In this document: positions 1 to 60,461 of the stretch, piece by piece
How the letters are laid out: every line of letters begins with the position of its first letter
Position numbering within the stretch: the first letter of the stretch is position 1
NCBI GenBank assembly: GCA_964651095.1
Contig: CAZYWO010000001.1
Span: 1 to 60,461, forward strand
DNA length: 60,461 bases
Origin: an uncultured Oscillospiraceae bacterium
GTDB taxonomy: Bacteria > Bacillota > Clostridia > Peptostreptococcales > Anaerovoracaceae
Reading direction: 5' to 3'
The notes under the pieces: generated by a model
Database searches by the model: none
What the model saw: only the letters and a program-made list of their open reading frames with translations
Told to the model about the DNA's origin: nothing
Position numbers and translations under genes: made by a program

Positions 1-193
1 TAATGTCAATATTTTCCATAAAAAAATAAATATTTTATAAAATTTTTTTGAAAAAACTGCATAAAGCATGCCTATACATTATCTGTTACCATGGAATATC
101 AATATAATACGTATCACATAATAAATACAGAACTCAAGTAGCCGAACCATGTCCATAATACTATTCTTATTTCAGCTATAATATAGTCCCTTA

Positions 194-904
194 CTAAGTA
201 TAGTTCCTTTCCGGCCCATATTTACGCATGGTCCCGGTCCAGATATAAGCATGGGGAGGAATCGAAGAAAGACTGAAATTTTTAAAAAGGGTGGCGAGTT
301 CATCAAAGGAGACAGACACAGCAGTAAGACGTACTGTTCCCTCCGGTGTTACAAAATCTATATTCAAAATATAGCAAAGAGTGGCATTTCCGCCATTGTC
401 ACGGCTGCGCCGTGCCGTGCGTATAAACAATGCGGACATAAGCTCCTTTATGGCAGCTCTCAGGCTTGTAACGCACATGCCCGTAAGCTTCGCCATGAGC
501 TTTTGAGGCGGACAGCAATAGTGTTTTTCACCCTTTATATGTACAAGGACTATGAGGGTAAGTATTGCGTTCCCTGACAGGGGATTGTCAAACAGGCTTA
601 AAGGCACGCAAATAAAGCTGTTTTTGTGAACAGCCGAGGTAACAAATAGATTTGTTGTCTGTGATCCGTTAGGGCGCTTGCGTGATATACGCTTTAAATA
701 ACCGTGCTCGATGAGCTCATTTGCAGCACGCTTATAGGACGTAAGGCTCATAAAACCCAATGCGGCCAATTTAGTGCGTCCCGGATAGCATTCTCCCTTT
801 CGATTGCTGAAACGGCGAATGGCACAGTATAAAAGCTTGGCAAAACGGCTCAGATGTTCATCGGCAATTACATCTGAAGCCACAGTAAAGTATCTGTGTT
901 TCAT
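194..904 (-). CDS. Rep-like winged-helix (HTH_36/DnaD-like) DNA-binding protein
   Basis: 236-aa ORF. It has two tandem wHTH-like segments (GRTKLAALGFMSLTSYKRAANELIEHGYLKR and PQKLMAKLTGMCVTSLRAAIKELMSALFI), as in plasmid/ICE replication-initiator HTH proteins. Family resemblance recalled only. Confidence 0.45.
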   Translation of the reverse strand: MKHRYFTVASDVIADEHLSRFAKLLYCAIRRFSNRKGECYPGRTKLAALGFMSLTSYKRAANELIEHGYLKRISRKRPNGSQTTNLFVTSAVHKNSFICVPLSLFDNPLSGNAILTLIVLVHIKGEKHYCCPPQKLMAKLTGMCVTSLRAAIKELMSALFIRTARRSRDNGGNATLCYILNIDFVTPEGTVRLTAVSVSFDELATLFKNFSLSSIPPHAYIWTGTMRKYGPERNYT

Positions 905-928
905 ACTTTTCTCCTTATCTGATTTTCC

Positions 929-1147
929 TTATTTCCCGGCCAAAAAATCTTTGGCGTTCTCTACATTTTCAAAACAATTTTTTTCGCCATAAATATAGAA
1001 TATGATATCTAAAAGTTCTTGCACAGGGCAATTCTCCGGCAATATAGTTTTTAAAATCCTCTTGGCCTGACTGTTATATGGTTCTATACGCATATCCGAA
1101 ATAAATTCACACCCGGTGGCTTCTTTCAGTTGTGTAAACAAGTCCAT
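929..1147 (-). CDS. Small hypothetical protein (conjugative-element accessory)
   Basis: 72-aa ORF, co-directional and tightly packed between the VirB4 and Rep-like genes. No recognisable motif. Confidence 0.35.
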   Translation of the reverse strand: MDLFTQLKEATGCEFISDMRIEPYNSQAKRILKTILPENCPVQELLDIIFYIYGEKNCFENVENAKDFLAGK

Positions 1148-1209
1148 TTTTATGCACCGCCAATAAAGGCGGAGAGCAGGAACATTCCCGCTCTCCGCCC
1201 GATTATTTT

Positions 1210-2970
1210 TTATAATCCGCCACCGGTAAGAAATTCAGCCTTATATCCTAAGTCAAAGTTTACCCTGATTCGCTTGCTGCCTATGCTGACAAGACCATTG
1301 GCTTTACGTTTAGACAAAATAAAGTCCTGCTCCGCCGTGTTCAGGTTATACAGCTCCGCCAGCTCATGCTCGCTGCGTCCATCGCAGCCGAAAAATACCT
1401 TGTATGTAGCATTACCCAATATTTCCTGCCCGTAACGTTTAATTTCCGGCGACAGGAAGTCTACAACAGAATGGGATATAACCATAAGAGAAACATTGTA
1501 TTTGCGCCCTCTTTTGGCTATATTGCGCAAAAATGTAAGAGCTTGAGGGACACGCTCATCAATCATCAGATAGCTCTCATCGCAGATAATAATACATTTT
1601 TGTTCCCGGTCCTTGCTTGCCTGTTCCCATGCCCATGTAAGCACATTATAATACTGTGTTTTTTTCGTAGTATCCGACGTGTCCTGAAGGTTATGGGTGT
1701 TGAGGCATATAATCTGATTGTCGCTCTGAATGTTTGTGTGTCCGTTCCATAAGAACTTATCTGCACCTTCCGCTATGCCTTTCAGCTTATTCGCAAGAGA
1801 TTTGCTTAACGGGTCGCCCAACTCTACGAGATGGGAGTAAACATCACCCATTATGGGAAAGTCCGTATTCTTCAAAAGTGACGCATCTGTATTGAAGTCT
1901 ATGCCGAAGCTGTTGTAAACCTCTATGACAGCGTTGTTAAGCGCCGCCTTTTCATCAGAAGAAAGGTCTGTAAGGTACATATCAAAAAAGCACTCCACGT
2001 TCTTAAGGTGGAGCGCAAGGTCGCTGAGTCCTTCGTCCTCATCGTCCTTTGGATAATGTTTAACCTGAAGGGGATTGATTTTTCCCTTTTCGCTTCCGCC
2101 GCAGTTTATGATATCGCCGCCCAAGCGTTTAACCATATCAACATATTCCTTCTCCGGATCTATGATAATAATACGGGCATTGGATAAAGCAAACTCCTCC
2201 GTTATAACATGCTTGACAAGGAATGATTTTCCCTGTCCGGGCTCACCCAAAACTATCCAGTTTGAATTTGTGCGGTCGCCTTTTCTTTTCCACATATCCA
2301 AAAAGATAACGCCGCCTTGAGCGTCCCTGCCGAAGTAGAATCCCTTATTATCAGAAAAATCCACGGCAGACCAAGGCTCACCGTGGACGAATGTACTAAG
2401 GGGCATAATGCTGTCGGTAATGCCGCAGATTTTAGGATTGGGAACATGGAACGGACTCATAGTTTCATAAGCCTCCATCTGAAGATTTGATAAGCAGCGC
2501 ATACCAAAACCCAAGCCGGCAATACGGCTCTCGGCTTCCTTTGTTGCCGTTGTCAGCTCTTTTTCAGACGTTCCCAACGGAAGTATTACCAGATTGAATC
2601 TGCCTATGGTTTCTCCGTCCCGGTCAACCTTACGGATTATTTCTTCTGCATTGGCAACTCCGGTTTCCGCTCTCTGCTGTTTAACGTAATCTCTTGCGGC
2701 ATATGCTTCACCACGCTGCTGAATTATATTGCGGCTTATAGCATTAAGCAGCTCTGAATCGGTATTTGGAGTGTACGTCATGCTTACAAGGGCACTGCTG
2801 AGATTGGTAAGCGATGTGAGCCAACCCATGGGAACCTCTGGAGAATACTTAATAACACCGTATGCCTTGGCAATAGTTTCACCTATGCCGAAACGGTTAC
2901 GTCCGAAGTTTATTTCTATGGGGGTTATTGCGTCAAGAATTTCTTTGTTTCCCGTATCAATTTTCTTCAT
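1210..2970 (-). CDS. virB4: VirB4-family T4SS ATPase, C-terminal two thirds (ATPase part)
   Basis: 586 aa. Walker A is LGEPGQGKSF and the Walker B-like segment is CIIICDESYLMID. The upstream segment ILDAITPIEINF...YGVIKYSPEVPMGWLTSL is typical of Gram-positive VirB4/TrsE/Orf16 proteins. SD AAAGGAGG lies 12 nt before the ATG, inside the 3' end of the preceding ORF. Confidence 0.85.
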   Translation of the reverse strand: MKKIDTGNKEILDAITPIEINFGRNRFGIGETIAKAYGVIKYSPEVPMGWLTSLTNLSSALVSMTYTPNTDSELLNAISRNIIQQRGEAYAARDYVKQQRAETGVANAEEIIRKVDRDGETIGRFNLVILPLGTSEKELTTATKEAESRIAGLGFGMRCLSNLQMEAYETMSPFHVPNPKICGITDSIMPLSTFVHGEPWSAVDFSDNKGFYFGRDAQGGVIFLDMWKRKGDRTNSNWIVLGEPGQGKSFLVKHVITEEFALSNARIIIIDPEKEYVDMVKRLGGDIINCGGSEKGKINPLQVKHYPKDDEDEGLSDLALHLKNVECFFDMYLTDLSSDEKAALNNAVIEVYNSFGIDFNTDASLLKNTDFPIMGDVYSHLVELGDPLSKSLANKLKGIAEGADKFLWNGHTNIQSDNQIICLNTHNLQDTSDTTKKTQYYNVLTWAWEQASKDREQKCIIICDESYLMIDERVPQALTFLRNIAKRGRKYNVSLMVISHSVVDFLSPEIKRYGQEILGNATYKVFFGCDGRSEHELAELYNLNTAEQDFILSKRKANGLVSIGSKRIRVNFDLGYKAEFLTGGGL

Positions 2971-3595
2971 TTTCGTACATTACCTCCTTTACCAAGGTGA
3001 CAAGTGATTTTCCTACGCTAAGCTGTTCTGAAAAAGAAACGGGATTCGTAAACAAATTGCAGAGCTGCAAAATGTCCATGCCCGTACAAATAGCAGCTTC
3101 CATCCCGGCATTTTCAAAAATATTTTTTAATTCATGAAGCCGCTCCGGCAGCTTTCCTGATTGATTGCTCGGTTCCCAGATGCAGATATAGTAAAGAAAG
3201 CTTACACTTTTATTGCTTGTGGCAATTTGGTCAAGCTTGGCTATATTTGCATCGATTATTCTATTTTTAGGGCTGCTCATGTTGTCAAAATTTTTCATGG
3301 AGGCATAATGCTGAATGTGAGCGCTTACATCAATGGGCATCTGAAGCTTCAATACCTTAAACGGCTTGTTTATGGCTTTGAGTTGATTTATCAAAGCCTG
3401 CCCTTTTATGAATTGCTCCTTTTCAGTCATAAGCTCACGGCAAAAAGGGGAGACATTTATATAACCAAAAGCATATCCGTCTTTTGTTGTCAATATCTGC
3501 CCGTCGATGTCCTGTACATTTATAAACTCCTGAGCAGTTTTTTCACCTGCCGTAATTTCTTTTTTCCCTTTGTCGGGCAATTTCAATTTGTTCAC
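2957..3595 (-). CDS. VirB4 N-terminal domain encoded as a separate ORF
   Basis: 212 aa. AQEFINVQDIDGQILTTKDGYAFGYINVSPFCRELMTEKEQ matches the N-terminus of Tn916-Orf16/CD1110-type VirB4 proteins. GTG start with SD AAGGAGGA 5 nt upstream. Overlaps the ATPase ORF by 14 nt. 212+586 aa is roughly the length of a one-piece VirB4. Confidence 0.65.
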   Translation of the reverse strand: MNKLKLPDKGKKEITAGEKTAQEFINVQDIDGQILTTKDGYAFGYINVSPFCRELMTEKEQFIKGQALINQLKAINKPFKVLKLQMPIDVSAHIQHYASMKNFDNMSSPKNRIIDANIAKLDQIATSNKSVSFLYYICIWEPSNQSGKLPERLHELKNIFENAGMEAAICTGMDILQLCNLFTNPVSFSEQLSVGKSLVTLVKEVMYENEEN

Positions 3596-3917
3596 GTTCT
3601 TCCTCCTTTATTTCCTTATTGTAGATATAACGTTTTTGTCTTTTGTTGAATATAATAATATTTCTTACATAGTCAACAACATTTTGATTTGTTCTGTCCC
3701 GCATAAAAATAAATACAGCTGCCGCAAAGATAACTATTGTTCCCAGGGCAAAAAATCCAAAGCTTTTACCCATTAATGCCTTATAAAGGTAAAGAATCCC
3801 CGCAGCCGGCCCGGTCACAAGCAGAGCTGATATCAGCTCTGCCGTACCGAAACCGTCGTATATTTCCACTTTTGTTTTTACGTTGACGGGAATATACAGC
3901 TTTTTGTTTTCACTCAT
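3543..3917 (-). CDS. PrgI/TcpE-like (VirB3-like) small membrane protein
   Basis: 124 aa with two adjacent hydrophobic helices (LISALLVTGPAAGILYLY, FGFFALGTIVIFAAAVFIF) and a charged tail. It sits immediately upstream of VirB4, as VirB3 analogues do. Confidence 0.55.
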   Translation of the reverse strand: MSENKKLYIPVNVKTKVEIYDGFGTAELISALLVTGPAAGILYLYKALMGKSFGFFALGTIVIFAAAVFIFMRDRTNQNVVDYVRNIIIFNKRQKRYIYNKEIKEEEREQIEIARQREKRNYGR

Positions 3918-4129
3918 TATGTATACGCTCCTGTCACTATAAATTGAATTTGTATTATACTTTCAGCTATTGCAAGCCAAATAAGGGATGTTTTAATCTG
4001 CTTTTTATTTTCTGCCAGATCTTCTTCTGCACCGATGGCGATTTTTATAAAGCATATTAAAACTCTGAGTCCCAATCCCGCTCTTGTAACTAAGATTAAA
4101 GCATTGCGCAGTTCCAATAATTTATCCAT
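3917..4129 (-). CDS. Small two-helix membrane protein (possible VirB2/TrbC-like)
   Basis: 70-aa ORF with two hydrophobic segments. The start codon overlaps the stop of the upstream gene, so it is operonic within the T4SS core. Confidence 0.35.
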   Translation of the reverse strand: MDKLLELRNALILVTRAGLGLRVLICFIKIAIGAEEDLAENKKQIKTSLIWLAIAESIIQIQFIVTGAYT

Positions 4130-4138
4130 ATTAAGCTC

Positions 4139-4999
4139 CTATCTTTTCAGCATACTAAGTGCCTGCCGCCCCATATTAAGACTGTAATAAACAGACATAA
4201 GTTTTCCGCCGCCCTGCTGCGCCGGAACAATGAGCTCTGCCAGAAGCCGAGGAGTTTTTATTGCAAGCCGTATTGCAGCTATGGCCCAAATAAGATGTCC
4301 CGCAAGGAATAACAGCATAGAAAATTTAAAGAGAAACGCCTGTACAATTACCGTGGTTACAGCTTGGAACAGTTTTGCAAGATACCCTGTCCATACTCCG
4401 CCGTTGCTGTCTATCATTCCCACGCAGGCGAGAGGCACACCCATACGGACTATGAATATTTCCATACCCCTCATCAAAAATTGAAGATATAGCTGAACAA
4501 AGGATATCAAATAAACTATTGCAAATATCACCGTTATTATGCCGCCCGTTGTAAGTAAGCCTGCCGTAAAAATGCCTTCCGATCCGAGAGATGTGCCGAA
4601 TTTGGCGGCAGAAAGCACCTCTGAAATCATACTTTCCACTACCTCGGCAATCCAATCGTAAACCGAAGGGAAGCATAAAGCAACAGCCATTGCTTTCACA
4701 TAGGCGAAAAGCAAGTCCAAAGGGCTGTGATCGGGCTCCCCGGAAAAGGTGACGTAGTGGTCAAAACCTTTTTTCAGAAATTTAAGGGTAATCAGTGCTA
4801 CAGCAAACTTAGTTACAGTGCTCATTACCGAGTTTGCCGCCGAGGTGTCGAGCATAGCTCCGCTTAAATTTGCGCCGATGTATTCTTCCATTCTGAGACA
4901 TATTTGTACAAGAAATTTTGTAACAAAAAACTCAGAGAAGTACTCCATGCCCTTATTGACAATTTCAAGCAAAAAGTCATTTATAATTGATAGCATCAT
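4139..4999 (-). CDS. Polytopic membrane protein, VirB6/TrbL-like T4SS channel component
   Basis: 286 aa with at least 5 predicted TM segments. Position between the VirB2-like and VirB3/VirB4 genes fits a VirB6 analogue. Confidence 0.6.
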   Translation of the reverse strand: MMLSIINDFLLEIVNKGMEYFSEFFVTKFLVQICLRMEEYIGANLSGAMLDTSAANSVMSTVTKFAVALITLKFLKKGFDHYVTFSGEPDHSPLDLLFAYVKAMAVALCFPSVYDWIAEVVESMISEVLSAAKFGTSLGSEGIFTAGLLTTGGIITVIFAIVYLISFVQLYLQFLMRGMEIFIVRMGVPLACVGMIDSNGGVWTGYLAKLFQAVTTVIVQAFLFKFSMLLFLAGHLIWAIAAIRLAIKTPRLLAELIVPAQQGGGKLMSVYYSLNMGRQALSMLKR

Positions 5000-5002
5000 T
5001 CA

Positions 5003-5350
5003 TCAAGACCCGTAATACCCGGCAACAACCGTAATAAGAGTGGTGGCGATAAGTCCGCCGACAGTGGCAATTACGCTTGTGATTATACGTGACTGCCACT
5101 TTTTCTGGTCAACATCGTCTGCCATAGACTTACGTATAAAGCAATAGCAGACAGCAGCTCCGCCGGCAATTCCGACAATTTTTTGTAATGCCGAGGATAC
5201 GTCAGTAATGAGCTGTATCGTTCCGCTTTCAAGGACACCCAAGCCGCCGGCAGCCGCAGCGGGAGCAGTGGGATCAGCAGAGGCCGCCATGAGCAAAAGC
5301 GTTGCCGACAAAGGAGCCGTAAATAGTGTTTTCTTAATTGTGTTTTTCAT
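5003..5350 (-). CDS. Maff2/VirB2-like secreted two-TM protein
   Basis: 115 aa. Signal peptide (LLLMAASA), then two hydrophobic helices separated by a charged loop (RKSMADDVDQKKWQSR). This is the VirB2/TrbC-type topology. Confidence 0.5.
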   Translation of the reverse strand: MKNTIKKTLFTAPLSATLLLMAASADPTAPAAAAGGLGVLESGTIQLITDVSSALQKIVGIAGGAAVCYCFIRKSMADDVDQKKWQSRIITSVIATVGGLIATTLITVVAGYYGS

Positions 5351-5365
5351 TTTTAAAACGTCCTT

Positions 5366-6973
5366 TCAGTTAAATATATTGTTTGTCTGTACTCCACCAT
5401 ACATCTGCCTGCGGGGCGGAGACTTCTTGTACTTATCCCATATGCCCCATACCTGAATTTCAATTTTATCGGTATTTTCCGGCCTGTCATTATCCGTTTT
5501 CTCACGGAGGGCACGGTTAAATTCCTTGTCTCCAAGACCGAGAATTTTGTTGAATTCCGTTTTACTCAAATCGGGGGCATTCATAATGGCGGGGTAAGAA
5601 TCACTGAGAACAAGCATATAAGGCCGGGCTATTCTTCCAACCTCATCCGGTGTTAAAAGGTCCCGTGCGATGAGCTGCATACTTGCGCTTGAATTTGCCG
5701 GCGCTATAAGCCCCGTAGATGCACTTGCACTGAGACTTTGTGATGAACAGGTATATTTTCCGCACCGAGCTGAAATTTGTTTATGTGTTTCTTCATCAGA
5801 AGAAAGATAAATCCATATCACACAGTTTGTAAACACTGTCTGAGCTGTATTTTTTCCATAGGTTTCTTCCACTTGGCTCATTGACTGAATAAACAGATTG
5901 AAACGTATGCCACGGCCTCCGCCAACGGTCAGCTTAGACGCAAATGAGGGGATCTTTGTAAAGTTGCCGAACTCATCGAGAATGAAGTTGCAGCGTATTT
6001 TAAGCCTGCCGCCACGCTTGTCTGCCACTTCTACAAGCTTACAGTAAAGACTGTCTACAAACATTGATGCTATGCTGTAATATGTCTCTTTTTCATCCGG
6101 CAGAATAATAAAAAGTGCCGTTTTCTTTTCAGGAATATCTGAAAAAGAAAAGTCGCTGCTTGAGGTTATATTGTAGATGTAACTGTCCACAAACAGTCTT
6201 AGTGATGCCAAAGCTGATGCGTAAAAGCTGCCTCGTGTTTTGGAGGGAGCAACCATTGCGGCCGCAAGCAGACTTTTTGCCGGGTGATTGTAGTCGATTT
6301 CTGTCAGGTATTCGTCCAGTGGCATTTTATCGCCTATTTTACACATTTCAGCAATAAAAAGGTAAACATTTGTAAGATTTTGAAACTGAGGCTTTTCCTT
6401 GTTATCATAAACCACAGCCATAATGGTTGATGCCAAAACAGCTTTTTCGCCCTCCGTCCATATCTTTTCCCCGGTATGCTCCTTTACATTACCGCTGAGA
6501 CTTTCCGCCATGTCCAACGCCAGTTTCTGGGCCTTGGATAAATCATCGTTGTTGACCTCATTTATGATTTCCTGAAGCAGGTTATAGCGTTTGCTTTTCT
6601 TTGGGCTGCGAAAATCCATATCAATAACGTTATACCCCTGTTTTTTAAGATAATTAGAGGTATAAGCAAAAAGCTCGCCCTTGGGGTCGGATATTATCAT
6701 GCTTTCTCCGGACATTGCTAAGGTGCAAATGGACGGAAGTACAACGCTGCGTGATTTGCCGCTGCGAGTGGCGCCGATACAAAGGGTATGTATATCATCA
6801 TTTACAAAATATGTTTTGGTACCGTTATGTCCGGGCTCCATTCCAACCACAATTCCGCCGCCGTTAGAAAACGGTGATTTCTGTTGTTTCTTCGAGTTTA
6901 TCAATGACTGACTGATATTCTTCACGTCCTTTCTCTGCTTTTTCTTCATCTGTTCCTTTAGCCTTTTGAGCAA
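5366..6973 (-). CDS. virD4: VirD4/TraG-family type IV coupling protein, soluble ATPase part (no TM anchor)
   Basis: Walker A is IGATRSGKSRS and Walker B is CNFILDEFGNF. No hydrophobic N-terminus. The track start is TTG at 6973. A likelier start is ATG at 6949 (SD-like AAAGGAAC) or ATG at 6841. The 5' end overlaps the preceding ORF. Confidence 0.85.
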   Translation of the reverse strand: MLKRLKEQMKKKQRKDVKNISQSLINSKKQQKSPFSNGGGIVVGMEPGHNGTKTYFVNDDIHTLCIGATRSGKSRSVVLPSICTLAMSGESMIISDPKGELFAYTSNYLKKQGYNVIDMDFRSPKKSKRYNLLQEIINEVNNDDLSKAQKLALDMAESLSGNVKEHTGEKIWTEGEKAVLASTIMAVVYDNKEKPQFQNLTNVYLFIAEMCKIGDKMPLDEYLTEIDYNHPAKSLLAAAMVAPSKTRGSFYASALASLRLFVDSYIYNITSSSDFSFSDIPEKKTALFIILPDEKETYYSIASMFVDSLYCKLVEVADKRGGRLKIRCNFILDEFGNFTKIPSFASKLTVGGGRGIRFNLFIQSMSQVEETYGKNTAQTVFTNCVIWIYLSSDEETHKQISARCGKYTCSSQSLSASASTGLIAPANSSASMQLIARDLLTPDEVGRIARPYMLVLSDSYPAIMNAPDLSKTEFNKILGLGDKEFNRALREKTDNDRPENTDKIEIQVWGIWDKYKKSPPRRQMYGGVQTNNIFN

Positions 6974-7367
6974 AACTGTCTATGGCTTTTTGCTGTAAAA
7001 TTGCCTTTTTAATGGAAAGCCTATATGTATCAATATTATCAGGGGTGTCAAGCATAATCTTTTCCATTTCAGCTATTCCACCATACTTTTCGGCTTCCCT
7101 CTTAAGGGCGGCTTCCACCTCATCATCTGTAACACTGATTCCCAGCTTTTCCATTTCAGCAAAAAACACCATATCTTTTGCGGTTTGCTTGACAGCATTG
7201 CCTTTGCGTGCATCAAGCCTCATGGAGATGTCATATTGTCTGATTTTGGCACCGTTTACTATACCTACGACTTTGATTTCGTAGGCGTAGACAAAGGCTC
7301 CGGCACATAACGCCGCACCCAACAGGAATGACGGAACATATTTAAAAAAGCATTTTATTTTTTCCAC
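6864..7367 (-). CDS. Membrane-anchored SurA-N/PrsA-like chaperone-domain protein
   Basis: 167 aa. N-terminal anchor FLLGAALCAGAFVYA, then a helical Lys/Glu-rich domain resembling the SurA N-terminal / PrsA chaperone region. Confidence 0.4.
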   Translation of the reverse strand: MEKIKCFFKYVPSFLLGAALCAGAFVYAYEIKVVGIVNGAKIRQYDISMRLDARKGNAVKQTAKDMVFFAEMEKLGISVTDDEVEAALKREAEKYGGIAEMEKIMLDTPDNIDTYRLSIKKAILQQKAIDSFAQKAKGTDEEKAEKGREEYQSVIDKLEETTEITVF

Positions 7368-7368
7368 G

Positions 7369-8154
7369 TCATAATCTCCTTTCCCAAAAAAATTGTATGC
7401 TGCCCAACGATAAAAGCAGCAGATAACCTAAATAGAAAAACGGAACAACCGCAACGGCGGTTTTCCCTTTTCTTGCAAGCATCAATATAATGGCAGCAAT
7501 ACCGGCGCAAACAGCCGAATAAAACAGGATACTTAAAAATCCGTTTATATTCATATATCCGCCAGCAAAAAACAACAGCAAAAGGCACTGTATATCCCCG
7601 TTCCCAACTACGGAATCACGGTTGAACCTCTCTGCCACAATAGATAATGTAATCGCAGCGACAGAAATAATAGCATAGGCTTTAACTGACGGCAGATTGA
7701 TGTGGGAATATATTTGTATAACTGCAATAGCAATTATCGCAATATAGCCTGATATTCCTTCAATGCAGTGAGATATGAAATCCGTCGTTGCCGCAAAGCT
7801 AAGGTAAATCACAGCAATTGTTGCAACAAGAACATCACACGGGTTTGAAAGAAAGAATTTATAAGAGTATATCCCCAAAATTATCCAACCGATACCACAC
7901 ATCAGCTCACACAAAAAAGGTTTTATCGGGATTTTTGCTTTGCAGCTGCGGCACTTGCCGCCTTGGAGCAGATAGCTGAAAACAGGAATCAATTCGTACC
8001 ACTTAAGTGTTTTTCCGCAAGTGTCGCATTGGCTGCGACCGCTCCACCATTTACGGGTTTCATGGGCCTCAAGCCCCCACCGAACACCAATGACAGAAAA
8101 AAAGGAGCCTAAACACAGCCCCAAAATCAAATAGAGTATGACCATTGATACCAA
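7369..8154 (-). CDS. pilD: Prepilin peptidase (A24 family)
   Basis: 261 aa, polytopic. N-terminal Cys box CDTCGKTLKWYELIPVFSYLLQGGKCRSCK. Aspartate motifs ATTDFISH and VVGNGDIQ (GxGD). Confidence 0.85.
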   Translation of the reverse strand: MVSMVILYLILGLCLGSFFSVIGVRWGLEAHETRKWWSGRSQCDTCGKTLKWYELIPVFSYLLQGGKCRSCKAKIPIKPFLCELMCGIGWIILGIYSYKFFLSNPCDVLVATIAVIYLSFAATTDFISHCIEGISGYIAIIAIAVIQIYSHINLPSVKAYAIISVAAITLSIVAERFNRDSVVGNGDIQCLLLLFFAGGYMNINGFLSILFYSAVCAGIAAIILMLARKGKTAVAVVPFFYLGYLLLLSLGSIQFFWERRL

Positions 8155-8176
8155 TATATCACCGCCTTAAAATAAT

Positions 8177-8206
8177 TGCCGGCACACATTTTACTGTGAG
8201 CCGGCA
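8177..8206 (-). terminator. Hairpin downstream of the LRR-protein gene
   Basis: tgccggc(8177-8183)/gccggca(8200-8206): 7-bp GC-rich stem with a 16-nt loop. On the minus strand it is followed by attatttta. Confidence 0.4.
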
Positions 8207-8241
8207 TTCAATAAAGGTTAAATCCCCGTTTAGAAATAATA

Positions 8242-9423
8242 TTATTTTACCTCAATCACCGTTTCTTTGCAAAGAGGCCTCAGGCTTTCTTGCGATTCCC
8301 AACAGAATACTTTAACGATCGCTATATTTTCTGCCTGGAAAGATGTTTGCCACTTCGCATCATTTTCGTGCAGTTTGTTCATATGGACAAAATTTCCGTT
8401 TTCATCGTAACCTGCGGCCATAAGCACAAAGCTTTCCGGTTGATTTTCAACCAGTACCGACATAACGATATCATTGTTTTCTGCCTGGCAGGATTCCACC
8501 GTAATTACCGGAACAGGGTTCTTCGGTTCGTCCGCTATTTCTGAAAACGTCAGATTGTAAGGACGATCATGGGCATAAGCATCAATTGCAGATCCGACTT
8601 TCCCGTACAACAATAATTTGCCGCAGCCCATAAATGAAGTTGGATAGAGCTTTACAACGGAACTCGGTACTGTAATTTTCCGTAAGCTGTTTCCGTATTT
8701 ATCTTCGCCGCAGTGGCAAAAGGCCCCATCAGCTATGGTTGTGACCGTGTTCGGAATTGTGTAGCTTTCCAACGTACTGCCCTCCGGATAGGTGATAATT
8801 GTTTTAGCCTCCTTATCGAAAAGAACGCCGTCTATATCTCGATATACAGGATTATCATTGTCAACATTTATTTTTTCCAGTTTTGAGCAGTTTTGAAATA
8901 CTCCCCATCCGATATCGACAACACTTTTAGGTATATTTATGTTCTCCAGTTTTTTGCAGCCTTCAAAGGCATAATTCCCGACATATGTTACTCCATCAGG
9001 AATATCGAGTTTTGTCAAGCTTTGGCAGATGGAAAATGCCCCGTAACCAATACGGGTAATATTATCGGGGTATTCTAACTCCGTCATAGCATAGCAGCCC
9101 TCAAACGCTCCATCTCCGATAGTCGTTATTCCATCCTCGACAATGCCTTTAATTACATATTCACCATAATCTATTTCCTGATATACCGGCGTAAAATAGT
9201 TATATTCCCCCTTGTTTTCAGCTTCGTACATTGCCCCTTCTCCGCTGAATATTAGTGTGCCGGCTGAAGTATCAAGCTCCCATGTCACATTATTTCCGGG
9301 TTCGCCCGTCTCTGTTGCAACGCCGTAATTGCCTTTCAAAATTTCAGCTTCCGCCGTAAAAGACACTGCCGCAAATGCAGTTACTGCCAGCATGGAGCAA
9401 AACAAATACTTAATTTTTTTCAT
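8242..9423 (-). CDS. Secreted BspA-type leucine-rich-repeat surface protein
   Basis: 393 aa. Signal peptide (FCSMLAVTAFAAVSFTAEA). Repeated ~23-aa units of the LRR_5 type (I..IG.GAFEGC..L..L.IP..VT.IG..AF..C). Confidence 0.75.
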   Translation of the reverse strand: MKKIKYLFCSMLAVTAFAAVSFTAEAEILKGNYGVATETGEPGNNVTWELDTSAGTLIFSGEGAMYEAENKGEYNYFTPVYQEIDYGEYVIKGIVEDGITTIGDGAFEGCYAMTELEYPDNITRIGYGAFSICQSLTKLDIPDGVTYVGNYAFEGCKKLENINIPKSVVDIGWGVFQNCSKLEKINVDNDNPVYRDIDGVLFDKEAKTIITYPEGSTLESYTIPNTVTTIADGAFCHCGEDKYGNSLRKITVPSSVVKLYPTSFMGCGKLLLYGKVGSAIDAYAHDRPYNLTFSEIADEPKNPVPVITVESCQAENNDIVMSVLVENQPESFVLMAAGYDENGNFVHMNKLHENDAKWQTSFQAENIAIVKVFCWESQESLRPLCKETVIEVK

Positions 9424-9486
9424 ATATAACTTCCTTTCGTGTTTTGTGTGGATATATTATCATAATAACATGAGCAGAGAAAATAA

Positions 9487-11427
9487 TCAAAAAATCACAT
9501 TTGTTGTTCCTGTGTATGACGGCGGAGCTGCAACATTAAGGGTTGCATATACCTTGAATCCCCCTCCGGTGGTCTTTCCGGAAGAAGCAAAGGCTATTTT
9601 CTTTTTCCCGGAGGAAACGGCGGAGCTGTCGGCAATGTAAACCTCAAGCGTAAGCGTATCCCATGTTGAAGCCGTAGTTGAAGTTTTTATTCTGTAACGT
9701 ATGCCGCCGACGGTAGTCTCAGTGCTTGCATAGGTGGCATTTCCCAGATTAAACCCGAACTGATATACGTAGGTCTTTGTTCTTCCATCAGCATCGTTAC
9801 AAATATTTATTTCTCCCAAATTTATTGTTTTAGCGATTTTGTCAATAGCATCAACACGGGTTTTAAGGCTTGAGATATCCGTTTTATTTTTATTCACCTG
9901 TGTTTCGATATCGGTGATATTCGTTGAGCTTTGCTCAAACTTATTCTGTAAGTCAGTAATTGCCGTAGTGTTTGACAAAATATTTTCTGTGTTATTTTCA
10001 ACCGTGGTCTTTAAACTTGCTATATCGGTTTTGTTAGTGTTTACCTGAGCTTTAAGGTCACTTAGAGGATCACTCATAACCTTCAGCGTGAAGTGGACAA
10101 TATACCCCTTTGTTGTTTCAAAGGAACAAAACCATTGATCCTTGGGAACGCTGTATTGATAAAAGAATTTGGGAGAATATGTGATTTTTACTTTTGACTT
10201 ATCTGTTTCAAAATCTTCAACGCTTATAAGCTTGTTGGCGGAGCTTCTCAGTGCTGATTCCATACTTATTACAGCTGAACCATTTGCTGCTGCGCTTGAA
10301 GCCTTAAGCGCACGAAATGTTCCTGTTTTGTACTCTCCAATACCGTACCCCAGCTCATAATTGTTAGAATATACCGAGCTGCTGTCCTTATCGGGAATAA
10401 CCTCAATAATTCCTAAGTTTATATTTTTAATATTGGGATCGTAATTTTCTATGGAATCGGCAGATATGAGATATTCGCCTATTTTGACAAATTCCATAAA
10501 TCCTAAATCACGCACACAATATTCGCTGCTGTCAGAGTTTAAGCCCATACCAAAAACAACAAATTTACCGTTATTCAAGGGCAATGTAATAATATCGTTT
10601 CCATTAGAATAAAATCTGTTTTCTTTAGCAACGATACCAACTCCGCCTGCGCTGGCCGGGTAAAAATCAACACCTGAATTGATTACGGCAAGGTTTTCAT
10701 CGCCGTTACCAATGATAAACAATCCTTCGTGGGTAACATTTGATGAGCTTGTATTTTGTATCTTAAGTTTAAGCGTTCTGCCATCAGGGAAGCTTCCGCT
10801 CACAGGCAAATTGACCGATGCATCATTTTGGCTGAGGTAAAAGTAATTTCCCGATATGGAAACGTCATCCTTTTCTTCAAATGTAATTTTGTTTCCATTA
10901 CGCATTATATAGTATGAGTGATTTACGGTTTCATAAGTTTCTTTTACAAACTTAAGGGCGGTATAATTGTCGTTGCCCTTAATAATATAATAGGACTGCC
11001 CGTTTGAACTTGTATATTCGGATATTTCTTTGATTTGAATTCTTCTATTCGCATTATAATACGAAAAATGGCCGTCTGTCATATCGTTCAATTCCGCATA
11101 TACTGTCACACCATTTATGTCAAATACATTGTTTGTATCAAGGCTGATAACAAAAGCGTTCTGTGCGCCGGCAAAGGCAAGATACATATTTTTTCCCATG
11201 TCTGTGGAAAGCTTATCAAGCCTGTATGTAGTCAGCTTACCGGCCTTTGCAAATGCAGCCATAGCTAAAACACGCTGATCCATGCCCCAAGAAAGATTGG
11301 GATTCCGGGCCCAGATTTCAACCACCTTTTCATCTGCCGCAAAGGATACCGTACTGAAACAAAGACTCAAAGCCAACACTGCGGAAAGAAAAAAGGCAAT
11401 TACTTTATTCATTTTTTTACTTTTCAT
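9487..11427 (-). CDS. Secreted surface protein with central coiled-coil repeats
   Basis: 646 aa. Signal peptide (FFLSAVLALSLCFSTVSFA). Repeated QVN(T/K)NKTDI(A/S)SLKT(T/R)V units resemble phage-fibre or adhesin stalks. Confidence 0.6.
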   Translation of the reverse strand: MKSKKMNKVIAFFLSAVLALSLCFSTVSFAADEKVVEIWARNPNLSWGMDQRVLAMAAFAKAGKLTTYRLDKLSTDMGKNMYLAFAGAQNAFVISLDTNNVFDINGVTVYAELNDMTDGHFSYYNANRRIQIKEISEYTSSNGQSYYIIKGNDNYTALKFVKETYETVNHSYYIMRNGNKITFEEKDDVSISGNYFYLSQNDASVNLPVSGSFPDGRTLKLKIQNTSSSNVTHEGLFIIGNGDENLAVINSGVDFYPASAGGVGIVAKENRFYSNGNDIITLPLNNGKFVVFGMGLNSDSSEYCVRDLGFMEFVKIGEYLISADSIENYDPNIKNINLGIIEVIPDKDSSSVYSNNYELGYGIGEYKTGTFRALKASSAAANGSAVISMESALRSSANKLISVEDFETDKSKVKITYSPKFFYQYSVPKDQWFCSFETTKGYIVHFTLKVMSDPLSDLKAQVNTNKTDIASLKTTVENNTENILSNTTAITDLQNKFEQSSTNITDIETQVNKNKTDISSLKTRVDAIDKIAKTINLGEINICNDADGRTKTYVYQFGFNLGNATYASTETTVGGIRYRIKTSTTASTWDTLTLEVYIADSSAVSSGKKKIAFASSGKTTGGGFKVYATLNVAAPPSYTGTTNVIF

Positions 11428-11947
11428 TTAACACACCTTCCTCAACCGTTAAAGTTATTTCTTTTCCGAAAATCTCATCAATACTCTCTGCCGCCGTCTG
11501 CAAATTTCCTGTTCGGCGAAGATAGCAATATTTTTCTCTGTACAAAATCGGCTCCGAGAAATAAGCTCCATCTTCAAGAGAATCATATACGCTCTCCAAT
11601 TCCGTACCGATAGGGTTAAAGAAACTTTCGCCGTTTACAGTCTGGCGGGAGAGAGAAACTCCCCCTTTTTGGGCAGGATCAACATCTGCTCCGTATTCGT
11701 TTATGAATGCTGCACATTCATCGTAGCTGTCAAATGCAAGCAGTACAGCTCTTTTTATTGACGTTTGCTCTATGAAGCTGTCGATATATTCGGCTTTATT
11801 TATTCCGTTCATCTCCGCCTCTGCTGCGGCAATAAGAAGCTCGTCGCTTAATCCTTCCTCAGCTTTTTTCTCTGAAACCCGACTGTTATTGCCGCAGCCG
11901 CATAACGCAACAGCTGCCGCAGCAGCAATTAAAAATATTTTTTTCAC
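11417..11947 (-). CDS. Lipoprotein
   Basis: 176 aa. Signal peptide ending in the lipobox-like sequence VALCGCG. Confidence 0.55.
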   Translation of the reverse strand: MKKIFLIAAAAAVALCGCGNNSRVSEKKAEEGLSDELLIAAAEAEMNGINKAEYIDSFIEQTSIKRAVLLAFDSYDECAAFINEYGADVDPAQKGGVSLSRQTVNGESFFNPIGTELESVYDSLEDGAYFSEPILYREKYCYLRRTGNLQTAAESIDEIFGKEITLTVEEGVLNEK

Positions 11948-11954
11948 TCATTTG

Positions 11955-13139
11955 TCACTCCCTTGCTTCAAGTGAATAACGTAAATTTGTTCCGAGAAGC
12001 CTTCCGTTTATATCCGACAGAAACTCCTTTACGAAAATGTAATTTGTACCCTTTTTCCATCCTTCCATGGGCATAACGGATATGACTGACGGGGAAATCT
12101 GCTTGACTTCGGTTTCCATCCTTTTTCCGTTCCCGCTTTTGTCGGTTGAAACAAAAATTTGTCCCGATGCACCTTCTGCGGATATAGGGGCATTAAAGGT
12201 TATAAGCACAGGCTTTTTTGCCTTTATTCCTTTTCCGATTATGCCTTTATCGGAAAAATGATTTTCACTGTATTTCACATTGAATTTTGTTTCGTAAACC
12301 TGCTGCCAAAGGTAATTATACATAATGAACCTTACTTCTCCTGCGTCCTTCAGAACAGCCTTTCCCGAATCGTCAATTTCAGCGGGGCCGATTGAGGTAT
12401 AATATACCTTTGTAACTGTAGTATCGGCGGGAGTAAAGGACGGCACAAAAGTAATAGTTTCTCCCGTTTCATATTTTTTTGAGCTTTGCGTAAAGGAAAT
12501 CCTCGTGGGATACCTGACAAATTCAGTAACATGAAGGGTTATTCTATCGCTGCATCCGCTGCCGTCCTGAGCCTTTACGGTTATATGACAGGTACCTTTT
12601 TTCTTGCAGGTCACAACGCCGTCTTGATTAACCTTTGCCACCTTACTGTCATCACTGCTCCACTTAACCTCTTTGCTTGTGACGGTCGAAGGAGTATATT
12701 TATAACTGAGCCTTACAGTATCGTTTGCCATGGCGGTATAAGAGGTGAGGTATTCTCCGTCTTTTGTAATCATAATGTTATCCATAAGAATTTCCTCGCC
12801 TTGAGCATAACCCAAAACATTTACGGTTAAATATTTGGTTGCGTTGCCGTCGTCGCTTTTTATTCTTATGGTCGCAGTCCCTTTTCTGCTATTAGAGCGC
12901 AGCCGTCCTCCCGGATTGGCATAAACTATGTCGGGATTCAGGCTTTCAAACGTCACACTTTTATTCGTAGCATTAGACGGTAACACTGTATAATCAACGG
13001 TGTATACATCGTCCTGATACATGGTGATTTCGTCCTTGCCAATCTTTATGGATTTTACCGGAATATCTTCCGCTGCAAAGACATTAAAGCTCAAGATTAA
13101 GATCAGAACCGACAGCAGTGCTGATTTCTTCAAGTTCAT
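11955..13139 (-). CDS. Secreted protein with bacterial Ig-like (Big_2) domains
   Basis: 394 aa with a signal peptide. Repeated segments of the type Y.V.P.NATNK.V.W.S.NP.IA.V...G.V....KGT..I.V are typical of Big_2. Confidence 0.65.
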   Translation of the reverse strand: MNLKKSALLSVLILILSFNVFAAEDIPVKSIKIGKDEITMYQDDVYTVDYTVLPSNATNKSVTFESLNPDIVYANPGGRLRSNSRKGTATIRIKSDDGNATKYLTVNVLGYAQGEEILMDNIMITKDGEYLTSYTAMANDTVRLSYKYTPSTVTSKEVKWSSDDSKVAKVNQDGVVTCKKKGTCHITVKAQDGSGCSDRITLHVTEFVRYPTRISFTQSSKKYETGETITFVPSFTPADTTVTKVYYTSIGPAEIDDSGKAVLKDAGEVRFIMYNYLWQQVYETKFNVKYSENHFSDKGIIGKGIKAKKPVLITFNAPISAEGASGQIFVSTDKSGNGKRMETEVKQISPSVISVMPMEGWKKGTNYIFVKEFLSDINGRLLGTNLRYSLEARE

Positions 13140-13827
13140 GTATCACATCCTCCTTTTCATACAAGCTATCCAGTTTGCCGTCCTGCAAAACGGCAACCAC
13201 CATTTTGTTATCATTTTTACTGAAATTAATCAGGTCGGTAATACTGTTAAGGAGCGTTATACGCAGGTCATTTCCGACAAGCTCCTTTGTGAGATTTTGC
13301 AGATTTTCACAACACAGCCATTGTGCAACGGCGGGATCCTCATATTCATACCGGTATTTTATGTATCCGCCGATTATAGCAGTTTTACGGTATATTTGAT
13401 AATATACCAAGGGCTCAAATTCGGCGGTTATTCCGCCGAAAGAGCCCGCAACCTTTAAAGTGTTATACTGCCTTTTACGTTCCGGGGACAGATATACATT
13501 TTCGTACTTCGTTTTATAGCTGCCCTTATCTATCTCTTCCAGAGTGAGAGGCGTTGATATAGCTGAAAAATACTTATCGATGTCGCTGCAATCAATATAT
13601 TCCTCCCGTGTGACGACATACTTTTCTGTATAGGGATAGATAATATCGTTTATATACTGTCTGTCCCCATTGATATCATGTTCCAGAATAAAACGATTGT
13701 CGGGAACAACTTCTGTAATTCCGAAGGGCGGGCTTTCCCCGGAAGAAAATTCATCAGCACCGCAAAGAGCAGTGCTGACGAAAAGCAGAAAAACGGTAAA
13801 AACCAACGCCAATATTTTTTTGTTCAT
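13084..13827 (-). CDS. Secreted hypothetical protein
   Basis: 247 aa with N-terminal signal peptide ILALVFTVFLLFVSTALCGA. No recognisable domain. Confidence 0.5.
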   Translation of the reverse strand: MNKKILALVFTVFLLFVSTALCGADEFSSGESPPFGITEVVPDNRFILEHDINGDRQYINDIIYPYTEKYVVTREEYIDCSDIDKYFSAISTPLTLEEIDKGSYKTKYENVYLSPERKRQYNTLKVAGSFGGITAEFEPLVYYQIYRKTAIIGGYIKYRYEYEDPAVAQWLCCENLQNLTKELVGNDLRITLLNSITDLINFSKNDNKMVVAVLQDGKLDSLYEKEDVIHELEEISTAVGSDLNLEL

Positions 13828-13832
13828 ATCTT

Positions 13833-16490
13833 TTACCTCGCAAATGTAAGTTTTGAATTGTCCACGCCGGCAGTCTTGGCACGACGTGTTCCGATGTAAT
13901 AAGTGGTAGCAACACGGCTCCGGCTTTCAGTTGCGTCTGCGCCTGCCGTTCCTAAGCTTCCCGTTGTGTTGTCCGACTTTTCAGCATACTTGCTTAATAC
14001 GCTCTCGTTTCCGGCAAAGTCTGTATGCAGAAGTGTCAGTGTGGTGCTTTGGGAAATATCAACACCGAAATAACCTGATGGCAGCAAAACAGCGTCTTGA
14101 TACGACTCGCCTGTAATTTTATATTTGTCTTTTTCCAAGGCAAGAAGGTAATTCCTGTTTAAGCCTCCATTAAGATGAGAGTGATCAAGCTTCCATCGAA
14201 CGCTGCCGTCTGAAGCAGAATATTCCCATTCAGCACAGGGGCTGCGCTTGATAGCTATTTCTCCAAACTTAAGGTTTTCAATCGTGGATATACTCTGTCC
14301 TCCCGGTTTAATTTCTGTAAGCCAGCCCCTTACTTCGTAAAGCCCATCGGGGAGCTTCCCGCCGGATGATGTGTAGCTTACGGAAAATTCATTCCGGCCT
14401 TTCCCATCAAAGCTATGCTTCATTGTCTTGCTTTTAAGGGCCGGGTTATCAATATTTATCAACTGTACGGTGAGCATGTATTTATCTGACGGATCAGCAT
14501 CGTTTATGTCAATACAATACTTTGCACTGTAAGCAGAGGGAGATACAACGTAAACAGGCAAACCTTCATTTACGGTTTCGTTTGCGATTGTGTATCTGTA
14601 TCTGTCAATTATGCTGAAGCTGTCAATGCTTGCCTCCTCATTCGGTACGGTTAATGATAACACCATATTCTCGGTAGTAACATTTCCTGCGTAATCTGTT
14701 GCTCTTACGCTGAGATACCTTTTATCGGTGTCTGTAAGCTCTGCATTTCCGCCGCTTGTTCCTATGCTCACCCATGAATCTGCACTGCCGTCATTCGTAA
14801 GACAGTATTCCAGTTTCTTTACTCCGGAACTGTCTCCCTTTCCGTAAGCGCTTTCAGTGTCCAAAGCAGATATTGCTAAGTTGAAGGGAACCTGAATTTC
14901 CTCACCCTCATGAACACCTATAACAATTTTCGGGTTTGTGCGGTCAATCCAAAGCTCAAAATAGGTATACCCTTTAAGAGGCTGTCCATCGAAATCCTGA
15001 GCGTTGGCTGCTTTGTCCGTAGGCCGTGATATGTCGCTGCCTTCAAAACTGTACGTCAGTTTGCCCGTGTCCGTTTCCGTAAAGAAAAAGGTGTTTCTTA
15101 TAGCTCCTGATACAATATATTCCGTTGAAGAAGTAATCTTTGTTCCCGAAGGAGATATCCCTACAACATTATTCATCCCCGCATTATCCGTAAATTCAGT
15201 TTCGACACCGAAGTCATCGGCATTTGTCCAATGCTTGGGTGCGTTACTGTAATCGCTGATTTTACCCGATGGGGGAGTGTTGTCATAAGTATGCACGGTG
15301 CCGGACAGTGTAAGATAATTTCCCGCCCTGTCATAGATATATATGTCCTCAGCTATTGCGGAGCAAGCCTCATCCGGAACAGTATAGTCCATAACAAGTA
15401 CGCCGCCGCTTAAAAAGCTTGATACGTTTTTAAAAGTGGATTTTATCCCTTTTGCGTCTGTTGTTATAACCTTACCGCTAAAGCGGCTTCCCTTATAATT
15501 TGTAATTACATCATCGGCGGATATGGGTATGCCGTCCTCCTCAGAAAACTTCCAACGTTCATAGAAGGTTTTGTCGTTTATTGGAATAGAGAGGTCGTAA
15601 TTGGGAGATTCTGTTGCTATGGGGTTTTTTGAATCAAAATTAAAGCTGAGACTGTCTGACTTTGTATTACCGTAAATGTCCGTCAGCGTTAAAGTCAGCG
15701 TCAAGACTTCACCGCTCGTATCATAACTGAAAGCGGCCATTTTTCCGCTTCCCGAAGCTCCGATGCTGCCGGAGGTTACATTTGTACCGGAGTGGTTTTG
15801 TACCTGATAGCTTGCCAGTGCTATGGGGTTTTCAGCTGTATATGAAATTGTGCAGTCATTGGCCGCTGCCAAACCAAGCCATAGGGACGGCCCGGAAAGT
15901 GCGGTCTTATCCGCCGTTATATATCCGAACCCGCTTCGGTAAAACTTCAGCGACGTTATCTCCATGGCAAAATCATTGTTTACGAGGATAAAATAAAATC
16001 CCATGTCCGAGGGAACACAGGGATTGCTTTCACCTATAAGCCGCCAGCCTTCTTTTTTATCCTGTCCCGGAACTGTGAACACGGTTTCATCGGCGACATT
16101 CTGATAGGTATACCGGCAGGCGAGCTTATATTTTTTGCCGTACTCATAGTCTGATGCGGCCCCGAAGTCTACCGTAATATTCAGACCTATGCTGCCGTTT
16201 TTGCTTTTAATAACCTGTATGGGTTTATACTGCTTGTATACTCCGCTATCTTCCGCAAAGACTGCCAGCTCCACGGCATATACCCGCCAAAGGGAGGTGT
16301 CCTCATTGGGATTGAGACTAACAGTAACGCCTTGATTCCCCGATGCTGTTTCTGCTGCCTTTTTTACGGAGCCGTTCATGCCGATAACAAAGCTGCTGTC
16401 ATCGGCGGCTGCCGGCAAGCAGCAGACAAGCAGCAAAAATATTATCATAGGAAAAATCTTCTTGTACAAAGTATCACGTCCTTTCTTCAA
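13833..16490 (-). CDS. Large secreted surface protein (probable adhesin)
   Basis: 885-aa ORF with a hydrophobic signal sequence (IFPMIIFLLLVCCLPAAA) and beta-rich, Ser/Thr/Gly-rich composition. No LPXTG. The true start is probably internal (TTG at about 16469 after AAAGGA). Confidence 0.6.
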   Translation of the reverse strand: MKKGRDTLYKKIFPMIIFLLLVCCLPAAADDSSFVIGMNGSVKKAAETASGNQGVTVSLNPNEDTSLWRVYAVELAVFAEDSGVYKQYKPIQVIKSKNGSIGLNITVDFGAASDYEYGKKYKLACRYTYQNVADETVFTVPGQDKKEGWRLIGESNPCVPSDMGFYFILVNNDFAMEITSLKFYRSGFGYITADKTALSGPSLWLGLAAANDCTISYTAENPIALASYQVQNHSGTNVTSGSIGASGSGKMAAFSYDTSGEVLTLTLTLTDIYGNTKSDSLSFNFDSKNPIATESPNYDLSIPINDKTFYERWKFSEEDGIPISADDVITNYKGSRFSGKVITTDAKGIKSTFKNVSSFLSGGVLVMDYTVPDEACSAIAEDIYIYDRAGNYLTLSGTVHTYDNTPPSGKISDYSNAPKHWTNADDFGVETEFTDNAGMNNVVGISPSGTKITSSTEYIVSGAIRNTFFFTETDTGKLTYSFEGSDISRPTDKAANAQDFDGQPLKGYTYFELWIDRTNPKIVIGVHEGEEIQVPFNLAISALDTESAYGKGDSSGVKKLEYCLTNDGSADSWVSIGTSGGNAELTDTDKRYLSVRATDYAGNVTTENMVLSLTVPNEEASIDSFSIIDRYRYTIANETVNEGLPVYVVSPSAYSAKYCIDINDADPSDKYMLTVQLINIDNPALKSKTMKHSFDGKGRNEFSVSYTSSGGKLPDGLYEVRGWLTEIKPGGQSISTIENLKFGEIAIKRSPCAEWEYSASDGSVRWKLDHSHLNGGLNRNYLLALEKDKYKITGESYQDAVLLPSGYFGVDISQSTTLTLLHTDFAGNESVLSKYAEKSDNTTGSLGTAGADATESRSRVATTYYIGTRRAKTAGVDNSKLTFAR

Positions 16491-16502
16491 AATTTTGACA
16501 AC

Positions 16503-16532
16503 AAAAAAGAGCTGAAGCAGTATCAGCTCTTT
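16503..16532 (-). terminator. Rho-independent terminator after the Rpn-tail ORF
   Basis: aagagctga(16507-16515)/tcagctctt(16523-16531): 9-bp stem with a 7-nt loop. On the minus strand it is followed by a T6 run. Confidence 0.6.
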
Positions 16533-16578
16533 ATCGCTATTCGATTCTGGGGATATTTATTGTACCATACCATTTCAG

Positions 16579-16917
16579 CTACATTTCAAATTTGTCCTCT
16601 CCGCCGAGGTAATCCTCAGCGTTAAAGCCCTCCAAGGTATCCTGAAGGCAGTAGAGCTCATCTTTGAAGTCCGTAACTGAATAATCCAAAAGTTCTGCCG
16701 CTTTCTTCGGATCAACACCATTTTTTACCATCAGCATAAAAGATTTACCAATCCCTATATTTATGCCTTCCTCACGTGCAGTATACAAAAAGCTTGCCTC
16801 ATCGTGACGGCGCTTTTCCTCAAGGCGGATTTTTTCCTGCATTATTTCTCTCGGAGTGAGCTTACGAAATGTTAATTTGAAATTGTCGTTATGACTGTTT
16901 GAATCCTTTTCAGACAT
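16579..16917 (-). CDS. Stand-alone paralogue of the Rpn-nuclease C-terminal domain
   Basis: 112 aa. Aligns with the C-terminal 100 aa of the adjacent Rpn gene (MQEKIRLEEKRRHDEAS.LYTAREEG ... DELY.LQDTLEGFNAEDYLGGED.FEM). Confidence 0.5.
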   Translation of the reverse strand: MSEKDSNSHNDNFKLTFRKLTPREIMQEKIRLEEKRRHDEASFLYTAREEGINIGIGKSFMLMVKNGVDPKKAAELLDYSVTDFKDELYCLQDTLEGFNAEDYLGGEDKFEM

Positions 16918-16936
16918 TATTAATCCTCCGATTCAA

Positions 16937-17877
16937 TTACATTTCAAATTCGTCCTCTCCGCCGAGATAATCCTCAGCGTTAAAGCCCTCCAAGGTATCC
17001 TGAAGATAGTAAAGCTCATCTTTGAAATTGTTGACGGAACATCCCAAAAATGCAGCGGCATTAGCAGGCTCAACACCCATTTTGACCATACGGACAAAAC
17101 TTTCTGCTCGTTCTACTTCACGGCCTTCTTCACGGCCTTCCTCACGGCCTTCCTCACGTGCAGTATACAAATAGCTTGCCTCGTCATGACGGCGCTTTTC
17201 CTCAAGGCGGATTTTTTCCTGCATTTCTTCGTCCTTGCTGAGCTTACGAAGTGTCAGCACAGCTTTTTTGATCGGTACGTTTGTTGTTCTTTCAAGCATC
17301 GTTAAATCCTCCTCACTGTCAGCATTAAAAAACCTCATCCATGCATCAAGGCCCGTATTTTCCAGACTGCTTTCCTTTTCCAAGGCCTTGGGAAGCTCAA
17401 AATATATGGTCTTAAACTTGTCGGACAGGCGTGCTTTGTATCATAAATCTCAAAGGTCGATGCGTAGTCCTCGTGCTCCTTAAAGAGCTTAAAATCCACA
17501 ATGTTTATACAGATTACCTCCGGCAGCTTCCCGTAGGGCATTCCGCTTTTGAGCTGAGTCCCGAAGGTCTTTGCCCAGTAATACAGGCTTCTGTCGGAAA
17601 AGTCTATCTGCTTGGTACACTGTATCTCTATATTCACCTTGCGCCCTTCCACGTCCGCAAGCAAGTCCAGTCTGCTGAACTTCTCGTCCTCACTTTCGGC
17701 ATGTATTTCAGAATTGCCGATTTCTATGTTTCCTATACCGTCATAGTCTATGCCCAAGGATTCCGCAATAAAGCCTTTGAGCACCTCAGGTGTTTCGGGG
17801 TCGGTAAATACGCTTTTAAAAATTAAGTCATACTTGGGAGAAAGCACTTTCATTGGTCCTAAATACATCGGTATCAC
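16937..17877 (-). pseudogene. Rpn/YhgA-like PD-(D/E)XK recombination-promoting nuclease (putative transposase), frameshifted
   Basis: The N-terminal ORF (17335-17877) contains KYDLIFKSVF...RLDLLADVEGRKVNIEIQ. Homology then continues in another frame (ARLSDKFKTIYFELPKALEKE...). The frame switch is at about 17431-17440, next to an A3 run. The second frame is closed by TGA just upstream. Confidence 0.7.
17117..17158 (-). repeat. 12-nt in-frame tandem repeat (about 3.5 copies) encoding EEGREEGREEGRE
   Basis: ttcacggccttc / ttcacggccttc / ctcacggccttc / ctcacg, read directly. The repeat is absent from the paralogous copy at 16579-16917. Confidence 0.9.
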
Positions 17878-17889
17878 CCTTTCACTTAT

Positions 17890-17918
17890 ATTATACTATT
17901 TTCAGAGAACTATGTCAA
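17890..17918 (-). promoter_or_regulatory. Consensus sigma-A promoter for the Rpn-like gene
   Basis: The minus strand reads TTGACA, a 17-nt spacer, then TATAAT (17918-17913 and 17895-17890). It lies 8 nt after the pilin stop codon. Confidence 0.6.
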
Positions 17919-17925
17919 CATAAAT

Positions 17926-18429
17926 TTATCCCGGTTCAACAATTGCAATAACGTCGTCATCATAATCGCCGGAACTTAAATTTGCGGGAGCACCGTTTAC
18001 CCCTGCCGACGAAATTACAATAAGCCCCGTCAGGCTGTCTTTGTCTGCGCCATCGTAGGTGTATATGTCGATACAATAGGGATTTCCGAACGGATCCTTT
18101 TTTGTTTTCGTTTTTGCCTTAAAGGAATGTCCGTCCGCTGCTGCCGACAAAAACTCCGCTTCCCATGTAAAATAGCTTTCGTTTAAAAGACTTATTATGG
18201 CTTTGGCGTTGTCGGTATAGTTGCTGTCCGGCTTCAGCGTGATTTTCCCGTTGTCAAGCATATAATTCTCAAAGGAGCTTACCATGTCGGCAAGCTCGCT
18301 TTCGCAGCGGTCTGTCTGATTATTTTTGTAAACAGTGTTATAGGTTATGTTCCCGCCTGCAAACAATATAGCAATAACGGAAACAACAACCAGTATTTCC
18401 ACTAATGTGAAAGCGCTTTTACGCATCAT
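17926..18429 (-). CDS. Type IV (pseudo)pilin, minor
   Basis: N-terminus MMRKSAFTLVEILVVVSVIAILFA is a class III signal: basic leader, A at -1, F+1, E+5 and a hydrophobic helix. Confidence 0.8.
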   Translation of the reverse strand: MMRKSAFTLVEILVVVSVIAILFAGGNITYNTVYKNNQTDRCESELADMVSSFENYMLDNGKITLKPDSNYTDNAKAIISLLNESYFTWEAEFLSAAADGHSFKAKTKTKKDPFGNPYCIDIYTYDGADKDSLTGLIVISSAGVNGAPANLSSGDYDDDVIAIVEPG

Positions 18430-19096
18430 TTACACCTCCGTAGCTTTGATAATCCTTTACGGTTATACTTACATCAGAGCAGTCACAAACTGCACGTACA
18501 CTGTCAGTCAGATTTTCTTCCAGGCTCTCGTCAAAAGCCTCCCGCTTAATCTTTATACCTGATATTACTGCCGTTTCACGCACAGAACCGTAGCCGTAGC
18601 CTGAAAGGGCCTCCACGGTAATATCCGGAAGAATTGCCACAACAGCATCTGGGGAGGTGTTAAACGCATAATCTGTCATAATATTTCCGATACGGAAGCT
18701 CTCGCAGCTTTCGCCGTCAACCTTGACAGATACTCCCGACACCTTTATGTCCGGATAACCTGCCGATGTAAGATAAGCTATGGCTTCTTCTGCTGCCAGA
18801 GGGTAATAAAGCTCGTCGTCAAGCTCAAAAAGGTATGGGCTGAGCTGCGGAATAATACGAAAGCCGGTATCGGTTTTTTCGTAGGCTAAAGCAAACTCCT
18901 TTTTGTCAACAGAATTGGCGAACAATCCTACTGCAAGGTCAATAGCTGCTTCGGATTTATATTGATTTTTGAACCGCCTGATATTTTGCTTTATATCTGC
19001 ATTGCTGTTTACGGCTGATACATAGAGCAGTGATGCACAAAGCACGGATATAAGTCCTGTGACGAGACAAAGCTGCATATTTGCTTTTTTACGCAT
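18419..19096 (-). CDS. Pilus-associated membrane-anchored protein (PilX/minor-pilin-like, no E+5)
   Basis: 225 aa. N-terminal anchor MRKKANMQLCLVTGLISVLCASLLYV. Embedded between pilin genes with overlapping stop and start codons. Confidence 0.45.
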   Translation of the reverse strand: MRKKANMQLCLVTGLISVLCASLLYVSAVNSNADIKQNIRRFKNQYKSEAAIDLAVGLFANSVDKKEFALAYEKTDTGFRIIPQLSPYLFELDDELYYPLAAEEAIAYLTSAGYPDIKVSGVSVKVDGESCESFRIGNIMTDYAFNTSPDAVVAILPDITVEALSGYGYGSVRETAVISGIKIKREAFDESLEENLTDSVRAVCDCSDVSITVKDYQSYGGVNDA

Positions 19097-19534
19097 TTAT
19101 GAGCACCTCCTGTATACCGTTAAATTGACTGTACCCGTATCGGTAGGTTTTTCATTGGGTATTTCTGTGGTAAGGGTTATTTTTACTCCTGTGGGCGAAA
19201 TTTGCTGAAAGGAGCTTTTATCTACATCTGTTTTTACTATTACCTCACCGTTATATGTTAATCCTTCAGGTCTGATTTCATAAGTTATATTCTCTCCGGT
19301 TTCCAAGGATATGCTGAGCTTTTTTTCTTCTACGTCAACTGCCTTTGCGGAACGCACCTCACGTGACATATAAAGCAGTGCTGTGGATAAGCTCTTTTGC
19401 CGCTGCCGTTCAACTGTGGAATCGTAGGTTTTATTTACGGTAACTGATATCAGACCAACACAAAAGGCCGATGTCAGTGTCACAAGTAAGAAACACAGCA
19501 TTGTTTCCACCAAGGTGAAAGCATTTTTTCGCAT
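19097..19534 (-). CDS. Type IV (pseudo)pilin, minor
   Basis: MRKNAFTLVETMLCFLLVTLT prepilin motif. Confidence 0.8.
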   Translation of the reverse strand: MRKNAFTLVETMLCFLLVTLTSAFCVGLISVTVNKTYDSTVERQRQKSLSTALLYMSREVRSAKAVDVEEKKLSISLETGENITYEIRPEGLTYNGEVIVKTDVDKSSFQQISPTGVKITLTTEIPNEKPTDTGTVNLTVYRRCS

Positions 19535-28271: not shown

Positions 28272-30890
28272 TTAATTTCTGTTATTTGTGCTGTCGTCCT
28301 CGTACATATCGCCTTTAATAGTGTACTTTCCGGCATCATTCCCATCCAATGTAAGACATAATTCCTTTTCCGTGCCGTCCTCAAGAACAACCTTGCCATT
28401 GCTTATGAAGATGTTGTAGCTGTATCCTCCGTCAGGGATATATACCGGCGTAAACACGGTTCTTTTATTAAGAACGGAGAGAGGATTTTCCTTGTTCTGG
28501 AACACCACGGTTTCCGTGGAAATATCGCTGAAGCTTCCGCCACCGGATTTTATCTCCATATCAACAAGCCGTTCCTGCTTTCCACGGTTGGCGCTTTCCA
28601 CTACAAAGCCCGTATCGATTACAGCCGAAGAAGGTACAAACACCTCTGCCTTTGGAGCACGGGAGCTGCTTAAGGTTTTCTTGCATCGGCTTGACGATTT
28701 CTTTTTCGATGTAAGTGTAACCTTGACCTTAGCTGTAACCTCATTTCCGAAGCCATAGCCGGCTTTAAATACGCTGTCCGTCAGATGATTGTTTGAGGCT
28801 GTAAGAACCGCCTTATACTTATAGGTATGGGTGCAGTTATATGTTCGGGTAACGTACTGTTCCTTTACACTGCTCCATGAACGGTATGTGCCTTTGTGGC
28901 TTTCCTTTTCCGTCCATGTAATGGTGTCACTGCACTCGCCGTCACCGTCAAAACCATCACTCGCTTTTATGAAATAGGCGTTTATATCAACATTTTTCTG
29001 TGCTGTAAAGCTGTCCTCGGAATGTTCCACGCCCGGATGGCCGTTCGTCACGGGCTTATAATATACATACTCGTAGCCACGGATGCTGTCAATATCGTAT
29101 TCTTCGCCAACCTCCGCACTGTCCGTTCTGAGTACATCATCGGTTTCAATATCGATGTATTTTACGGTAATTTTGTTACTGCTGCTGCCCGAACCTTCTG
29201 AGGTAAAGTATGCGTTAATATCTGTGTTTACAAATAATGTTAGGCCCGTCTGCTTTTCGCCCTCAACATCGCCGTTAAGCTCGCAATAGTGAAGGAAGCG
29301 GTACCCGTCAACAGGTGAAATGGGATACAGCATTCCGTGTGTTACCTTTTCCGACCGGAGAATTTCACGGGTATTTATATCAATATACTTTATGGTATGC
29401 GTATCACCATCACCAACGGGAGTTTCGGGGCTGAAATAAACGTTTACGTCATGATCGGCCACGGGGAAAGTCCCTTCCGGATTTTCCGGCCCAAGGGTAT
29501 TGTCAGGATTTACAACACGGTGATAAACAAATTTATATTTCGGTATAACTTCAACCTCATAAGTAGTTCCCTCAGGCACTCTTACGGTTTTAAGAACGGA
29601 GTTGTCGGTTACGTCAATATAGGTAACGGTTATATTGTTCCCGTCAGCCTCAGCAGGAACACAGTAAACGTCAATATCTGCACTCATGCGGGATATTTTT
29701 CCATGAGGTTCAAAGAAATACTTTTCGCTGCCGTCGGGGTATTTTTCAACATGGCTCAGATATTCATAACCGTCGTCGCACTTTAAGGTATAATTCATGC
29801 TTACGTCAACATCATTATAAACAATCGGCTCTTTTTCGGAAAGCACCTCTCCTGAATTGGCGTTTATAAAGCGGAAATTCCATCTCAATCCTTCTGCATT
29901 TCCCATATAGACATCAACCCTGCGGTAGGGGACAACATTGCTGTTTTCGTCAACAAAGGTAAAATCCATGCCTTTGGCTTCACCGTAGAAGCTTCCGTCG
30001 CTGTTGTACAGCTCGCTGTGGTCGTAAAGATATTCTGTTCCTTTGAAGGTTCTGGGAGAGATAACACTGAATTTACCCCGCAACGGATCAGCTTTTCCTA
30101 TTGTATTGTAAATTCTTCTGTATTCGTGACCCAACTTCATGCCCGTATCTTTATCAATATAGTTTATCAGGATATCTTCCTGTACAACAACCTGCACTTC
30201 TGCAAAATACCATAAGATACCTTTGGGGTAATTGGGATTTTCTCCCTTACTTTTGTGGGAGCCGTTTACGCTCCATGCCCAATCGCTGTTTTTATGGGGC
30301 TTTGTGCTGCTTTTTACACAGAGATAAAAATGATTTGTTCCCGGCTTTGTCAGCTTGAATTCCGTTTTGCCCAAAATATTATAATCGTAAATATGATTAT
30401 TCGGGTCACTGTTCCACAGGTCGCCCCAATACTGCCAGTCCCAGCTGGCTATTTTGTCCCCGTTGTTTTTAGGAACGGAGCAATCGACAAAATACAGTGT
30501 TTCTCCTACATAACAATAAAGTGTGTTTATATCCTCAGGTTCTTTGAGTGTATAGTCGGGAAACTCCACTTTTACTGTCGCAACGTCCTGTTTATTGTCA
30601 ATTTGAAAACCTGTGCTGACAGCTTTCCCTTGATACCCCGGATTGGGCAATCCGTTCGTTTTCGGTCTGTCATTTACACGGATGACTTCAAAAGCTGCAA
30701 GCGGACGGACTATCTCTTTTCCGTTCCTGTCTTTAGGAACAGGCATTTGCTGATTTTCAGCCATTTCACTTCCATGTTCTGCACGGCGGGTATCCATAAG
30801 TTTCGGCTGCGGTTCTGCATATACCCCTGTGCTGCATAAAAAAATGACCGCCATAATGGCAGTCAAAATGCGTAACAATTTAGTTTTCAT
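28272..30890 (-). CDS. Large secreted adhesin with MucBP-like repeats
   Basis: 872 aa with a signal peptide (ILTAIMAVIFLCSTGVYA). At least three ~70-aa repeats (ITVTYIDVTDNSVLKTV..., HTIKYIDINTREILRSE..., ITVKYIDIETDDVLRTD... each ending in (V/I)N(V/A)YF) match the MucBP pattern. No LPXTG. Confidence 0.7.
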   Translation of the reverse strand: MKTKLLRILTAIMAVIFLCSTGVYAEPQPKLMDTRRAEHGSEMAENQQMPVPKDRNGKEIVRPLAAFEVIRVNDRPKTNGLPNPGYQGKAVSTGFQIDNKQDVATVKVEFPDYTLKEPEDINTLYCYVGETLYFVDCSVPKNNGDKIASWDWQYWGDLWNSDPNNHIYDYNILGKTEFKLTKPGTNHFYLCVKSSTKPHKNSDWAWSVNGSHKSKGENPNYPKGILWYFAEVQVVVQEDILINYIDKDTGMKLGHEYRRIYNTIGKADPLRGKFSVISPRTFKGTEYLYDHSELYNSDGSFYGEAKGMDFTFVDENSNVVPYRRVDVYMGNAEGLRWNFRFINANSGEVLSEKEPIVYNDVDVSMNYTLKCDDGYEYLSHVEKYPDGSEKYFFEPHGKISRMSADIDVYCVPAEADGNNITVTYIDVTDNSVLKTVRVPEGTTYEVEVIPKYKFVYHRVVNPDNTLGPENPEGTFPVADHDVNVYFSPETPVGDGDTHTIKYIDINTREILRSEKVTHGMLYPISPVDGYRFLHYCELNGDVEGEKQTGLTLFVNTDINAYFTSEGSGSSSNKITVKYIDIETDDVLRTDSAEVGEEYDIDSIRGYEYVYYKPVTNGHPGVEHSEDSFTAQKNVDINAYFIKASDGFDGDGECSDTITWTEKESHKGTYRSWSSVKEQYVTRTYNCTHTYKYKAVLTASNNHLTDSVFKAGYGFGNEVTAKVKVTLTSKKKSSSRCKKTLSSSRAPKAEVFVPSSAVIDTGFVVESANRGKQERLVDMEIKSGGGSFSDISTETVVFQNKENPLSVLNKRTVFTPVYIPDGGYSYNIFISNGKVVLEDGTEKELCLTLDGNDAGKYTIKGDMYEDDSTNNRN

Positions 30891-30944
30891 AGTTTTTTCC
30901 TTTCCGATATTTAATTATCAATGATTATATTTATGAAATCAGTT

Positions 30945-31847
30945 TTAGTTTTTGGAAGAAGTAATCACAACAGTTCTGTTTTCATTGTCCCAGTCAACCT
31001 TTGCACCCAAAACCTCGCTGAAGAAGCGAAGGGGAATATATGTGCGGTTGTTTTTAAGGAAACCTACGCTGTCAAGCTTTACCGGTTCCTGATCTTGAAT
31101 CTGATCATCAATATAGTCGTTACCATATTTAATTTTGTAAGAAGAAATTGTGTCGTTACCAATATTATACTGAATATGAATATTTTCATCTCTATCAGTT
31201 GTCCAAATAGTTAAGTTTATATGACCCGTATCAATAAACACCGGAACTTTTACAAATATGCCTTCCGGATCATCCATAGCTGAATAAAGCCTTCTGCCAA
31301 AGTCGTTCCAGTACATCTTACACCGATTCTGTGCTATAGCCCATGCATCCCTTTGATCGTCCCGAACCTTTGCCCCCAAAGCTTCGGAAACGAATCTTAA
31401 AGGAACCATAGTCCGTCCGTTTATGTCGATGAACGGCTCGGCGTCAGGGAACTCAACTTCCTTGCCGTCCACAACAACCTTAACGTTTCCGCTTGCATAG
31501 CATGTATCCGCCCAATTGTAGCCAAAGCCGTTGGGAACACGTTTGGAAATTTCTCCACTATTTGTATCTTTAAAATATTCTTTAGAGGTGTCGATGTCAA
31601 TGCCTTCGGGGACTTCCTGATTTTGAAGCTTAAGAGTAACCCACGGAGCTTCTTCCGTGAGAGCACCTCTTTCGTCAGTTTCGTAGCCTACCGTAAAGTT
31701 CCAAAAGTCCATGTATGTAACGTTTGGAGAATAAATATTAGGGACATAAGTTTCCCACCAGCGTTCGTTTTCCGCAAAGACAGAACCGCAAAGTGCCGCA
31801 ATTGCAACAGCTAAACAAGTAATGGCAGCTGTAATCTTTTTCAACAT
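30945..31847 (-). CDS. Secreted protein with two copper-amine-oxidase-N-terminal-like (stalk) domains
   Basis: NGRTMVPLRFVSEALGAKV and NNRTYIPLRFFSEVLGAKVDWD. The start is set at ATG 31847 (MLKKITAAITCLAVAIAALCGSVFA signal, SD GAAAGGAAG). The longer track ORF would run through the promoter. Confidence 0.7.
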   Translation of the reverse strand: MLKKITAAITCLAVAIAALCGSVFAENERWWETYVPNIYSPNVTYMDFWNFTVGYETDERGALTEEAPWVTLKLQNQEVPEGIDIDTSKEYFKDTNSGEISKRVPNGFGYNWADTCYASGNVKVVVDGKEVEFPDAEPFIDINGRTMVPLRFVSEALGAKVRDDQRDAWAIAQNRCKMYWNDFGRRLYSAMDDPEGIFVKVPVFIDTGHINLTIWTTDRDENIHIQYNIGNDTISSYKIKYGNDYIDDQIQDQEPVKLDSVGFLKNNRTYIPLRFFSEVLGAKVDWDNENRTVVITSSKN

Positions 31848-31896
31848 AACAATCTTCCTTTCGAGTTTTTTGAATTTACCTCTTTTACCTATATTC

Positions 31897-31925
31897 ATTA
31901 TATCATATTTATTTTGATTTGTCAA
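31897..31925 (-). promoter_or_regulatory. Consensus extended -10 sigma-A promoter
   Basis: The minus strand reads TTGACA (31925-31920), a 17-nt spacer, then TATAAT (31902-31897), with TG at -15/-14 (aTGaTATAAT). Confidence 0.65.
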
Positions 31926-32071
31926 CAATATATTAGGAAATATTGTAAACTTTTTGTGAACAACGCCAAAATTTCATATGTTTCTTTTTCAGCTATCGGT
32001 TATTACATTTCTTCTTCATCGGCATCAAAACCTGCCGGAGGTTGCAGAGCTGAAAACAGCACGTAAATTTA

Positions 32072-33046
32072 CTACATTTCAAATTCGTCGAAACAATCCT
32101 CGCTATAGTTTTCGCTGTATTCGTGCGCTTTGCCTAAGCCTAAAATTGCGCTGTACCCGTTATCGGTATAAGGCTTATATTCGCCTGTGTACTCAAGGAG
32201 TTCGTTTTCAGCGGGTATATATACCTTGCCGTTTTCAAGGCACTTGAATATATCGCAAGGAATATCATTGCAAGCCATGTAAAAGTCCTTATGTTTATAA
32301 TCAATCTTGTTTTCACCGTACTTTTCAACATATTGATTAGTCCATATTCCCAATTTTCTATCCGGAGCAGTATGATGTGTTATATGCTCAAACTGAGTTG
32401 AACCATTTATAACTCCGACAGGGAGAAAATGACAGCCGCCATACTCAAAGGCATTAGGATTTTCTTTTATTGTCTTTTCGATTTCGAGCTTTTGATTAAG
32501 CCATTCGGGATAATACTCTTTCTTCAAAATACCAAGTACATCGTATCTTTCAAAACGAGTGCTATTGTCTTTATATAAATAATCGCAAAATACAGCCGAG
32601 CCACGAGTGGCAGGCCGTGCACCGTTACCTCCTGTACAGCGTACAATTTGATGTGCTTCGGTTTGATATTCGGGTCTTAACACCTTTGGGTCAATGACAA
32701 TGATTTCACCCTCTAAATTTTTATCGGTAATGCTATCGCACATTTCGCCGGTAATAATGCCTTTCGGCATATCTTTTTCACTTGCTTTTGTTTTCTCAAT
32801 CTGTTCTTTGAGCCTGTCTGAATATATTTCGGCAATTTCAAGAAAATTATTACCTGTCAGTACCTCAGAAAACCTTTCAAAAAGGTCGTCCCTTTCGCTG
32901 AAGCACGTCATGTAGAAATATCCGTCCTTTTCCTCCATGTTTTCCCCAAGCAAAAGCTCTTTATCGCCGATATGTATTGAGTTTATAATATTATAGTTTC
33001 CTGCTTTTCTGATTTCCCTGCTCATTTCGTATTCCCTCGCTTTCAT
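32072..33046 (-). CDS. Hypothetical cytoplasmic accessory protein with C-terminal DEFEM tail
   Basis: 324-aa ORF with no signal or TM segment. No domain I can name. Ends ...SEDCFDEFEM. Confidence 0.55.
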   Translation of the reverse strand: MKAREYEMSREIRKAGNYNIINSIHIGDKELLLGENMEEKDGYFYMTCFSERDDLFERFSEVLTGNNFLEIAEIYSDRLKEQIEKTKASEKDMPKGIITGEMCDSITDKNLEGEIIVIDPKVLRPEYQTEAHQIVRCTGGNGARPATRGSAVFCDYLYKDNSTRFERYDVLGILKKEYYPEWLNQKLEIEKTIKENPNAFEYGGCHFLPVGVINGSTQFEHITHHTAPDRKLGIWTNQYVEKYGENKIDYKHKDFYMACNDIPCDIFKCLENGKVYIPAENELLEYTGEYKPYTDNGYSAILGLGKAHEYSENYSEDCFDEFEM

Positions 33047-33095
33047 AATTGTTCATTCGTCTATCCTCGTTTTTTATAAACTCAACAAGAATATA

Positions 33096-34022
33096 TTAAA
33101 GCGCTTCCACTTCGGCGCAGCAGTTTTCGTAAAACTCCCGTGCTTCATCAAAACCGGAAAAGTATTTGCCGTGATCCCATTCGTTTTCGGAAAGATTTGT
33201 TGCAACAATGAAAGGCTGAGGAGTTCCGGAAAGAGAAAAAAGCAGCGATTTTTCTCCGCTTTGCCCGCAAATTACGTATCGGCAGCCGTTTCTGTTATTA
33301 AAAATGTTGTTGTTGTAAAGGTTAAGCCACTGCTTTTCATCGTTGGACACCGGCGTCCATGTTTCAAGACTTTGGCGGATTTCACTTCCCGTGTAATGCT
33401 GACTTGCGGAAGAAATGAAATCGGTAAGAGACACATTGTCATGCTCTATAAGCATACGTTCAAGTTCCATCTGTATTTTTCTCTCAATAGGAACTGCCTT
33501 ACAATTTATGCGCTCGATTGTTTTCCTGATGTTATCACTGAGATAGCTCAGTCTTTCGTGGGTATATGTTCCATAATATATACGGTTTTCATCCAACAGC
33601 TTCAATATTTTTTTGTCAAGCTGAATGCTGTCCTCCATGTTCTGAAGCCGTCCAGCCTGTTCAAAGCGGCTTTCATCACGACAGACCACAATGTTGAAAT
33701 TTTCAAATCTGTTTACCCCGGCAAAAATATCTTTAGTAAATTGGGGGCTGTTCCATTCCCCATAAATTTCACTGAGGATAAGAGGTGAGTCCGTAACGGC
33801 AATGTCTATCTTACCGTTGAGCCGATTTATGCGGCGAAACTGTTCCTGAAACAATGCTTCCTGATCGGCAAGCTTATCGAGACGGTTTTCCCAGACCAGC
33901 TCCTTGGCATATTCGGGTACATACTCAACAACGTAACCCATTCGCTTTAACTCCGCCGCCAGATTCCATGCGGCATGAGTTTTTCCCGCTCCCGGACCGC
34001 CCAGCGTATTAACTACGAGCAT
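33096..34022 (-). CDS. P-loop NTPase (AAA_28/nucleoside-kinase-like) with unknown C-terminal domain
   Basis: 308 aa. Walker A at the extreme N-terminus (NTLGGPGAGKTHAA) and a Walker B-like segment IDIAVTDSPLI. Confidence 0.6.
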   Translation of the reverse strand: MLVVNTLGGPGAGKTHAAWNLAAELKRMGYVVEYVPEYAKELVWENRLDKLADQEALFQEQFRRINRLNGKIDIAVTDSPLILSEIYGEWNSPQFTKDIFAGVNRFENFNIVVCRDESRFEQAGRLQNMEDSIQLDKKILKLLDENRIYYGTYTHERLSYLSDNIRKTIERINCKAVPIERKIQMELERMLIEHDNVSLTDFISSASQHYTGSEIRQSLETWTPVSNDEKQWLNLYNNNIFNNRNGCRYVICGQSGEKSLLFSLSGTPQPFIVATNLSENEWDHGKYFSGFDEAREFYENCCAEVEAL

Positions 34023-34540
34023 AACTGATTGCCTCCTTTAATATTATCGAGCCGTTTAAAAATTATATTCTTTTCTTCAGTACAGAGCTTATTTGCTCCT
34101 TTGAAGCTGCCGTCCTCATATCCCTTGAGAACGCCTCTGGCATAAAGCTGAAGAACATGATATTGACATGAATTGCAGATGTCGTTATAGTCGGATATTT
34201 TTTCTATAAACTTATCCGTTTCGGAAGCCGGCAGGTAGGATATCCCCCAAATTTTTTCCATAGCACGGGAAACCAACTTTGCTGCGGTTTGTCTGGATAT
34301 ATTTTCTTCAAAACGGCTTTCACCATATTCACCTTTGTTCATTATGCCTAATTCCTCTGCCTTAAGTATAACCGCCCCGTTATCAAGGGGAAGGCTGATT
34401 ACATTCAGGTTTATAAGCAGTTCGTTAGTGAAGCTGCAAATGGTGGGTTTCTCCGCAGGATCGCTTGCAAAAACTATTGTTGCGACACAGACAAGAGTCA
34501 TAGCCGCAATTGTAATAAATGTAAAAACAAATTCTCTCAC
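34013..34540 (-). CDS. Secreted or anchored protein with SLH-like domain
   Basis: Start re-set to GTG 34540 (SD GGAGTGA overlapping the toxN stop). This gives signal REFVFTFITIAAMTLVCVATIVFA|SD. The C-terminal VLQLYARGVLKGYEDGSFKGANKLCTEE resembles an S-layer-homology motif. Confidence 0.45.
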   Translation of the reverse strand: MREFVFTFITIAAMTLVCVATIVFASDPAEKPTICSFTNELLINLNVISLPLDNGAVILKAEELGIMNKGEYGESRFEENISRQTAAKLVSRAMEKIWGISYLPASETDKFIEKISDYNDICNSCQYHVLQLYARGVLKGYEDGSFKGANKLCTEEKNIIFKRLDNIKGGNQLCS

Positions 34541-34547
34541 TATATAT

Positions 34548-35042
34548 TCACTCCAATTCAATTTCAAAATTATTCTGAAATTCTCTGCATTTTTCTTCAA
34601 GCAGAGCAAAATCACAACATACATTGTTCATCAGGCTGCCCTGGATATGGGCCTCTCTGTATACCCATGCAGCCTTGCCGTAAATAAGCCCCCTGTTTTT
34701 ATTACAAAAAAAGAGTTCGTTGGAAAGTAAATCCCTATATATTTTTTCTTCCTTTGAAAAATCCTTAATCTTTACTTCTGAAAGGGGAACAGGAAACATA
34801 TGAGATAATCCGATGCTCCCCAAAGGTCTTTTCTGCCTGTTTAAAATAACCACGTTGCTTGCCATAGCCTTTGTCTTTGAGCTTATGGGGGCAAAGTAAT
34901 TTACGTTGTTTACCTTGAGGATAATTCCGCAGAAAAAACGTTGATGCCTGAATTCGATGCCGGATGTATCAGGGACCTTATCATCAAACATGGAAAGATA
35001 AGATAGGTATTTATCTGATACATGATAAAATTTTATTTTCAA
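34548..35042 (-). CDS. toxN: ToxN/AbiQ-family type III toxin-antitoxin endoribonuclease toxin
   Basis: 164 aa. (M)KIKFYHVSDKYLSYLSMFDDKVPD...FFCGIILKVNNVNYFAPISSKTK...FALLEEKCREF parallels the recalled ToxN sequence MKFYTISSKYIEYLKEFDDKVPN...FIGIVLEIQGHKYLAPLTSPK...FSLLEEKYRDF. TTG start. Confidence 0.8.
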   Translation of the reverse strand: MKIKFYHVSDKYLSYLSMFDDKVPDTSGIEFRHQRFFCGIILKVNNVNYFAPISSKTKAMASNVVILNRQKRPLGSIGLSHMFPVPLSEVKIKDFSKEEKIYRDLLSNELFFCNKNRGLIYGKAAWVYREAHIQGSLMNNVCCDFALLEEKCREFQNNFEIELE

Positions 35043-35045
35043 TTT

Positions 35046-35084
35046 AAAACCGCCTTTAAATATATTTACAATATTTGCGGTTTT
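35046..35084 (-). promoter_or_regulatory. Hairpin sequestering the toxN Shine-Dalgarno
   Basis: aaaaccgc(35046-53)/gcggtttt(35077-84) plus an inner stem aaatat(35058-63)/atattt(35071-76). The SD-like AAGGCGG (35056-35050) lies in the stem, 7 nt before the TTG start. Confidence 0.5.
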
Positions 35085-35104
35085 TGGCAGGACGTGCCGA
35101 AGTA

Positions 35105-35136
35105 AAAAGCGCCTTGAATAAAATCAAGACGCTTTT
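35105..35136 (-). terminator. Rho-independent terminator-like hairpin inside the toxN leader
   Basis: aaaagcgccttga(35105-17)/tcaagacgctttt(35124-36): 13-bp stem with 1 mismatch and a 6-nt loop. There is a U-run on the minus strand. This is the position of the terminator that separates antitoxin RNA from toxin in type III TA loci. Confidence 0.55.
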
Positions 35137-35140
35137 CTTC

Positions 35141-35262
35141 TCCACTCTCGTAAATCGGCGGTGGTAGCCTTCCCGTACTCGTAAGTAGGCGACGGAAACC
35201 GATTGAATTTAAGACTTCGCATTTAAGGCTGCGAAACACCTCGGGTCAACTGTACGTTATGT
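35141..35262 (-). ncRNA. Candidate ToxI-like antitoxin RNA region
   Basis: Non-coding stretch between the promoter and the terminator upstream of toxN. It contains only two degenerate ~32-nt units sharing CGCC-N3-TTACGAG, plus small hairpins (ttcgca/tgcgaa). No clean tandem array is present. Confidence 0.35.
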
Positions 35263-35270
35263 ACAACTAT

Positions 35271-35299
35271 AGTTTACATCTCATGAATGAAAATGTCAA
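35271..35299 (-). promoter_or_regulatory. Promoter of the toxIN-like unit
   Basis: The minus strand reads TTGACA (35299-35294), a 17-nt spacer, then TAAACT (35276-35271). It lies 24 nt after the stop of the upstream Tad gene. Confidence 0.5.
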
Positions 35300-35322
35300 T
35301 ACATGAAATTATAAACAATTTG

Positions 35323-35787
35323 TTAACGTATACGTTGATTGAGACTTTTTACATCAAAAGGAATAGCTATGTACCGATATTCAGTAGGAAGGTTATCAAA
35401 AAGCTTTCCCACCAATTCAGGTTCGATATAAAGCGTACCCTTAACCTTGTAATATGCCGATATACCTACGCTGCCGCCTTCTTCAATTTCCTCGTCCTCA
35501 ATGTTTATCAGATATGAAAATCTTCCGCCCGGCTCATTTTGCAGCTCAGCAATATAAGCAGCAAATTCTTCACGGGCTGTTTCTGCGTCAATTTTTGAAA
35601 TGTGTTCCCGCCGATAATCATCGTCCGTGGCAACTTCCACGGCGATGTTAAGGCCCCGTTGAATCTCAATGTCTATGTGATTTTTGAAAGTGTATATGTT
35701 GTAAATCTCTATGGTAAGCAGAGTTACAATAACAAAAATAAATACAAAAAACAAAAGAAATACCGGGGCAAAGGCGCATTTCTTCAC
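35323..35787 (-). CDS. TadE/TadG-like pilus pseudopilin/assembly protein
   Basis: 154 aa with a single N-terminal hydrophobic helix (FAPVFLLFFVFIFVIVTLLTI). It is the last gene of the Tad-type cluster. Confidence 0.4.
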   Translation of the reverse strand: MKKCAFAPVFLLFFVFIFVIVTLLTIEIYNIYTFKNHIDIEIQRGLNIAVEVATDDDYRREHISKIDAETAREEFAAYIAELQNEPGGRFSYLINIEDEEIEEGGSVGISAYYKVKGTLYIEPELVGKLFDNLPTEYRYIAIPFDVKSLNQRIR

Positions 35788-35789
35788 AT

Positions 35790-36191
35790 CTATTCACCAT
35801 CCCTCCAAAGCACCTGAGAAACTCCCGTAAGCGTTTTGCTCATAGGAATCTCAACTGTAACGGGATCGGTAAAGGTGGGGCGGATAACTTCTACATAAAC
35901 CGTGTCCGAAACGGTTACACTGAAACGATCTCTAAGCTGAATTCTTCCTGTGGTGCTCCATGTAACGGTAGGGTTTATTCCCAACTCGGTTTTCAGGTCA
36001 TCCTCCAAAGCATAGGTTGAAGAAGAAACTTCGCCGTTGGCTTCAACATCACGCACAAGTACCTTAGCCATGTAGTCCAGATTTTGTTTTGCGATGAAAG
36101 GCTGCCATATTGCTACGAGTGTCATTACAAGGCTCATTATGATAATAAACTCAATAAGTATCTCAAAGTATGCTTCTGACTTTTTTCGCAT
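35790..36191 (-). CDS. Tad-type pseudopilin-like protein
   Basis: 133 aa. MRKKSEAYFEILIEFIIIMSLVMTLVAIW shares the EAY(L/F)(D/E)xL motif plus hydrophobic helix with the adjacent Flp-like ORF. Confidence 0.45.
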   Translation of the reverse strand: MRKKSEAYFEILIEFIIIMSLVMTLVAIWQPFIAKQNLDYMAKVLVRDVEANGEVSSSTYALEDDLKTELGINPTVTWSTTGRIQLRDRFSVTVSDTVYVEVIRPTFTDPVTVEIPMSKTLTGVSQVLWRDGE

Positions 36192-36211
36192 AAATATATT
36201 CCTTCCTTAAA

Positions 36212-36424
36212 TTAGAAGTTAAATTTATTTCTGATTTCGCCGATTACATCTTCCCAAAGTTCGGGAACGGCGGTGTTGAGCAGCGCAAGCAGGGCAACGC
36301 CCAAAAGAACCACGATCAGAATTTTAACAAGCATATCGAGGTATGCTTCGCCCCGTTTTCTGAGGGAAAAAGTCTGCTTTGCAGCAGAAAGTGTCCGGTG
36401 TTTAAGCTGTTCCAAATAAAGCAT
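36212..36424 (-). CDS. Flp-type (type IVb/Tad) prepilin-like protein
   Basis: 70 aa. Basic leader ...LRKRG, then EAYLDMLVKILIVVLLGVALLALL. Size and position upstream of tadB/C-like genes fit an Flp pilin. Confidence 0.5.
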   Translation of the reverse strand: MLYLEQLKHRTLSAAKQTFSLRKRGEAYLDMLVKILIVVLLGVALLALLNTAVPELWEDVIGEIRNKFNF

Positions 36425-36444
36425 GTTAAGTGCTCCTTTCTTTT

Positions 36445-37314
36445 TTAAAATATACCGCCAAGCCCCGTTTTAAGGTTAATCAAAATGCAGTAAAGGTATA
36501 CTGCAATGAGCATAACCGTAAGAGCAATGGTGGCACGTTTGATTTTGGAGGGCCGCTTTGCGATCTCCTTTTTCAAATTTTCTTTCGCCAGCATATTCAT
36601 GGTCTGTTCCGTGATGGCGAAGAAGGTGGATTGATCCTCTCCGGCGTTGGCAGCAATTACACCGCCAACGAAATCCGTCAAGTAAGATATATTGACACGC
36701 TCTGCAAGGTGTGTCAAAGCCTCTGTTTCGTCTACATTGGTGCGAAGCTCAGTCAGAAGCACATTGAGATCATATTTTAGGGGACCGGCTATTTCCGTAT
36801 ATTTTTCAATACAACTGATTAGTCGTCTGTCGGTTTTAGAGGCGCTGTTATATGTACGGATGAAGCGGGGGAGTTCATTAATTATTCCTGAGTTAAGCTC
36901 TTTGATTTTATCTTCCGCCCTGTGCATATTTTTAAAAAACATTACAACCCCAAGCAGTATGCCTAAAAGAGTAAGCATGGGTATACCGAGTACCACACAG
37001 GAGAGGGATAATATAATAATTGCCGCAGAAATAATAATTGCCTGAGCCTGATATTCCTCCGGAGACATACGTATATTAGCCCTCGCCAAGGTACGAACCA
37101 TTTTCTCCCGCTTATATACATCAATCTTGATAAACTTTGAAACAAGAATTATAACGGGGGCCAGCATAGTTCCTTCAATCGTTAAGGCAGTATCCTTTTT
37201 TGAAATGAGCCGGCGCATCATTTTATCTGTTTTTGCAGAAGGAAAATTAATAAATTTTCCCGCCAAAATAAATGTTCCGGCTGAAAACAGCAGTATAAAT
37301 AACAGTCTGTACAC
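36445..37314 (-). CDS. TadC-like platform protein (T2SS-F family)
   Basis: 289 aa. N-terminal TM, a cytoplasmic helical domain and C-terminal TM pairs. Paired with the upstream TadB-like gene. Confidence 0.6.
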   Translation of the reverse strand: MYRLLFILLFSAGTFILAGKFINFPSAKTDKMMRRLISKKDTALTIEGTMLAPVIILVSKFIKIDVYKREKMVRTLARANIRMSPEEYQAQAIIISAAIIILSLSCVVLGIPMLTLLGILLGVVMFFKNMHRAEDKIKELNSGIINELPRFIRTYNSASKTDRRLISCIEKYTEIAGPLKYDLNVLLTELRTNVDETEALTHLAERVNISYLTDFVGGVIAANAGEDQSTFFAITEQTMNMLAKENLKKEIAKRPSKIKRATIALTVMLIAVYLYCILINLKTGLGGIF

Positions 37315-37324
37315 AGCGCACCTC

Positions 37325-38236
37325 CTAAGAAAGATTTGCCGGCTTATTGATTTTTATTACATAAGCCGTGCCTATCAAAGCCACAAGGAAGGTAAGTGCT
37401 ATCAGGATTTTACCCGGTCCGGTGGTGGTAAGAATATCATACCAATCCTTATTAAGGAACCGCAGCATCGGAATATTTGCAAGCACCACAGCTTCTACGC
37501 TGATAAAATCCTTATACAAAGCTGCGGTTTCCGTAGCAAGCTCCTCGTTGATCTGCCGCACGTCCGCCATCTTCTTTATAATAGGCGTAAGGCTCTGTTT
37601 ATGCAGACGGTCATGCTGACATAAGATAAGTACGTCGCACCATTCTTTCCAGAAGGGATTGTCAATCGCCGCCTGCATACGGCGGATATTGCGTATATCT
37701 GAGCTGTCAATAAAGGTTTTGGATGTGACAAAATCCTGAAAAACCTTTTTAAGGGGCATTTCAATGTTGGGAATATTTTTGTTTATGGCCGTAACAATGT
37801 TGTCTGTGGACATGTATGTATTGGTTATAATGCCCAGAACAGTTTCTATTTGTTCGGAGAGCCATTGCTTATATCTGGTAGTTTTGATACTGAGAAACCA
37901 TCCCGGAATAACAGGAAGGCCCGCTCCGAGGACAAGAGAAAGGAATCCGTTTCCCCAAAATGCGCCTATCAGTATCCCGGCAATGCTCAGAGCTGCCATT
38001 ATATACAAATACTGATTAAAGCTGAGCTTGGAATTTTCCAATGCGGCGGTTGAATCCGCTTTGAATCGACCCCATCGGCTGAGCTTTTTCCCGGTAAGCT
38101 CCAGCCGCTTGTTTTCTGCAATAGCGGCGGCTACTTCTTCGACTTTTCTGGCCTTTATTACAGAAGTCTTTTTACGGGAAAAAATTACTGACAGACTGCC
38201 TATGGAAAGAAGCAAAAATATAACCAGTCGATACAA
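37325..38236 (-). CDS. TadB-like platform protein (T2SS-F family)
   Basis: Start re-set to TTG 38236 (SD GGGAGGG 7 nt upstream, 1 nt after the cpaF-like stop). Same TM/helical/TM architecture as TadC. Confidence 0.6.
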   Translation of the reverse strand: MYRLVIFLLLSIGSLSVIFSRKKTSVIKARKVEEVAAAIAENKRLELTGKKLSRWGRFKADSTAALENSKLSFNQYLYIMAALSIAGILIGAFWGNGFLSLVLGAGLPVIPGWFLSIKTTRYKQWLSEQIETVLGIITNTYMSTDNIVTAINKNIPNIEMPLKKVFQDFVTSKTFIDSSDIRNIRRMQAAIDNPFWKEWCDVLILCQHDRLHKQSLTPIIKKMADVRQINEELATETAALYKDFISVEAVVLANIPMLRFLNKDWYDILTTTGPGKILIALTFLVALIGTAYVIKINKPANLS

Positions 38237-38237
38237 G

Positions 38238-39650
38238 CTATATCCCTCCCTTTTCCTTAATCCATTCGGGGGAAGCATACTTTGCCACCCTCGACAGAGG
38301 AGCCCCGTTCTCAAGCATACGCTCGGCTATTTTGTCCGAAACATACCCCACCTGAGCATGTGTTCCCTTTATTTTCCCATCGGGACCTATACCGCTTAAG
38401 CGGAAGCGGAAAATATCCTTACATATAAAATCGTCGTTATTATAAGACAAGCCTTCCACAATGCTCAGATACTTTCTGCTGCTGTCAATCATTTTTTTCT
38501 TGTATACCACAATAGGAAACGCATCAACAATATTTTTAGCAAGACGTGTTTCAGAACTGATATGGCCGGACTGCTCGCACATGGAAAGAATACGGGCATA
38601 GGCATCTGCCGCAGAGTTAGCGTGAAGGGTTGTGGCTACGGTGTGCCCTGTTCTTGCCGCTTCCTGTGCGTCCAGTGCTTCGCTGCCTCTCATCTCTGCC
38701 GGAACAATTATGTGAGGGTGATATCTGAGGGAGGCTTTTACAAGCCTTTGACTGTCTATTTTTGCTGAAGGGTTGGTAGTCCAGTTTACAACACGGTTGT
38801 ATATGCGCCCGTCCTCATTCCTTTTTGTGAGGCGCAGCTCACGCACACCTTCCTCGATTGTTACAATACGGTAGTAGTCCGGGCAAAGGTTTAAGAATAC
38901 ATTCAAATCCGTAGTTTTGCCTGACGAAGTGCCTCCGGCAAAGGCTACAGAGATTCCGCTTGTTAAGCACAGATAGATAAAATCCATTTCCTCTTTGGTA
39001 CATGTTCCAAAAGATATCATATCTTCGGCAGAAAATTTATCTTCCCTTTGCTTTCGTATCGAGGCCGATGCTCCCGCCTCTTTATCGTTTACAGGGCTTA
39101 TTGTTGCGGATATTCTGACGCCCTGAGACATATAGCTGTCCTGCACAGGCTCACTGCCGTCCAAAACAAGCCCGCCCAGAGCGACCATCTTTTTTACCGT
39201 ATCCATACATTGGGTTGGGCTGAGGAATGTATCGCCGACCTTTTCCACCTCGCCGCCGGCATATTCGACTTCAACATCGTCAAACGCATTTATATTGATT
39301 TCCTCAACATTCGGATCAAAAAGGTACTGAGTCAAAAAGCCGAAGCCCGCCATATCCTCATAGAGCTTCCCGCAGAGCTGAGAATTGTCCTCTATTTCGG
39401 AACAAAGCAAATTCAGCTTTATAACATAAGAGGATATAAGGCGCTTCAAGACTTCGGCGCTGTCCTTAGACGTTATCACGCTGCTTAATTCATCGGCGTG
39501 TTTTTTGCTTATAACTTCCCTTATTGTATTAAGGATTTCACCGTATGGCTTCGGTATTATTTTTTCTTTACCGTTTCGTATGGTTTTATCGTCGGTTTCT
39601 CCTTTGCGCTGCTCCATTTCGTAGGCAGCCTCAAAAATATCAATCGCCAC
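38238..39650 (-). CDS. CpaF/TadA-family secretion ATPase
   Basis: 470 aa. Walker A is AGGTSSGKTT. Also IVPAEMRGSEA and GHTVATTLHANSA. Its length and the lack of a PilB-type N-domain or Cys box fit CpaF. Confidence 0.85.
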   Translation of the reverse strand: MAIDIFEAAYEMEQRKGETDDKTIRNGKEKIIPKPYGEILNTIREVISKKHADELSSVITSKDSAEVLKRLISSYVIKLNLLCSEIEDNSQLCGKLYEDMAGFGFLTQYLFDPNVEEININAFDDVEVEYAGGEVEKVGDTFLSPTQCMDTVKKMVALGGLVLDGSEPVQDSYMSQGVRISATISPVNDKEAGASASIRKQREDKFSAEDMISFGTCTKEEMDFIYLCLTSGISVAFAGGTSSGKTTDLNVFLNLCPDYYRIVTIEEGVRELRLTKRNEDGRIYNRVVNWTTNPSAKIDSQRLVKASLRYHPHIIVPAEMRGSEALDAQEAARTGHTVATTLHANSAADAYARILSMCEQSGHISSETRLAKNIVDAFPIVVYKKKMIDSSRKYLSIVEGLSYNNDDFICKDIFRFRLSGIGPDGKIKGTHAQVGYVSDKIAERMLENGAPLSRVAKYASPEWIKEKGGI

Positions 39651-40371
39651 TTGTGATTCCTCCTCTCACCAGTTTCAAAAGCTCAATCATATTTTTTGCA
39701 TAATCGGCTTTGTTTCTTTTTCCGCTCATAAACGGTACTCCTGTATTTACCGACTGTTTTACGGCAGCATCGAAAGGAAGGGTTACATCAAAGCTGTCGC
39801 CGAAAACTGCCTCTATATTACTGAAGCTTACGGCATTTTCATTGGCGTAAAGCACGTTTATTACTTTAGCGCACTTGTCGATAAAGGGCTTCATTGCCTT
39901 AGCACGAATAAGCCCGACAACATCCGGATGCACAAGATTAATTACTTTGTCGGCATAGACAAGCGCCCACAGCTTATATGGATTATTCGGTGAATCCTCG
40001 CAGTCCACAACAACATATTCAAATTGATTTTTAAGCTCTGTAATCAATTCTCTGATATGTTCGTCGCTGAGTATGCTGTCATTGCCCAGATGGTCAAAAT
40101 ATGTTGTTTCGCTGTGAGCCGAAAGCAGAAACAGATTATTTCTGCCGGGCACGGGGAATACTGCGCCGGGAAGGTCGATGTCCTTTGCGTTGCTGATTTT
40201 TGTAAAGCTTTTTTCAGGCGGAATTTCTGCTCCGAAAAAACTTCCTATGCTGCCGCAGGAAAGGTCTGTATCAAAAAGACAGGTCAGACTGTTGTCGCTG
40301 AGAAGCCAAGATAAATTTGCCGCCACCGTGCTTTTTCCTCCGAAGCCGGTTATTGCTATCAGTCTGCCCAT
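39640..40371 (-). CDS. ParA/MinD-like ATPase (TadZ/CpaE-like)
   Basis: 243 aa. Deviant Walker A IAITGFGGKSTVAANL. Position directly upstream of the CpaF-like ATPase. Confidence 0.55.
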   Translation of the reverse strand: MGRLIAITGFGGKSTVAANLSWLLSDNSLTCLFDTDLSCGSIGSFFGAEIPPEKSFTKISNAKDIDLPGAVFPVPGRNNLFLLSAHSETTYFDHLGNDSILSDEHIRELITELKNQFEYVVVDCEDSPNNPYKLWALVYADKVINLVHPDVVGLIRAKAMKPFIDKCAKVINVLYANENAVSFSNIEAVFGDSFDVTLPFDAAVKQSVNTGVPFMSGKRNKADYAKNMIELLKLVRGGITSGD

Positions 40372-41048
40372 TACTGTACCCCTCCCAATAATGCCTGAGC
40401 CGCTTCGCCTCTGCCGGCAAAGGCAAGATGGATTTCTCCGCCCTGTTCAAGGGTAATAAGCTGAGCCGCCTGAGCCTTTGAAGCAAGCAGGGTTACTGTT
40501 TCGGGAACGCTGCCGCTTGCGGCATCTTCACCCTTGCTGCCGCTTACTGCCAGCACCTCTAATGCTGCAAGCTCCGGCAAAGATATAAGGCCGTTATCCT
40601 TGCTGTAACCAAAAACAGTTACAACGTCTCCTTCCTCAAGCTTTCCGCTGACGGATGAGCTGAGAGTGCTCATTGAAACAGACACCGCATATTTATCACT
40701 TCGGGAATCCACCTTATGGAAATTATTTTCCGATTGATTCGAGCTGAGCTTTGCGGGCGTTACAAAGTCCTCAGGGTAAATGTCCGTCACCGCATATTTT
40801 CCTACAGCATAGGCCTTGTCTGTTACCGCATCGGCGGGAGCTTCGCTGCTCACCTTCACCGTAAGCATATCCTCTTTAATCAGAGTGCCTTTGGCGATTA
40901 TAGTTTTCATTTTTATTACTTCAATGCCGTTTTCCTTCTTCCTGTTCTGTCCGGGAATTAAGAAAAAGGCTATAATTGCCGCAAGTATAATACAGATTGC
41001 GGCAACAACATATTTGCTTGTGAAAATATTTTTGATTTTGTTTTTCAT
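40371..41048 (-). CDS. CpaB/RcpC-like pilus assembly protein (SAF domain)
   Basis: 225 aa. N-terminal anchor VVAAICIILAAIIAFFLI, then a SAF-like segment IAKGTLIKEDMLTVKV. Confidence 0.5.
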   Translation of the reverse strand: MKNKIKNIFTSKYVVAAICIILAAIIAFFLIPGQNRKKENGIEVIKMKTIIAKGTLIKEDMLTVKVSSEAPADAVTDKAYAVGKYAVTDIYPEDFVTPAKLSSNQSENNFHKVDSRSDKYAVSVSMSTLSSSVSGKLEEGDVVTVFGYSKDNGLISLPELAALEVLAVSGSKGEDAASGSVPETVTLLASKAQAAQLITLEQGGEIHLAFAGRGEAAQALLGGVQ

Positions 41049-42067
41049 TGGATGCCTCCTAAGATTGTTTCAATATTTTGATATGTGTCGGCATTTTCTT
41101 TTCCGTAAAAAATGTCGGGCTCATACTGTGCAAATAAGGTTTTGTTCATGCCGAAAAGCTCCGATATATCGCCTCTTTCCTCCGGCATTGAAAAGTTCAG
41201 AAGAAAAATAAAATCCTCCTGTCCCATTATGCTCATGTATATTCTGCTGAGCTTTCCTAACGCCCAAGGCTTTACAGACGATACTATCACCTTTAAATCA
41301 CAGGAAAGAAAGCTGCTGTTATATTCTGAGGGCGCTCCGTAATCCTCTATGAAGAAATCAAAATCGGCCTTATCTGCAACCGTATTGGCAAACTCATTGG
41401 AATAAACGGGAAGCCTGGCAATAAAAGCGCAGTTATCTCCGTCCTTGAAAACATCAGTCCACGTTTTATAGCCCTCTGCCGTAGAGTCGCCGCAGGTTTG
41501 AATGTAGCACGATTTTCTGCCTGACGACAAAAGATGCGCCGCAAATGCCAGCGCATGGTGAGTTGTTCCGCCGCCGGGTGACGTTCCGGCAAAACCGATG
41601 CGGAGCTTCCTTTGCGGAACGGATTCTTCTTCCTTTTCCGTGCTCTTTCGCTTAAAGAAGGTTTTCTTCGGTGTCGGCTCATTATGTACTGTGGGTACAA
41701 AAATATAGCTTTCGTCAATAACCTGACTCAAGGCTTCATCGGGAGCCTTTTCGGGAGGAATTATATTTTTAAACCCCGCCGATGTCAAGTCGGCATAATC
41801 CTGTTCGGGAGTTTCTTCATCGGTTATTACAACAAGCTTTCCCGCAAACAGCTTCTTAAGAGAAATTATACTCCCCGGATCACATTTGAGGGCAGAATAC
41901 TCAATTATGAGCAGTCCCACATGATTAAGATTGCGTAAGTTTAATGTTACGCTTCTTATATCCTCCGTTGTCCTGTTCTCTATTACCTCAATGGCATTTT
42001 CCCTGCATACCCTTTGCAAAGGAACAGTGTTATATGCTTTGCTGCAATATATATGTGCAACACTCAT
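41045..42067 (-). CDS. Hypothetical; receiver-like N-domain plus degenerate ParA-like C-domain (second TadZ-like)
   Basis: 340 aa. The C-terminal half contains RIGFAGTSPGGGTTHHALAFAAHL (degenerate P-loop). It is the first gene of the Tad block. Confidence 0.35.
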   Translation of the reverse strand: MSVAHIYCSKAYNTVPLQRVCRENAIEVIENRTTEDIRSVTLNLRNLNHVGLLIIEYSALKCDPGSIISLKKLFAGKLVVITDEETPEQDYADLTSAGFKNIIPPEKAPDEALSQVIDESYIFVPTVHNEPTPKKTFFKRKSTEKEEESVPQRKLRIGFAGTSPGGGTTHHALAFAAHLLSSGRKSCYIQTCGDSTAEGYKTWTDVFKDGDNCAFIARLPVYSNEFANTVADKADFDFFIEDYGAPSEYNSSFLSCDLKVIVSSVKPWALGKLSRIYMSIMGQEDFIFLLNFSMPEERGDISELFGMNKTLFAQYEPDIFYGKENADTYQNIETILGGIQ

Positions 42068-42082
42068 GCTTTACCTTCTTTC

Positions 42083-42928
42083 TTATATACTGAGGCTCCA
42101 GAAAGGGCCGCCGGCGGCAGCTCCCCGATTTGCCTCGTTAAGTATGATATTTATATCCCACTCCTTTTCGCTTCGCTTGTAACTGGCCGGATCCGCAACA
42201 AGAACCTTACCGTTTGGAGTTATGCCACGCAGGACAATAAAATGTCCGCCCCTTGTAAAATGGCCTTTCGACATAATAGCAATTACAAGCTTTCCGCTTG
42301 ACAGGTGTGCCGCCAGCTGAGCAGCGTTTGAACGCCCTAATTTTTCAACTTTCAATCCATAATGCTTCGCTCCGGTGGGAATAAGGCTGTGATAGCTTCC
42401 GCTGCCCTCGCAACGATGCCCGTTTGCAACAGACCATGCACATACCGTAGGCGGATCTACGTTTACGCCCGTAAGGGTAGAAACCGCTATTGCCAACGCC
42501 GTAGGTCCGCAGCCTGCCTGACCTATGGTACTGGAGCGACCGTACATCTGCCCAGACCAACGGGAATCAAGCTGATTATAATACACCACTTGTGTTTCTC
42601 CCGCCGCTCCGAGTGTAACGCCATCGTAAGAAGCTGCTGCTCCGCTGCTGTCCATAGAAACATCATTTTGATAAAAGCTGCTTTGCAGTTGGGTTATCCA
42701 TGTCATTTCATTGTCGGAAAACGCCATTTCCGCCAAGGCCTCAATAGGATGCTCCAACACAAAAGTAATAAAACCGGCAAGCATAATTATCAAAATAACA
42801 GGGGTAAGAATAACCGCAAGAATTGTACTGCGGGCTTCTTCATTTTCGGCAGTTTTTGCGGCAATAAGTCTGAGCAGCCTCAAAAAAGCCTCTTTAGCTG
42901 CCGCTGCCATATGTGTCATCCCTTTCAC
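42083..42928 (-). CDS. Membrane-anchored papain-fold cysteine peptidase (C39-like), candidate cell-wall hydrolase
   Basis: 281 aa with an N-terminal TM (ILAVILTPVILIIMLAGFITFVL). YNQLDSRW...GQAGCGPTALAIAVSTL ... GGHFIVLRG gives a Cys/His dyad pattern. Confidence 0.5.
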   Translation of the reverse strand: MKGMTHMAAAAKEAFLRLLRLIAAKTAENEEARSTILAVILTPVILIIMLAGFITFVLEHPIEALAEMAFSDNEMTWITQLQSSFYQNDVSMDSSGAAASYDGVTLGAAGETQVVYYNQLDSRWSGQMYGRSSTIGQAGCGPTALAIAVSTLTGVNVDPPTVCAWSVANGHRCEGSGSYHSLIPTGAKHYGLKVEKLGRSNAAQLAAHLSSGKLVIAIMSKGHFTRGGHFIVLRGITPNGKVLVADPASYKRSEKEWDINIILNEANRGAAAGGPFWSLSI

Positions 42929-43040
42929 ACTTTATTTGCGGAGTTTTAAATTTCCCGCTGGACAATATCAATATGAATAATATTGCAGATACAAGGAAAA
43001 CAAAAAAAACAACTGCTAAAATAATGCACCTTGAAATCAA
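42894..43040 (-). CDS. Possible unannotated small hydrophobic ORF (48 aa)
   Basis: Hand translation: TTG-ISRCIILAVVFFVFLVSAILFILILSSGKFKTPQIKCERDDTYGSGS-TAA. SD GGAGGTG (43054-43048) lies 7 nt upstream, just after the relaxase stop. Below the ORF-track size cutoff. Confidence 0.3.
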   Translation of the reverse strand: MISRCIILAVVFFVFLVSAILFILILSSGKFKTPQIKCERDDTYGSGS

Positions 43041-43057
43041 TGCGTGTCACCTCCGAT

Positions 43058-44410
43058 TTACATTTCATTTTCTTCAAAACCGCCGTTGGTCAGGTTTTTG
43101 TTAAACCTTGCAGCAGTACGGTCACTTTTGTGTATATATTCCTTTAATGCATTACCCTCAAGGCTCTTATTGTCCAGAGCATCTGAAATCGGGTAATCGC
43201 TGCCGGAACTGCTTCGGGCAATTTGTACAAGCCCGATAAACAGGTTAAGCTCTCCGCTTACCGTATTAAGCTTGAACTGTTCCTGAAGGGCTTTCGACGT
43301 AAACCACTCATTGCCTCCGTAAAGCATATCTGTGCTGAGATACTTTCCGTTGGGAGTTTTTATTAGAAGGTCCGGATATTTATCGCTTAAAGTCACTTCA
43401 TAATCTAATGCCTTCATACCCTCAATAAATTGATTCATGGAAAGACATCTTTTTGAAATTTGAACGATTGTTTCTCTGGCCTCTCTGAACTCCTTTTGAA
43501 GCTGAGTTATTACCTTAGTCTGTTCATCGGGATTACAGGTTTCCCGGTTAAGGTTTATAACCTCGACAAACCGCTTCAGCCGCCAATGGTTATTAGGTTT
43601 ATCCGCATTTTCCTTAAATCTGCGGGTTAAGGCACTTTTGGAGAAGAAGTAGTCTGTTTCCGCCTTTTCTTCTCCGGCCTCTTTATCGGCCCGTTCAAAC
43701 AGCTCATCAAGCTTATGGTCACGGACTTTTTTTCCGTCTGAATTTTCAAAGGTTATGTATTTGCGGTTTTCCTCCCAAATTACATTTTTGTATCCTATGG
43801 CTTTCATTGCCCAAATGAATTCCTCTTTGGATTCTGCCGCCTCCGCTATGTAATCAGCTGCAAGCATTGTTTCGTGAACCCAGCTGAAGCGGCCATACTT
43901 CATTATATAATACAGGCCGTTGCTTCGCTTGCGCTTCACGCCTATATCAATAGCATCCAACCGCATTTCCTTCAGAACGTTTTCATTGATATCTCTTTTC
44001 AGCTGCATCAATTCCATGTTGGTCTGATGCCATTTTTTACCGTCAAGCCCCACAGAATTTATAAGGAAATGCACATGAGTATGAGCTTTGTCACGATGAA
44101 CGCCGAACACCATTTGAAAGTTTTCAAACTCCTTAAGCCGGAGAACCTTCTCAGCCGCTTCGGCTGCCTTTTCATAGCTGACATCCTCTTTCTGCGAGAA
44201 TGACAGTACAAAATGCGTTGCCAGTCTGCCGCCGGTTTTTTCGGCAGCTTCACGGGTACATTGAAAATCCCAGTATACATTTTCTATGTCCGTGTCCTTC
44301 TGACCAATAAGATTAGGAGCAGTTTTTTGTTCGCCGAAAATATATTCGATGGCCTTTTTTAATCCAGCTTTTGTTTTGATTGCGTTATTAATAAATTTAA
44401 GGATTGCCAT
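43058..44410 (-). CDS. Relaxase (MobA/VirD2 relaxase family)
   Basis: 450 aa. LATHFVLSFSQKE and the histidine triad VHRDKAHTHVHFLINSV. Preceded by mobC. Ends GGFEENEM. Confidence 0.85.
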   Translation of the reverse strand: MAILKFINNAIKTKAGLKKAIEYIFGEQKTAPNLIGQKDTDIENVYWDFQCTREAAEKTGGRLATHFVLSFSQKEDVSYEKAAEAAEKVLRLKEFENFQMVFGVHRDKAHTHVHFLINSVGLDGKKWHQTNMELMQLKRDINENVLKEMRLDAIDIGVKRKRSNGLYYIMKYGRFSWVHETMLAADYIAEAAESKEEFIWAMKAIGYKNVIWEENRKYITFENSDGKKVRDHKLDELFERADKEAGEEKAETDYFFSKSALTRRFKENADKPNNHWRLKRFVEVINLNRETCNPDEQTKVITQLQKEFREARETIVQISKRCLSMNQFIEGMKALDYEVTLSDKYPDLLIKTPNGKYLSTDMLYGGNEWFTSKALQEQFKLNTVSGELNLFIGLVQIARSSSGSDYPISDALDNKSLEGNALKEYIHKSDRTAARFNKNLTNGGFEENEM

Positions 44411-44679
44411 ATCTTGCTTAATTCCTTCTTTGTGCTTTCAAGCTGAGGTGCAGTAATTTTGCCTTGATGACAAAGTATGGTTATCTGGTTAAGATTCACA
44501 CCAATGTGCCTCAGCTCCTTTCTGAACTCAGTCAATCCTTCGATGACGGTTATCTGTTTTTCCATGCAGCAGCTTCTGACGAACTCCGATACGCTGAGAT
44601 TGGAAGCTGCTGCCTTTTCTTCAATTTCCTCAAATTCGTTTTCCGTAACACGGAATGTAAGTCTTTTTTCTCGGTTCAT
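44359..44679 (-). CDS. mobC: MobC-family relaxosome accessory protein (RHH)
   Basis: 106 aa. RLTFRVTENEFEEIEEKAAASNLSVSEFVRS...LRHIGVNLNQI is the canonical MobC pattern. Confidence 0.8.
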   Translation of the reverse strand: MNREKRLTFRVTENEFEEIEEKAAASNLSVSEFVRSCCMEKQITVIEGLTEFRKELRHIGVNLNQITILCHQGKITAPQLESTKKELSKIWQSLNLLITQSKQKLD

Positions 44680-44728
44680 ATTTTCTCCTGTTCAGCAATA
44701 ATAATGGGGGTTTGGGCGCAGCCCATTT

Positions 44729-44842
44729 GCCAATGTCCGACATTGGCGTATCTTGCCATACCCGAAACGGGTATGTCGTTCGTCCGATTTCACCGCAGCG
44801 AAATCGGGACTCATATAGCTGAAAAAAGGAAATCTTTTCAGC
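44729..44842 (-). other. Candidate oriT (four consecutive perfect hairpins upstream of mobC)
   Basis: Four perfect inverted repeats: gccaatgtc-c-gacattggc (44729-47), atacccg-aaa-cgggtat (44758-74), ccgatttc-N8-gaaatcgg (44784-807) and gctgaaaa-N9-ttttcagc (44818-42). Confidence 0.5.
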
Positions 44843-44887
44843 GAGGGATTTTCAAGAGGTGCCTTCCTTGAAGCAGAAGCCCGACCT

Positions 44888-45112
44888 TTAACATTCCAAG
44901 GATTTTATTTGTTCCTCATAATAGCACAGCCTTTTATTCCGTTCGGGACTTTGGGGCAGCCGTCTTTCTGCTGACAGTGCATCCGTATAAAACCGCAGCT
45001 TGGTTTTATAAAAATTACACCGCTTTTTCAGCGGCAATGCAATGATAAGTACGCTGCACATCCCGGAGGAAGGCTGATATGCAAAGCAGTCTTTGCATTT
45101 GTTTTCATTCAT
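44888..45112 (-). CDS. Small cysteine-rich protein
   Basis: 74 aa. CKDC...C...C pattern at the N-terminus. Its start overlaps the Toprim gene stop. Confidence 0.4.
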   Translation of the reverse strand: MNENKCKDCFAYQPSSGMCSVLIIALPLKKRCNFYKTKLRFYTDALSAERRLPQSPERNKRLCYYEEQIKSLEC

Positions 45113-46245
45113 TCCAGTACCATCTCCTCTTGTTCCTGTATCCGAAGAAGGTCATCGTTATAGTCCTTCGATATCGGAGCTCTGATTTTAACGGTATATC
45201 CCATGGCGCTGTATTTATCAGAATAGCCGGTCATGGCACGAATCCCTGCATCATCATTATCCAAACAAAAGGTTATTTCTTTGATATTTCTATGCCCCTT
45301 GAGGTATCTGTCCAAAGCGAGGTCGCTTACTCCGCCCAAGGAAAGATAGCTGAACCGGCGATAGTCAACCCCCTCTGATTTTGCGATACTGATAACCGAA
45401 AGGGCATCAATGGGGCTTTCCGTTACAAAAAGCTTGCTTCCGTTTGAATCCAAATGGAAGCCTACACTTTTGTCGCTTCCCAAAGCGTCCTGACGGTATT
45501 TGCTTGCTGAATTAGTGCTGCGTTTGCTTGCATAAGCAATATCGCCCTTTTCGTCATTTCCAAGAAATACCACACCAAAGTTAATTTTGTAATCCTTTAT
45601 GATTTTGCCGCTGAACAATCCATTCAGTGTATTTCTTTTCGTGTCCTGAAGCTGCATATATTTGGGAATACCGTCTTTATATCCGATGCCGTCTTTCACG
45701 GTATCTATAAGCTGTTTTTCCAAAAGATATTTAATCCCTTCGGCTGATATCCCGTTGACTTCTTCACCCTTCGGGAGCCTGAGCCGAACATCCGCCGCCT
45801 GATAAATCAGTCCCTGATGCATAAGCTGCGAAATAAGCTCTCCGTCAATTCCCCTTGTTTTATTGAGATAAGCAAAGGCGGCATGATGGTTTTCATGCCG
45901 CCAGGGAAGTATCGGAGAAAAATGAGGCTCGTCAGCTTTTTTGACTGCCGGAGTATACACGACCGGAGCAATGCTGTTTACCCCCGCAAATTCGGAAAGA
46001 CGTATAACCGCATCCACGTAGGGAATACCTTCCACCGCCGTCATATAATCAATGGTATTTCTGCCGCCGAATCCCCGTGAAAACCAGTGCCATTTATTGT
46101 TGCGTGAAATGACAAGACTGTCATGTTCGGCAAGGCAAAAATCCCTCCCTCTGGGCTTTAATACATGACCTGTCCGGGTAAGATAGTCCACAAGGCTTAC
46201 GCCGAGAGCGGCACTGTACTGTTTCTGAGTAAACCGTTTTGCCAT
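45109..46245 (-). CDS. DUF3991-like plus Toprim domain protein (primase/topoisomerase-like)
   Basis: 378 aa. Toprim acidic motifs LFVTESPIDALS and FCLDNDDAGIRA. The N-terminal region is typical of ICE Toprim proteins. Confidence 0.7.
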   Translation of the reverse strand: MAKRFTQKQYSAALGVSLVDYLTRTGHVLKPRGRDFCLAEHDSLVISRNNKWHWFSRGFGGRNTIDYMTAVEGIPYVDAVIRLSEFAGVNSIAPVVYTPAVKKADEPHFSPILPWRHENHHAAFAYLNKTRGIDGELISQLMHQGLIYQAADVRLRLPKGEEVNGISAEGIKYLLEKQLIDTVKDGIGYKDGIPKYMQLQDTKRNTLNGLFSGKIIKDYKINFGVVFLGNDEKGDIAYASKRSTNSASKYRQDALGSDKSVGFHLDSNGSKLFVTESPIDALSVISIAKSEGVDYRRFSYLSLGGVSDLALDRYLKGHRNIKEITFCLDNDDAGIRAMTGYSDKYSAMGYTVKIRAPISKDYNDDLLRIQEQEEMVLE

Positions 46246-46248
46246 TCT

Positions 46249-49200
46249 TTATACCTCCATTTCTAAGTCCTCAGCGGCATCTTGAGCCGCACAGACTTCT
46301 TCAATTAGTTTTTTAAACAGTCCGGGCAAATCCTGTTCCGAAAGCCCTCCCAGATTTGTTTCAATGCGATCGTCCAATAGGCTGTAACGAATTTCTTCAG
46401 AATCAACGAAGTATTCCAAAATATGTATCTCATTTGTTTCTTTGAGAAATTCAAAAGAAAAACAAGGCTCCTTTCCATAGAAATCACCTTGTCTCTCATA
46501 ATGGGCTATGCTGAATATGCTGCCGCCCATGCTTTCAAGCATAAATTTTCCCATCTCTATGTAGGGCGTACCTTCAACAATGGGCGAAAATAATTCTTGT
46601 ACGGTTTCATAAAAAGCTTTTTCCTCCGGATTTTCGGCATCCAGATTAAGTTTGGTATCTATTTCCGCAAGTCTTATTTCCATAGCCTCCAGTTCATCTT
46701 TGTGCTCCCATTCTTTTGTTAAAAGCTCCTTTGCGGCGGCTATATCACTTTCCGTTTCTGATATCTTTTCATTATGCTTTACAATTACATTTTCAAAATC
46801 GTTTAACACATTATCCATTCTTGTAATATTGCCTATGGGGGAGCTGCCAAGCTCTGTTTTGTGAGCTTGCTTTCCCAAAAGAATCATAGCATATGAATAC
46901 TCACCGAAAAAAAGGGAAGGCTCAATTTTTAAGGAGAAGCCACGATAGCTGCCTATGTGTGTGCTTGAATTGTACTTCCGGCACAGCTCAATAATAGCTT
47001 TGCCGGCCTTTTCCTTATTCCTATACACAATTCCTTCGAGGGTTATTTCAAAATCAGGTTTTGTTTCGGCATTGCGGGTTTTTATATCAGCTTCATAATC
47101 TTCAATATATTTTTTATGATACTCTATTTTTTTGGGATACCCGATTTTCAGATTTTGGGCAATTGCTGATTTTTGCAAAACAAACCCATTCTTGAGAAGT
47201 TTCAGCCGCTGGATTTCCGTTTCGAGCTCCATCTTTTCCTTAATGAGCGGATTGCCCGTGGCAAGAGCTTTGATCTCCGCATAGGACAGCACAGTCTCGT
47301 CAACGTCGGAAGCTGACCTTGCAGGCACTTTTCCCGTCATAATCTGAGAAATAAATTTCTGTTTATTTTCAATTATCTGATAGAGATACGCATCGAAGGT
47401 GCCTTCCGTAACATAACGGTGTATGTATACCTTCTTATTTCTGTTTCCCTGACGGATAACCCTTCCTGCCCGCTGCTCCAAATCCCGTGGCCGCCACGGA
47501 CAATCTAAATCGTGGATGGCAATAAGCCTTTCCTGAACGTTGGTTCCGGCTCCCATCTTTTGGGTGCTGCCAATTAATACACGCACCTCTCCGCTGCGCA
47601 CTTTGGCAAACAATTCTTCCTTTGCTGCCTTTGTTTTTGCGCTGTGGATATACGCTATTTCTTCCGGCGGTATTCCCATTTTTATAAGCTTTTCCTTAAG
47701 GTCATCGTAAACGTTGAAATTACTTTTATCCGGAGTTGAAATATCACAGAACACAAGCTGCGTAAGACGTTCGTCCATGCCGTCGCTCCAGTGATTAAAA
47801 ACTCTTTGCGCACACAAATTCACCTTGCTTTGAGAATCATCGGGGGCGAGAGGATTTATCAGCCTTTGGTCAAGGGCCAGCTTCCGCCCATCGTTAGTGA
47901 CCAGAAGCATATTATCTTCTATGGAAATGTCCCCGTCACGGGTAAATTTCATAGGATCTCCCTTTCGTATTCTGTCAGCCCGCATACCGAACGATTTAAC
48001 TATCTTTTTCTGAAGGTCGGAGGGCTTTGATATTTCGGTAATAAACTCAGCTTCGGGAACAGGAAGATTGAGCATGTCGGCAGTCTGAATATCTGCAACC
48101 TCTTTGAACATAGTCATAAGCTCCGGCAGATTATTAAACTTTGCAAAACGTGTTCTGAAACGCTGTCCCGTACCTTCTGGGTTAAGCTCCATAGCCGTGA
48201 CGGTTTCGCCGAAGGTTGAAGCCCAATCGTCAAAATTTATCAGCCCTGATTCGTTCAGAACATCATATTGAAGGTATCGCTGTATGGTATAAAGCTCCGT
48301 CATGGAATTACTTATGGGAGTTCCGGTGGCAAAGATAACACCCCTGCCGCCAGTAATCTCATCGAGATATCGGCACTTCATGAAAAGGTCATTGGATTTC
48401 TGCGCTTCGGTCTGAGCTATGCCGGCGATATTACGCATTTTTGTATACAGATACAAGTTTTTAAATTCATCGCTTTCATCGACAAAAATCCGATCAATGC
48501 CCAATTCTTCAAACTTTATCACATCATCCTTAGTGCCGGTTTCCGTAAGTTTTTTAAGCTTTTCGGTGAGCCTCTTTTTTGTGAGCTCCAACTGCTTCAC
48601 AGACCATCTGTCGGCACTGTTACTGTTGGTTATGGCCTCAGTTATGTCAAAAATCTGCCGTTCCAAATGCTTTTCCTGATATTCCTGAGACATAGGTATC
48701 TTTTCAAATTGACTGTGACCGATAATAACTGCGTCATAATTGTTTGCCGCAATACGTCCGCAGAATTTTTTTCGGGCGGATTTTTCAAAATCCTTTTCCG
48801 TAACGGCAAGTATGTTTGCAGACGGATACAGTCTGAGGAAATCCTTTGCCCACTGGTCCACGATATGATTCGGAACAACAAAAAGAGATTTACTGCATAA
48901 CCCCAGACGTTTGCTTTCCATTGCCGCCGCAATCATTGTAAAGGTCTTTCCTGCGCCCACCGAATGGGCTATCAGTGTATTTCCACCGTAAATCACACGT
49001 GCGGCAGCCACAAGCTGATTGGGGCGGAGGGCTATTTCCGAGTTAATGCCCGAAAGTATCAGATTGCTCCCATCATATTCACGGCTTCGGATTGAATTGA
49101 ATTTTTCATTGTATATATCCTCTAACCGTTTCCTCCTATCGGGGTTCATCCATATCCATTCCTCAAATTTATTTCGTATGTCCCGCTGCTTTTGCTGGGT

Positions 49201-52200
49201 GAGTATTGTGGCCTCGTGGTTTATTACCCGTTTTTCTTTCCCGTTTTCAGTTATGGTTTTATATATTTTTACGTCTTTAAGATTGAGGGTATCTTCAATT
49301 ATTTCAAGAGCATTTTTGTAATTTGTACCGTAAGTTTTATCTGTGTGGACATTGGAAATTATACTCTTACCGTTGACATTCCAATTCCCGGACTCTTTGC
49401 TGTACTGAGCATAGATTTTGTCCTCCTGCCAAAAAGAAGGCTTTGCTATCTCACGGCAAAATTCTGTAATAATATCAGTCGGCACCCAAGTAGAACCCAA
49501 GCGGACGATTATATCTTCGGCGGTAAGCCTTTCCGGCTGAACAGCCTCCAATGCCGATACGTTTATGCTGTATTCTTCGGAATACAGCTCTGCGGCTTTG
49601 CTGGCAAATTCAAGCTTTTCACGTACATTCCCCGAAAGATACTCGCTGCGGACAAGATATTTATTCCCATTAGCCCCTAAGCCGGTTTTGGGATTTAAGA
49701 ATATTTCGCCCTTGAGCTCACTGTACAATTCCGTTTCTGATTTTCCTGTAAGAGCTGACATATAATCCATATCAACCCGTGCCTTTTCCGCATAGGACAA
49801 CGCCAATGCCTCCGAAGCTGTATCAACATGGGTAACAACAGTTTTCGGTCTTATTGTGCGCTCGTTAAAAATCTGTCCCTTTCCGGCAAAGTTTCCCTTG
49901 CTGTCAAAATTCTCTATTGATGCTATAAGGTAATATCCGTCGTCTCTTGAAAAAGCACGTTTATTGATTTTGTCATTTATACGACCAAACCTGTCAGCAA
50001 AGCGGTCATATGTATTATTAAGCTTTTCTTGCAGCTCTTGTACAACTTCATCGCTTTCACCCTCAAGCTGGGCTGCAATGACGCTGCGCACAATGTCACG
50101 CACTTCAATCATTCCCTTTACCCGTTCTTCTGAACTTTTGGGAATGTCGGCAGGATACATTTTGTCGGTTTCCTTGTAATAGATTTTTTCATTGTAAATG
50201 GTATAGGAATAGTTTCTTGCATCCGGATCGGCGGGAATGGGGTTGTTATCTTGCTCGTCAATATCCTCGCCAATTTCGGCTTCTATATATGTTCCGTGTA
50301 TATTTTTTATAGCTTCTTTCAGCTGTTCCTCAAGGGTTACGCCCTCATAAGGAACGACTGTAAAATCATCTTTACCGTACTGAGTGCTTTTTGATGTCTG
50401 ATGTCCAAGTATCATATCCGGATTGTTGATAAAGTAGCTGTTTATGGAAAAACCATCTTTATTTACTCCAAGATGTAACCAATCGGGTTCAATCTCAATC
50501 GGGCTTTCACGCTTCTGCAAAAAGATAATATCCGATACAACGCTTGTACCAGCATTTGCTTTAAATGCTGTATTCGGAAGCCGTATCGCTCCCAAAAGCT
50601 CCGCTCTTTTTGCAAAATACTGTCTTGCTTCGGGCGATTGCTTATCCATAGTATATCGGCTTGTTACAAAGGCAATCACGCCGCCGGGACGAACCTGATC
50701 TATCGCTTTTGCGATAAAATAGTCGTGTATGGGAAAACCGAGCTTGTTATATGCCTTGTCACTTACCTGATACTGTCCGAACGGCACGTTGCCGACTGCC
50801 AAATCGTAAAAATCCCGTCTGTCTGTCGTTTCAAAGCCCGCAACGGTTATATCCGCTTTCGGATAGAGCTGTTTTGCGATTTTACCCGTTATACTGTCAA
50901 GCTCAACTCCGTACAGGTTACTCTGCGACATACTTTCGGGGAGCATACCGAAAAAGTTTCCTACACCCATTGACGGCTCAAGGATATTGCCCTTACTAAA
51001 GCCCATATTTTCAATAGTCTTGTACATAGCCTTGATTATGGTGGGTGGGGTGTAGTGGGCGTCGAGGGTGGAAGCTCTGGCTTGCTCGTATTCTTCAACG
51101 GTAAGCAGCTCTTTCAATTCGGTATATTCCTTCGACCAATTTTCTTTTGATGAATCAAACGCTTCAGGGAGGCCGCCCCAGCCCACGTAACGGGAGAGTA
51201 TTTCCTGTTCTTCGGGAGTGGCAAAACGGTTTTCGCTCTCGCACTGCTTTAGAACACTGATTGCCTCCATATTCATTCTGAACTTTTCCTTTTGCCCGCC
51301 ATAGCCCAACTCGTCATTTGTTATGCGGAAGTTGCGCCGTTCAGAGGTGAGTGTGTCGGTGGAGATGGTATTAACCACTATATCATAGGGCAGATTGTTT
51401 TCTTCCGCATGATATATGGCAGTTGTTTTCTCAGTAAAAGGCTTACTGTCGTGTTTCTGCAAGTCCACAACTCGTTTAAGCCATTCAACGCTTTCGCTTC
51501 GGAATATGGGAAAGCCCGTACCGTTTTGGAAGGTAATGTCTTTAAGCACTGCGTCTTCGCCGCTTATACTGTCAACAACATATTTTCTGTCGCCAATCAT
51601 CAGCTCTTTCCCGATAATATCGGGGGTTTCAGAATAATTAAGCTCCACATCTTCGCCGTTTATTTCCTTAATTTCCCGTTTCTTAACATAGCCTTGTGAG
51701 CGGATATTTGAAAACCACTGCCCGGCAAATGTATTTAATTCTTTGACCGTGGTACTGCCGTTTTCTACTGATTGGTAAACGGCCAATCCGTCCTGACGGT
51801 ATGTTTGGGGAGTAAGTGCCATATTTTCTTTATCAATGATAAATTCCATATCGGGATCATACATTACATCGCCGTTTTGAACATAGAAATGTGATACTGA
51901 TATTCTGTCCTCCGAAAGCCTTTCAATCGTAAGGGGCATAAACGATTCACCCGCCTCAAAGCGGATATACCTTGTTTCCCCGCTTATGATTTCCGGGGCA
52001 AGATCCGACAGAAAATAGTAGTTTCTTTCTTCCGCCGTTTTTCGGTTTGAAGTGCGTTCGGTTCCTGCAAAGGTTTTTTCAACATTTTTCATCATATCCG
52101 TATATGCGGATTTAAAAACATTGTCATACAGTCTTTGCCGAAAATCCATATTATCTGAAAACAAAACGTGGAAGCTCTCATGTTCTTCATCCGTGGGCAG

Positions 52201-55200
52201 CTTAGCTGCCGCACGGTTAACGGCGTTTTCACACTCCCTGCGGATAAGGCCGGTATCACTGCTTTCGGTTGATTGAAGATATTCACTATCACGCAAAACC
52301 GCACTTACGAAGTTGGTGGTATATACCCTTAAAATGTCCGTTTCCGTCTGTATAAACGAAGGATATTTTTCTTCCATGAAGTCCGCAAGCCGTCGAAGGT
52401 TTTCTCCTTTGATATCTCCGTCATCCGACAGCAGAGCAAGATCTGCTTTTTCATTCAGCAATCGTTCGGAAGAATGTTCAAATTCAAGAGTACCGTAATC
52501 GTAAAGCGTTGTTCGGCCCAAGGTATACAGTTGTTCAAGAAACCTTTCATCGCCATTCTCTCCAGACTTTGCCTTAAAGGCTTCTCTTATGTCGTAGGGA
52601 TAAAGCACCGTTTCGACAATCTGGCCTTTTGAGTCGTTACCGTCAGGATTATAATATGTCCACACAATACTTTCGTTTTCGGAATTGTAGATGAATTTGT
52701 TAATGCCTAAAATGAAATGTTTCCGCAGTTCCTGTTCATGAAGTAGCGGATATGTTTCGTCCACAACCTCTGTGTGTAGCTGGATACGAAACTCAGGTAC
52801 ATCGGAATACAGTCGTATAAGCTCTACATCGCCCGAATTGAGAACCGCACGGCGCACAGCAGCATTGCCCTCAATCACGGCATTTTCTCGGTCAGCGTTC
52901 AGACAGGCGTTTCGGTAAAGCATATCGTCCGTTACTGCTGCAATGACTGTCGGTTTATGCTTTGCAAGTGAGGTTTCAATATGTGTAAATGACGGCTCCG
53001 TTTCATATGCATCGATATTGCGTTCTGCCTCACGGTCAACGGACAGCAAAGTATAAATGCCACGCTTGCCCGTATTAGAATCTATTGCGGAAATGGTCAC
53101 ATCATACTTATCCCTGAGTTTTTCGATATTGGCTTCAAGAGTAAAGGCGGGAATACCGCAAAAATCCACCTTGCCGATATTTTTAATCTCTCTTTGTGCG
53201 AGGTGTATATCCAATACATCGGCTGCGATTTTTGCATCTTCGCCGTACATTTCAAAAAAATCTCCGACTTGGAACAGCACTATATCCGATGAATGAGCTT
53301 CTTTTATGGCGGCGTATTCGCTGCGTACATCATTGCTGCCGCTTATTTGTGGTATTTCCTGCTCTGTCTTATGTCGGGAAACATGCTCAAGTTCCTTCGG
53401 GTTTAAATATTTCCCATTTATGATAAGGCTGTTTATACGCCGTTCCGCCTGCTCCCACTTTATGAGAGTTTTTGCGTAGGGTGCGGAAATACCATCGTGG
53501 CCGTACTCAATTCCCTTTCCATCGTGCTTTTCGTAAAATTTTCCGTTATAGCTTCCGCCCATGCCATACTCATCTTTAAGAAACTTTATCCTTTTCGCTT
53601 TATCGGAGTTACCGTCAAAAAAGCGGTATATTCGGTATTTGCTTTCTGAAATATTACTGCCCCGGCTTAATATATTATTTATCTCGTCCTCGGAAATAAA
53701 TCTCTCCGGCGAAGTACGGCTCAGGCTTTCGGCGGTATATTCCTTTCTCGGCAGATACAAATCCCCGATGGCGGCGTCAGCTTCTGGCGGATTGTGAAAC
53801 CGTGAACGCATAATATCGGAGTTTTCGCTGTACAGCTCACAGAGTTTTTCAGTTATACGCTTGGTTTCGTCAAGCCCTTCGGCGGTTTGCAGATGCGCCG
53901 CAATTCTCGCCGTCTCCTTGGGGAAACCTTCTCGGCTCCCAAAAACCTCGGCTTCAAAAAGCGTATTTAATTCGGGATAAACCTCATAATTCAAATCCTG
54001 CTTCATATACCAAAAGGTTTCCGCCGTTTTTTGATACTCGTAGTCTTTCATTTGAAGAAGCACGTCCTTCGGAGCATACCTCCCCAAATCCAGTAAAGCA
54101 TCAATTCGCTCTGAGGCGGCTTCCCATGAAAGCAGCGTTGCTCTTTCTGCCTGTGCCGAGCCGCCAAAGGCAATACGGATTCCGGCCTCGTCCCACCAAG
54201 CGGAAACCTTTACTCCGTCAAGGATAAAGCCCTTGCCGTCAGTGTCGTACAGCTTTTGCAGAAATGCGGCCTTTTCTTCCATGGGTTTGTTTTTACTGAA
54301 CTCAATGCAGATTTCAAGCACGCTGTTTTCCTCATTGGTGCCGTCACAGAGCACCTCGTCAATAACTTGCTGGGGAACAGAAAAAGCGAAGCTCGTCTGC
54401 TCCGCCTCTCCGATATGTTCCTGATACTCTGCCGCAGGCACTGTATCAAGAAAGCTTAACTGTACACTATCTCCCGAAGTACCACTTCCTCCGCCGAATG
54501 CTTGTAGTTGTTCATCAGCCCCGCCCATTTCAGGGGATTGCGCTGCTTCAGTGCTTCGTCCGTCCCGTCCTGTTCGGCCATTCTCTGAATTATCTGCTCC
54601 TCCGTCTGTTCTGCTGTTTCGCTCACTGTTGCCAGATGCTCCGAAAGCTTCCCGTTCCGCAGCAGATCCATCAGTTCCGTCTTTTTGTTCTCCATTAAGT
54701 GTTCCATGCACAGTTTCCCGTACCGGCCTATGGGCTTCCCCGTCTGAAGATACATAGCTTCCAGATTGGGGATATACATTCCGTTCGCTTCCTTGTAAAC
54801 CATTTCCATATACATTCTCCTTTTCTTTACGTTTTACGGTCTTTTCAACCGTTCTTAATATGTTTTGTGCAACGCTGCTGACCTTGCTTCCAAATCCGCT
54901 CAATTCCTCCGGGTCGGAGGGAACGGTAAGCCCGTCTGTAACGATGATGTTATCAGGAGACAATTCCATTCGGCTCAGCAGCATATATATTACCGACGCT
55001 TCCGCTGACGAAAGATACTTCTGGCTCAAATCCGGCATTTCTTTCCTTACTGCATTATGTGCAGAACAGATAACCGCATCAACTATTGTAGTATTTACTT
55101 TTAATCCCCCAAATGAATTTTCAAGTTCTTCAATAACAGCATCTTCGGTTTCCATACGAAACTGCCAGAGCCTTATGTCCTGTCCCTGCCTTCTGTATGT

Positions 55201-55491
55201 GTCGGAAACATCATAAACATACTCTAACTTAAAGCTGTCGCCGACGTCTCTGAGCAAAGCTATTCCCTTCGAGCCCTTATGTATACCTCTTTTCAGGGTG
55301 TCTGTCCAAACCTTAAAAGATGCGCAGGCAGACGCATCGGGCCGCTGAGCATAAATCATAAGCTGATCCATGAATGAATACTTATAGTTCGCTGCTGCGG
55401 TCTTTAAAAATTCTGCCCATTTAGTTCCTCCGCTGCTTACAGACTTAAGCGCATCCTCATAAAGTGCAGCCATCGCCAATATTTTTTTCAA
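46249..55491 (-). CDS. Polyvalent 3080-aa protein: ArdC-N-like ssDNA-binding, MutS-domain-I-like, N6-adenine DNA methyltransferase, SNF2 helicase
   Basis: Uninterrupted 9.2-kb ORF. ArdC-N-like: YSFMDQLMIYAQRPDASACASFKVWTDTLKRGIHKGSKGIALL (about 55100-55430). MutS-I-like: VLFQVGDFFEMYGEDA (53080-53322). MTase motif I EPSMGVGNFFG and motif IV VGNVPFG (about 50400-51200). SNF2 motifs AHSVGAGKTF, FVDESDEFKN and QRAGRVIRQGN (about 47350-49100). Confidence 0.85.
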   Translation of the reverse strand: MKKILAMAALYEDALKSVSSGGTKWAEFLKTAAANYKYSFMDQLMIYAQRPDASACASFKVWTDTLKRGIHKGSKGIALLRDVGDSFKLEYVYDVSDTYRRQGQDIRLWQFRMETEDAVIEELENSFGGLKVNTTIVDAVICSAHNAVRKEMPDLSQKYLSSAEASVIYMLLSRMELSPDNIIVTDGLTVPSDPEELSGFGSKVSSVAQNILRTVEKTVKRKEKENVYGNGLQGSERNVYPQSGSYVSSDGEAHRPVRETVHGTLNGEQKDGTDGSAAEREAFGASGNSERNSRTDGGADNSENGRTGRDGRSTEAAQSPEMGGADEQLQAFGGGSGTSGDSVQLSFLDTVPAAEYQEHIGEAEQTSFAFSVPQQVIDEVLCDGTNEENSVLEICIEFSKNKPMEEKAAFLQKLYDTDGKGFILDGVKVSAWWDEAGIRIAFGGSAQAERATLLSWEAASERIDALLDLGRYAPKDVLLQMKDYEYQKTAETFWYMKQDLNYEVYPELNTLFEAEVFGSREGFPKETARIAAHLQTAEGLDETKRITEKLCELYSENSDIMRSRFHNPPEADAAIGDLYLPRKEYTAESLSRTSPERFISEDEINNILSRGSNISESKYRIYRFFDGNSDKAKRIKFLKDEYGMGGSYNGKFYEKHDGKGIEYGHDGISAPYAKTLIKWEQAERRINSLIINGKYLNPKELEHVSRHKTEQEIPQISGSNDVRSEYAAIKEAHSSDIVLFQVGDFFEMYGEDAKIAADVLDIHLAQREIKNIGKVDFCGIPAFTLEANIEKLRDKYDVTISAIDSNTGKRGIYTLLSVDREAERNIDAYETEPSFTHIETSLAKHKPTVIAAVTDDMLYRNACLNADRENAVIEGNAAVRRAVLNSGDVELIRLYSDVPEFRIQLHTEVVDETYPLLHEQELRKHFILGINKFIYNSENESIVWTYYNPDGNDSKGQIVETVLYPYDIREAFKAKSGENGDERFLEQLYTLGRTTLYDYGTLEFEHSSERLLNEKADLALLSDDGDIKGENLRRLADFMEEKYPSFIQTETDILRVYTTNFVSAVLRDSEYLQSTESSDTGLIRRECENAVNRAAAKLPTDEEHESFHVLFSDNMDFRQRLYDNVFKSAYTDMMKNVEKTFAGTERTSNRKTAEERNYYFLSDLAPEIISGETRYIRFEAGESFMPLTIERLSEDRISVSHFYVQNGDVMYDPDMEFIIDKENMALTPQTYRQDGLAVYQSVENGSTTVKELNTFAGQWFSNIRSQGYVKKREIKEINGEDVELNYSETPDIIGKELMIGDRKYVVDSISGEDAVLKDITFQNGTGFPIFRSESVEWLKRVVDLQKHDSKPFTEKTTAIYHAEENNLPYDIVVNTISTDTLTSERRNFRITNDELGYGGQKEKFRMNMEAISVLKQCESENRFATPEEQEILSRYVGWGGLPEAFDSSKENWSKEYTELKELLTVEEYEQARASTLDAHYTPPTIIKAMYKTIENMGFSKGNILEPSMGVGNFFGMLPESMSQSNLYGVELDSITGKIAKQLYPKADITVAGFETTDRRDFYDLAVGNVPFGQYQVSDKAYNKLGFPIHDYFIAKAIDQVRPGGVIAFVTSRYTMDKQSPEARQYFAKRAELLGAIRLPNTAFKANAGTSVVSDIIFLQKRESPIEIEPDWLHLGVNKDGFSINSYFINNPDMILGHQTSKSTQYGKDDFTVVPYEGVTLEEQLKEAIKNIHGTYIEAEIGEDIDEQDNNPIPADPDARNYSYTIYNEKIYYKETDKMYPADIPKSSEERVKGMIEVRDIVRSVIAAQLEGESDEVVQELQEKLNNTYDRFADRFGRINDKINKRAFSRDDGYYLIASIENFDSKGNFAGKGQIFNERTIRPKTVVTHVDTASEALALSYAEKARVDMDYMSALTGKSETELYSELKGEIFLNPKTGLGANGNKYLVRSEYLSGNVREKLEFASKAAELYSEEYSINVSALEAVQPERLTAEDIIVRLGSTWVPTDIITEFCREIAKPSFWQEDKIYAQYSKESGNWNVNGKSIISNVHTDKTYGTNYKNALEIIEDTLNLKDVKIYKTITENGKEKRVINHEATILTQQKQRDIRNKFEEWIWMNPDRRKRLEDIYNEKFNSIRSREYDGSNLILSGINSEIALRPNQLVAAARVIYGGNTLIAHSVGAGKTFTMIAAAMESKRLGLCSKSLFVVPNHIVDQWAKDFLRLYPSANILAVTEKDFEKSARKKFCGRIAANNYDAVIIGHSQFEKIPMSQEYQEKHLERQIFDITEAITNSNSADRWSVKQLELTKKRLTEKLKKLTETGTKDDVIKFEELGIDRIFVDESDEFKNLYLYTKMRNIAGIAQTEAQKSNDLFMKCRYLDEITGGRGVIFATGTPISNSMTELYTIQRYLQYDVLNESGLINFDDWASTFGETVTAMELNPEGTGQRFRTRFAKFNNLPELMTMFKEVADIQTADMLNLPVPEAEFITEISKPSDLQKKIVKSFGMRADRIRKGDPMKFTRDGDISIEDNMLLVTNDGRKLALDQRLINPLAPDDSQSKVNLCAQRVFNHWSDGMDERLTQLVFCDISTPDKSNFNVYDDLKEKLIKMGIPPEEIAYIHSAKTKAAKEELFAKVRSGEVRVLIGSTQKMGAGTNVQERLIAIHDLDCPWRPRDLEQRAGRVIRQGNRNKKVYIHRYVTEGTFDAYLYQIIENKQKFISQIMTGKVPARSASDVDETVLSYAEIKALATGNPLIKEKMELETEIQRLKLLKNGFVLQKSAIAQNLKIGYPKKIEYHKKYIEDYEADIKTRNAETKPDFEITLEGIVYRNKEKAGKAIIELCRKYNSSTHIGSYRGFSLKIEPSLFFGEYSYAMILLGKQAHKTELGSSPIGNITRMDNVLNDFENVIVKHNEKISETESDIAAAKELLTKEWEHKDELEAMEIRLAEIDTKLNLDAENPEEKAFYETVQELFSPIVEGTPYIEMGKFMLESMGGSIFSIAHYERQGDFYGKEPCFSFEFLKETNEIHILEYFVDSEEIRYSLLDDRIETNLGGLSEQDLPGLFKKLIEEVCAAQDAAEDLEMEV
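54456..54815 (-). CDS. tnpV: TnpV-family protein encoded out of frame inside the 3080-aa ORF
   Basis: 119 aa. YKEANGMYIPNLE...IGRYGKLCMEHLMENKK...LLRNGKLSEHLATVSETAEQ...GTDEALKQRNPLKWAGLMNNYKHSAEEVVLREIVYS follows the recalled TnpV (PF14198) pattern throughout. SD AAAGGAGA at 54823-54816, with ATG codons at 54815, 54809 and 54803. The frame is offset by 1 relative to the giant ORF. Confidence 0.7.
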   Translation of the reverse strand: MYMEMVYKEANGMYIPNLEAMYLQTGKPIGRYGKLCMEHLMENKKTELMDLLRNGKLSEHLATVSETAEQTEEQIIQRMAEQDGTDEALKQRNPLKWAGLMNNYKHSAEEVVLREIVYS

Positions 55492-55552
55492 AACTTTTAC
55501 CTCCCTAAGTTTTATCGCCCCCTCGTGATGTCTGTATTCTTATTTGTTAGAT

Positions 55553-56029
55553 TCATGGCGTTACCGCCTTACTCCACCGGGTTTTCATTTCATGTGGATA
55601 TTGATTTTTATCCTGAGGGCAACTTCGACCGTTCCATTCAATCCCTCCGGCCCTGCCCTCGCACAACCAGCCTGCCGCTTTTAGGCTAACGCCGGTTTCG
55701 CTTTCTAAAATATATGTAATGATTTTGGAATATCCCATAGCACGGGCAGCACGCCATGCCGCCGCATATAAAATGCTACATGCGTTTTTTGTTCCATCGG
55801 TGCAAAGGCGATTGACCTCTAAGGTCATGCCATCGTCAAGATACCTACTCACAGGTCTGCCGCATATGCACACACCCACGAGCCTCCCGTTCTCGCATAC
55901 ACCTATTGAAAACTTATGGCCTCGGCTGGGCTTATGATGGCGGTGGTACTTTGATACAAAATTGTTTGCCTGCCTAAGTGTTATCGGCACTAAACTCAGC
56001 ATGGTGTTGTCTCCAGCCCTAAAAGCCAA
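55553..56029 (-). CDS. GNAT-fold protein (XF1762-like)
   Basis: 158-aa ORF. ANNFVSKYHRHHKPSRGHKFSIGV...GVCICGRPVSR...EVNRLCTDGTKNACSILY resembles the small acetyltransferase-like family found on mobile elements. The likely start is at the internal Met (MLSLVPI). Confidence 0.5.
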   Translation of the reverse strand: MAFRAGDNTMLSLVPITLRQANNFVSKYHRHHKPSRGHKFSIGVCENGRLVGVCICGRPVSRYLDDGMTLEVNRLCTDGTKNACSILYAAAWRAARAMGYSKIITYILESETGVSLKAAGWLCEGRAGGIEWNGRSCPQDKNQYPHEMKTRWSKAVTP

Positions 56030-56214
56030 TCCGCAGAAACATTAAATTCCCGGCATATAGCAATGATACACCTTGCTGATGGAACATTTATGCCATTTTC
56101 CCAGTTGAACCATTGTGTACCGCTCGCTCCTATGCTATCAGCCGCTCTTTGATAGGATAAATTTCTCTCGACACGGAGTTTGTACATTCTGTCGCTTAAT
56201 ATTGTTTCATTCAT
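55996..56214 (-). CDS. XRE-family helix-turn-helix regulator
   Basis: 72 aa. LRVERNLSYQRAADSIGASGTQWFNWENGINVPSARCIIAICREFNVSADWLLGL. AGGAGG SD. Confidence 0.8.
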   Translation of the reverse strand: MNETILSDRMYKLRVERNLSYQRAADSIGASGTQWFNWENGINVPSARCIIAICREFNVSADWLLGLETTPC

Positions 56215-56225
56215 GCTTCCGCCTC

Positions 56226-56375
56226 CTACAGTTCATTGTCTATTTTGGATTCTTCTTTCAGCCATTTCTTTATATGTTCAATACAGTGTGTACAGTTCTG
56301 ACCGAGACAAATCCCTGTACAAAAGCCTGTTTCTACGATATCTTTTATTCCTTCAGCCATTTCCGTCAAGGACAT
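56226..56375 (-). CDS. Possible unannotated 49-aa Cys4 protein
   Basis: Hand translation: MSLTEMAEGIKDIVETGFCTGICLGQNCTHCIEHIKKWLKEESKIDNEL. It fills the gap between two genes, and its stop lies 11 nt before the XRE ATG. Below the ORF-track cutoff. Confidence 0.4.
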   Translation of the reverse strand: MSLTEMAEGIKDIVETGFCTGICLGQNCTHCIEHIKKWLKEESKIDNEL

Positions 56376-56398
56376 ATTCTTTATTCTCTCATAGTTGT

Positions 56399-57175
56399 TC
56401 AAAGCTCAAATTCCTCTGCTTTGCCTGCAATACCCCAACTTTCGGCAACGCCATCTGCAAAGGATTCGACACAGTTGTGTATCTCTGCCATATGATCAGC
56501 TTCACAGTCGAGCCAAGCCTGATAACAGGAAGCAATAGGACAGGGCAGCATAAGCAATGCCTTTGTTTGTGCTTCGGTTAAAACGTCGCTTTTCAAGGAA
56601 ATAAGAATATCGTCACGCACCGACTTTTCATAGGCTCTTTCTATTATTTCTTCCGCAGGCATTTTCTTCAGGAGCTCCACATAATCACGCTGCTCTCCAT
56701 CCGCCCGTTCTTGCAGCATAACAGTCAATTCAGCATGAGAAAAATCGTCCAAATTTATTTCTTCGGCTTTTTTCAATTCGTCTCGAACCTGAGTAACAAG
56801 AGTATCCAAAATTCCGGGATGAATGTTAAGATAGGGGACATTTCCCTTAAATTTATCGGCTATCAGTTTTTGTCCCCAAGAGCGGTTTTCTCGTGATATT
56901 CTTACGTCCCAATCACCTATGGAGTTGATATTGCCGGCAAGAACCAGACATAACCGCTGAGCCCCAAACTCATTAAGAAGCCTTTGTGCCCCATCGCTTG
57001 CCAAAGATGAACCGTTATAGTTATCTTTTATCATATTTATGATTCTGTCCCGGCATCGGGCATTTTCCTCTTCAGAAATCCGGAAAAGGTATTCCTCACC
57101 CCTTGACTTCGCAATTCCGGGGGAATGAGGATACACGTCTTTTATAGTTTTCATTTTGTTCCTCCTTAAGTTCAC
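56399..57175 (-). CDS. Hypothetical ICE accessory protein with C-terminal EEFEL tail
   Basis: 258 aa, cytoplasmic. No motif I can name with confidence. Ends GKAEEFEL. Confidence 0.55.
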   Translation of the reverse strand: MNLRRNKMKTIKDVYPHSPGIAKSRGEEYLFRISEEENARCRDRIINMIKDNYNGSSLASDGAQRLLNEFGAQRLCLVLAGNINSIGDWDVRISRENRSWGQKLIADKFKGNVPYLNIHPGILDTLVTQVRDELKKAEEINLDDFSHAELTVMLQERADGEQRDYVELLKKMPAEEIIERAYEKSVRDDILISLKSDVLTEAQTKALLMLPCPIASCYQAWLDCEADHMAEIHNCVESFADGVAESWGIAGKAEEFEL

Positions 57176-57178
57176 ATC

Positions 57179-57511
57179 TTAAAGCTCAAATTCCTCTGCT
57201 TCGTTTACCGCAGCCTCACTTTCTGCAAGGCAAAACTCTTTTATGCCCACTGCTATATCAAAATCAGAATCCTTGCCACAGGCATTATAGTGGAAAAAAG
57301 TATTCAAAGCTTGCGCAATAGCCATTGCATGTCTTTTATCAAAAACGTCAATAAAATCGTCGTAAGTGTAAGGACGAGAATCAAAAGGTAAAGAACGACA
57401 CTTAGACAGGCATGGCAAGGCAATGAATGAACCTAAAACACGTGGAACATAAATCAACGTATAACGAATACCATCAAGAAAAAAAGGAATCTCACTAATC
57501 TCATTAAACAT
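57179..57511 (-). CDS. Hypothetical small protein with C-terminal EEFEL tail
   Basis: 110 aa. Ends NEAEEFEL. The last 21 nt, including the stop region, are identical to those of the downstream gene (aaagctcaaattcctctgctt). Confidence 0.5.
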   Translation of the reverse strand: MFNEISEIPFFLDGIRYTLIYVPRVLGSFIALPCLSKCRSLPFDSRPYTYDDFIDVFDKRHAMAIAQALNTFFHYNACGKDSDFDIAVGIKEFCLAESEAAVNEAEEFEL

Positions 57512-57552
57512 TTAAATCTACCTCTTTCTTTCACTTTTTTGAGTGCCTGATA

Positions 57553-58605
57553 TTACATTTCTTCTTCGATTCCGGCTTCCATGTTATCCTCAAACTCGGC
57601 GCTATGTTCAACATAAAACTCCAAAGCCCTAATTATATATTCCTCGATTTCCTTTTTGGATTGGGTGGGAGCAAAATATTTCTGAGCAAACCCAAGGTTT
57701 ATATTTTTTGTTTTTGTTCCTATGGTTTTTCTTGCGGCAGTTTGGTTATACGTTCCGTTGAGTATCATCTCCGTAACCTCGTTGCTGAGTTTACCCTCTT
57801 TAAAGGTTTTTCTTATCAGCTCTGCCTTTTTTATATCAAGCTTATAGCTTTCAATCTCATCGAGCCTTTGGGCAAGGAACCTCTGAGCATCATGGCTGAT
57901 ATAAGAAATTTCCACAGCCGCCACAAGGCCGATGCGCTCGTCGTCCAACAGCTCCAGCATTTCATCACTGAGCTTGGCAATGCACAAATATCTTGCCACA
58001 TTTCTTCTGGAAAGCCCGTATTTTTCGCCGCTCTCTTTCAGGTTATCCGACTTTGTGCCAAATTGGCACAAAGTTGAGTTTTCCCCGTCGTTAAGGGATT
58101 TCATGAGGGCTTCAATCTCATTTATTATGTCGCTTCTCTTGCCCTGAGCACGTACCGCATCCATATGAGCTGCCAATACAAACGCCCGTTGTGAGTGGCT
58201 CATGTCGGATATACCACGCTGATAAAGATTGGTTTCTGTAACAATAAGCTTTGCTTCTTCCTCTGTAAGGTTATCCTTGACTATAACAGGAACTTCACTG
58301 AATCCGGCAAGCTTCGCAGCATTTACTCGGTTGTGGCCCGAAAGTATTTCGTAGTGACTGTCGTCAATTTTGCGGACTATAATGGGGCAGATTATTCCGT
58401 TGGCTTTTATGCTTTCTATCATGTCGTTAAGGCGTTCTCCCTCGTACAGCTTAAAACGGTGCTTTGAGTATGGCATAAGCATCTCAACCGGCAGGACGGA
58501 CGGCAGACCGGTTTCTGTTGTATCTGTTGTCGCAGAAGTATCTCCGAACAGCGTACCGAAATTTTCAGGCTTTTTCAGTTTAATACTTGATCCTCCTATC
58601 GGCAT
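57553..58605 (-). CDS. parB: ParB/Srx N-terminal-domain protein
   Basis: 350 aa. ICPIIVRKIDDSHYEILSGHNRVNAAKLAGFSEVPVIV (ParB box GHxR) plus a downstream HTH-like region. Adjacent to parA. Ends AGIEEEM. Confidence 0.8.
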   Translation of the reverse strand: MPIGGSSIKLKKPENFGTLFGDTSATTDTTETGLPSVLPVEMLMPYSKHRFKLYEGERLNDMIESIKANGIICPIIVRKIDDSHYEILSGHNRVNAAKLAGFSEVPVIVKDNLTEEEAKLIVTETNLYQRGISDMSHSQRAFVLAAHMDAVRAQGKRSDIINEIEALMKSLNDGENSTLCQFGTKSDNLKESGEKYGLSRRNVARYLCIAKLSDEMLELLDDERIGLVAAVEISYISHDAQRFLAQRLDEIESYKLDIKKAELIRKTFKEGKLSNEVTEMILNGTYNQTAARKTIGTKTKNINLGFAQKYFAPTQSKKEIEEYIIRALEFYVEHSAEFEDNMEAGIEEEM

Positions 58606-58607
58606 TT

Positions 58608-59408
58608 CTATCTCTCCTTTCTCTCAAGTAAAATTTCATCTGTCAAGGCAGCATAGCTCTGGGCCAGTTTGCATTTGTGGTCATAATTCGCCGCTGCCAC
58701 ACCCTCCTGAGCCATAGCTCCTGTTTTCGCATAGGTGGGTATTTGTGTTTCATATATTTTTATACCGCTGCCGTAAGCTTCACGCACGGAGTTTACGATA
58801 ACCGAGCTGTAGCTTGTGCGCCGATCCAGTTTCGTTATCAGAACTCCGTCTATTTTAAGGCGGCGGTTAAGCTTTTTTCTCACATTCGATATGGTAGACA
58901 GCAATGCCTCCATACCCTTTGCGCTGTAATAATCATCTGCCTGCACCGGTATTATAACACTGTCGGCAGCCGTGAGAATATTTATCATCAGCAGTCCGAA
59001 GTGGGGGAGGGCATCAATAATTATATAGTCATAATTCGGAGCATAATATTCCACAATGCTTTTCAGTATCATTTCACGGCACATATTTCCCGCAATGGAT
59101 ACCTCAACCGTGGAAAGGTCAATGTTGCTGGGAATAACATCAACCCCCTGACATGAAACAATATGTTCGCCGGGATTGGCAAGCTCATCTGTTTCAACTA
59201 TTTCCCTAAATAAGTACGGCAATCCCAACGTCAGCTCGTCCGGGCTTTCTATGCCCATAGCCATTGATGCGTTCCCCTGCGGGTCAGCATCAATGAGCAT
59301 CACACGATAACCTTTCTTCTGGAGACACACAGCTAAATTTATTGCTGTGGTGGTTTTTCCCACACCTCCTTTTTGGTTTACTACGGCTTTTACTTTGCAG
59401 TTGTTCAT
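58608..59408 (-). CDS. parA: ParA-family partition ATPase
   Basis: 266 aa. Deviant Walker A VVNQKGGVGKTTTAINLA and Walker B YDYIIIDALP. Confidence 0.85.
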   Translation of the reverse strand: MNNCKVKAVVNQKGGVGKTTTAINLAVCLQKKGYRVMLIDADPQGNASMAMGIESPDELTLGLPYLFREIVETDELANPGEHIVSCQGVDVIPSNIDLSTVEVSIAGNMCREMILKSIVEYYAPNYDYIIIDALPHFGLLMINILTAADSVIIPVQADDYYSAKGMEALLSTISNVRKKLNRRLKIDGVLITKLDRRTSYSSVIVNSVREAYGSGIKIYETQIPTYAKTGAMAQEGVAAANYDHKCKLAQSYAALTDEILLERKER

Positions 59409-59442
59409 AGTGTTTTCTCCCTTTCTTCCTTAATTTATTTCT

Positions 59443-60402
59443 TTAATTTAAAAGTTTACTGGATACGCAGTCACTGCTTTCCTTGTCAATATTTACAATA
59501 ACATGAGAATATATATCCAAGGTTGTACTTACTTTACTATGACCGAGACGTTTGCTCACCGAAACTATATTGATTCCTTCCGAAATCAAAACACTTGCCA
59601 TGGTATGACGGAAAGCGTGCGGATTTACATCAAAAAGTTTGTTCCGCTTTTTGAATCGGTAGAAGAATGAGCTTATGCTGTCGGGGTGCATTGGTGTTAT
59701 CCCATCCTTTTGCGTGAATATGTATTCCCCTATGCCGCAAGGCTCATTTTCTTTAGCCCACTCTTTATACATTTCAATACATGAAACGAGTTTATCGGGA
59801 ATGGCTATTGTCCTGTACGCTGAATCTGTTTTCGGGGTATCAACATATACGCCTCGTTCCGGAGTGTATAAAACGCTGCGGCAGATTCGCAGCGAACTGT
59901 TTGAACTGTCTATATCCGTCCACTTCAAGCCGACCAGCTCACCACGTCTAATACCCGTAGAAAGAAAAATATAGAAAATCATCTGCCATTTTGGTTTTTC
60001 TTTTCTAATTTCCTTTTTCAGCTCTGTAACCTCCGGCAAGGTGAAGGAATTTCCCACGGGCTTTTTCAATTTCGGCGAAGTGGAAAGAGAGGCTGCGTTA
60101 TAGTCTAATATTCGATCTTTTACAGCCTGTGATAATACCGTGGAAATAAAAACCTTTCTGTTGTAAATTGTTTTCGCACAAATCTTTCCTTCCTTGGAGA
60201 ATTCATAATAAAGGGAGGTAAGCATGGGCGGGGTAATATCCTCTATGGGGATATCACCGATATACGGACAAAGAATATTCAAAATATTCTTGTATCCCGA
60301 CAAGGTTCTGTGTTTCATGCCTTGAAATTCCTTTATGGAGAGGACGTGCATGGCATACTCTTTAAAAGGTGTGTTACTGCTGTGTTTTACATAATTAAAC
60401 AT
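59443..60402 (-). CDS. Tyrosine site-specific recombinase/integrase
   Basis: 319 aa. STGIRRGELVGLKW (Arg I), HAFRHTMASVL (H-x-x-R) and LGHSKVSTTLDIYSHV (catalytic Tyr). Confidence 0.85.
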   Translation of the reverse strand: MFNYVKHSSNTPFKEYAMHVLSIKEFQGMKHRTLSGYKNILNILCPYIGDIPIEDITPPMLTSLYYEFSKEGKICAKTIYNRKVFISTVLSQAVKDRILDYNAASLSTSPKLKKPVGNSFTLPEVTELKKEIRKEKPKWQMIFYIFLSTGIRRGELVGLKWTDIDSSNSSLRICRSVLYTPERGVYVDTPKTDSAYRTIAIPDKLVSCIEMYKEWAKENEPCGIGEYIFTQKDGITPMHPDSISSFFYRFKKRNKLFDVNPHAFRHTMASVLISEGINIVSVSKRLGHSKVSTTLDIYSHVIVNIDKESSDCVSSKLLN

Positions 60403-60461
60403 ATTATTTTCTCCTCGTATAATAAAGATAGTATTCTAATTGCCTTTTATAGACAAATAGG

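Follow-up and report, generated by a model that had tools for sequence, protein, structure and literature searches.

Interchangeable acidic and basic C-terminal tails on unrelated soluble proteins of a Gram-positive conjugative element: a candidate recruitment tag for type IV secretion

A short acidic C-terminal tail is common to unrelated soluble proteins, the relaxase included, of the Gram-positive conjugative element found in the 60,461-nucleotide stretch of DNA that we analysed (hereafter the window). Our main new result, obtained by sequence comparison with related elements, is that two interchangeable flavours of tail exist, this acidic one and a basic one. [quoted passage not shown] No published description of such a tail tag was found in the literature.

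The 11 C-termini quoted in the original prediction were all verified at their coordinates, each on the minus strand (Table 1), and the shared tail is a real observation. The predicted enrichment over background was found with one Rpn paralogue removed: [FEN]E[LM]$ ends 7 of 60 window proteins against 0.074 expected (P=1.6e-12), FE[LMV]$ ends 5 of 60 (0.019 expected, P=1.5e-11) and the strict form [DE]x[FE]E[LM]$ ends 4 of 60 (0.009 expected, P=2.8e-10), the null being how often each motif occurs internally in these 61 window proteins, at about 19,400 positions in all; the motif was picked post hoc from the data, and the margin of the P values is too wide for any reasonable correction to erase. 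Counting identical terminal tripeptides without any motif gave two pairs and was only marginal (P=0.07), so the signal lies in a motif class and not in a single identical peptide. All seven motif matches among the six-frame stop-to-stop segments (100 aa or longer) were real minus-strand genes. The tail is present on 11 of 27 soluble proteins and on none of the 32 membrane or secreted window proteins, as recognised by a hydrophobic segment (Fisher P=4.7e-5), in agreement with the earlier statement that signal-peptide and membrane proteins lack it; one signal-peptide protein, at 13084, ends in ...DLNLEL, a weak near-miss. Machinery, membrane and regulatory proteins are without the tag, and ParA retains a basic-like end (...LLERKER). 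The acidic motif is loose, as illustrated by the window Toprim protein (...MVLE), whose acidic end had not figured in the earlier list, and by the 75% homologue of the relaxase in the related locus L008 (...NNGFEEEQ).

Table 1. Tail-bearing genes of the window, with the coupling protein and the C39-like peptidase
Feature	Coordinates	Strand	Basis	C-terminus
VirD4-type coupling protein (CD1115 family), candidate receptor	5366..6973	-	Pfam, NCBIfam	
Partial duplicate of Rpn C-terminal ~85 codons, 112-aa ORF	16579..16917	-		...YLGGEDKFEM
Frameshifted PDDEXK_2/Rpn gene	16937..17877	-	Pfam PF12784	...YLGGEDEFEM
SpoVG-like protein	19973..20296	-	Pfam SpoVG 1e-22	...GEELPDFEV (loose)
324-aa protein (317 from ATG), unknown fold	32072..33046	-		...SEDCFDEFEM
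AAA_28 P-loop protein, weakest member	33096..34022	-		...CCAEVEAL (loose)
C39-like peptidase	42083-42928			
MobA/VirD2-type (MOBP-like) relaxase	43058..44410	-	Pfam PF03432 1e-24, NCBIfam MobP	...NGGFEENEM
DUF3991+Toprim primase-like protein	45109..46245	-	Pfam	...QEQEEMVLE (loose, acidic)
3080-aa polyvalent protein (MutS_I, DUF6908, SNF2 helicase)	46249..55491	-	Pfam	...AAEDLEMEV (loose)
DUF3849+DUF3848 protein (258 aa)	56399..57175	-	Pfam	...GKAEEFEL
110-aa ORF, apparently inserted gene	57179..57511	-	DNA alignment with L011	...EAAVNEAEEFEL
ParB-like protein (ParB_N + HTH_ParB)	57553..58605	-	Pfam	...AEFEDNMEAGIEEEM

Some carriers had to be redefined. What had been called an Rpn nuclease does have the tail and is not an intact gene: it is a single frameshifted PDDEXK_2 gene whose N-part (17335-17877) and C-part (16937-17383) are overlapping ORFs, matched by profile positions 1-136 and 158-228 with the frame switch visible. 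Its presumed paralogue proved to be a partial duplicate covering the final ~85 codons of the gene. The 58-aa ORF at 56226 does end in IDNEL, a tail that is probably due to chance, its 95%-identical orthologue ending in RIDSES. The 324-aa protein has no match in Pfam or NCBIfam and no fold match in the PDB; its AF2 model has a pLDDT of ~94 for residues 1-294 and below 50 for residues 295-317, and in this one carrier modelled the tail is predicted to be a 23-residue disordered extension past the fold. The tail of the ParB-like protein is a 15-residue extension beyond the conserved ...ALExYF helix, at which most of 150 representatives of the family end.

The acidic flavour consists of an Asp/Glu run followed by [F/L/M/E]-E-[L/M/I/V]-COOH and the basic flavour of a Lys/Arg run followed by E-x-E-R-COOH, with a common core of hydrophobic(-3), Glu(-2), X(-1)-COOH. 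Six families (ParB, DUF3848, polyvalent SNF2, DUF3991-Toprim, the 324-aa family and the relaxase) are basic-tailed in many elements of Clostridia and Bacilli, and all six have the acidic tail in the window and in loci L008 and L011. Conservation of the acidic tail in orthologues with diverged bodies had been proposed as a check; instead, all 82 homologues of the 324-aa protein carry a basic ...K[DE][MV]ER, the nearest of them (80% identity) departing from the window protein solely in the tail. Formally, this outcome is one that the original proposal named as refuting it. Replacement of the acidic tail by another conserved tail in orthologues is, however, evidence for a modular tag. DUF3991-Toprim orthologues end in ...PPESEMIL (L008) or ...SEGDLEI (L060) and, in basic-flavour elements, in ...GKEPER or ...RSFAR; for the polyvalent protein the ends are ...EEESEEMEI in L008 and ...SEMER, ...KTYER or ...KDYER in basic-flavour elements. 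An 84% orthologue of the DUF3849+DUF3848 protein keeps the tail (...GEAEDFEL), DUF3848 orthologues of basic-flavour elements end in ...KKEPER or ...AQKER, and distant and syntenic relaxases are basic-ended (NDKRR, PPGRR, HKRHKRRR).

The basic tag occurs on runs of 6-12 consecutive unrelated proteins and on no chromosomal neighbours; among 344 distinct ORFs (80 aa or longer) of related loci, 66 end in E.ER, with 0.09 expected. Its hosts are Lachnospiraceae-type metagenome contigs, Subdoligranulum, Monoglobus and Cohnella. The ICE L050, which has the basic flavour, carries 12 tagged proteins, from ParA through the gene preceding virD4; they include the relaxase, PcfB, Toprim, the SNF2 polyvalent protein and DUF3846; the tag was found neither on MobC, PrgI and SpaA nor on seven complete chromosomal neighbours. 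The acidic, hydrophobic-ended flavour is found in the window, in two close relatives and in at least one independent lineage, L060, where four adjacent unrelated proteins end in ...DDMEL, ...EPAEL, ...GDLEI and ...EDLEL. Judging from these termini and from two acidic-type tails in L059, the acidic flavour recurs independently.

The terminal E-R of the basic flavour is kept through synonymous codons (CGC, AGA, AGG, CGA or CGG for R; GAA or GAG for E) and precedes all three stop codons across elements; on the evidence of these codons and of the DUF3849 tail kept at 84% identity, the tail is under protein-level selection. It is extremely improbable that the pattern reflects chance or the shadow of an SD and start codon of an overlapping downstream gene. 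Such shadows do occur: in the basic-flavour 301-aa family, K-E-V is invariably encoded by AAG GAG GTY, with an overlapping ATG after it, and is an SD, and many other window proteins end in ...GG-x(1-3), a true GGAGG shadow. The window tails, however, lie upstream of separate visible SDs or 41-143 nt before the next start. The SD of the following gene sits downstream of the stop for the Rpn and SpoVG-like genes, 88 nt separate the stop of the Rpn duplicate from the next start, which leaves no SD shadow, and a 143-nt gap follows the 324-aa gene. The basic E-R persists with varied codons where there is no downstream gene, the L060 tails are 19, 82 and 268 nt from the next start, and chance would require P of about 1e-10 to 1e-12. 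For the window tails, these separate SDs or gaps and the P values essentially refute both chance and SD shadow.

DNA alignment of the window with L011 revealed a difference of ~390 nt inside the ParB tail-coding region (window insertion or L011 deletion). The 110-aa gene is absent from L011, and we infer that it is apparently an insertion in the window. Its ORF runs into the former ParB tail, while the insert supplied a new tail end for ParB; both products are tagged although the 110-aa gene lies within ParB tail-coding DNA, and the L011 ParB orthologue ends in ...GEAENFEL. This arrangement could suggest that the shared tails are mainly footprints of gene shuffling, the tail DNA with the intergenic region serving as a recombination joint and having no role at the protein level. 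Identical tail DNA in the 258-aa and 110-aa genes (GCAGAGGAATTTGAGCTT) and in the Rpn and 324-aa genes (GACGAATTTGAAATG) points the same way, as does the free recombination of bodies and tails (the tail swap in P0002 and the ParB_N fusion in P0021). We nevertheless consider this very unlikely: the common DNA measures just 14-19 nt, the tail residues survive synonymous codon changes across elements, the flavours are defined chemically (charge, terminal residue) and not by DNA sequence, and independent lineages such as L060 reach the same chemistry with different sequences. Recombination of tails is, besides, equally expected if they are functionally conserved.

As a recruitment signal, the tail would be a short, disordered, modular tag bringing element-encoded soluble proteins to the conjugative T4SS, so that they would travel with, or alongside, the relaxase-bound DNA. 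The likeliest receptor would be the coupling protein VirD4 or a VirD4-bound adaptor; every element would put one flavour on all its cargo, presumably the one matching its own receptor. Switching of tail chemistry together in at least six families between elements is expected for a shared cognate receptor. A substrate tag is also favoured by the relaxase, the sole obligatory T4SS substrate, being tagged in the window and bearing the alternative tail in relatives, and by the disorder of the tail beyond the fold, as in known T4SS C-terminal signals. Polyvalent proteins are predicted to be co-transferred with DNA (PMC5512222) and conjugative T4SSs of F plasmids transfer ParA, ParB, SSB and PsiB (PMC8406263); the tagged relaxase, ParB, SNF2 polyvalent, DUF3991-Toprim and DUF3848/3849 proteins belong to such predicted or demonstrated classes, which argues in the same direction. 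Against transfer counts the presence of the tag on Rpn, SpoVG and the P-loop protein, which are not classic transferred proteins. The original proposal of a T4SS substrate tag is supported in part: several new facts speak for it and no finding contradicts it, but the acidic tail is not retained in orthologues with diverged bodies.

The tag-bearing genes mostly coincide with a block around the presumed oriT/leading region, and the role of the tag may be linked to early expression in the recipient and not to protein transfer. Their clustering there would also suit a C-terminal degron or stability signal by which early establishment and anti-defence proteins are cleared fast or kept low in donors. 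The exposed, disordered, extreme C-terminal position is that of bacterial C-degrons, and the element encodes a C39-like peptidase. Still, a degron seems unlikely to us: two flavours of opposite charge demand two proteases switching with the element, donors need stable relaxase and ParB, and the peptidase, a membrane-anchored enzyme of the leader-peptide type, does not accompany the tag from element to element (in L008 an M23 peptidase takes its place). Known Firmicutes C-degrons, such as ssrA (...LAA), are non-polar, and neither flavour resembles them.

The window VirD4 is without an N-terminal TM segment and has a basic-ended C-terminal extension (...WDKYKKSPPRRQMYGG...). Over the last 30 residues, the net charge of the VirD4 C-terminal domain (CTD) is -8, -10, -9, -2 and -4 in five basic-tail elements versus +4 in the window, which supplies the single acidic-flavour VirD4 of this comparison. 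The window CTD, for which no match was found in PLSDB, is of mixed charge (about +3 over 60 residues) and not strongly basic. Acidic CTDs are the norm in T4CPs, so that those of basic-tail elements are weak evidence, and in L051 the relaxase tail is basic yet VirD4 has no CTD. T4CP CTDs are known docking sites for substrate or relaxosome (PMC7434980). The Exiguobacterium plasmid L049 has a window-type T4SS+Tad module (VirD4 40% identical) and no tail block; consequently, the tag tracks the cargo/leading-region module and not the T4SS module.

The tails could, alternatively, dock onto some shared partner that is not the coupling protein, gathering the cargo into a single nucleoprotein complex, and not be secretion signals per se. 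Candidates are a relaxosome or partition scaffold (a ParA/VirC1-like ATPase or MobC/NikA), an escort chaperone, and contacts that mimic ssDNA or are autoinhibitory. The same enrichment and coordinated swap indicate a shared flavour-specific partner, the tag follows the ParA-ParB-polyvalent-Toprim-relaxase module and is missing as a block from L049 with its same T4SS type, and acidic hydrophobic-ended C-tails are a common docking device in DNA metabolism, as in the SSB tip (...DDDLPF in L054) and the TraD tail bound by TraM (PMC8406263, PMC7434980). We regard this as possible, if rather doubtful, since no candidate partner visibly co-varies: ParA occurs with both flavours and MobC/NikA is conserved and untagged. 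Nor does this reading account for a tag common to relaxase and soluble cargo, unless what is transferred is the complex itself, in which case it merges into the T4SS recruitment explanation.

[quoted passage not shown] According to PMC8406263, this signal is positively charged on VirE2, VirF and VirD2; it is read by a VirD4-type coupling protein, whose acidic C-terminal domain contributes (PMC7434980). Like it, our tail is unstructured, sits at the extreme C-terminus, is defined by charge and occurs on unrelated proteins, a relaxase among them, and the basic E-x-E-R flavour of the relatives resembles it closely. However, the window flavour belongs to a Gram-positive host, is oppositely charged and ends in a hydrophobic residue; the terminus (E-R-COOH or E-[LM]-COOH) is far sharper than the diffuse, Arg-rich Agrobacterium signal, and up to a dozen successive element proteins are marked. 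The Glu-rich E-block of Legionella Dot/Icm substrates, bound electrostatically by DotM of the coupling complex, sits 10-17 residues from the end with no fixed terminal residue. The window signal is likewise acidic, Glu-rich and C-terminal; the Dot/Icm system, however, is of type IVB and works with DotL/DotM/IcmSW, the T4CP of the window is a CD1115-family VirD4, and Pfam scans that covered nearly all of the proteins called in the window turned up no DotM or IcmSW homologue.

The SSB C-terminal tip, D-D-D-[IL]-P-F-COOH, is a docking peptide on the disordered tail of one hub protein. The window tail has a similar acidic run and hydrophobic end on a disordered tail, but it is without the Pro-Phe terminus, conserves Glu at -2 and is carried by many unrelated proteins. 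In the coupling-protein/relaxosome handshake, the TraD tail meets TraM (F) and the TrwB tail meets TrwA (R388) (PMC8406263, PMC7434980, PMC12857230). These tails, too, are short acidic C-terminal peptides, with essential hydrophobic/aromatic residues; there the peptide is on the coupling protein and a relaxosome protein is the receptor, whereas in the window the cargo bears it and the tail of the coupling protein itself is basic-ended, so the polarity is apparently reversed.

The 3080-aa protein and its DUF3848/3849, ParB-like and Toprim neighbours belong to the families whose delivery with the DNA is predicted in the study of polyvalent proteins by Iyer et al. 2017 (PMC5512222), which defined domain architectures and described no C-terminal signal. 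The tail pattern resembles an interchangeable address label for DNA-accompanying proteins.

The acidic C-termini that the original prediction had quoted for unrelated cytoplasmic proteins of the window, and had proposed as a T4SS substrate tag, were all found in place. The carriers are the relaxase, the ParB-like protein, the DUF3849+DUF3848 protein, a 110-aa ORF, a 324-aa protein, and the Rpn nuclease and its partial duplicate; looser versions close the SpoVG-like, polyvalent and P-loop proteins. They share a motif class, in which an acidic stretch leads to F/E/N/M, a Glu and a hydrophobic C-terminal residue. The null was how often each motif occurs inside the window proteins themselves, every internal position being counted. 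Seven of the 60 non-paralogous proteins end in [FEN]E[LM]-COOH, where 0.074 would be expected (P=1.6e-12), and five in FE[LMV]-COOH, where 0.019 would be (P=1.5e-11); a motif-free count of identical terminal tripeptides was marginal only (P=0.07). The absence of the tail from membrane and secreted proteins, already noted, held, with 0/32 proteins carrying it among those with a hydrophobic segment versus 11/27 among the soluble ones (P=4.7e-5). The last eight residues of the carriers contain 3-5 Asp/Glu, for a net charge of -2 to -4. In alignments the tail lies beyond the conserved body, and in the single carrier modelled, the 324-aa protein, it lies outside any folded domain: the AlphaFold model, based on 45 family members, is confident at residues 1-294, and pLDDT is below 50 exactly over the last 23 residues. 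A PDB search with this fold returned no meaningful match (TM 0.17).

Pfam and NCBIfam scans of the window proteins describe a Firmicutes-type conjugative element of 60.5 kb (43% GC), with every real gene on the minus strand. The map comprises an integrase, ParA, the ParB-like protein, the 110-aa ORF, the DUF3849+DUF3848 protein, a 58-aa ORF, an XRE regulator and a Mom-like protein; a 3080-aa polyvalent protein (MutS_I, DUF6908, SNF2), DUF3991+Toprim, NikA/MobC and a MobA/VirD2-type relaxase; a C39-like peptidase, a Tad-like pilus module, an AAA_28 P-loop protein, the 324-aa protein and a type IV pilus module; the SpoVG-like protein, a frameshifted Rpn/PDDEXK_2 gene with its partial duplicate, large surface proteins (Big_2/LRR) and a prepilin peptidase; and a CD1115-family VirD4 coupling protein, TrbL and a VirB4-like ATPase. 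One of the two filament modules is T4P-like (PilB, PilT, PilC, PilN-like and several prepilins) and the other Tad-like (CpaF, TadZ-like, RcpC/CpaB, DUF4320). The T4SS+Tad part is syntenic with the Exiguobacterium plasmid pEYLC1.2 (L049 among the comparison loci). The 112-aa ORF located 3' of the frameshifted Rpn gene has its own start and duplicates only the last ~85 Rpn codons, an arrangement that presumably resembles that of Rpn nucleases whose genes are accompanied by one for a small C-terminal Rpn protein. No match was found in PLSDB for the whole window (megablast) or the C-terminal part of Rpn (tblastn), or among viral contigs for Rpn and VirD4. A scan of the genome collection with ParB returned two distant loci only, and searches with the relaxase and the DUF3849 protein one close relative apiece.

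Coordinates of individual features in the window and in the comparison loci
Feature	Locus	Position	Strand	Remarks
VirD4 ORF	window	5366-7367 region	-	begins just past a stop codon
167-aa ORF	window	6864-7367		upstream of the VirD4 ORF; unrelated; signal-peptide-like start
Prepilin peptidase	window	7369-8154
Rpn/PDDEXK_2 gene with its partial duplicate	window	16579-17877	-	gene frameshifted near ...EIYDTK/RLSDKFKTIYFELPK...
Two separate type IV filament modules	window	17926-27870 and 35323-42067	-
Putative 164-aa ORF	window	34548-35042	-	overlaps a 203-aa gene by 77 nt; acidic end ...NNFEIELE
Mom-like protein	window	55553-56029	-	PF25680, E=3e-8; between polyvalent protein and XRE regulator; untagged; possible DNA modification or anti-restriction role
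Apparent insertion in ParB tail-coding DNA	window	57120-57640		~390 nt
Corresponding region	L011	640-830
ParA	window	58608-59408	-	ends ...EILLERKER
GG-type C-termini of untagged proteins	window	41045, 40371, 38238, 36445, 1210, 5366, among others		ILGGIQ, LLGGVQ, KEKGGI, GLGGIF, LTGGGL, YGGVQ... (last, VirD4)
VirD4 with acidic motif	L048	34735-36597		...[FY]ELLSDED[FM]E... / ...EEELEELLDE...
VirD4 with acidic motif	L050 (ICE)	35824-37620		as for L048
VirD4 with acidic motif	L055	41329-43194		as for L048
P0021, 324-aa family homologue	L002 (Lachnospiraceae bacterium MD329)	10001-11062		353 aa

Gene ends in packed operons often overlap the Shine-Dalgarno (SD) sequence of the next gene, and a common ending could in principle be the shadow of such overlap, or chance. 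For the window tails the overlap was rejected on the placement of the next SD and on the gaps seen in the DNA of the ends: the SD is visible 3' of the stop for Rpn, SpoVG, the relaxase, the 110-aa protein and ParB, and the next start lies 143 nt from the 324-aa gene and 88 nt from the Rpn duplicate. Chance or an SD shadow is essentially excluded as the cause of these tails. Many untagged window proteins end ...GG-x(1-3), which is most simply explained as the in-frame shadow of the GGAGG SD of the next gene; these ends offer a helpful comparison, from within the window, for the FE[LM] tails.

Our main new result, drawn from sequence comparison, is that the tail is modular and has two flavours. 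The expectation that it would be kept in orthologues of the 324-aa protein failed, as none of 82 database homologues ends in FDEFEM; nearly all carry a basic run followed by [DE][MV]ER-COOH. A homologue 80% identical to the window protein is colinear with it through ...EYTGEYKPYT, after which it has a 14-residue basic tail versus the 28-residue acidic tail of the window. In metagenomic loci found with the alignment of this family, unbroken runs of 6-11 consecutive proteins end [KR]-rich ... E-[PVMT]-E-R, and include ParA, ParB, small ORFs, a 301-aa family and a ~2800-aa polyvalent protein. Each of three Subdoligranulum elements, and likewise a Monoglobus ICE with full annotation, encodes 8-12 or more basic-tagged proteins and a Cohnella plasmid three, a set that adds DUF3848, DUF3991-Toprim, DUF3846, PcfB and DUF6075. 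Among the 344 distinct ORFs (80 aa or longer) of the metagenomic and look-up loci (L001-L007, L012-L047), 66 end E.ER against 0.09 expected. Relaxases of this flavour end ...NDKRR, ...PPGRR, ...DTQRR and ...DEYGR. Among the untagged proteins of the relatives are the envelope and machinery proteins SpaA, PrgI and MobC and the chromosomal neighbours lon, pflB, pgk and tpi, the flanks of related ICEs standing in here for the host chromosome. No tail block was present at L053 (Acetoanaerobium), L054 (an E. faecalis plasmid), L051, L057 or L062.

By codon analysis, an SD constraint accounts for part of one basic-flavour family, in which K-E-V corresponds to AAG-GAG-GTY fixed ahead of an overlapping start. 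The terminal E-R is kept through GAA/GAG, five Arg codons and all three stop codons, and this constancy despite varied codons reflects selection at the protein level. In P0021, ParB_N is fused to the C-terminal ~200 residues of the 324-aa family and the ...KKHKDMER tail is retained, a structure indicative of domain shuffling among the putative cargo proteins. Members of the family with lengths of ~195 aa and ~300 aa carry this tail too.

The change of flavour is coordinated across six families. Orthologues of ParB, DUF3848, the polyvalent protein, DUF3991-Toprim and the 324-aa family, assigned by BLAST, together with the separately compared relaxase, are acidic in the window and in both of its close relatives, and basic-tailed in every more distant element compared. 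In one close relative (L008) the relaxase is 75% identical and ends ...GFEEEQ, the polyvalent protein ...EEMEI and Toprim ...ESEMIL; in the other (L011) the DUF3849 protein is 84% identical and ends ...AEDFEL, and ParB ends ...AENFEL. The end of window ParA is unlike the acidic flavour of the window and closer to the basic one, for which relatives show ...KHKSEIIR / ...KHRTDLIR; it seems not to have been swapped. The acidic flavour also reappears independently elsewhere. At L060, with a ParB of about 37% identity, the endings of four unrelated neighbours are ...DDMEL, ...EPAEL, ...GDLEI and ...EDLEL, with 19-268 nt to the next start for three of the four genes; at L059, ParB ends ...EDEELEV and the polyvalent protein ...TELEEACI; and a Clostridium lundense locus gives hints of acidic tails (...NDDELEL, ...QEWENEI). 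Both flavours have Glu at -2 preceded by a hydrophobic residue (-3), and the differences concern the last residue (Arg versus Leu/Met/Ile/Val) and the upstream charge.

Comparison of the window with L011 revealed an apparent insertion within the tail-coding DNA of ParB. ParB gains from the insert a new tail end and stop (...AGIEEEM), which are followed by an SD and the 110-aa gene body, and this body reads into the former ParB tail (...EAAVNEAEEFEL). An acidic in-frame tail lies on each side of the junction and both products are tagged. Between some carriers, tail DNA is identical over 14-19 nt. The junctions fit recombination at conserved functional ends. That the shared tails are a footprint of recombination ranks third among the rival explanations; recombination alone cannot explain how tail chemistry converges through different sequences and codons.

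These comparisons confirm the initial observation and extend it beyond the window: in a large family of Firmicutes conjugative elements, proteins of the cargo type widely carry a C-terminal tag of one or the other flavour. Like the VirB/VirD4-type T4SS signal, the window tail lies within the last ~20-30 residues and, in the one carrier modelled, outside the folded domain; it is common to unrelated proteins, the relaxase among them, and in the window and relatives machinery and envelope proteins lack it. That signal is net positive or Arg-rich, which the window tails (-2 to -4) are not, whereas the basic flavour of the relatives is. The Glu-rich stretch near the C-terminus recalls the Dot/Icm E-block, but the Dot/Icm receptor is a type IVB complex (DotL, DotM, IcmS/IcmW), whereas the window encodes a CD1115-family VirD4, a VirB4-like ATPase and TrbL_4; Pfam/NCBIfam scans of nearly all called window proteins gave no hit to DotM or IcmSW families. 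Co-transfer of the cargo-type proteins is predicted in the polyvalent-protein paper, where no signal is described (PMC5512222), and F-plasmid T4SSs transfer ParA, ParB, SSB and PsiB (PMC8406263). For Gram-positive conjugative systems, no C-terminal signal is described in reviews of 2020 and December 2025, and full-text searches of open-access papers found nothing closer. Both reviews describe the evidence as limited, the 2025 one still doing so for experimental work on transferred proteins (PMC12857230).

The best available reading is that the tail is a candidate T4SS recruitment signal, a proposition to which we give about even chances and which is now directly testable. First among its rivals is binding of the tails to a different shared partner. 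The SSB tip differs from the tails in that an OB-fold SSB carries it and [IL]-P-F-COOH follows a run of Asp; none of the window carriers ends P-F, and true tips (...DDDLPF) are present in L054 for comparison. The second rival is that the tail acts as a degron. The C39-like peptidase was considered as a tail processor without finding support, and it is not conserved in a close relative.

If the tail is a recruitment signal, VirD4 is the candidate receptor. Pfam scans of nearly all called window proteins revealed no element-encoded PDZ or TPR receptor. The VirD4-type proteins of elements of both flavours share the same Pfam architecture at about 25-27% identity. In five basic-tail elements the VirD4 C-terminal extension is Glu/Asp/Leu-rich (...FELLSDEDMENIF..., ...YELLSDEDFEV..., ...EEELEELLDE...), with a net charge over the last 30 residues of -8, -10, -9, -2 and -4; the window VirD4, the sole acidic-flavour one compared, ends ...WDKYKKSPPRRQMYGG... 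with +4. The acidic motif in L048, L050 and L055 resembles the window cargo tails ([DE][DE]FE[LM]). Acidic C-terminal domains are the rule in type IV coupling proteins and serve as docking sites, as for TraD-TraM, Agrobacterium VirD4 and DotL (PMC7434980, PMC12857230), so the basic-ended window VirD4 seems to represent a reversal of polarity. However, L051 combines a basic relaxase tail with a VirD4 devoid of the extension, and L049 has the T4SS+Tad module of the window, with a 40% identical VirD4, and no tail block; with these exceptions and a single acidic-flavour VirD4, charge complementarity is a lead and not a result. The window VirD4 extension had no match in PLSDB (tblastn), and an exact look-up found the VirD4 sequence not on record. 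The VirD4 ORF is without the N-terminal transmembrane region seen in the L048 and L050 homologues, and the element may use a TMD-less coupling protein.

A broader model, which we consider rather unlikely in its entirety, is that in Firmicutes conjugative elements of this family a sharply defined, modular tag specifies 6-12 injected proteins by an electrostatic handshake with its receptor. In one polarity a basic cargo tail would meet an acidic VirD4 tail; in the other, that of the window lineage, an acidic cargo tail, similar to the ...[DE][DE][FM]E... motif that VirD4 tails normally carry, would meet a basic-ended VirD4 tail. The two polarities would be exclusive, insulating co-resident elements by keeping each from the cargo of the other. 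Since cassettes recombine inside tail-coding DNA, any gene might, on this proposal, be converted to cargo in one step.

If the tag is a selection signal, the set of proteins that thousands of gut Clostridia ICEs transfer would be readable straight from sequence, and the arrival of polyvalent and anti-defence proteins in the recipient before any gene expression would be accounted for. The tag would also offer a minimal peptide for engineered protein delivery between Gram-positive bacteria, and the opposite flavours would constitute a natural specificity-swap experiment. If it binds something else, it would still be a feature that pervades a major family of mobile elements and that annotations lack.

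Follow-up and report, generated by a model that had tools for sequence, protein, structure and literature searches.

Analysis of the window, a 60,461-nt stretch of DNA, revealed two long ORFs that share one strand in different frames, the inner lying wholly within the outer, and the two thus qualify as a nested gene pair. The outer is a giant ORF of 3080 codons on the minus strand (46249–55491). Its listed start is a TTG codon at 55491; an ATG at 55473 is the likelier start, and homologues open with MA(S/T)K. Several unrelated domains are combined in this single 3080-aa ORF, which adjoins conjugation genes, and it therefore qualifies as a polyvalent protein. The window also encodes a relaxase, VirD4, a VirB4-like ATPase, ParA/ParB and an integrase. 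The inner gene, tnpV, is thus located in a mobile genetic element, as expected of a TnpV gene.

The tnpV coding sequence (54456–54815, minus strand) has 119 codons when counted from its first ATG, and ends with a TAA stop codon at 54458–54456. The second ATG, at 54809, is the probable start and gives a 117-aa protein, with the 7–8 nt spacing seen in homologues. A Shine-Dalgarno (SD) sequence for tnpV, AAGGAG, was read directly from the sequence at 54817–54822 (minus strand), inside the giant ORF. The tnpV frame is offset from the giant frame by +1 nt, and the overlap comprises giant codons 226–346 (54454–54816, minus strand), so that the same nucleotides encode a linker of the giant protein whose translation is acidic, Gly/Ser/Arg-rich and of low complexity. 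A preliminary description had placed a TnpV-family gene out of frame within this linker, with both ORFs on the same strand; both claims held, and the strand, which it left unstated, is minus. A 79-codon continuation of the TnpV frame past its stop (54210–54449) was dismissed as chance; it is not conserved, and the median continuation is 12 codons. A promoter and terminator scan of 54300–55700 gave nothing above shuffled expectation.

Upstream of the linker, the N-terminal domain of the giant protein (residues 1–225; 54816–55491, minus strand) is conserved in all homologues and is possibly ArdC-N-like. Its match to Pfam PF08401 (ArdcN) covers residues 24–80 only and is sub-threshold (E 0.01; 16.4 bits, with a cut-off of 22.6), and the ArdC-N-like label given to it in the preliminary description rests on nothing more. 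The post-linker conserved region (residues 347–720; 53332–54453, minus strand) begins with a (Q)LS(L)F motif immediately past the tnpV stop, has no start codon of its own and matched no Pfam family. The first Met in the giant frame after the overlap is residue 404, 58 codons on, where about 50 had been estimated. Pfam matches further along are MutS_I (724–806), DUF6908 (1173–1269) and SNF2/ResIII/Helicase_C (2153–2682), with a weak Eco57I-like methylase match at residues 1553–1632.

The proposed search of the inner ORF against Pfam PF14198 gave a strong match over profile positions 2–111 of 111 (E 5.3e-29; 100.9 bits, cut-off 27), and phrog_24764 was matched with E 1.8e-22; no NCBIfam model matched TnpV. 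A profile built from nested copies recovered at least 7949 PF14198 clusters. The AF2 model of TnpV, built with database homologues, predicts a beta-hairpin followed by helices (pLDDT 84.4). Foldseek comparison of the model with PDB gave no match with E < 6, a sequence profile search of PDB gave nothing under E 0.4, and structure searches of PDB and BFVD found no informative relative. By analogy with lambda Xis, an accessory role in excision has been postulated for TnpV (PMC3158075), as has participation in transfer (PMC12084326). A lambda Xis-like excisionase identity is not supported, as neither an Xis-type fold nor sequence similarity was found by the model, Foldseek or the PDB profile. Stand-alone tnpV genes are widespread and occur in many mobile elements unrelated to one another; the gene immediately upstream typically encodes a TnpX-like large serine recombinase (14/37), a coupling protein or a Mob protein. 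TnpV may possibly assist recombination or transfer of the element, as an accessory factor produced in the donor; this function is inferred, without functional data.

To survey relatives, 80 homologous loci were fetched from species-representative genomes, chosen by tblastn score with a linker-spanning query. In all 80 and the window, a single stop-free ORF spans the N-terminal and post-linker domains, and a TnpV homologue, intact and full-length (114–120 codons across relatives), is present in frame +1 in 81/81 loci (E 1e-13 to 1e-30). AAGG[AG] precedes the homologous ATG in 81/81 loci, with a spacing of 9 nt in 74; the inner gene thus has translation start signals of its own, as far as sequence-level evidence goes. 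The third frame contains 8–22 stops in every locus. A scan of species-representative genomes confirmed 581 of 600 candidate stretches, and the nested arrangement spans many families of Clostridia and many gut species. Among the carriers are Hungatella hathewayi DSM 13479 (L048), Roseburia inulinivorans DSM 16841 (L032), Oscillibacter valericigenes Sjm18-20 (L016) and Pseudoflavonifractor capillosus ATCC 29799 (L041), all of them cultured.

The choice of loci by a linker-spanning query biases the 80 towards intact frames, a bias that a TnpV-centred sample, obtained by scanning viral contigs, removes only partly. This sample split cleanly into two classes: 32 nested copies, all flanked by the giant's domains and without a single host-frame stop, versus 50 stand-alone copies, none so flanked, with 1–15 stops in the equivalent frame. 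Some nested loci are atypical. One (L125) lacks the N-terminal domain and any host-frame start codon upstream of tnpV, and a few others (L096, L108) extend only a short way downstream and may be in decay. Proteins of 1077 aa (P0102-type) were suspected to start past tnpV, as in a three-gene layout, and were found to hold an intact nested TnpV together with the N-terminal domain and the linker. When the region was compared at the DNA level with phage and plasmid collections, almost nothing was returned. A phmmer search with the host-frame linker against 1.84 billion (1.84e9) protein representatives matched only the window's own protein; we note this as evidence of non-conservation of the linker, but it is of no use as a census of nested cases.

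It could be argued that the giant ORF is illusory, and that three genes (N-domain, tnpV and helicase/methylase) appear joined by chance openness, composition or an indel. The annotation of NZ_OY725736 lists a 'TnpV protein' but not the surrounding 2184-aa ORF, and the linker is of low complexity without detectable protein homologues, both of which favour such a reading. Against it, the host frame is stop-free in all 113 domain-flanked nested loci, versus 1–15 stops in stand-alone tnpV, and neither a start codon nor an SD is conserved in the downstream part: a start with an SD within 40 codons of the tnpV stop was found in only 12/108 loci, at scattered positions, so that no restart is conserved, and the conserved motif starts directly at that stop. 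When the window TnpV was recoded with the codon usage of the giant gene, the host frame was open in 0/20000 trials, with a mean of 8.7 stops; this result concerns the window alone. Shuffling of synonymous codons within the window gene gave an open host frame with P = 0.002. The three-gene explanation is thus very unlikely. The preliminary description had argued that the giant ORF is read through and does not consist of separate genes fused by chance, which is supported, translation itself being inferred. Of the three observations it named as refuting, the lack of a PF14198 match is excluded by the strong match, stops in the giant frame of orthologues were not seen, and an assembly indel cannot explain a pattern recurring in independent assemblies of many species. 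The anatomy of the pair and its conservation are shown.

Substitutions in the TnpV frame follow the order third > first > second codon position. Amino-acid identity in this frame is far above that in the host frame, which is at the level of the non-coding third frame, and the purifying pattern persists among lineages in which the giant proteins share only about 30% identity. The most conserved codon position of the host frame is the third, the reverse of what is expected of a sole coding frame. Divergence at TnpV third positions is 40–65% of that at third positions of the flanks, indicating synonymous-rate suppression. In translation, the host frame is half as rich in hydrophobic and aromatic residues as the equivalent frame of stand-alone genes, and the composition of the linker is shifted to disorder-promoting residues. 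These data show selection on both frames, as a purifying pattern in the inner and as stop avoidance (see below), a composition shift and synonymous suppression in the outer, which itself shows no conservation at the level of amino-acid sequence. Very probably, selection on amino acids acts on TnpV, and the host frame is held only to stay open and hydrophilic, although this is inferred from sequence alone. Seemingly conserved linker motifs of these polyvalent proteins (e.g. ..DEQ..) are shadows of TnpV residues (..MN..).

The same data bear on the possibility that the TnpV frame is a fossil, that is, a swallowed tnpV no longer expressed, with only the giant protein mattering. Gene finders usually call the giant ORF only, and no expression evidence for nested TnpV exists. 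However, the order of substitution rates and a TnpV identity well above that of the other two frames point to purifying selection on TnpV, and the strongest conservation in the host frame is at its third position, opposite to what a sole coding frame would give. In addition, every locus retains a full-length, uninterrupted TnpV frame along with the conserved SD and ATG. We consider a fossil highly improbable.

The means by which the host frame stays open is visible in codon choice. T-ending TnpV codons in stop-creating contexts are absent from the nested copies of both sets (0/2909 and 0/1021; 0/3930 together), which also speaks against the three-gene explanation; elsewhere in the same copies T-ending codons make up 10.6–12.6%, and in stand-alone tnpV 16.8% of codons in stop-creating contexts end in T. 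The G+C content is 50.3% in tnpV versus 43.9% in the whole giant gene. The local G+C and the excess of A over T arise because T-ending codons, whose avoidance is needed for an open host frame, are rare. Of the compositional counts made by hand in the preliminary description, 68/120 G+C at 54541–54660 and 9/13 TnpV-frame Leu codons as CTG were exact; 27/60 at 54841–54900 and 20/60 at 48421–48480 were slightly off (26/60 and 21/60 on recount).

From this composition it had been suggested that a tnpV cassette was captured into a tolerant linker. In one form of this idea, a mobile tnpV cassette was inserted recently, repeatedly and independently, and the composition is a foreign trace. The local G+C of 50% against 44%, the occurrence of tnpV in many unrelated mobile elements, and a neighbour-joining (NJ) tree in which some nested and stand-alone copies are intermixed are in its favour. 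Yet tnpV has a fixed position (262–290 codons from the ORF start) and a fixed phase (+1 in 81/81), with flanking motifs alike everywhere. Pairwise identities of TnpV and of the N-terminal domain co-vary (Spearman 0.89) without discordant pairs, so that the two have diverged together, and avoidance of third-position T accounts for the composition shift. The capture hint is thus unsupported, and repeated recent capture is very unlikely. In the NJ tree, built from the 117-aa protein, nested and stand-alone copies do not separate cleanly, and 6 state changes are implied; therefore, a single origin of nesting is not established.

Programmed +1 frameshifting was also considered, whereby the internal SD-like element would slip ribosomes into the TnpV frame and yield a fusion of the N-domain with TnpV, besides or instead of free TnpV. 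An SD-stimulated +1 shift operates in prfB, which this alternative resembles. The TnpV frame is indeed +1 to the giant frame with a strong SD-like sequence just upstream, and one metagenomic gene (P0059, locus L163) encodes an in-frame fusion of this kind. Against frameshifting, an ATG at the canonical 7–9 nt from the SD, which a shift would not need, is kept in 81/81 loci, and the 9 nt between SD and ATG are variable, with no shared slippery or hungry-codon site visible, although no dedicated search was made. The fusion gene is a singleton. It was rejected as an alternative architecture or a frameshift product: it carries a 1-nt indel within an A/C-rich run, beyond which the host frame remains open, and it is therefore taken as a mutation or an assembly error. 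We regard frameshifting as very unlikely.

We propose instead that the locus is a deeply conserved, same-strand, fully nested pair giving two proteins from one mRNA. This is likely, but expression is inferred, both products being so far unobserved. From the giant start codon, ribosomes would make the N-terminal domain and then translate the tnpV nucleotides in frame 0, into a disordered, acidic, Gly/Ser/Arg-rich tether of about 120 residues joining that domain to the rest. Translation would continue without reinitiation through the other ~2700 residues (MutS_I, DUF6908, methylase-like and SNF2-helicase). Other ribosomes would begin internally, from the SD GGAG (54820–54817) and the ATG at 54809, in frame +1, and yield a 117-aa helical TnpV ending at TAA 54458–54456. 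Internal initiation, like the translation of both products, is inferred. The open host frame would be kept by synonymous choice in TnpV, with no NNT before a codon starting with AA, AG or GA, and with G/C-ending codons favoured as well; from this choice the higher local G+C and the roughly halved synonymous rate would follow.

As to the history, tnpV is taken as the older gene because it is also found alone, beside serine recombinases, coupling proteins and relaxases. Overprinting of the linker frame on it would have come later and fused the flanking coding regions into one polyvalent protein; this direction is again inferred. Two of the origins listed in the preliminary description, true overlapping genes and a linker derived from the alternative frame of tnpV, are thus favoured in combination, the latter because the host-frame linker has no conservation of its own and tnpV is widespread as a stand-alone gene. 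A bolder reading, which in our judgement could as easily prove wrong as right, is that the locus exemplifies a route that may be termed 'bridge overprinting', and that TnpV is perhaps a dedicated partner of the polyvalent protein. In bridge overprinting, the genes on either side of a third would be joined into one polypeptide when the third is read through in another frame; this middle gene would survive intact, and the bridging frame would evolve into a disordered tether. TnpV might conceivably act as an adaptor, chaperone or regulator of the polyvalent protein's transfer or of element excision, any function being inferred. If it were such a partner, nesting would tie the dosage of TnpV to the mRNA of the giant gene.

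No description of the nested tnpV/giant arrangement was found in the literature searched. In prokaryotes, long overlaps between co-directional genes are usually put down to annotation errors, and those longer than 60 bp have been described as essentially non-existent bar a few instances (preprint, bioRxiv 10.1101/724807). The complete nesting of about 350 nt reported here is probably a rare, strongly supported long same-strand overlapping pair in bacteria; the evidence is comparative, though unusually strong for its kind, and expression is inferred. Its support comes from more than 110 loci, stand-alone copies serving as internal controls, a simple codon rule and the bimodal split. Nested tnpV offers a natural system for frame-sharing, in which the older frame would dictate the sequence and the newer be a tolerant, disordered linker. 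It also points to an annotation problem, as pipelines keep either TnpV or the giant gene and one partner is missing from the records of common human-gut Clostridia elements. Finally, it ties the uncharacterised TnpV family to the anti-restriction/establishment machinery of conjugative elements, which provides a handle on function.

The giant protein resembles the polyvalent proteins described by Iyer et al. 2017 (PMC5512222) in being multidomain, with a possibly ArdC-N-like N-terminus, MutS-I, methylase and SNF2 helicase, in a T4SS context. TnpV, overlapping frames and linkers have 0 occurrences in that paper, and a nested gene is absent from the architecture it describes. The inner gene belongs to the same family (PF14198) as the stand-alone tnpV of Tn4451/Tn4453-type mobilisable transposons and MOBQ IMEs, mobile elements of Firmicutes, but those are separate genes, in which the counterpart of the open host frame is interrupted by 1–15 stops.

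In Bacillus subtilis, the short comS lies out of frame inside the very large multidomain srfA and is co-transcribed with it. The present pair is likewise a short gene embedded out of frame in a huge multidomain gene. However, comS has 46 codons and is confined to a narrow lineage, whereas tnpV has 114–120 codons, belongs to a large Pfam family and is nested across many families of Clostridia. Rz1 of phage lambda is a small gene with its own ribosome-binding site, wholly inside Rz on the same strand in the +1 frame, and tnpV shares this layout with the spanin genes Rz/Rz1. Unlike Rz1, which is the younger, overprinted partner in a gene for a globular protein, tnpV seems to be older and is conserved, and the outer frame over it, unlike that of Rz/Rz1, is a poorly conserved disordered linker. 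The products of Rz and Rz1 form one complex, whereas no functional link between the products of tnpV and the giant gene has been shown.

The overprinted genes of small viruses (phiX174 A/B, D/E and K) have been reviewed (PMC8227390). As in phiX174, dual coding here is long and on the same strand, one frame is conserved while the other is biased in composition or disordered, and synonymous variation is suppressed. Cases of the phiX174 type are usually ascribed to limits on genome size, and they create a new protein. The present element, in contrast, exceeds 60 kb, and its putative novel frame is a linker that would fuse flanking coding regions across an intervening gene.

ORF listing and translation placed tnpV, an ORF of 119 codons, at 54456..54815 on the minus strand, within the 3080-codon polyvalent ORF at 46249..55491 (minus strand), hereafter the giant gene. 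The overlap covers giant codons 226-346, the linker, and the TnpV frame is the giant (host) frame +1 nt. The 119-codon ORF gave a strong, full-length match to PF14198 (TnpV), over profile positions 2-111 of 111 (E 5.3e-29; 100.9 bits, cut-off 27); its second match was an uncharacterised PHROG. The preliminary description had observed a TnpV gene out of frame in the giant ORF, and this is confirmed. Its hand count of 68/120 G + C was exact and its other two were off by one, while its count of 9 CTG among 13 Leu codons held.

The Pfam content of the giant ORF comprises MutS_I, DUF6908, a weak Eco57I-type methylase and SNF2/ResIII/Helicase_C; residues 1-225, the N-terminal domain, matched ArdcN only below threshold. 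The listed start is TTG 55491, but the MA(S/T)KLQ.. N-terminus of homologues aligns with ATG 55473 (minus strand), and the true start is therefore probably this ATG, 6 codons downstream. For tnpV, the second ATG, 54809, is inferred to be the true start because homologous loci show that SD-ATG spacing. Past the tnpV stop, the TnpV frame meets no further stop for 79-81 codons (54210-54449, minus strand); the median in 81 loci is only 12 codons, and this continuation was rejected as a chance feature.

The window is a conjugative element whose listed genes are all on the minus strand: tyrosine integrase, ParA/ParB, DUF3848/3849, a Mom-like protein, the giant gene, a Toprim/DUF3991 protein, relaxase, type-IV-pilus-like ATPases and platform proteins, VirD4 and a VirB4-like ATPase. 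The Mom-family protein (PF25680, E 3e-8; 55553-56029, minus strand) lies directly upstream of the giant gene and likely provides a further DNA-modification or anti-restriction function. The type-IV-pilus/T2SS-like genes (21147-26773 and 38238-39650, minus strand), encoding two T2SSE ATPases, a T2SSF platform protein and a PilN-like protein, share the element with VirD4, the VirB4-like ATPase and the relaxase.

Chance openness of the host frame was assessed from codon choice. A stop in the giant frame is possible only where a T-ending TnpV codon precedes a codon starting with AA, AG or GA. The window tnpV has 38 such contexts and T was used in 0/38, compared with 14/80 of its remaining codons and 29% across the remainder of the giant gene. 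When TnpV was recoded with giant-gene codon usage, the host frame was open in 0/20000 trials (mean 8.7 stops); shuffling synonymous codons within the window tnpV gave an open host frame with P = 0.002.

Homologues of giant residues 1-720 were found with 95-99% query span and 29-45% identity, and their linkers resemble one another. In a scan of one genome per species, queried with the alignment of giant-gene homologues, 600 stretches were candidates and 581 of these were confirmed; the 80 loci retrieved belong to Lachnospiraceae, Oscillospiraceae, Christensenellales, Monoglobus and others. A single stop-free ORF joins the N-terminal and post-linker domains in 80/80 loci and in the window. The preliminary description had left to orthologues the question of whether their linkers also carry an open TnpV frame; they do so in 81/81 (the 80 loci and the window), always at +1 relative to the host frame. 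At each locus the TnpV homologue is full-length (phmmer E 1e-13 to 1e-30), an ATG occupies the homologous position and is preceded by AAGG[AG], at a distance of 9 nt in 74/81, and the third, non-coding frame has at least 8 stops. Among 79 distinct nested sequences, T-ending codons occurred in 0/2909 stop-creating contexts versus 10.6% elsewhere. The main interpretation of the preliminary description, a dual-coding stretch, is supported and greatly extended by these comparative data.

Since the 80 genome loci had been picked by a query spanning the linker, loci found by TnpV alone (a viral-contig scan and two plasmid records, n = 82) were added as a control. These fell into two discrete classes, nested (n = 32) and stand-alone (n = 50). 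The nested class had zero host-frame stops, and, contig extent permitting, the same ORF included the N-terminal domain of the giant (262-290 codons before tnpV), the post-linker domain (after tnpV) or both. The stand-alone class had 1-15 stops in the equivalent frame, with neither giant domain found near tnpV in any of the 50. The alternative of three separate genes was met in none of the 82 loci. T-ending codons made up 16.8% of stop-creating contexts in stand-alone genes (n = 1337) versus 0/1021 in nested ones. The commonest direct upstream neighbour of stand-alone tnpV (loci L082-L162; n = 37) was a TnpX-like large serine recombinase (14), with a T4 coupling protein (5) and a Mob_Pre protein (2) rarer; downstream neighbours were variable. 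This neighbourhood agrees with Tn4451-type elements and MOBQ IMEs (PMC3158075, PMC12084326), and hints at a possible role of TnpV tied to recombination or transfer.

The downstream region of the giant protein begins with the conserved motif (Q)LS(L)F..EQ..AFS..Q..ID.VL right at the tnpV stop. In the 40 codons past that stop, only 12/108 distinct loci offer any start codon accompanied by an SD-like sequence, at scattered positions, and in the window the first Met of the giant frame past the overlap is residue 404. As inferred from sequence alone, the downstream 2700 residues have no start of their own and so would be reached by frame-0 read-through of tnpV.

Several variants were found. On a single metagenomic contig (L163, 87-2206; protein P0059), a 1-nt indel shortly before the tnpV SD brings the N-terminal domain into the TnpV frame; the product is a 402-aa fusion, and the host frame is still open from nt 872 on. 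It mimics a +1 frameshift product, but as a singleton with the host frame still open downstream it was rejected as a real architecture and probably stems from mutation or misassembly. The P0102 family (1077 aa; L164:4001-7234), with the N-terminal domain, an intact nested TnpV and MutS_I, has many near-identical members among the giant-gene homologues; its context is chromosomal-looking (HSP20, SpoU methylase, ABC transporter; contigs up to 595 kb), and the gene is possibly a copy that was domesticated or left stranded there. In IMG/VR UViG_3300045988_162558 (L125:2808-6347), tnpV is nested in an open host frame with the post-linker domain downstream; upstream of tnpV this frame lacks both the N-terminal domain and any ATG, GTG or TTG, and divergent phage lysis genes lie just upstream of the nested gene. 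In two further loci (L096 and L108) the ORF ends about 100 codons past tnpV, and these are possibly decaying.

Selection was analysed on 79 nested genes aligned by codon. Per-site substitutions ranked TnpV position 3 > position 1 > position 2 at all divergence levels (0.118, 0.046 and 0.034, respectively, at 90-95% nucleotide identity). At 80-90% nucleotide identity, amino-acid identity was 0.83 in the TnpV frame, 0.64 in the host frame and 0.66 in the stop-ridden third frame. As host-frame identity equals that of the third frame, the linker shows no amino-acid conservation in its own right, and its seemingly invariant residues are shadows of TnpV residues: TnpV ..L-M-N-N.. (CTG ATG AAC AAC) is read directly from the sequence as giant ..A-D-E-Q.. 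(G|CT GAT GAA CAA). Searched against 1.84 billion protein representatives, the window's 121-residue linker matched only its own protein, whereas the TnpV family, in the other frame of the same DNA, has at least 7949 clusters. Despite this absence of sequence conservation, the host frame is not neutral. TnpV third-position divergence was 40-65% of that of flanking domains in the same pairs, and stop avoidance alone would lower it less than observed. Hydrophobic and aromatic host-frame residues amounted to 10.8% in nested genes versus 20.3% in the same frame of stand-alone genes, Cys to 0.0% versus 2.5%, and Asp plus Glu to double the stand-alone share. The coding strand of nested tnpV shows a modest G + C rise and a strong A>T skew, both due to the codon rule, without need of foreign origin.

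Across pairs of loci, identity in TnpV tracks identity in the N-terminal domain (Spearman 0.89), the two means are similar (0.58 and 0.60), and none of the pairs was discordant; therefore the nesting is old and has been passed on with the gene rather than gained again and again. Given that tnpV is widespread elsewhere and that the linker frame lacks a sequence identity of its own, the most economical interpretation is overprinting of the linker on a pre-existing tnpV, which would have fused the coding regions on both sides. A neighbour-joining tree of the short TnpV protein gave 6 state changes, with 125/130 nearest neighbours sharing their nested or stand-alone state; a single origin cannot be established from so noisy a tree.

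A confident AlphaFold2 model of TnpV (39 sequences; pLDDT 84.4, pTM 0.72) predicts an N-terminal beta-hairpin followed by helices. Neither Foldseek against PDB and BFVD nor a profile search of PDB sequences gave a significant relative, and the older proposal of an analogy with lambda Xis (PMC3158075) is therefore not supported by these searches. Two 207-aa proteins (P0130 and P0131) scored ~312-315 bits against the TnpV profile, roughly 1.6x the ~190 bits of single-domain matches, and might be tandem double TnpV proteins.

Annotation is inconsistent: of the two nested genes, pipelines seem to retain one and drop the other. The table of NZ_OY725736.1 (Monoglobus pectinilyticus; L081:5334-11888), which is known to leave out pseudogenes, lists a 'TnpV protein' at 5992-6345 and omits the enclosing 2184-codon ORF; metagenomic gene callers, by contrast, list the giant protein. 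The papers on TnpV returned by full-text search all treat it as a gene in its own right, with a function that is unknown or only postulated, and the polyvalent-protein reference paper (PMC5512222) mentions neither TnpV, overlapping frames nor linkers. The searched literature offered nothing relevant on gene nesting or overlap in conjugative elements; subscription journals were outside its scope and a prior description is not excluded.

We conclude that tnpV and the giant gene form a same-strand pair that is fully nested, conserved and under selection, with translation of both products and any functional link being inferred. The arrangement, which holds across hundreds of species, is of a kind already known from Rz/Rz1, comS/srfA and viral overprinting; the variant that appears to be new, translation again being inferred, is that the other frame of an old conserved gene likely provides a polyvalent protein of conjugative elements with its disordered tether.
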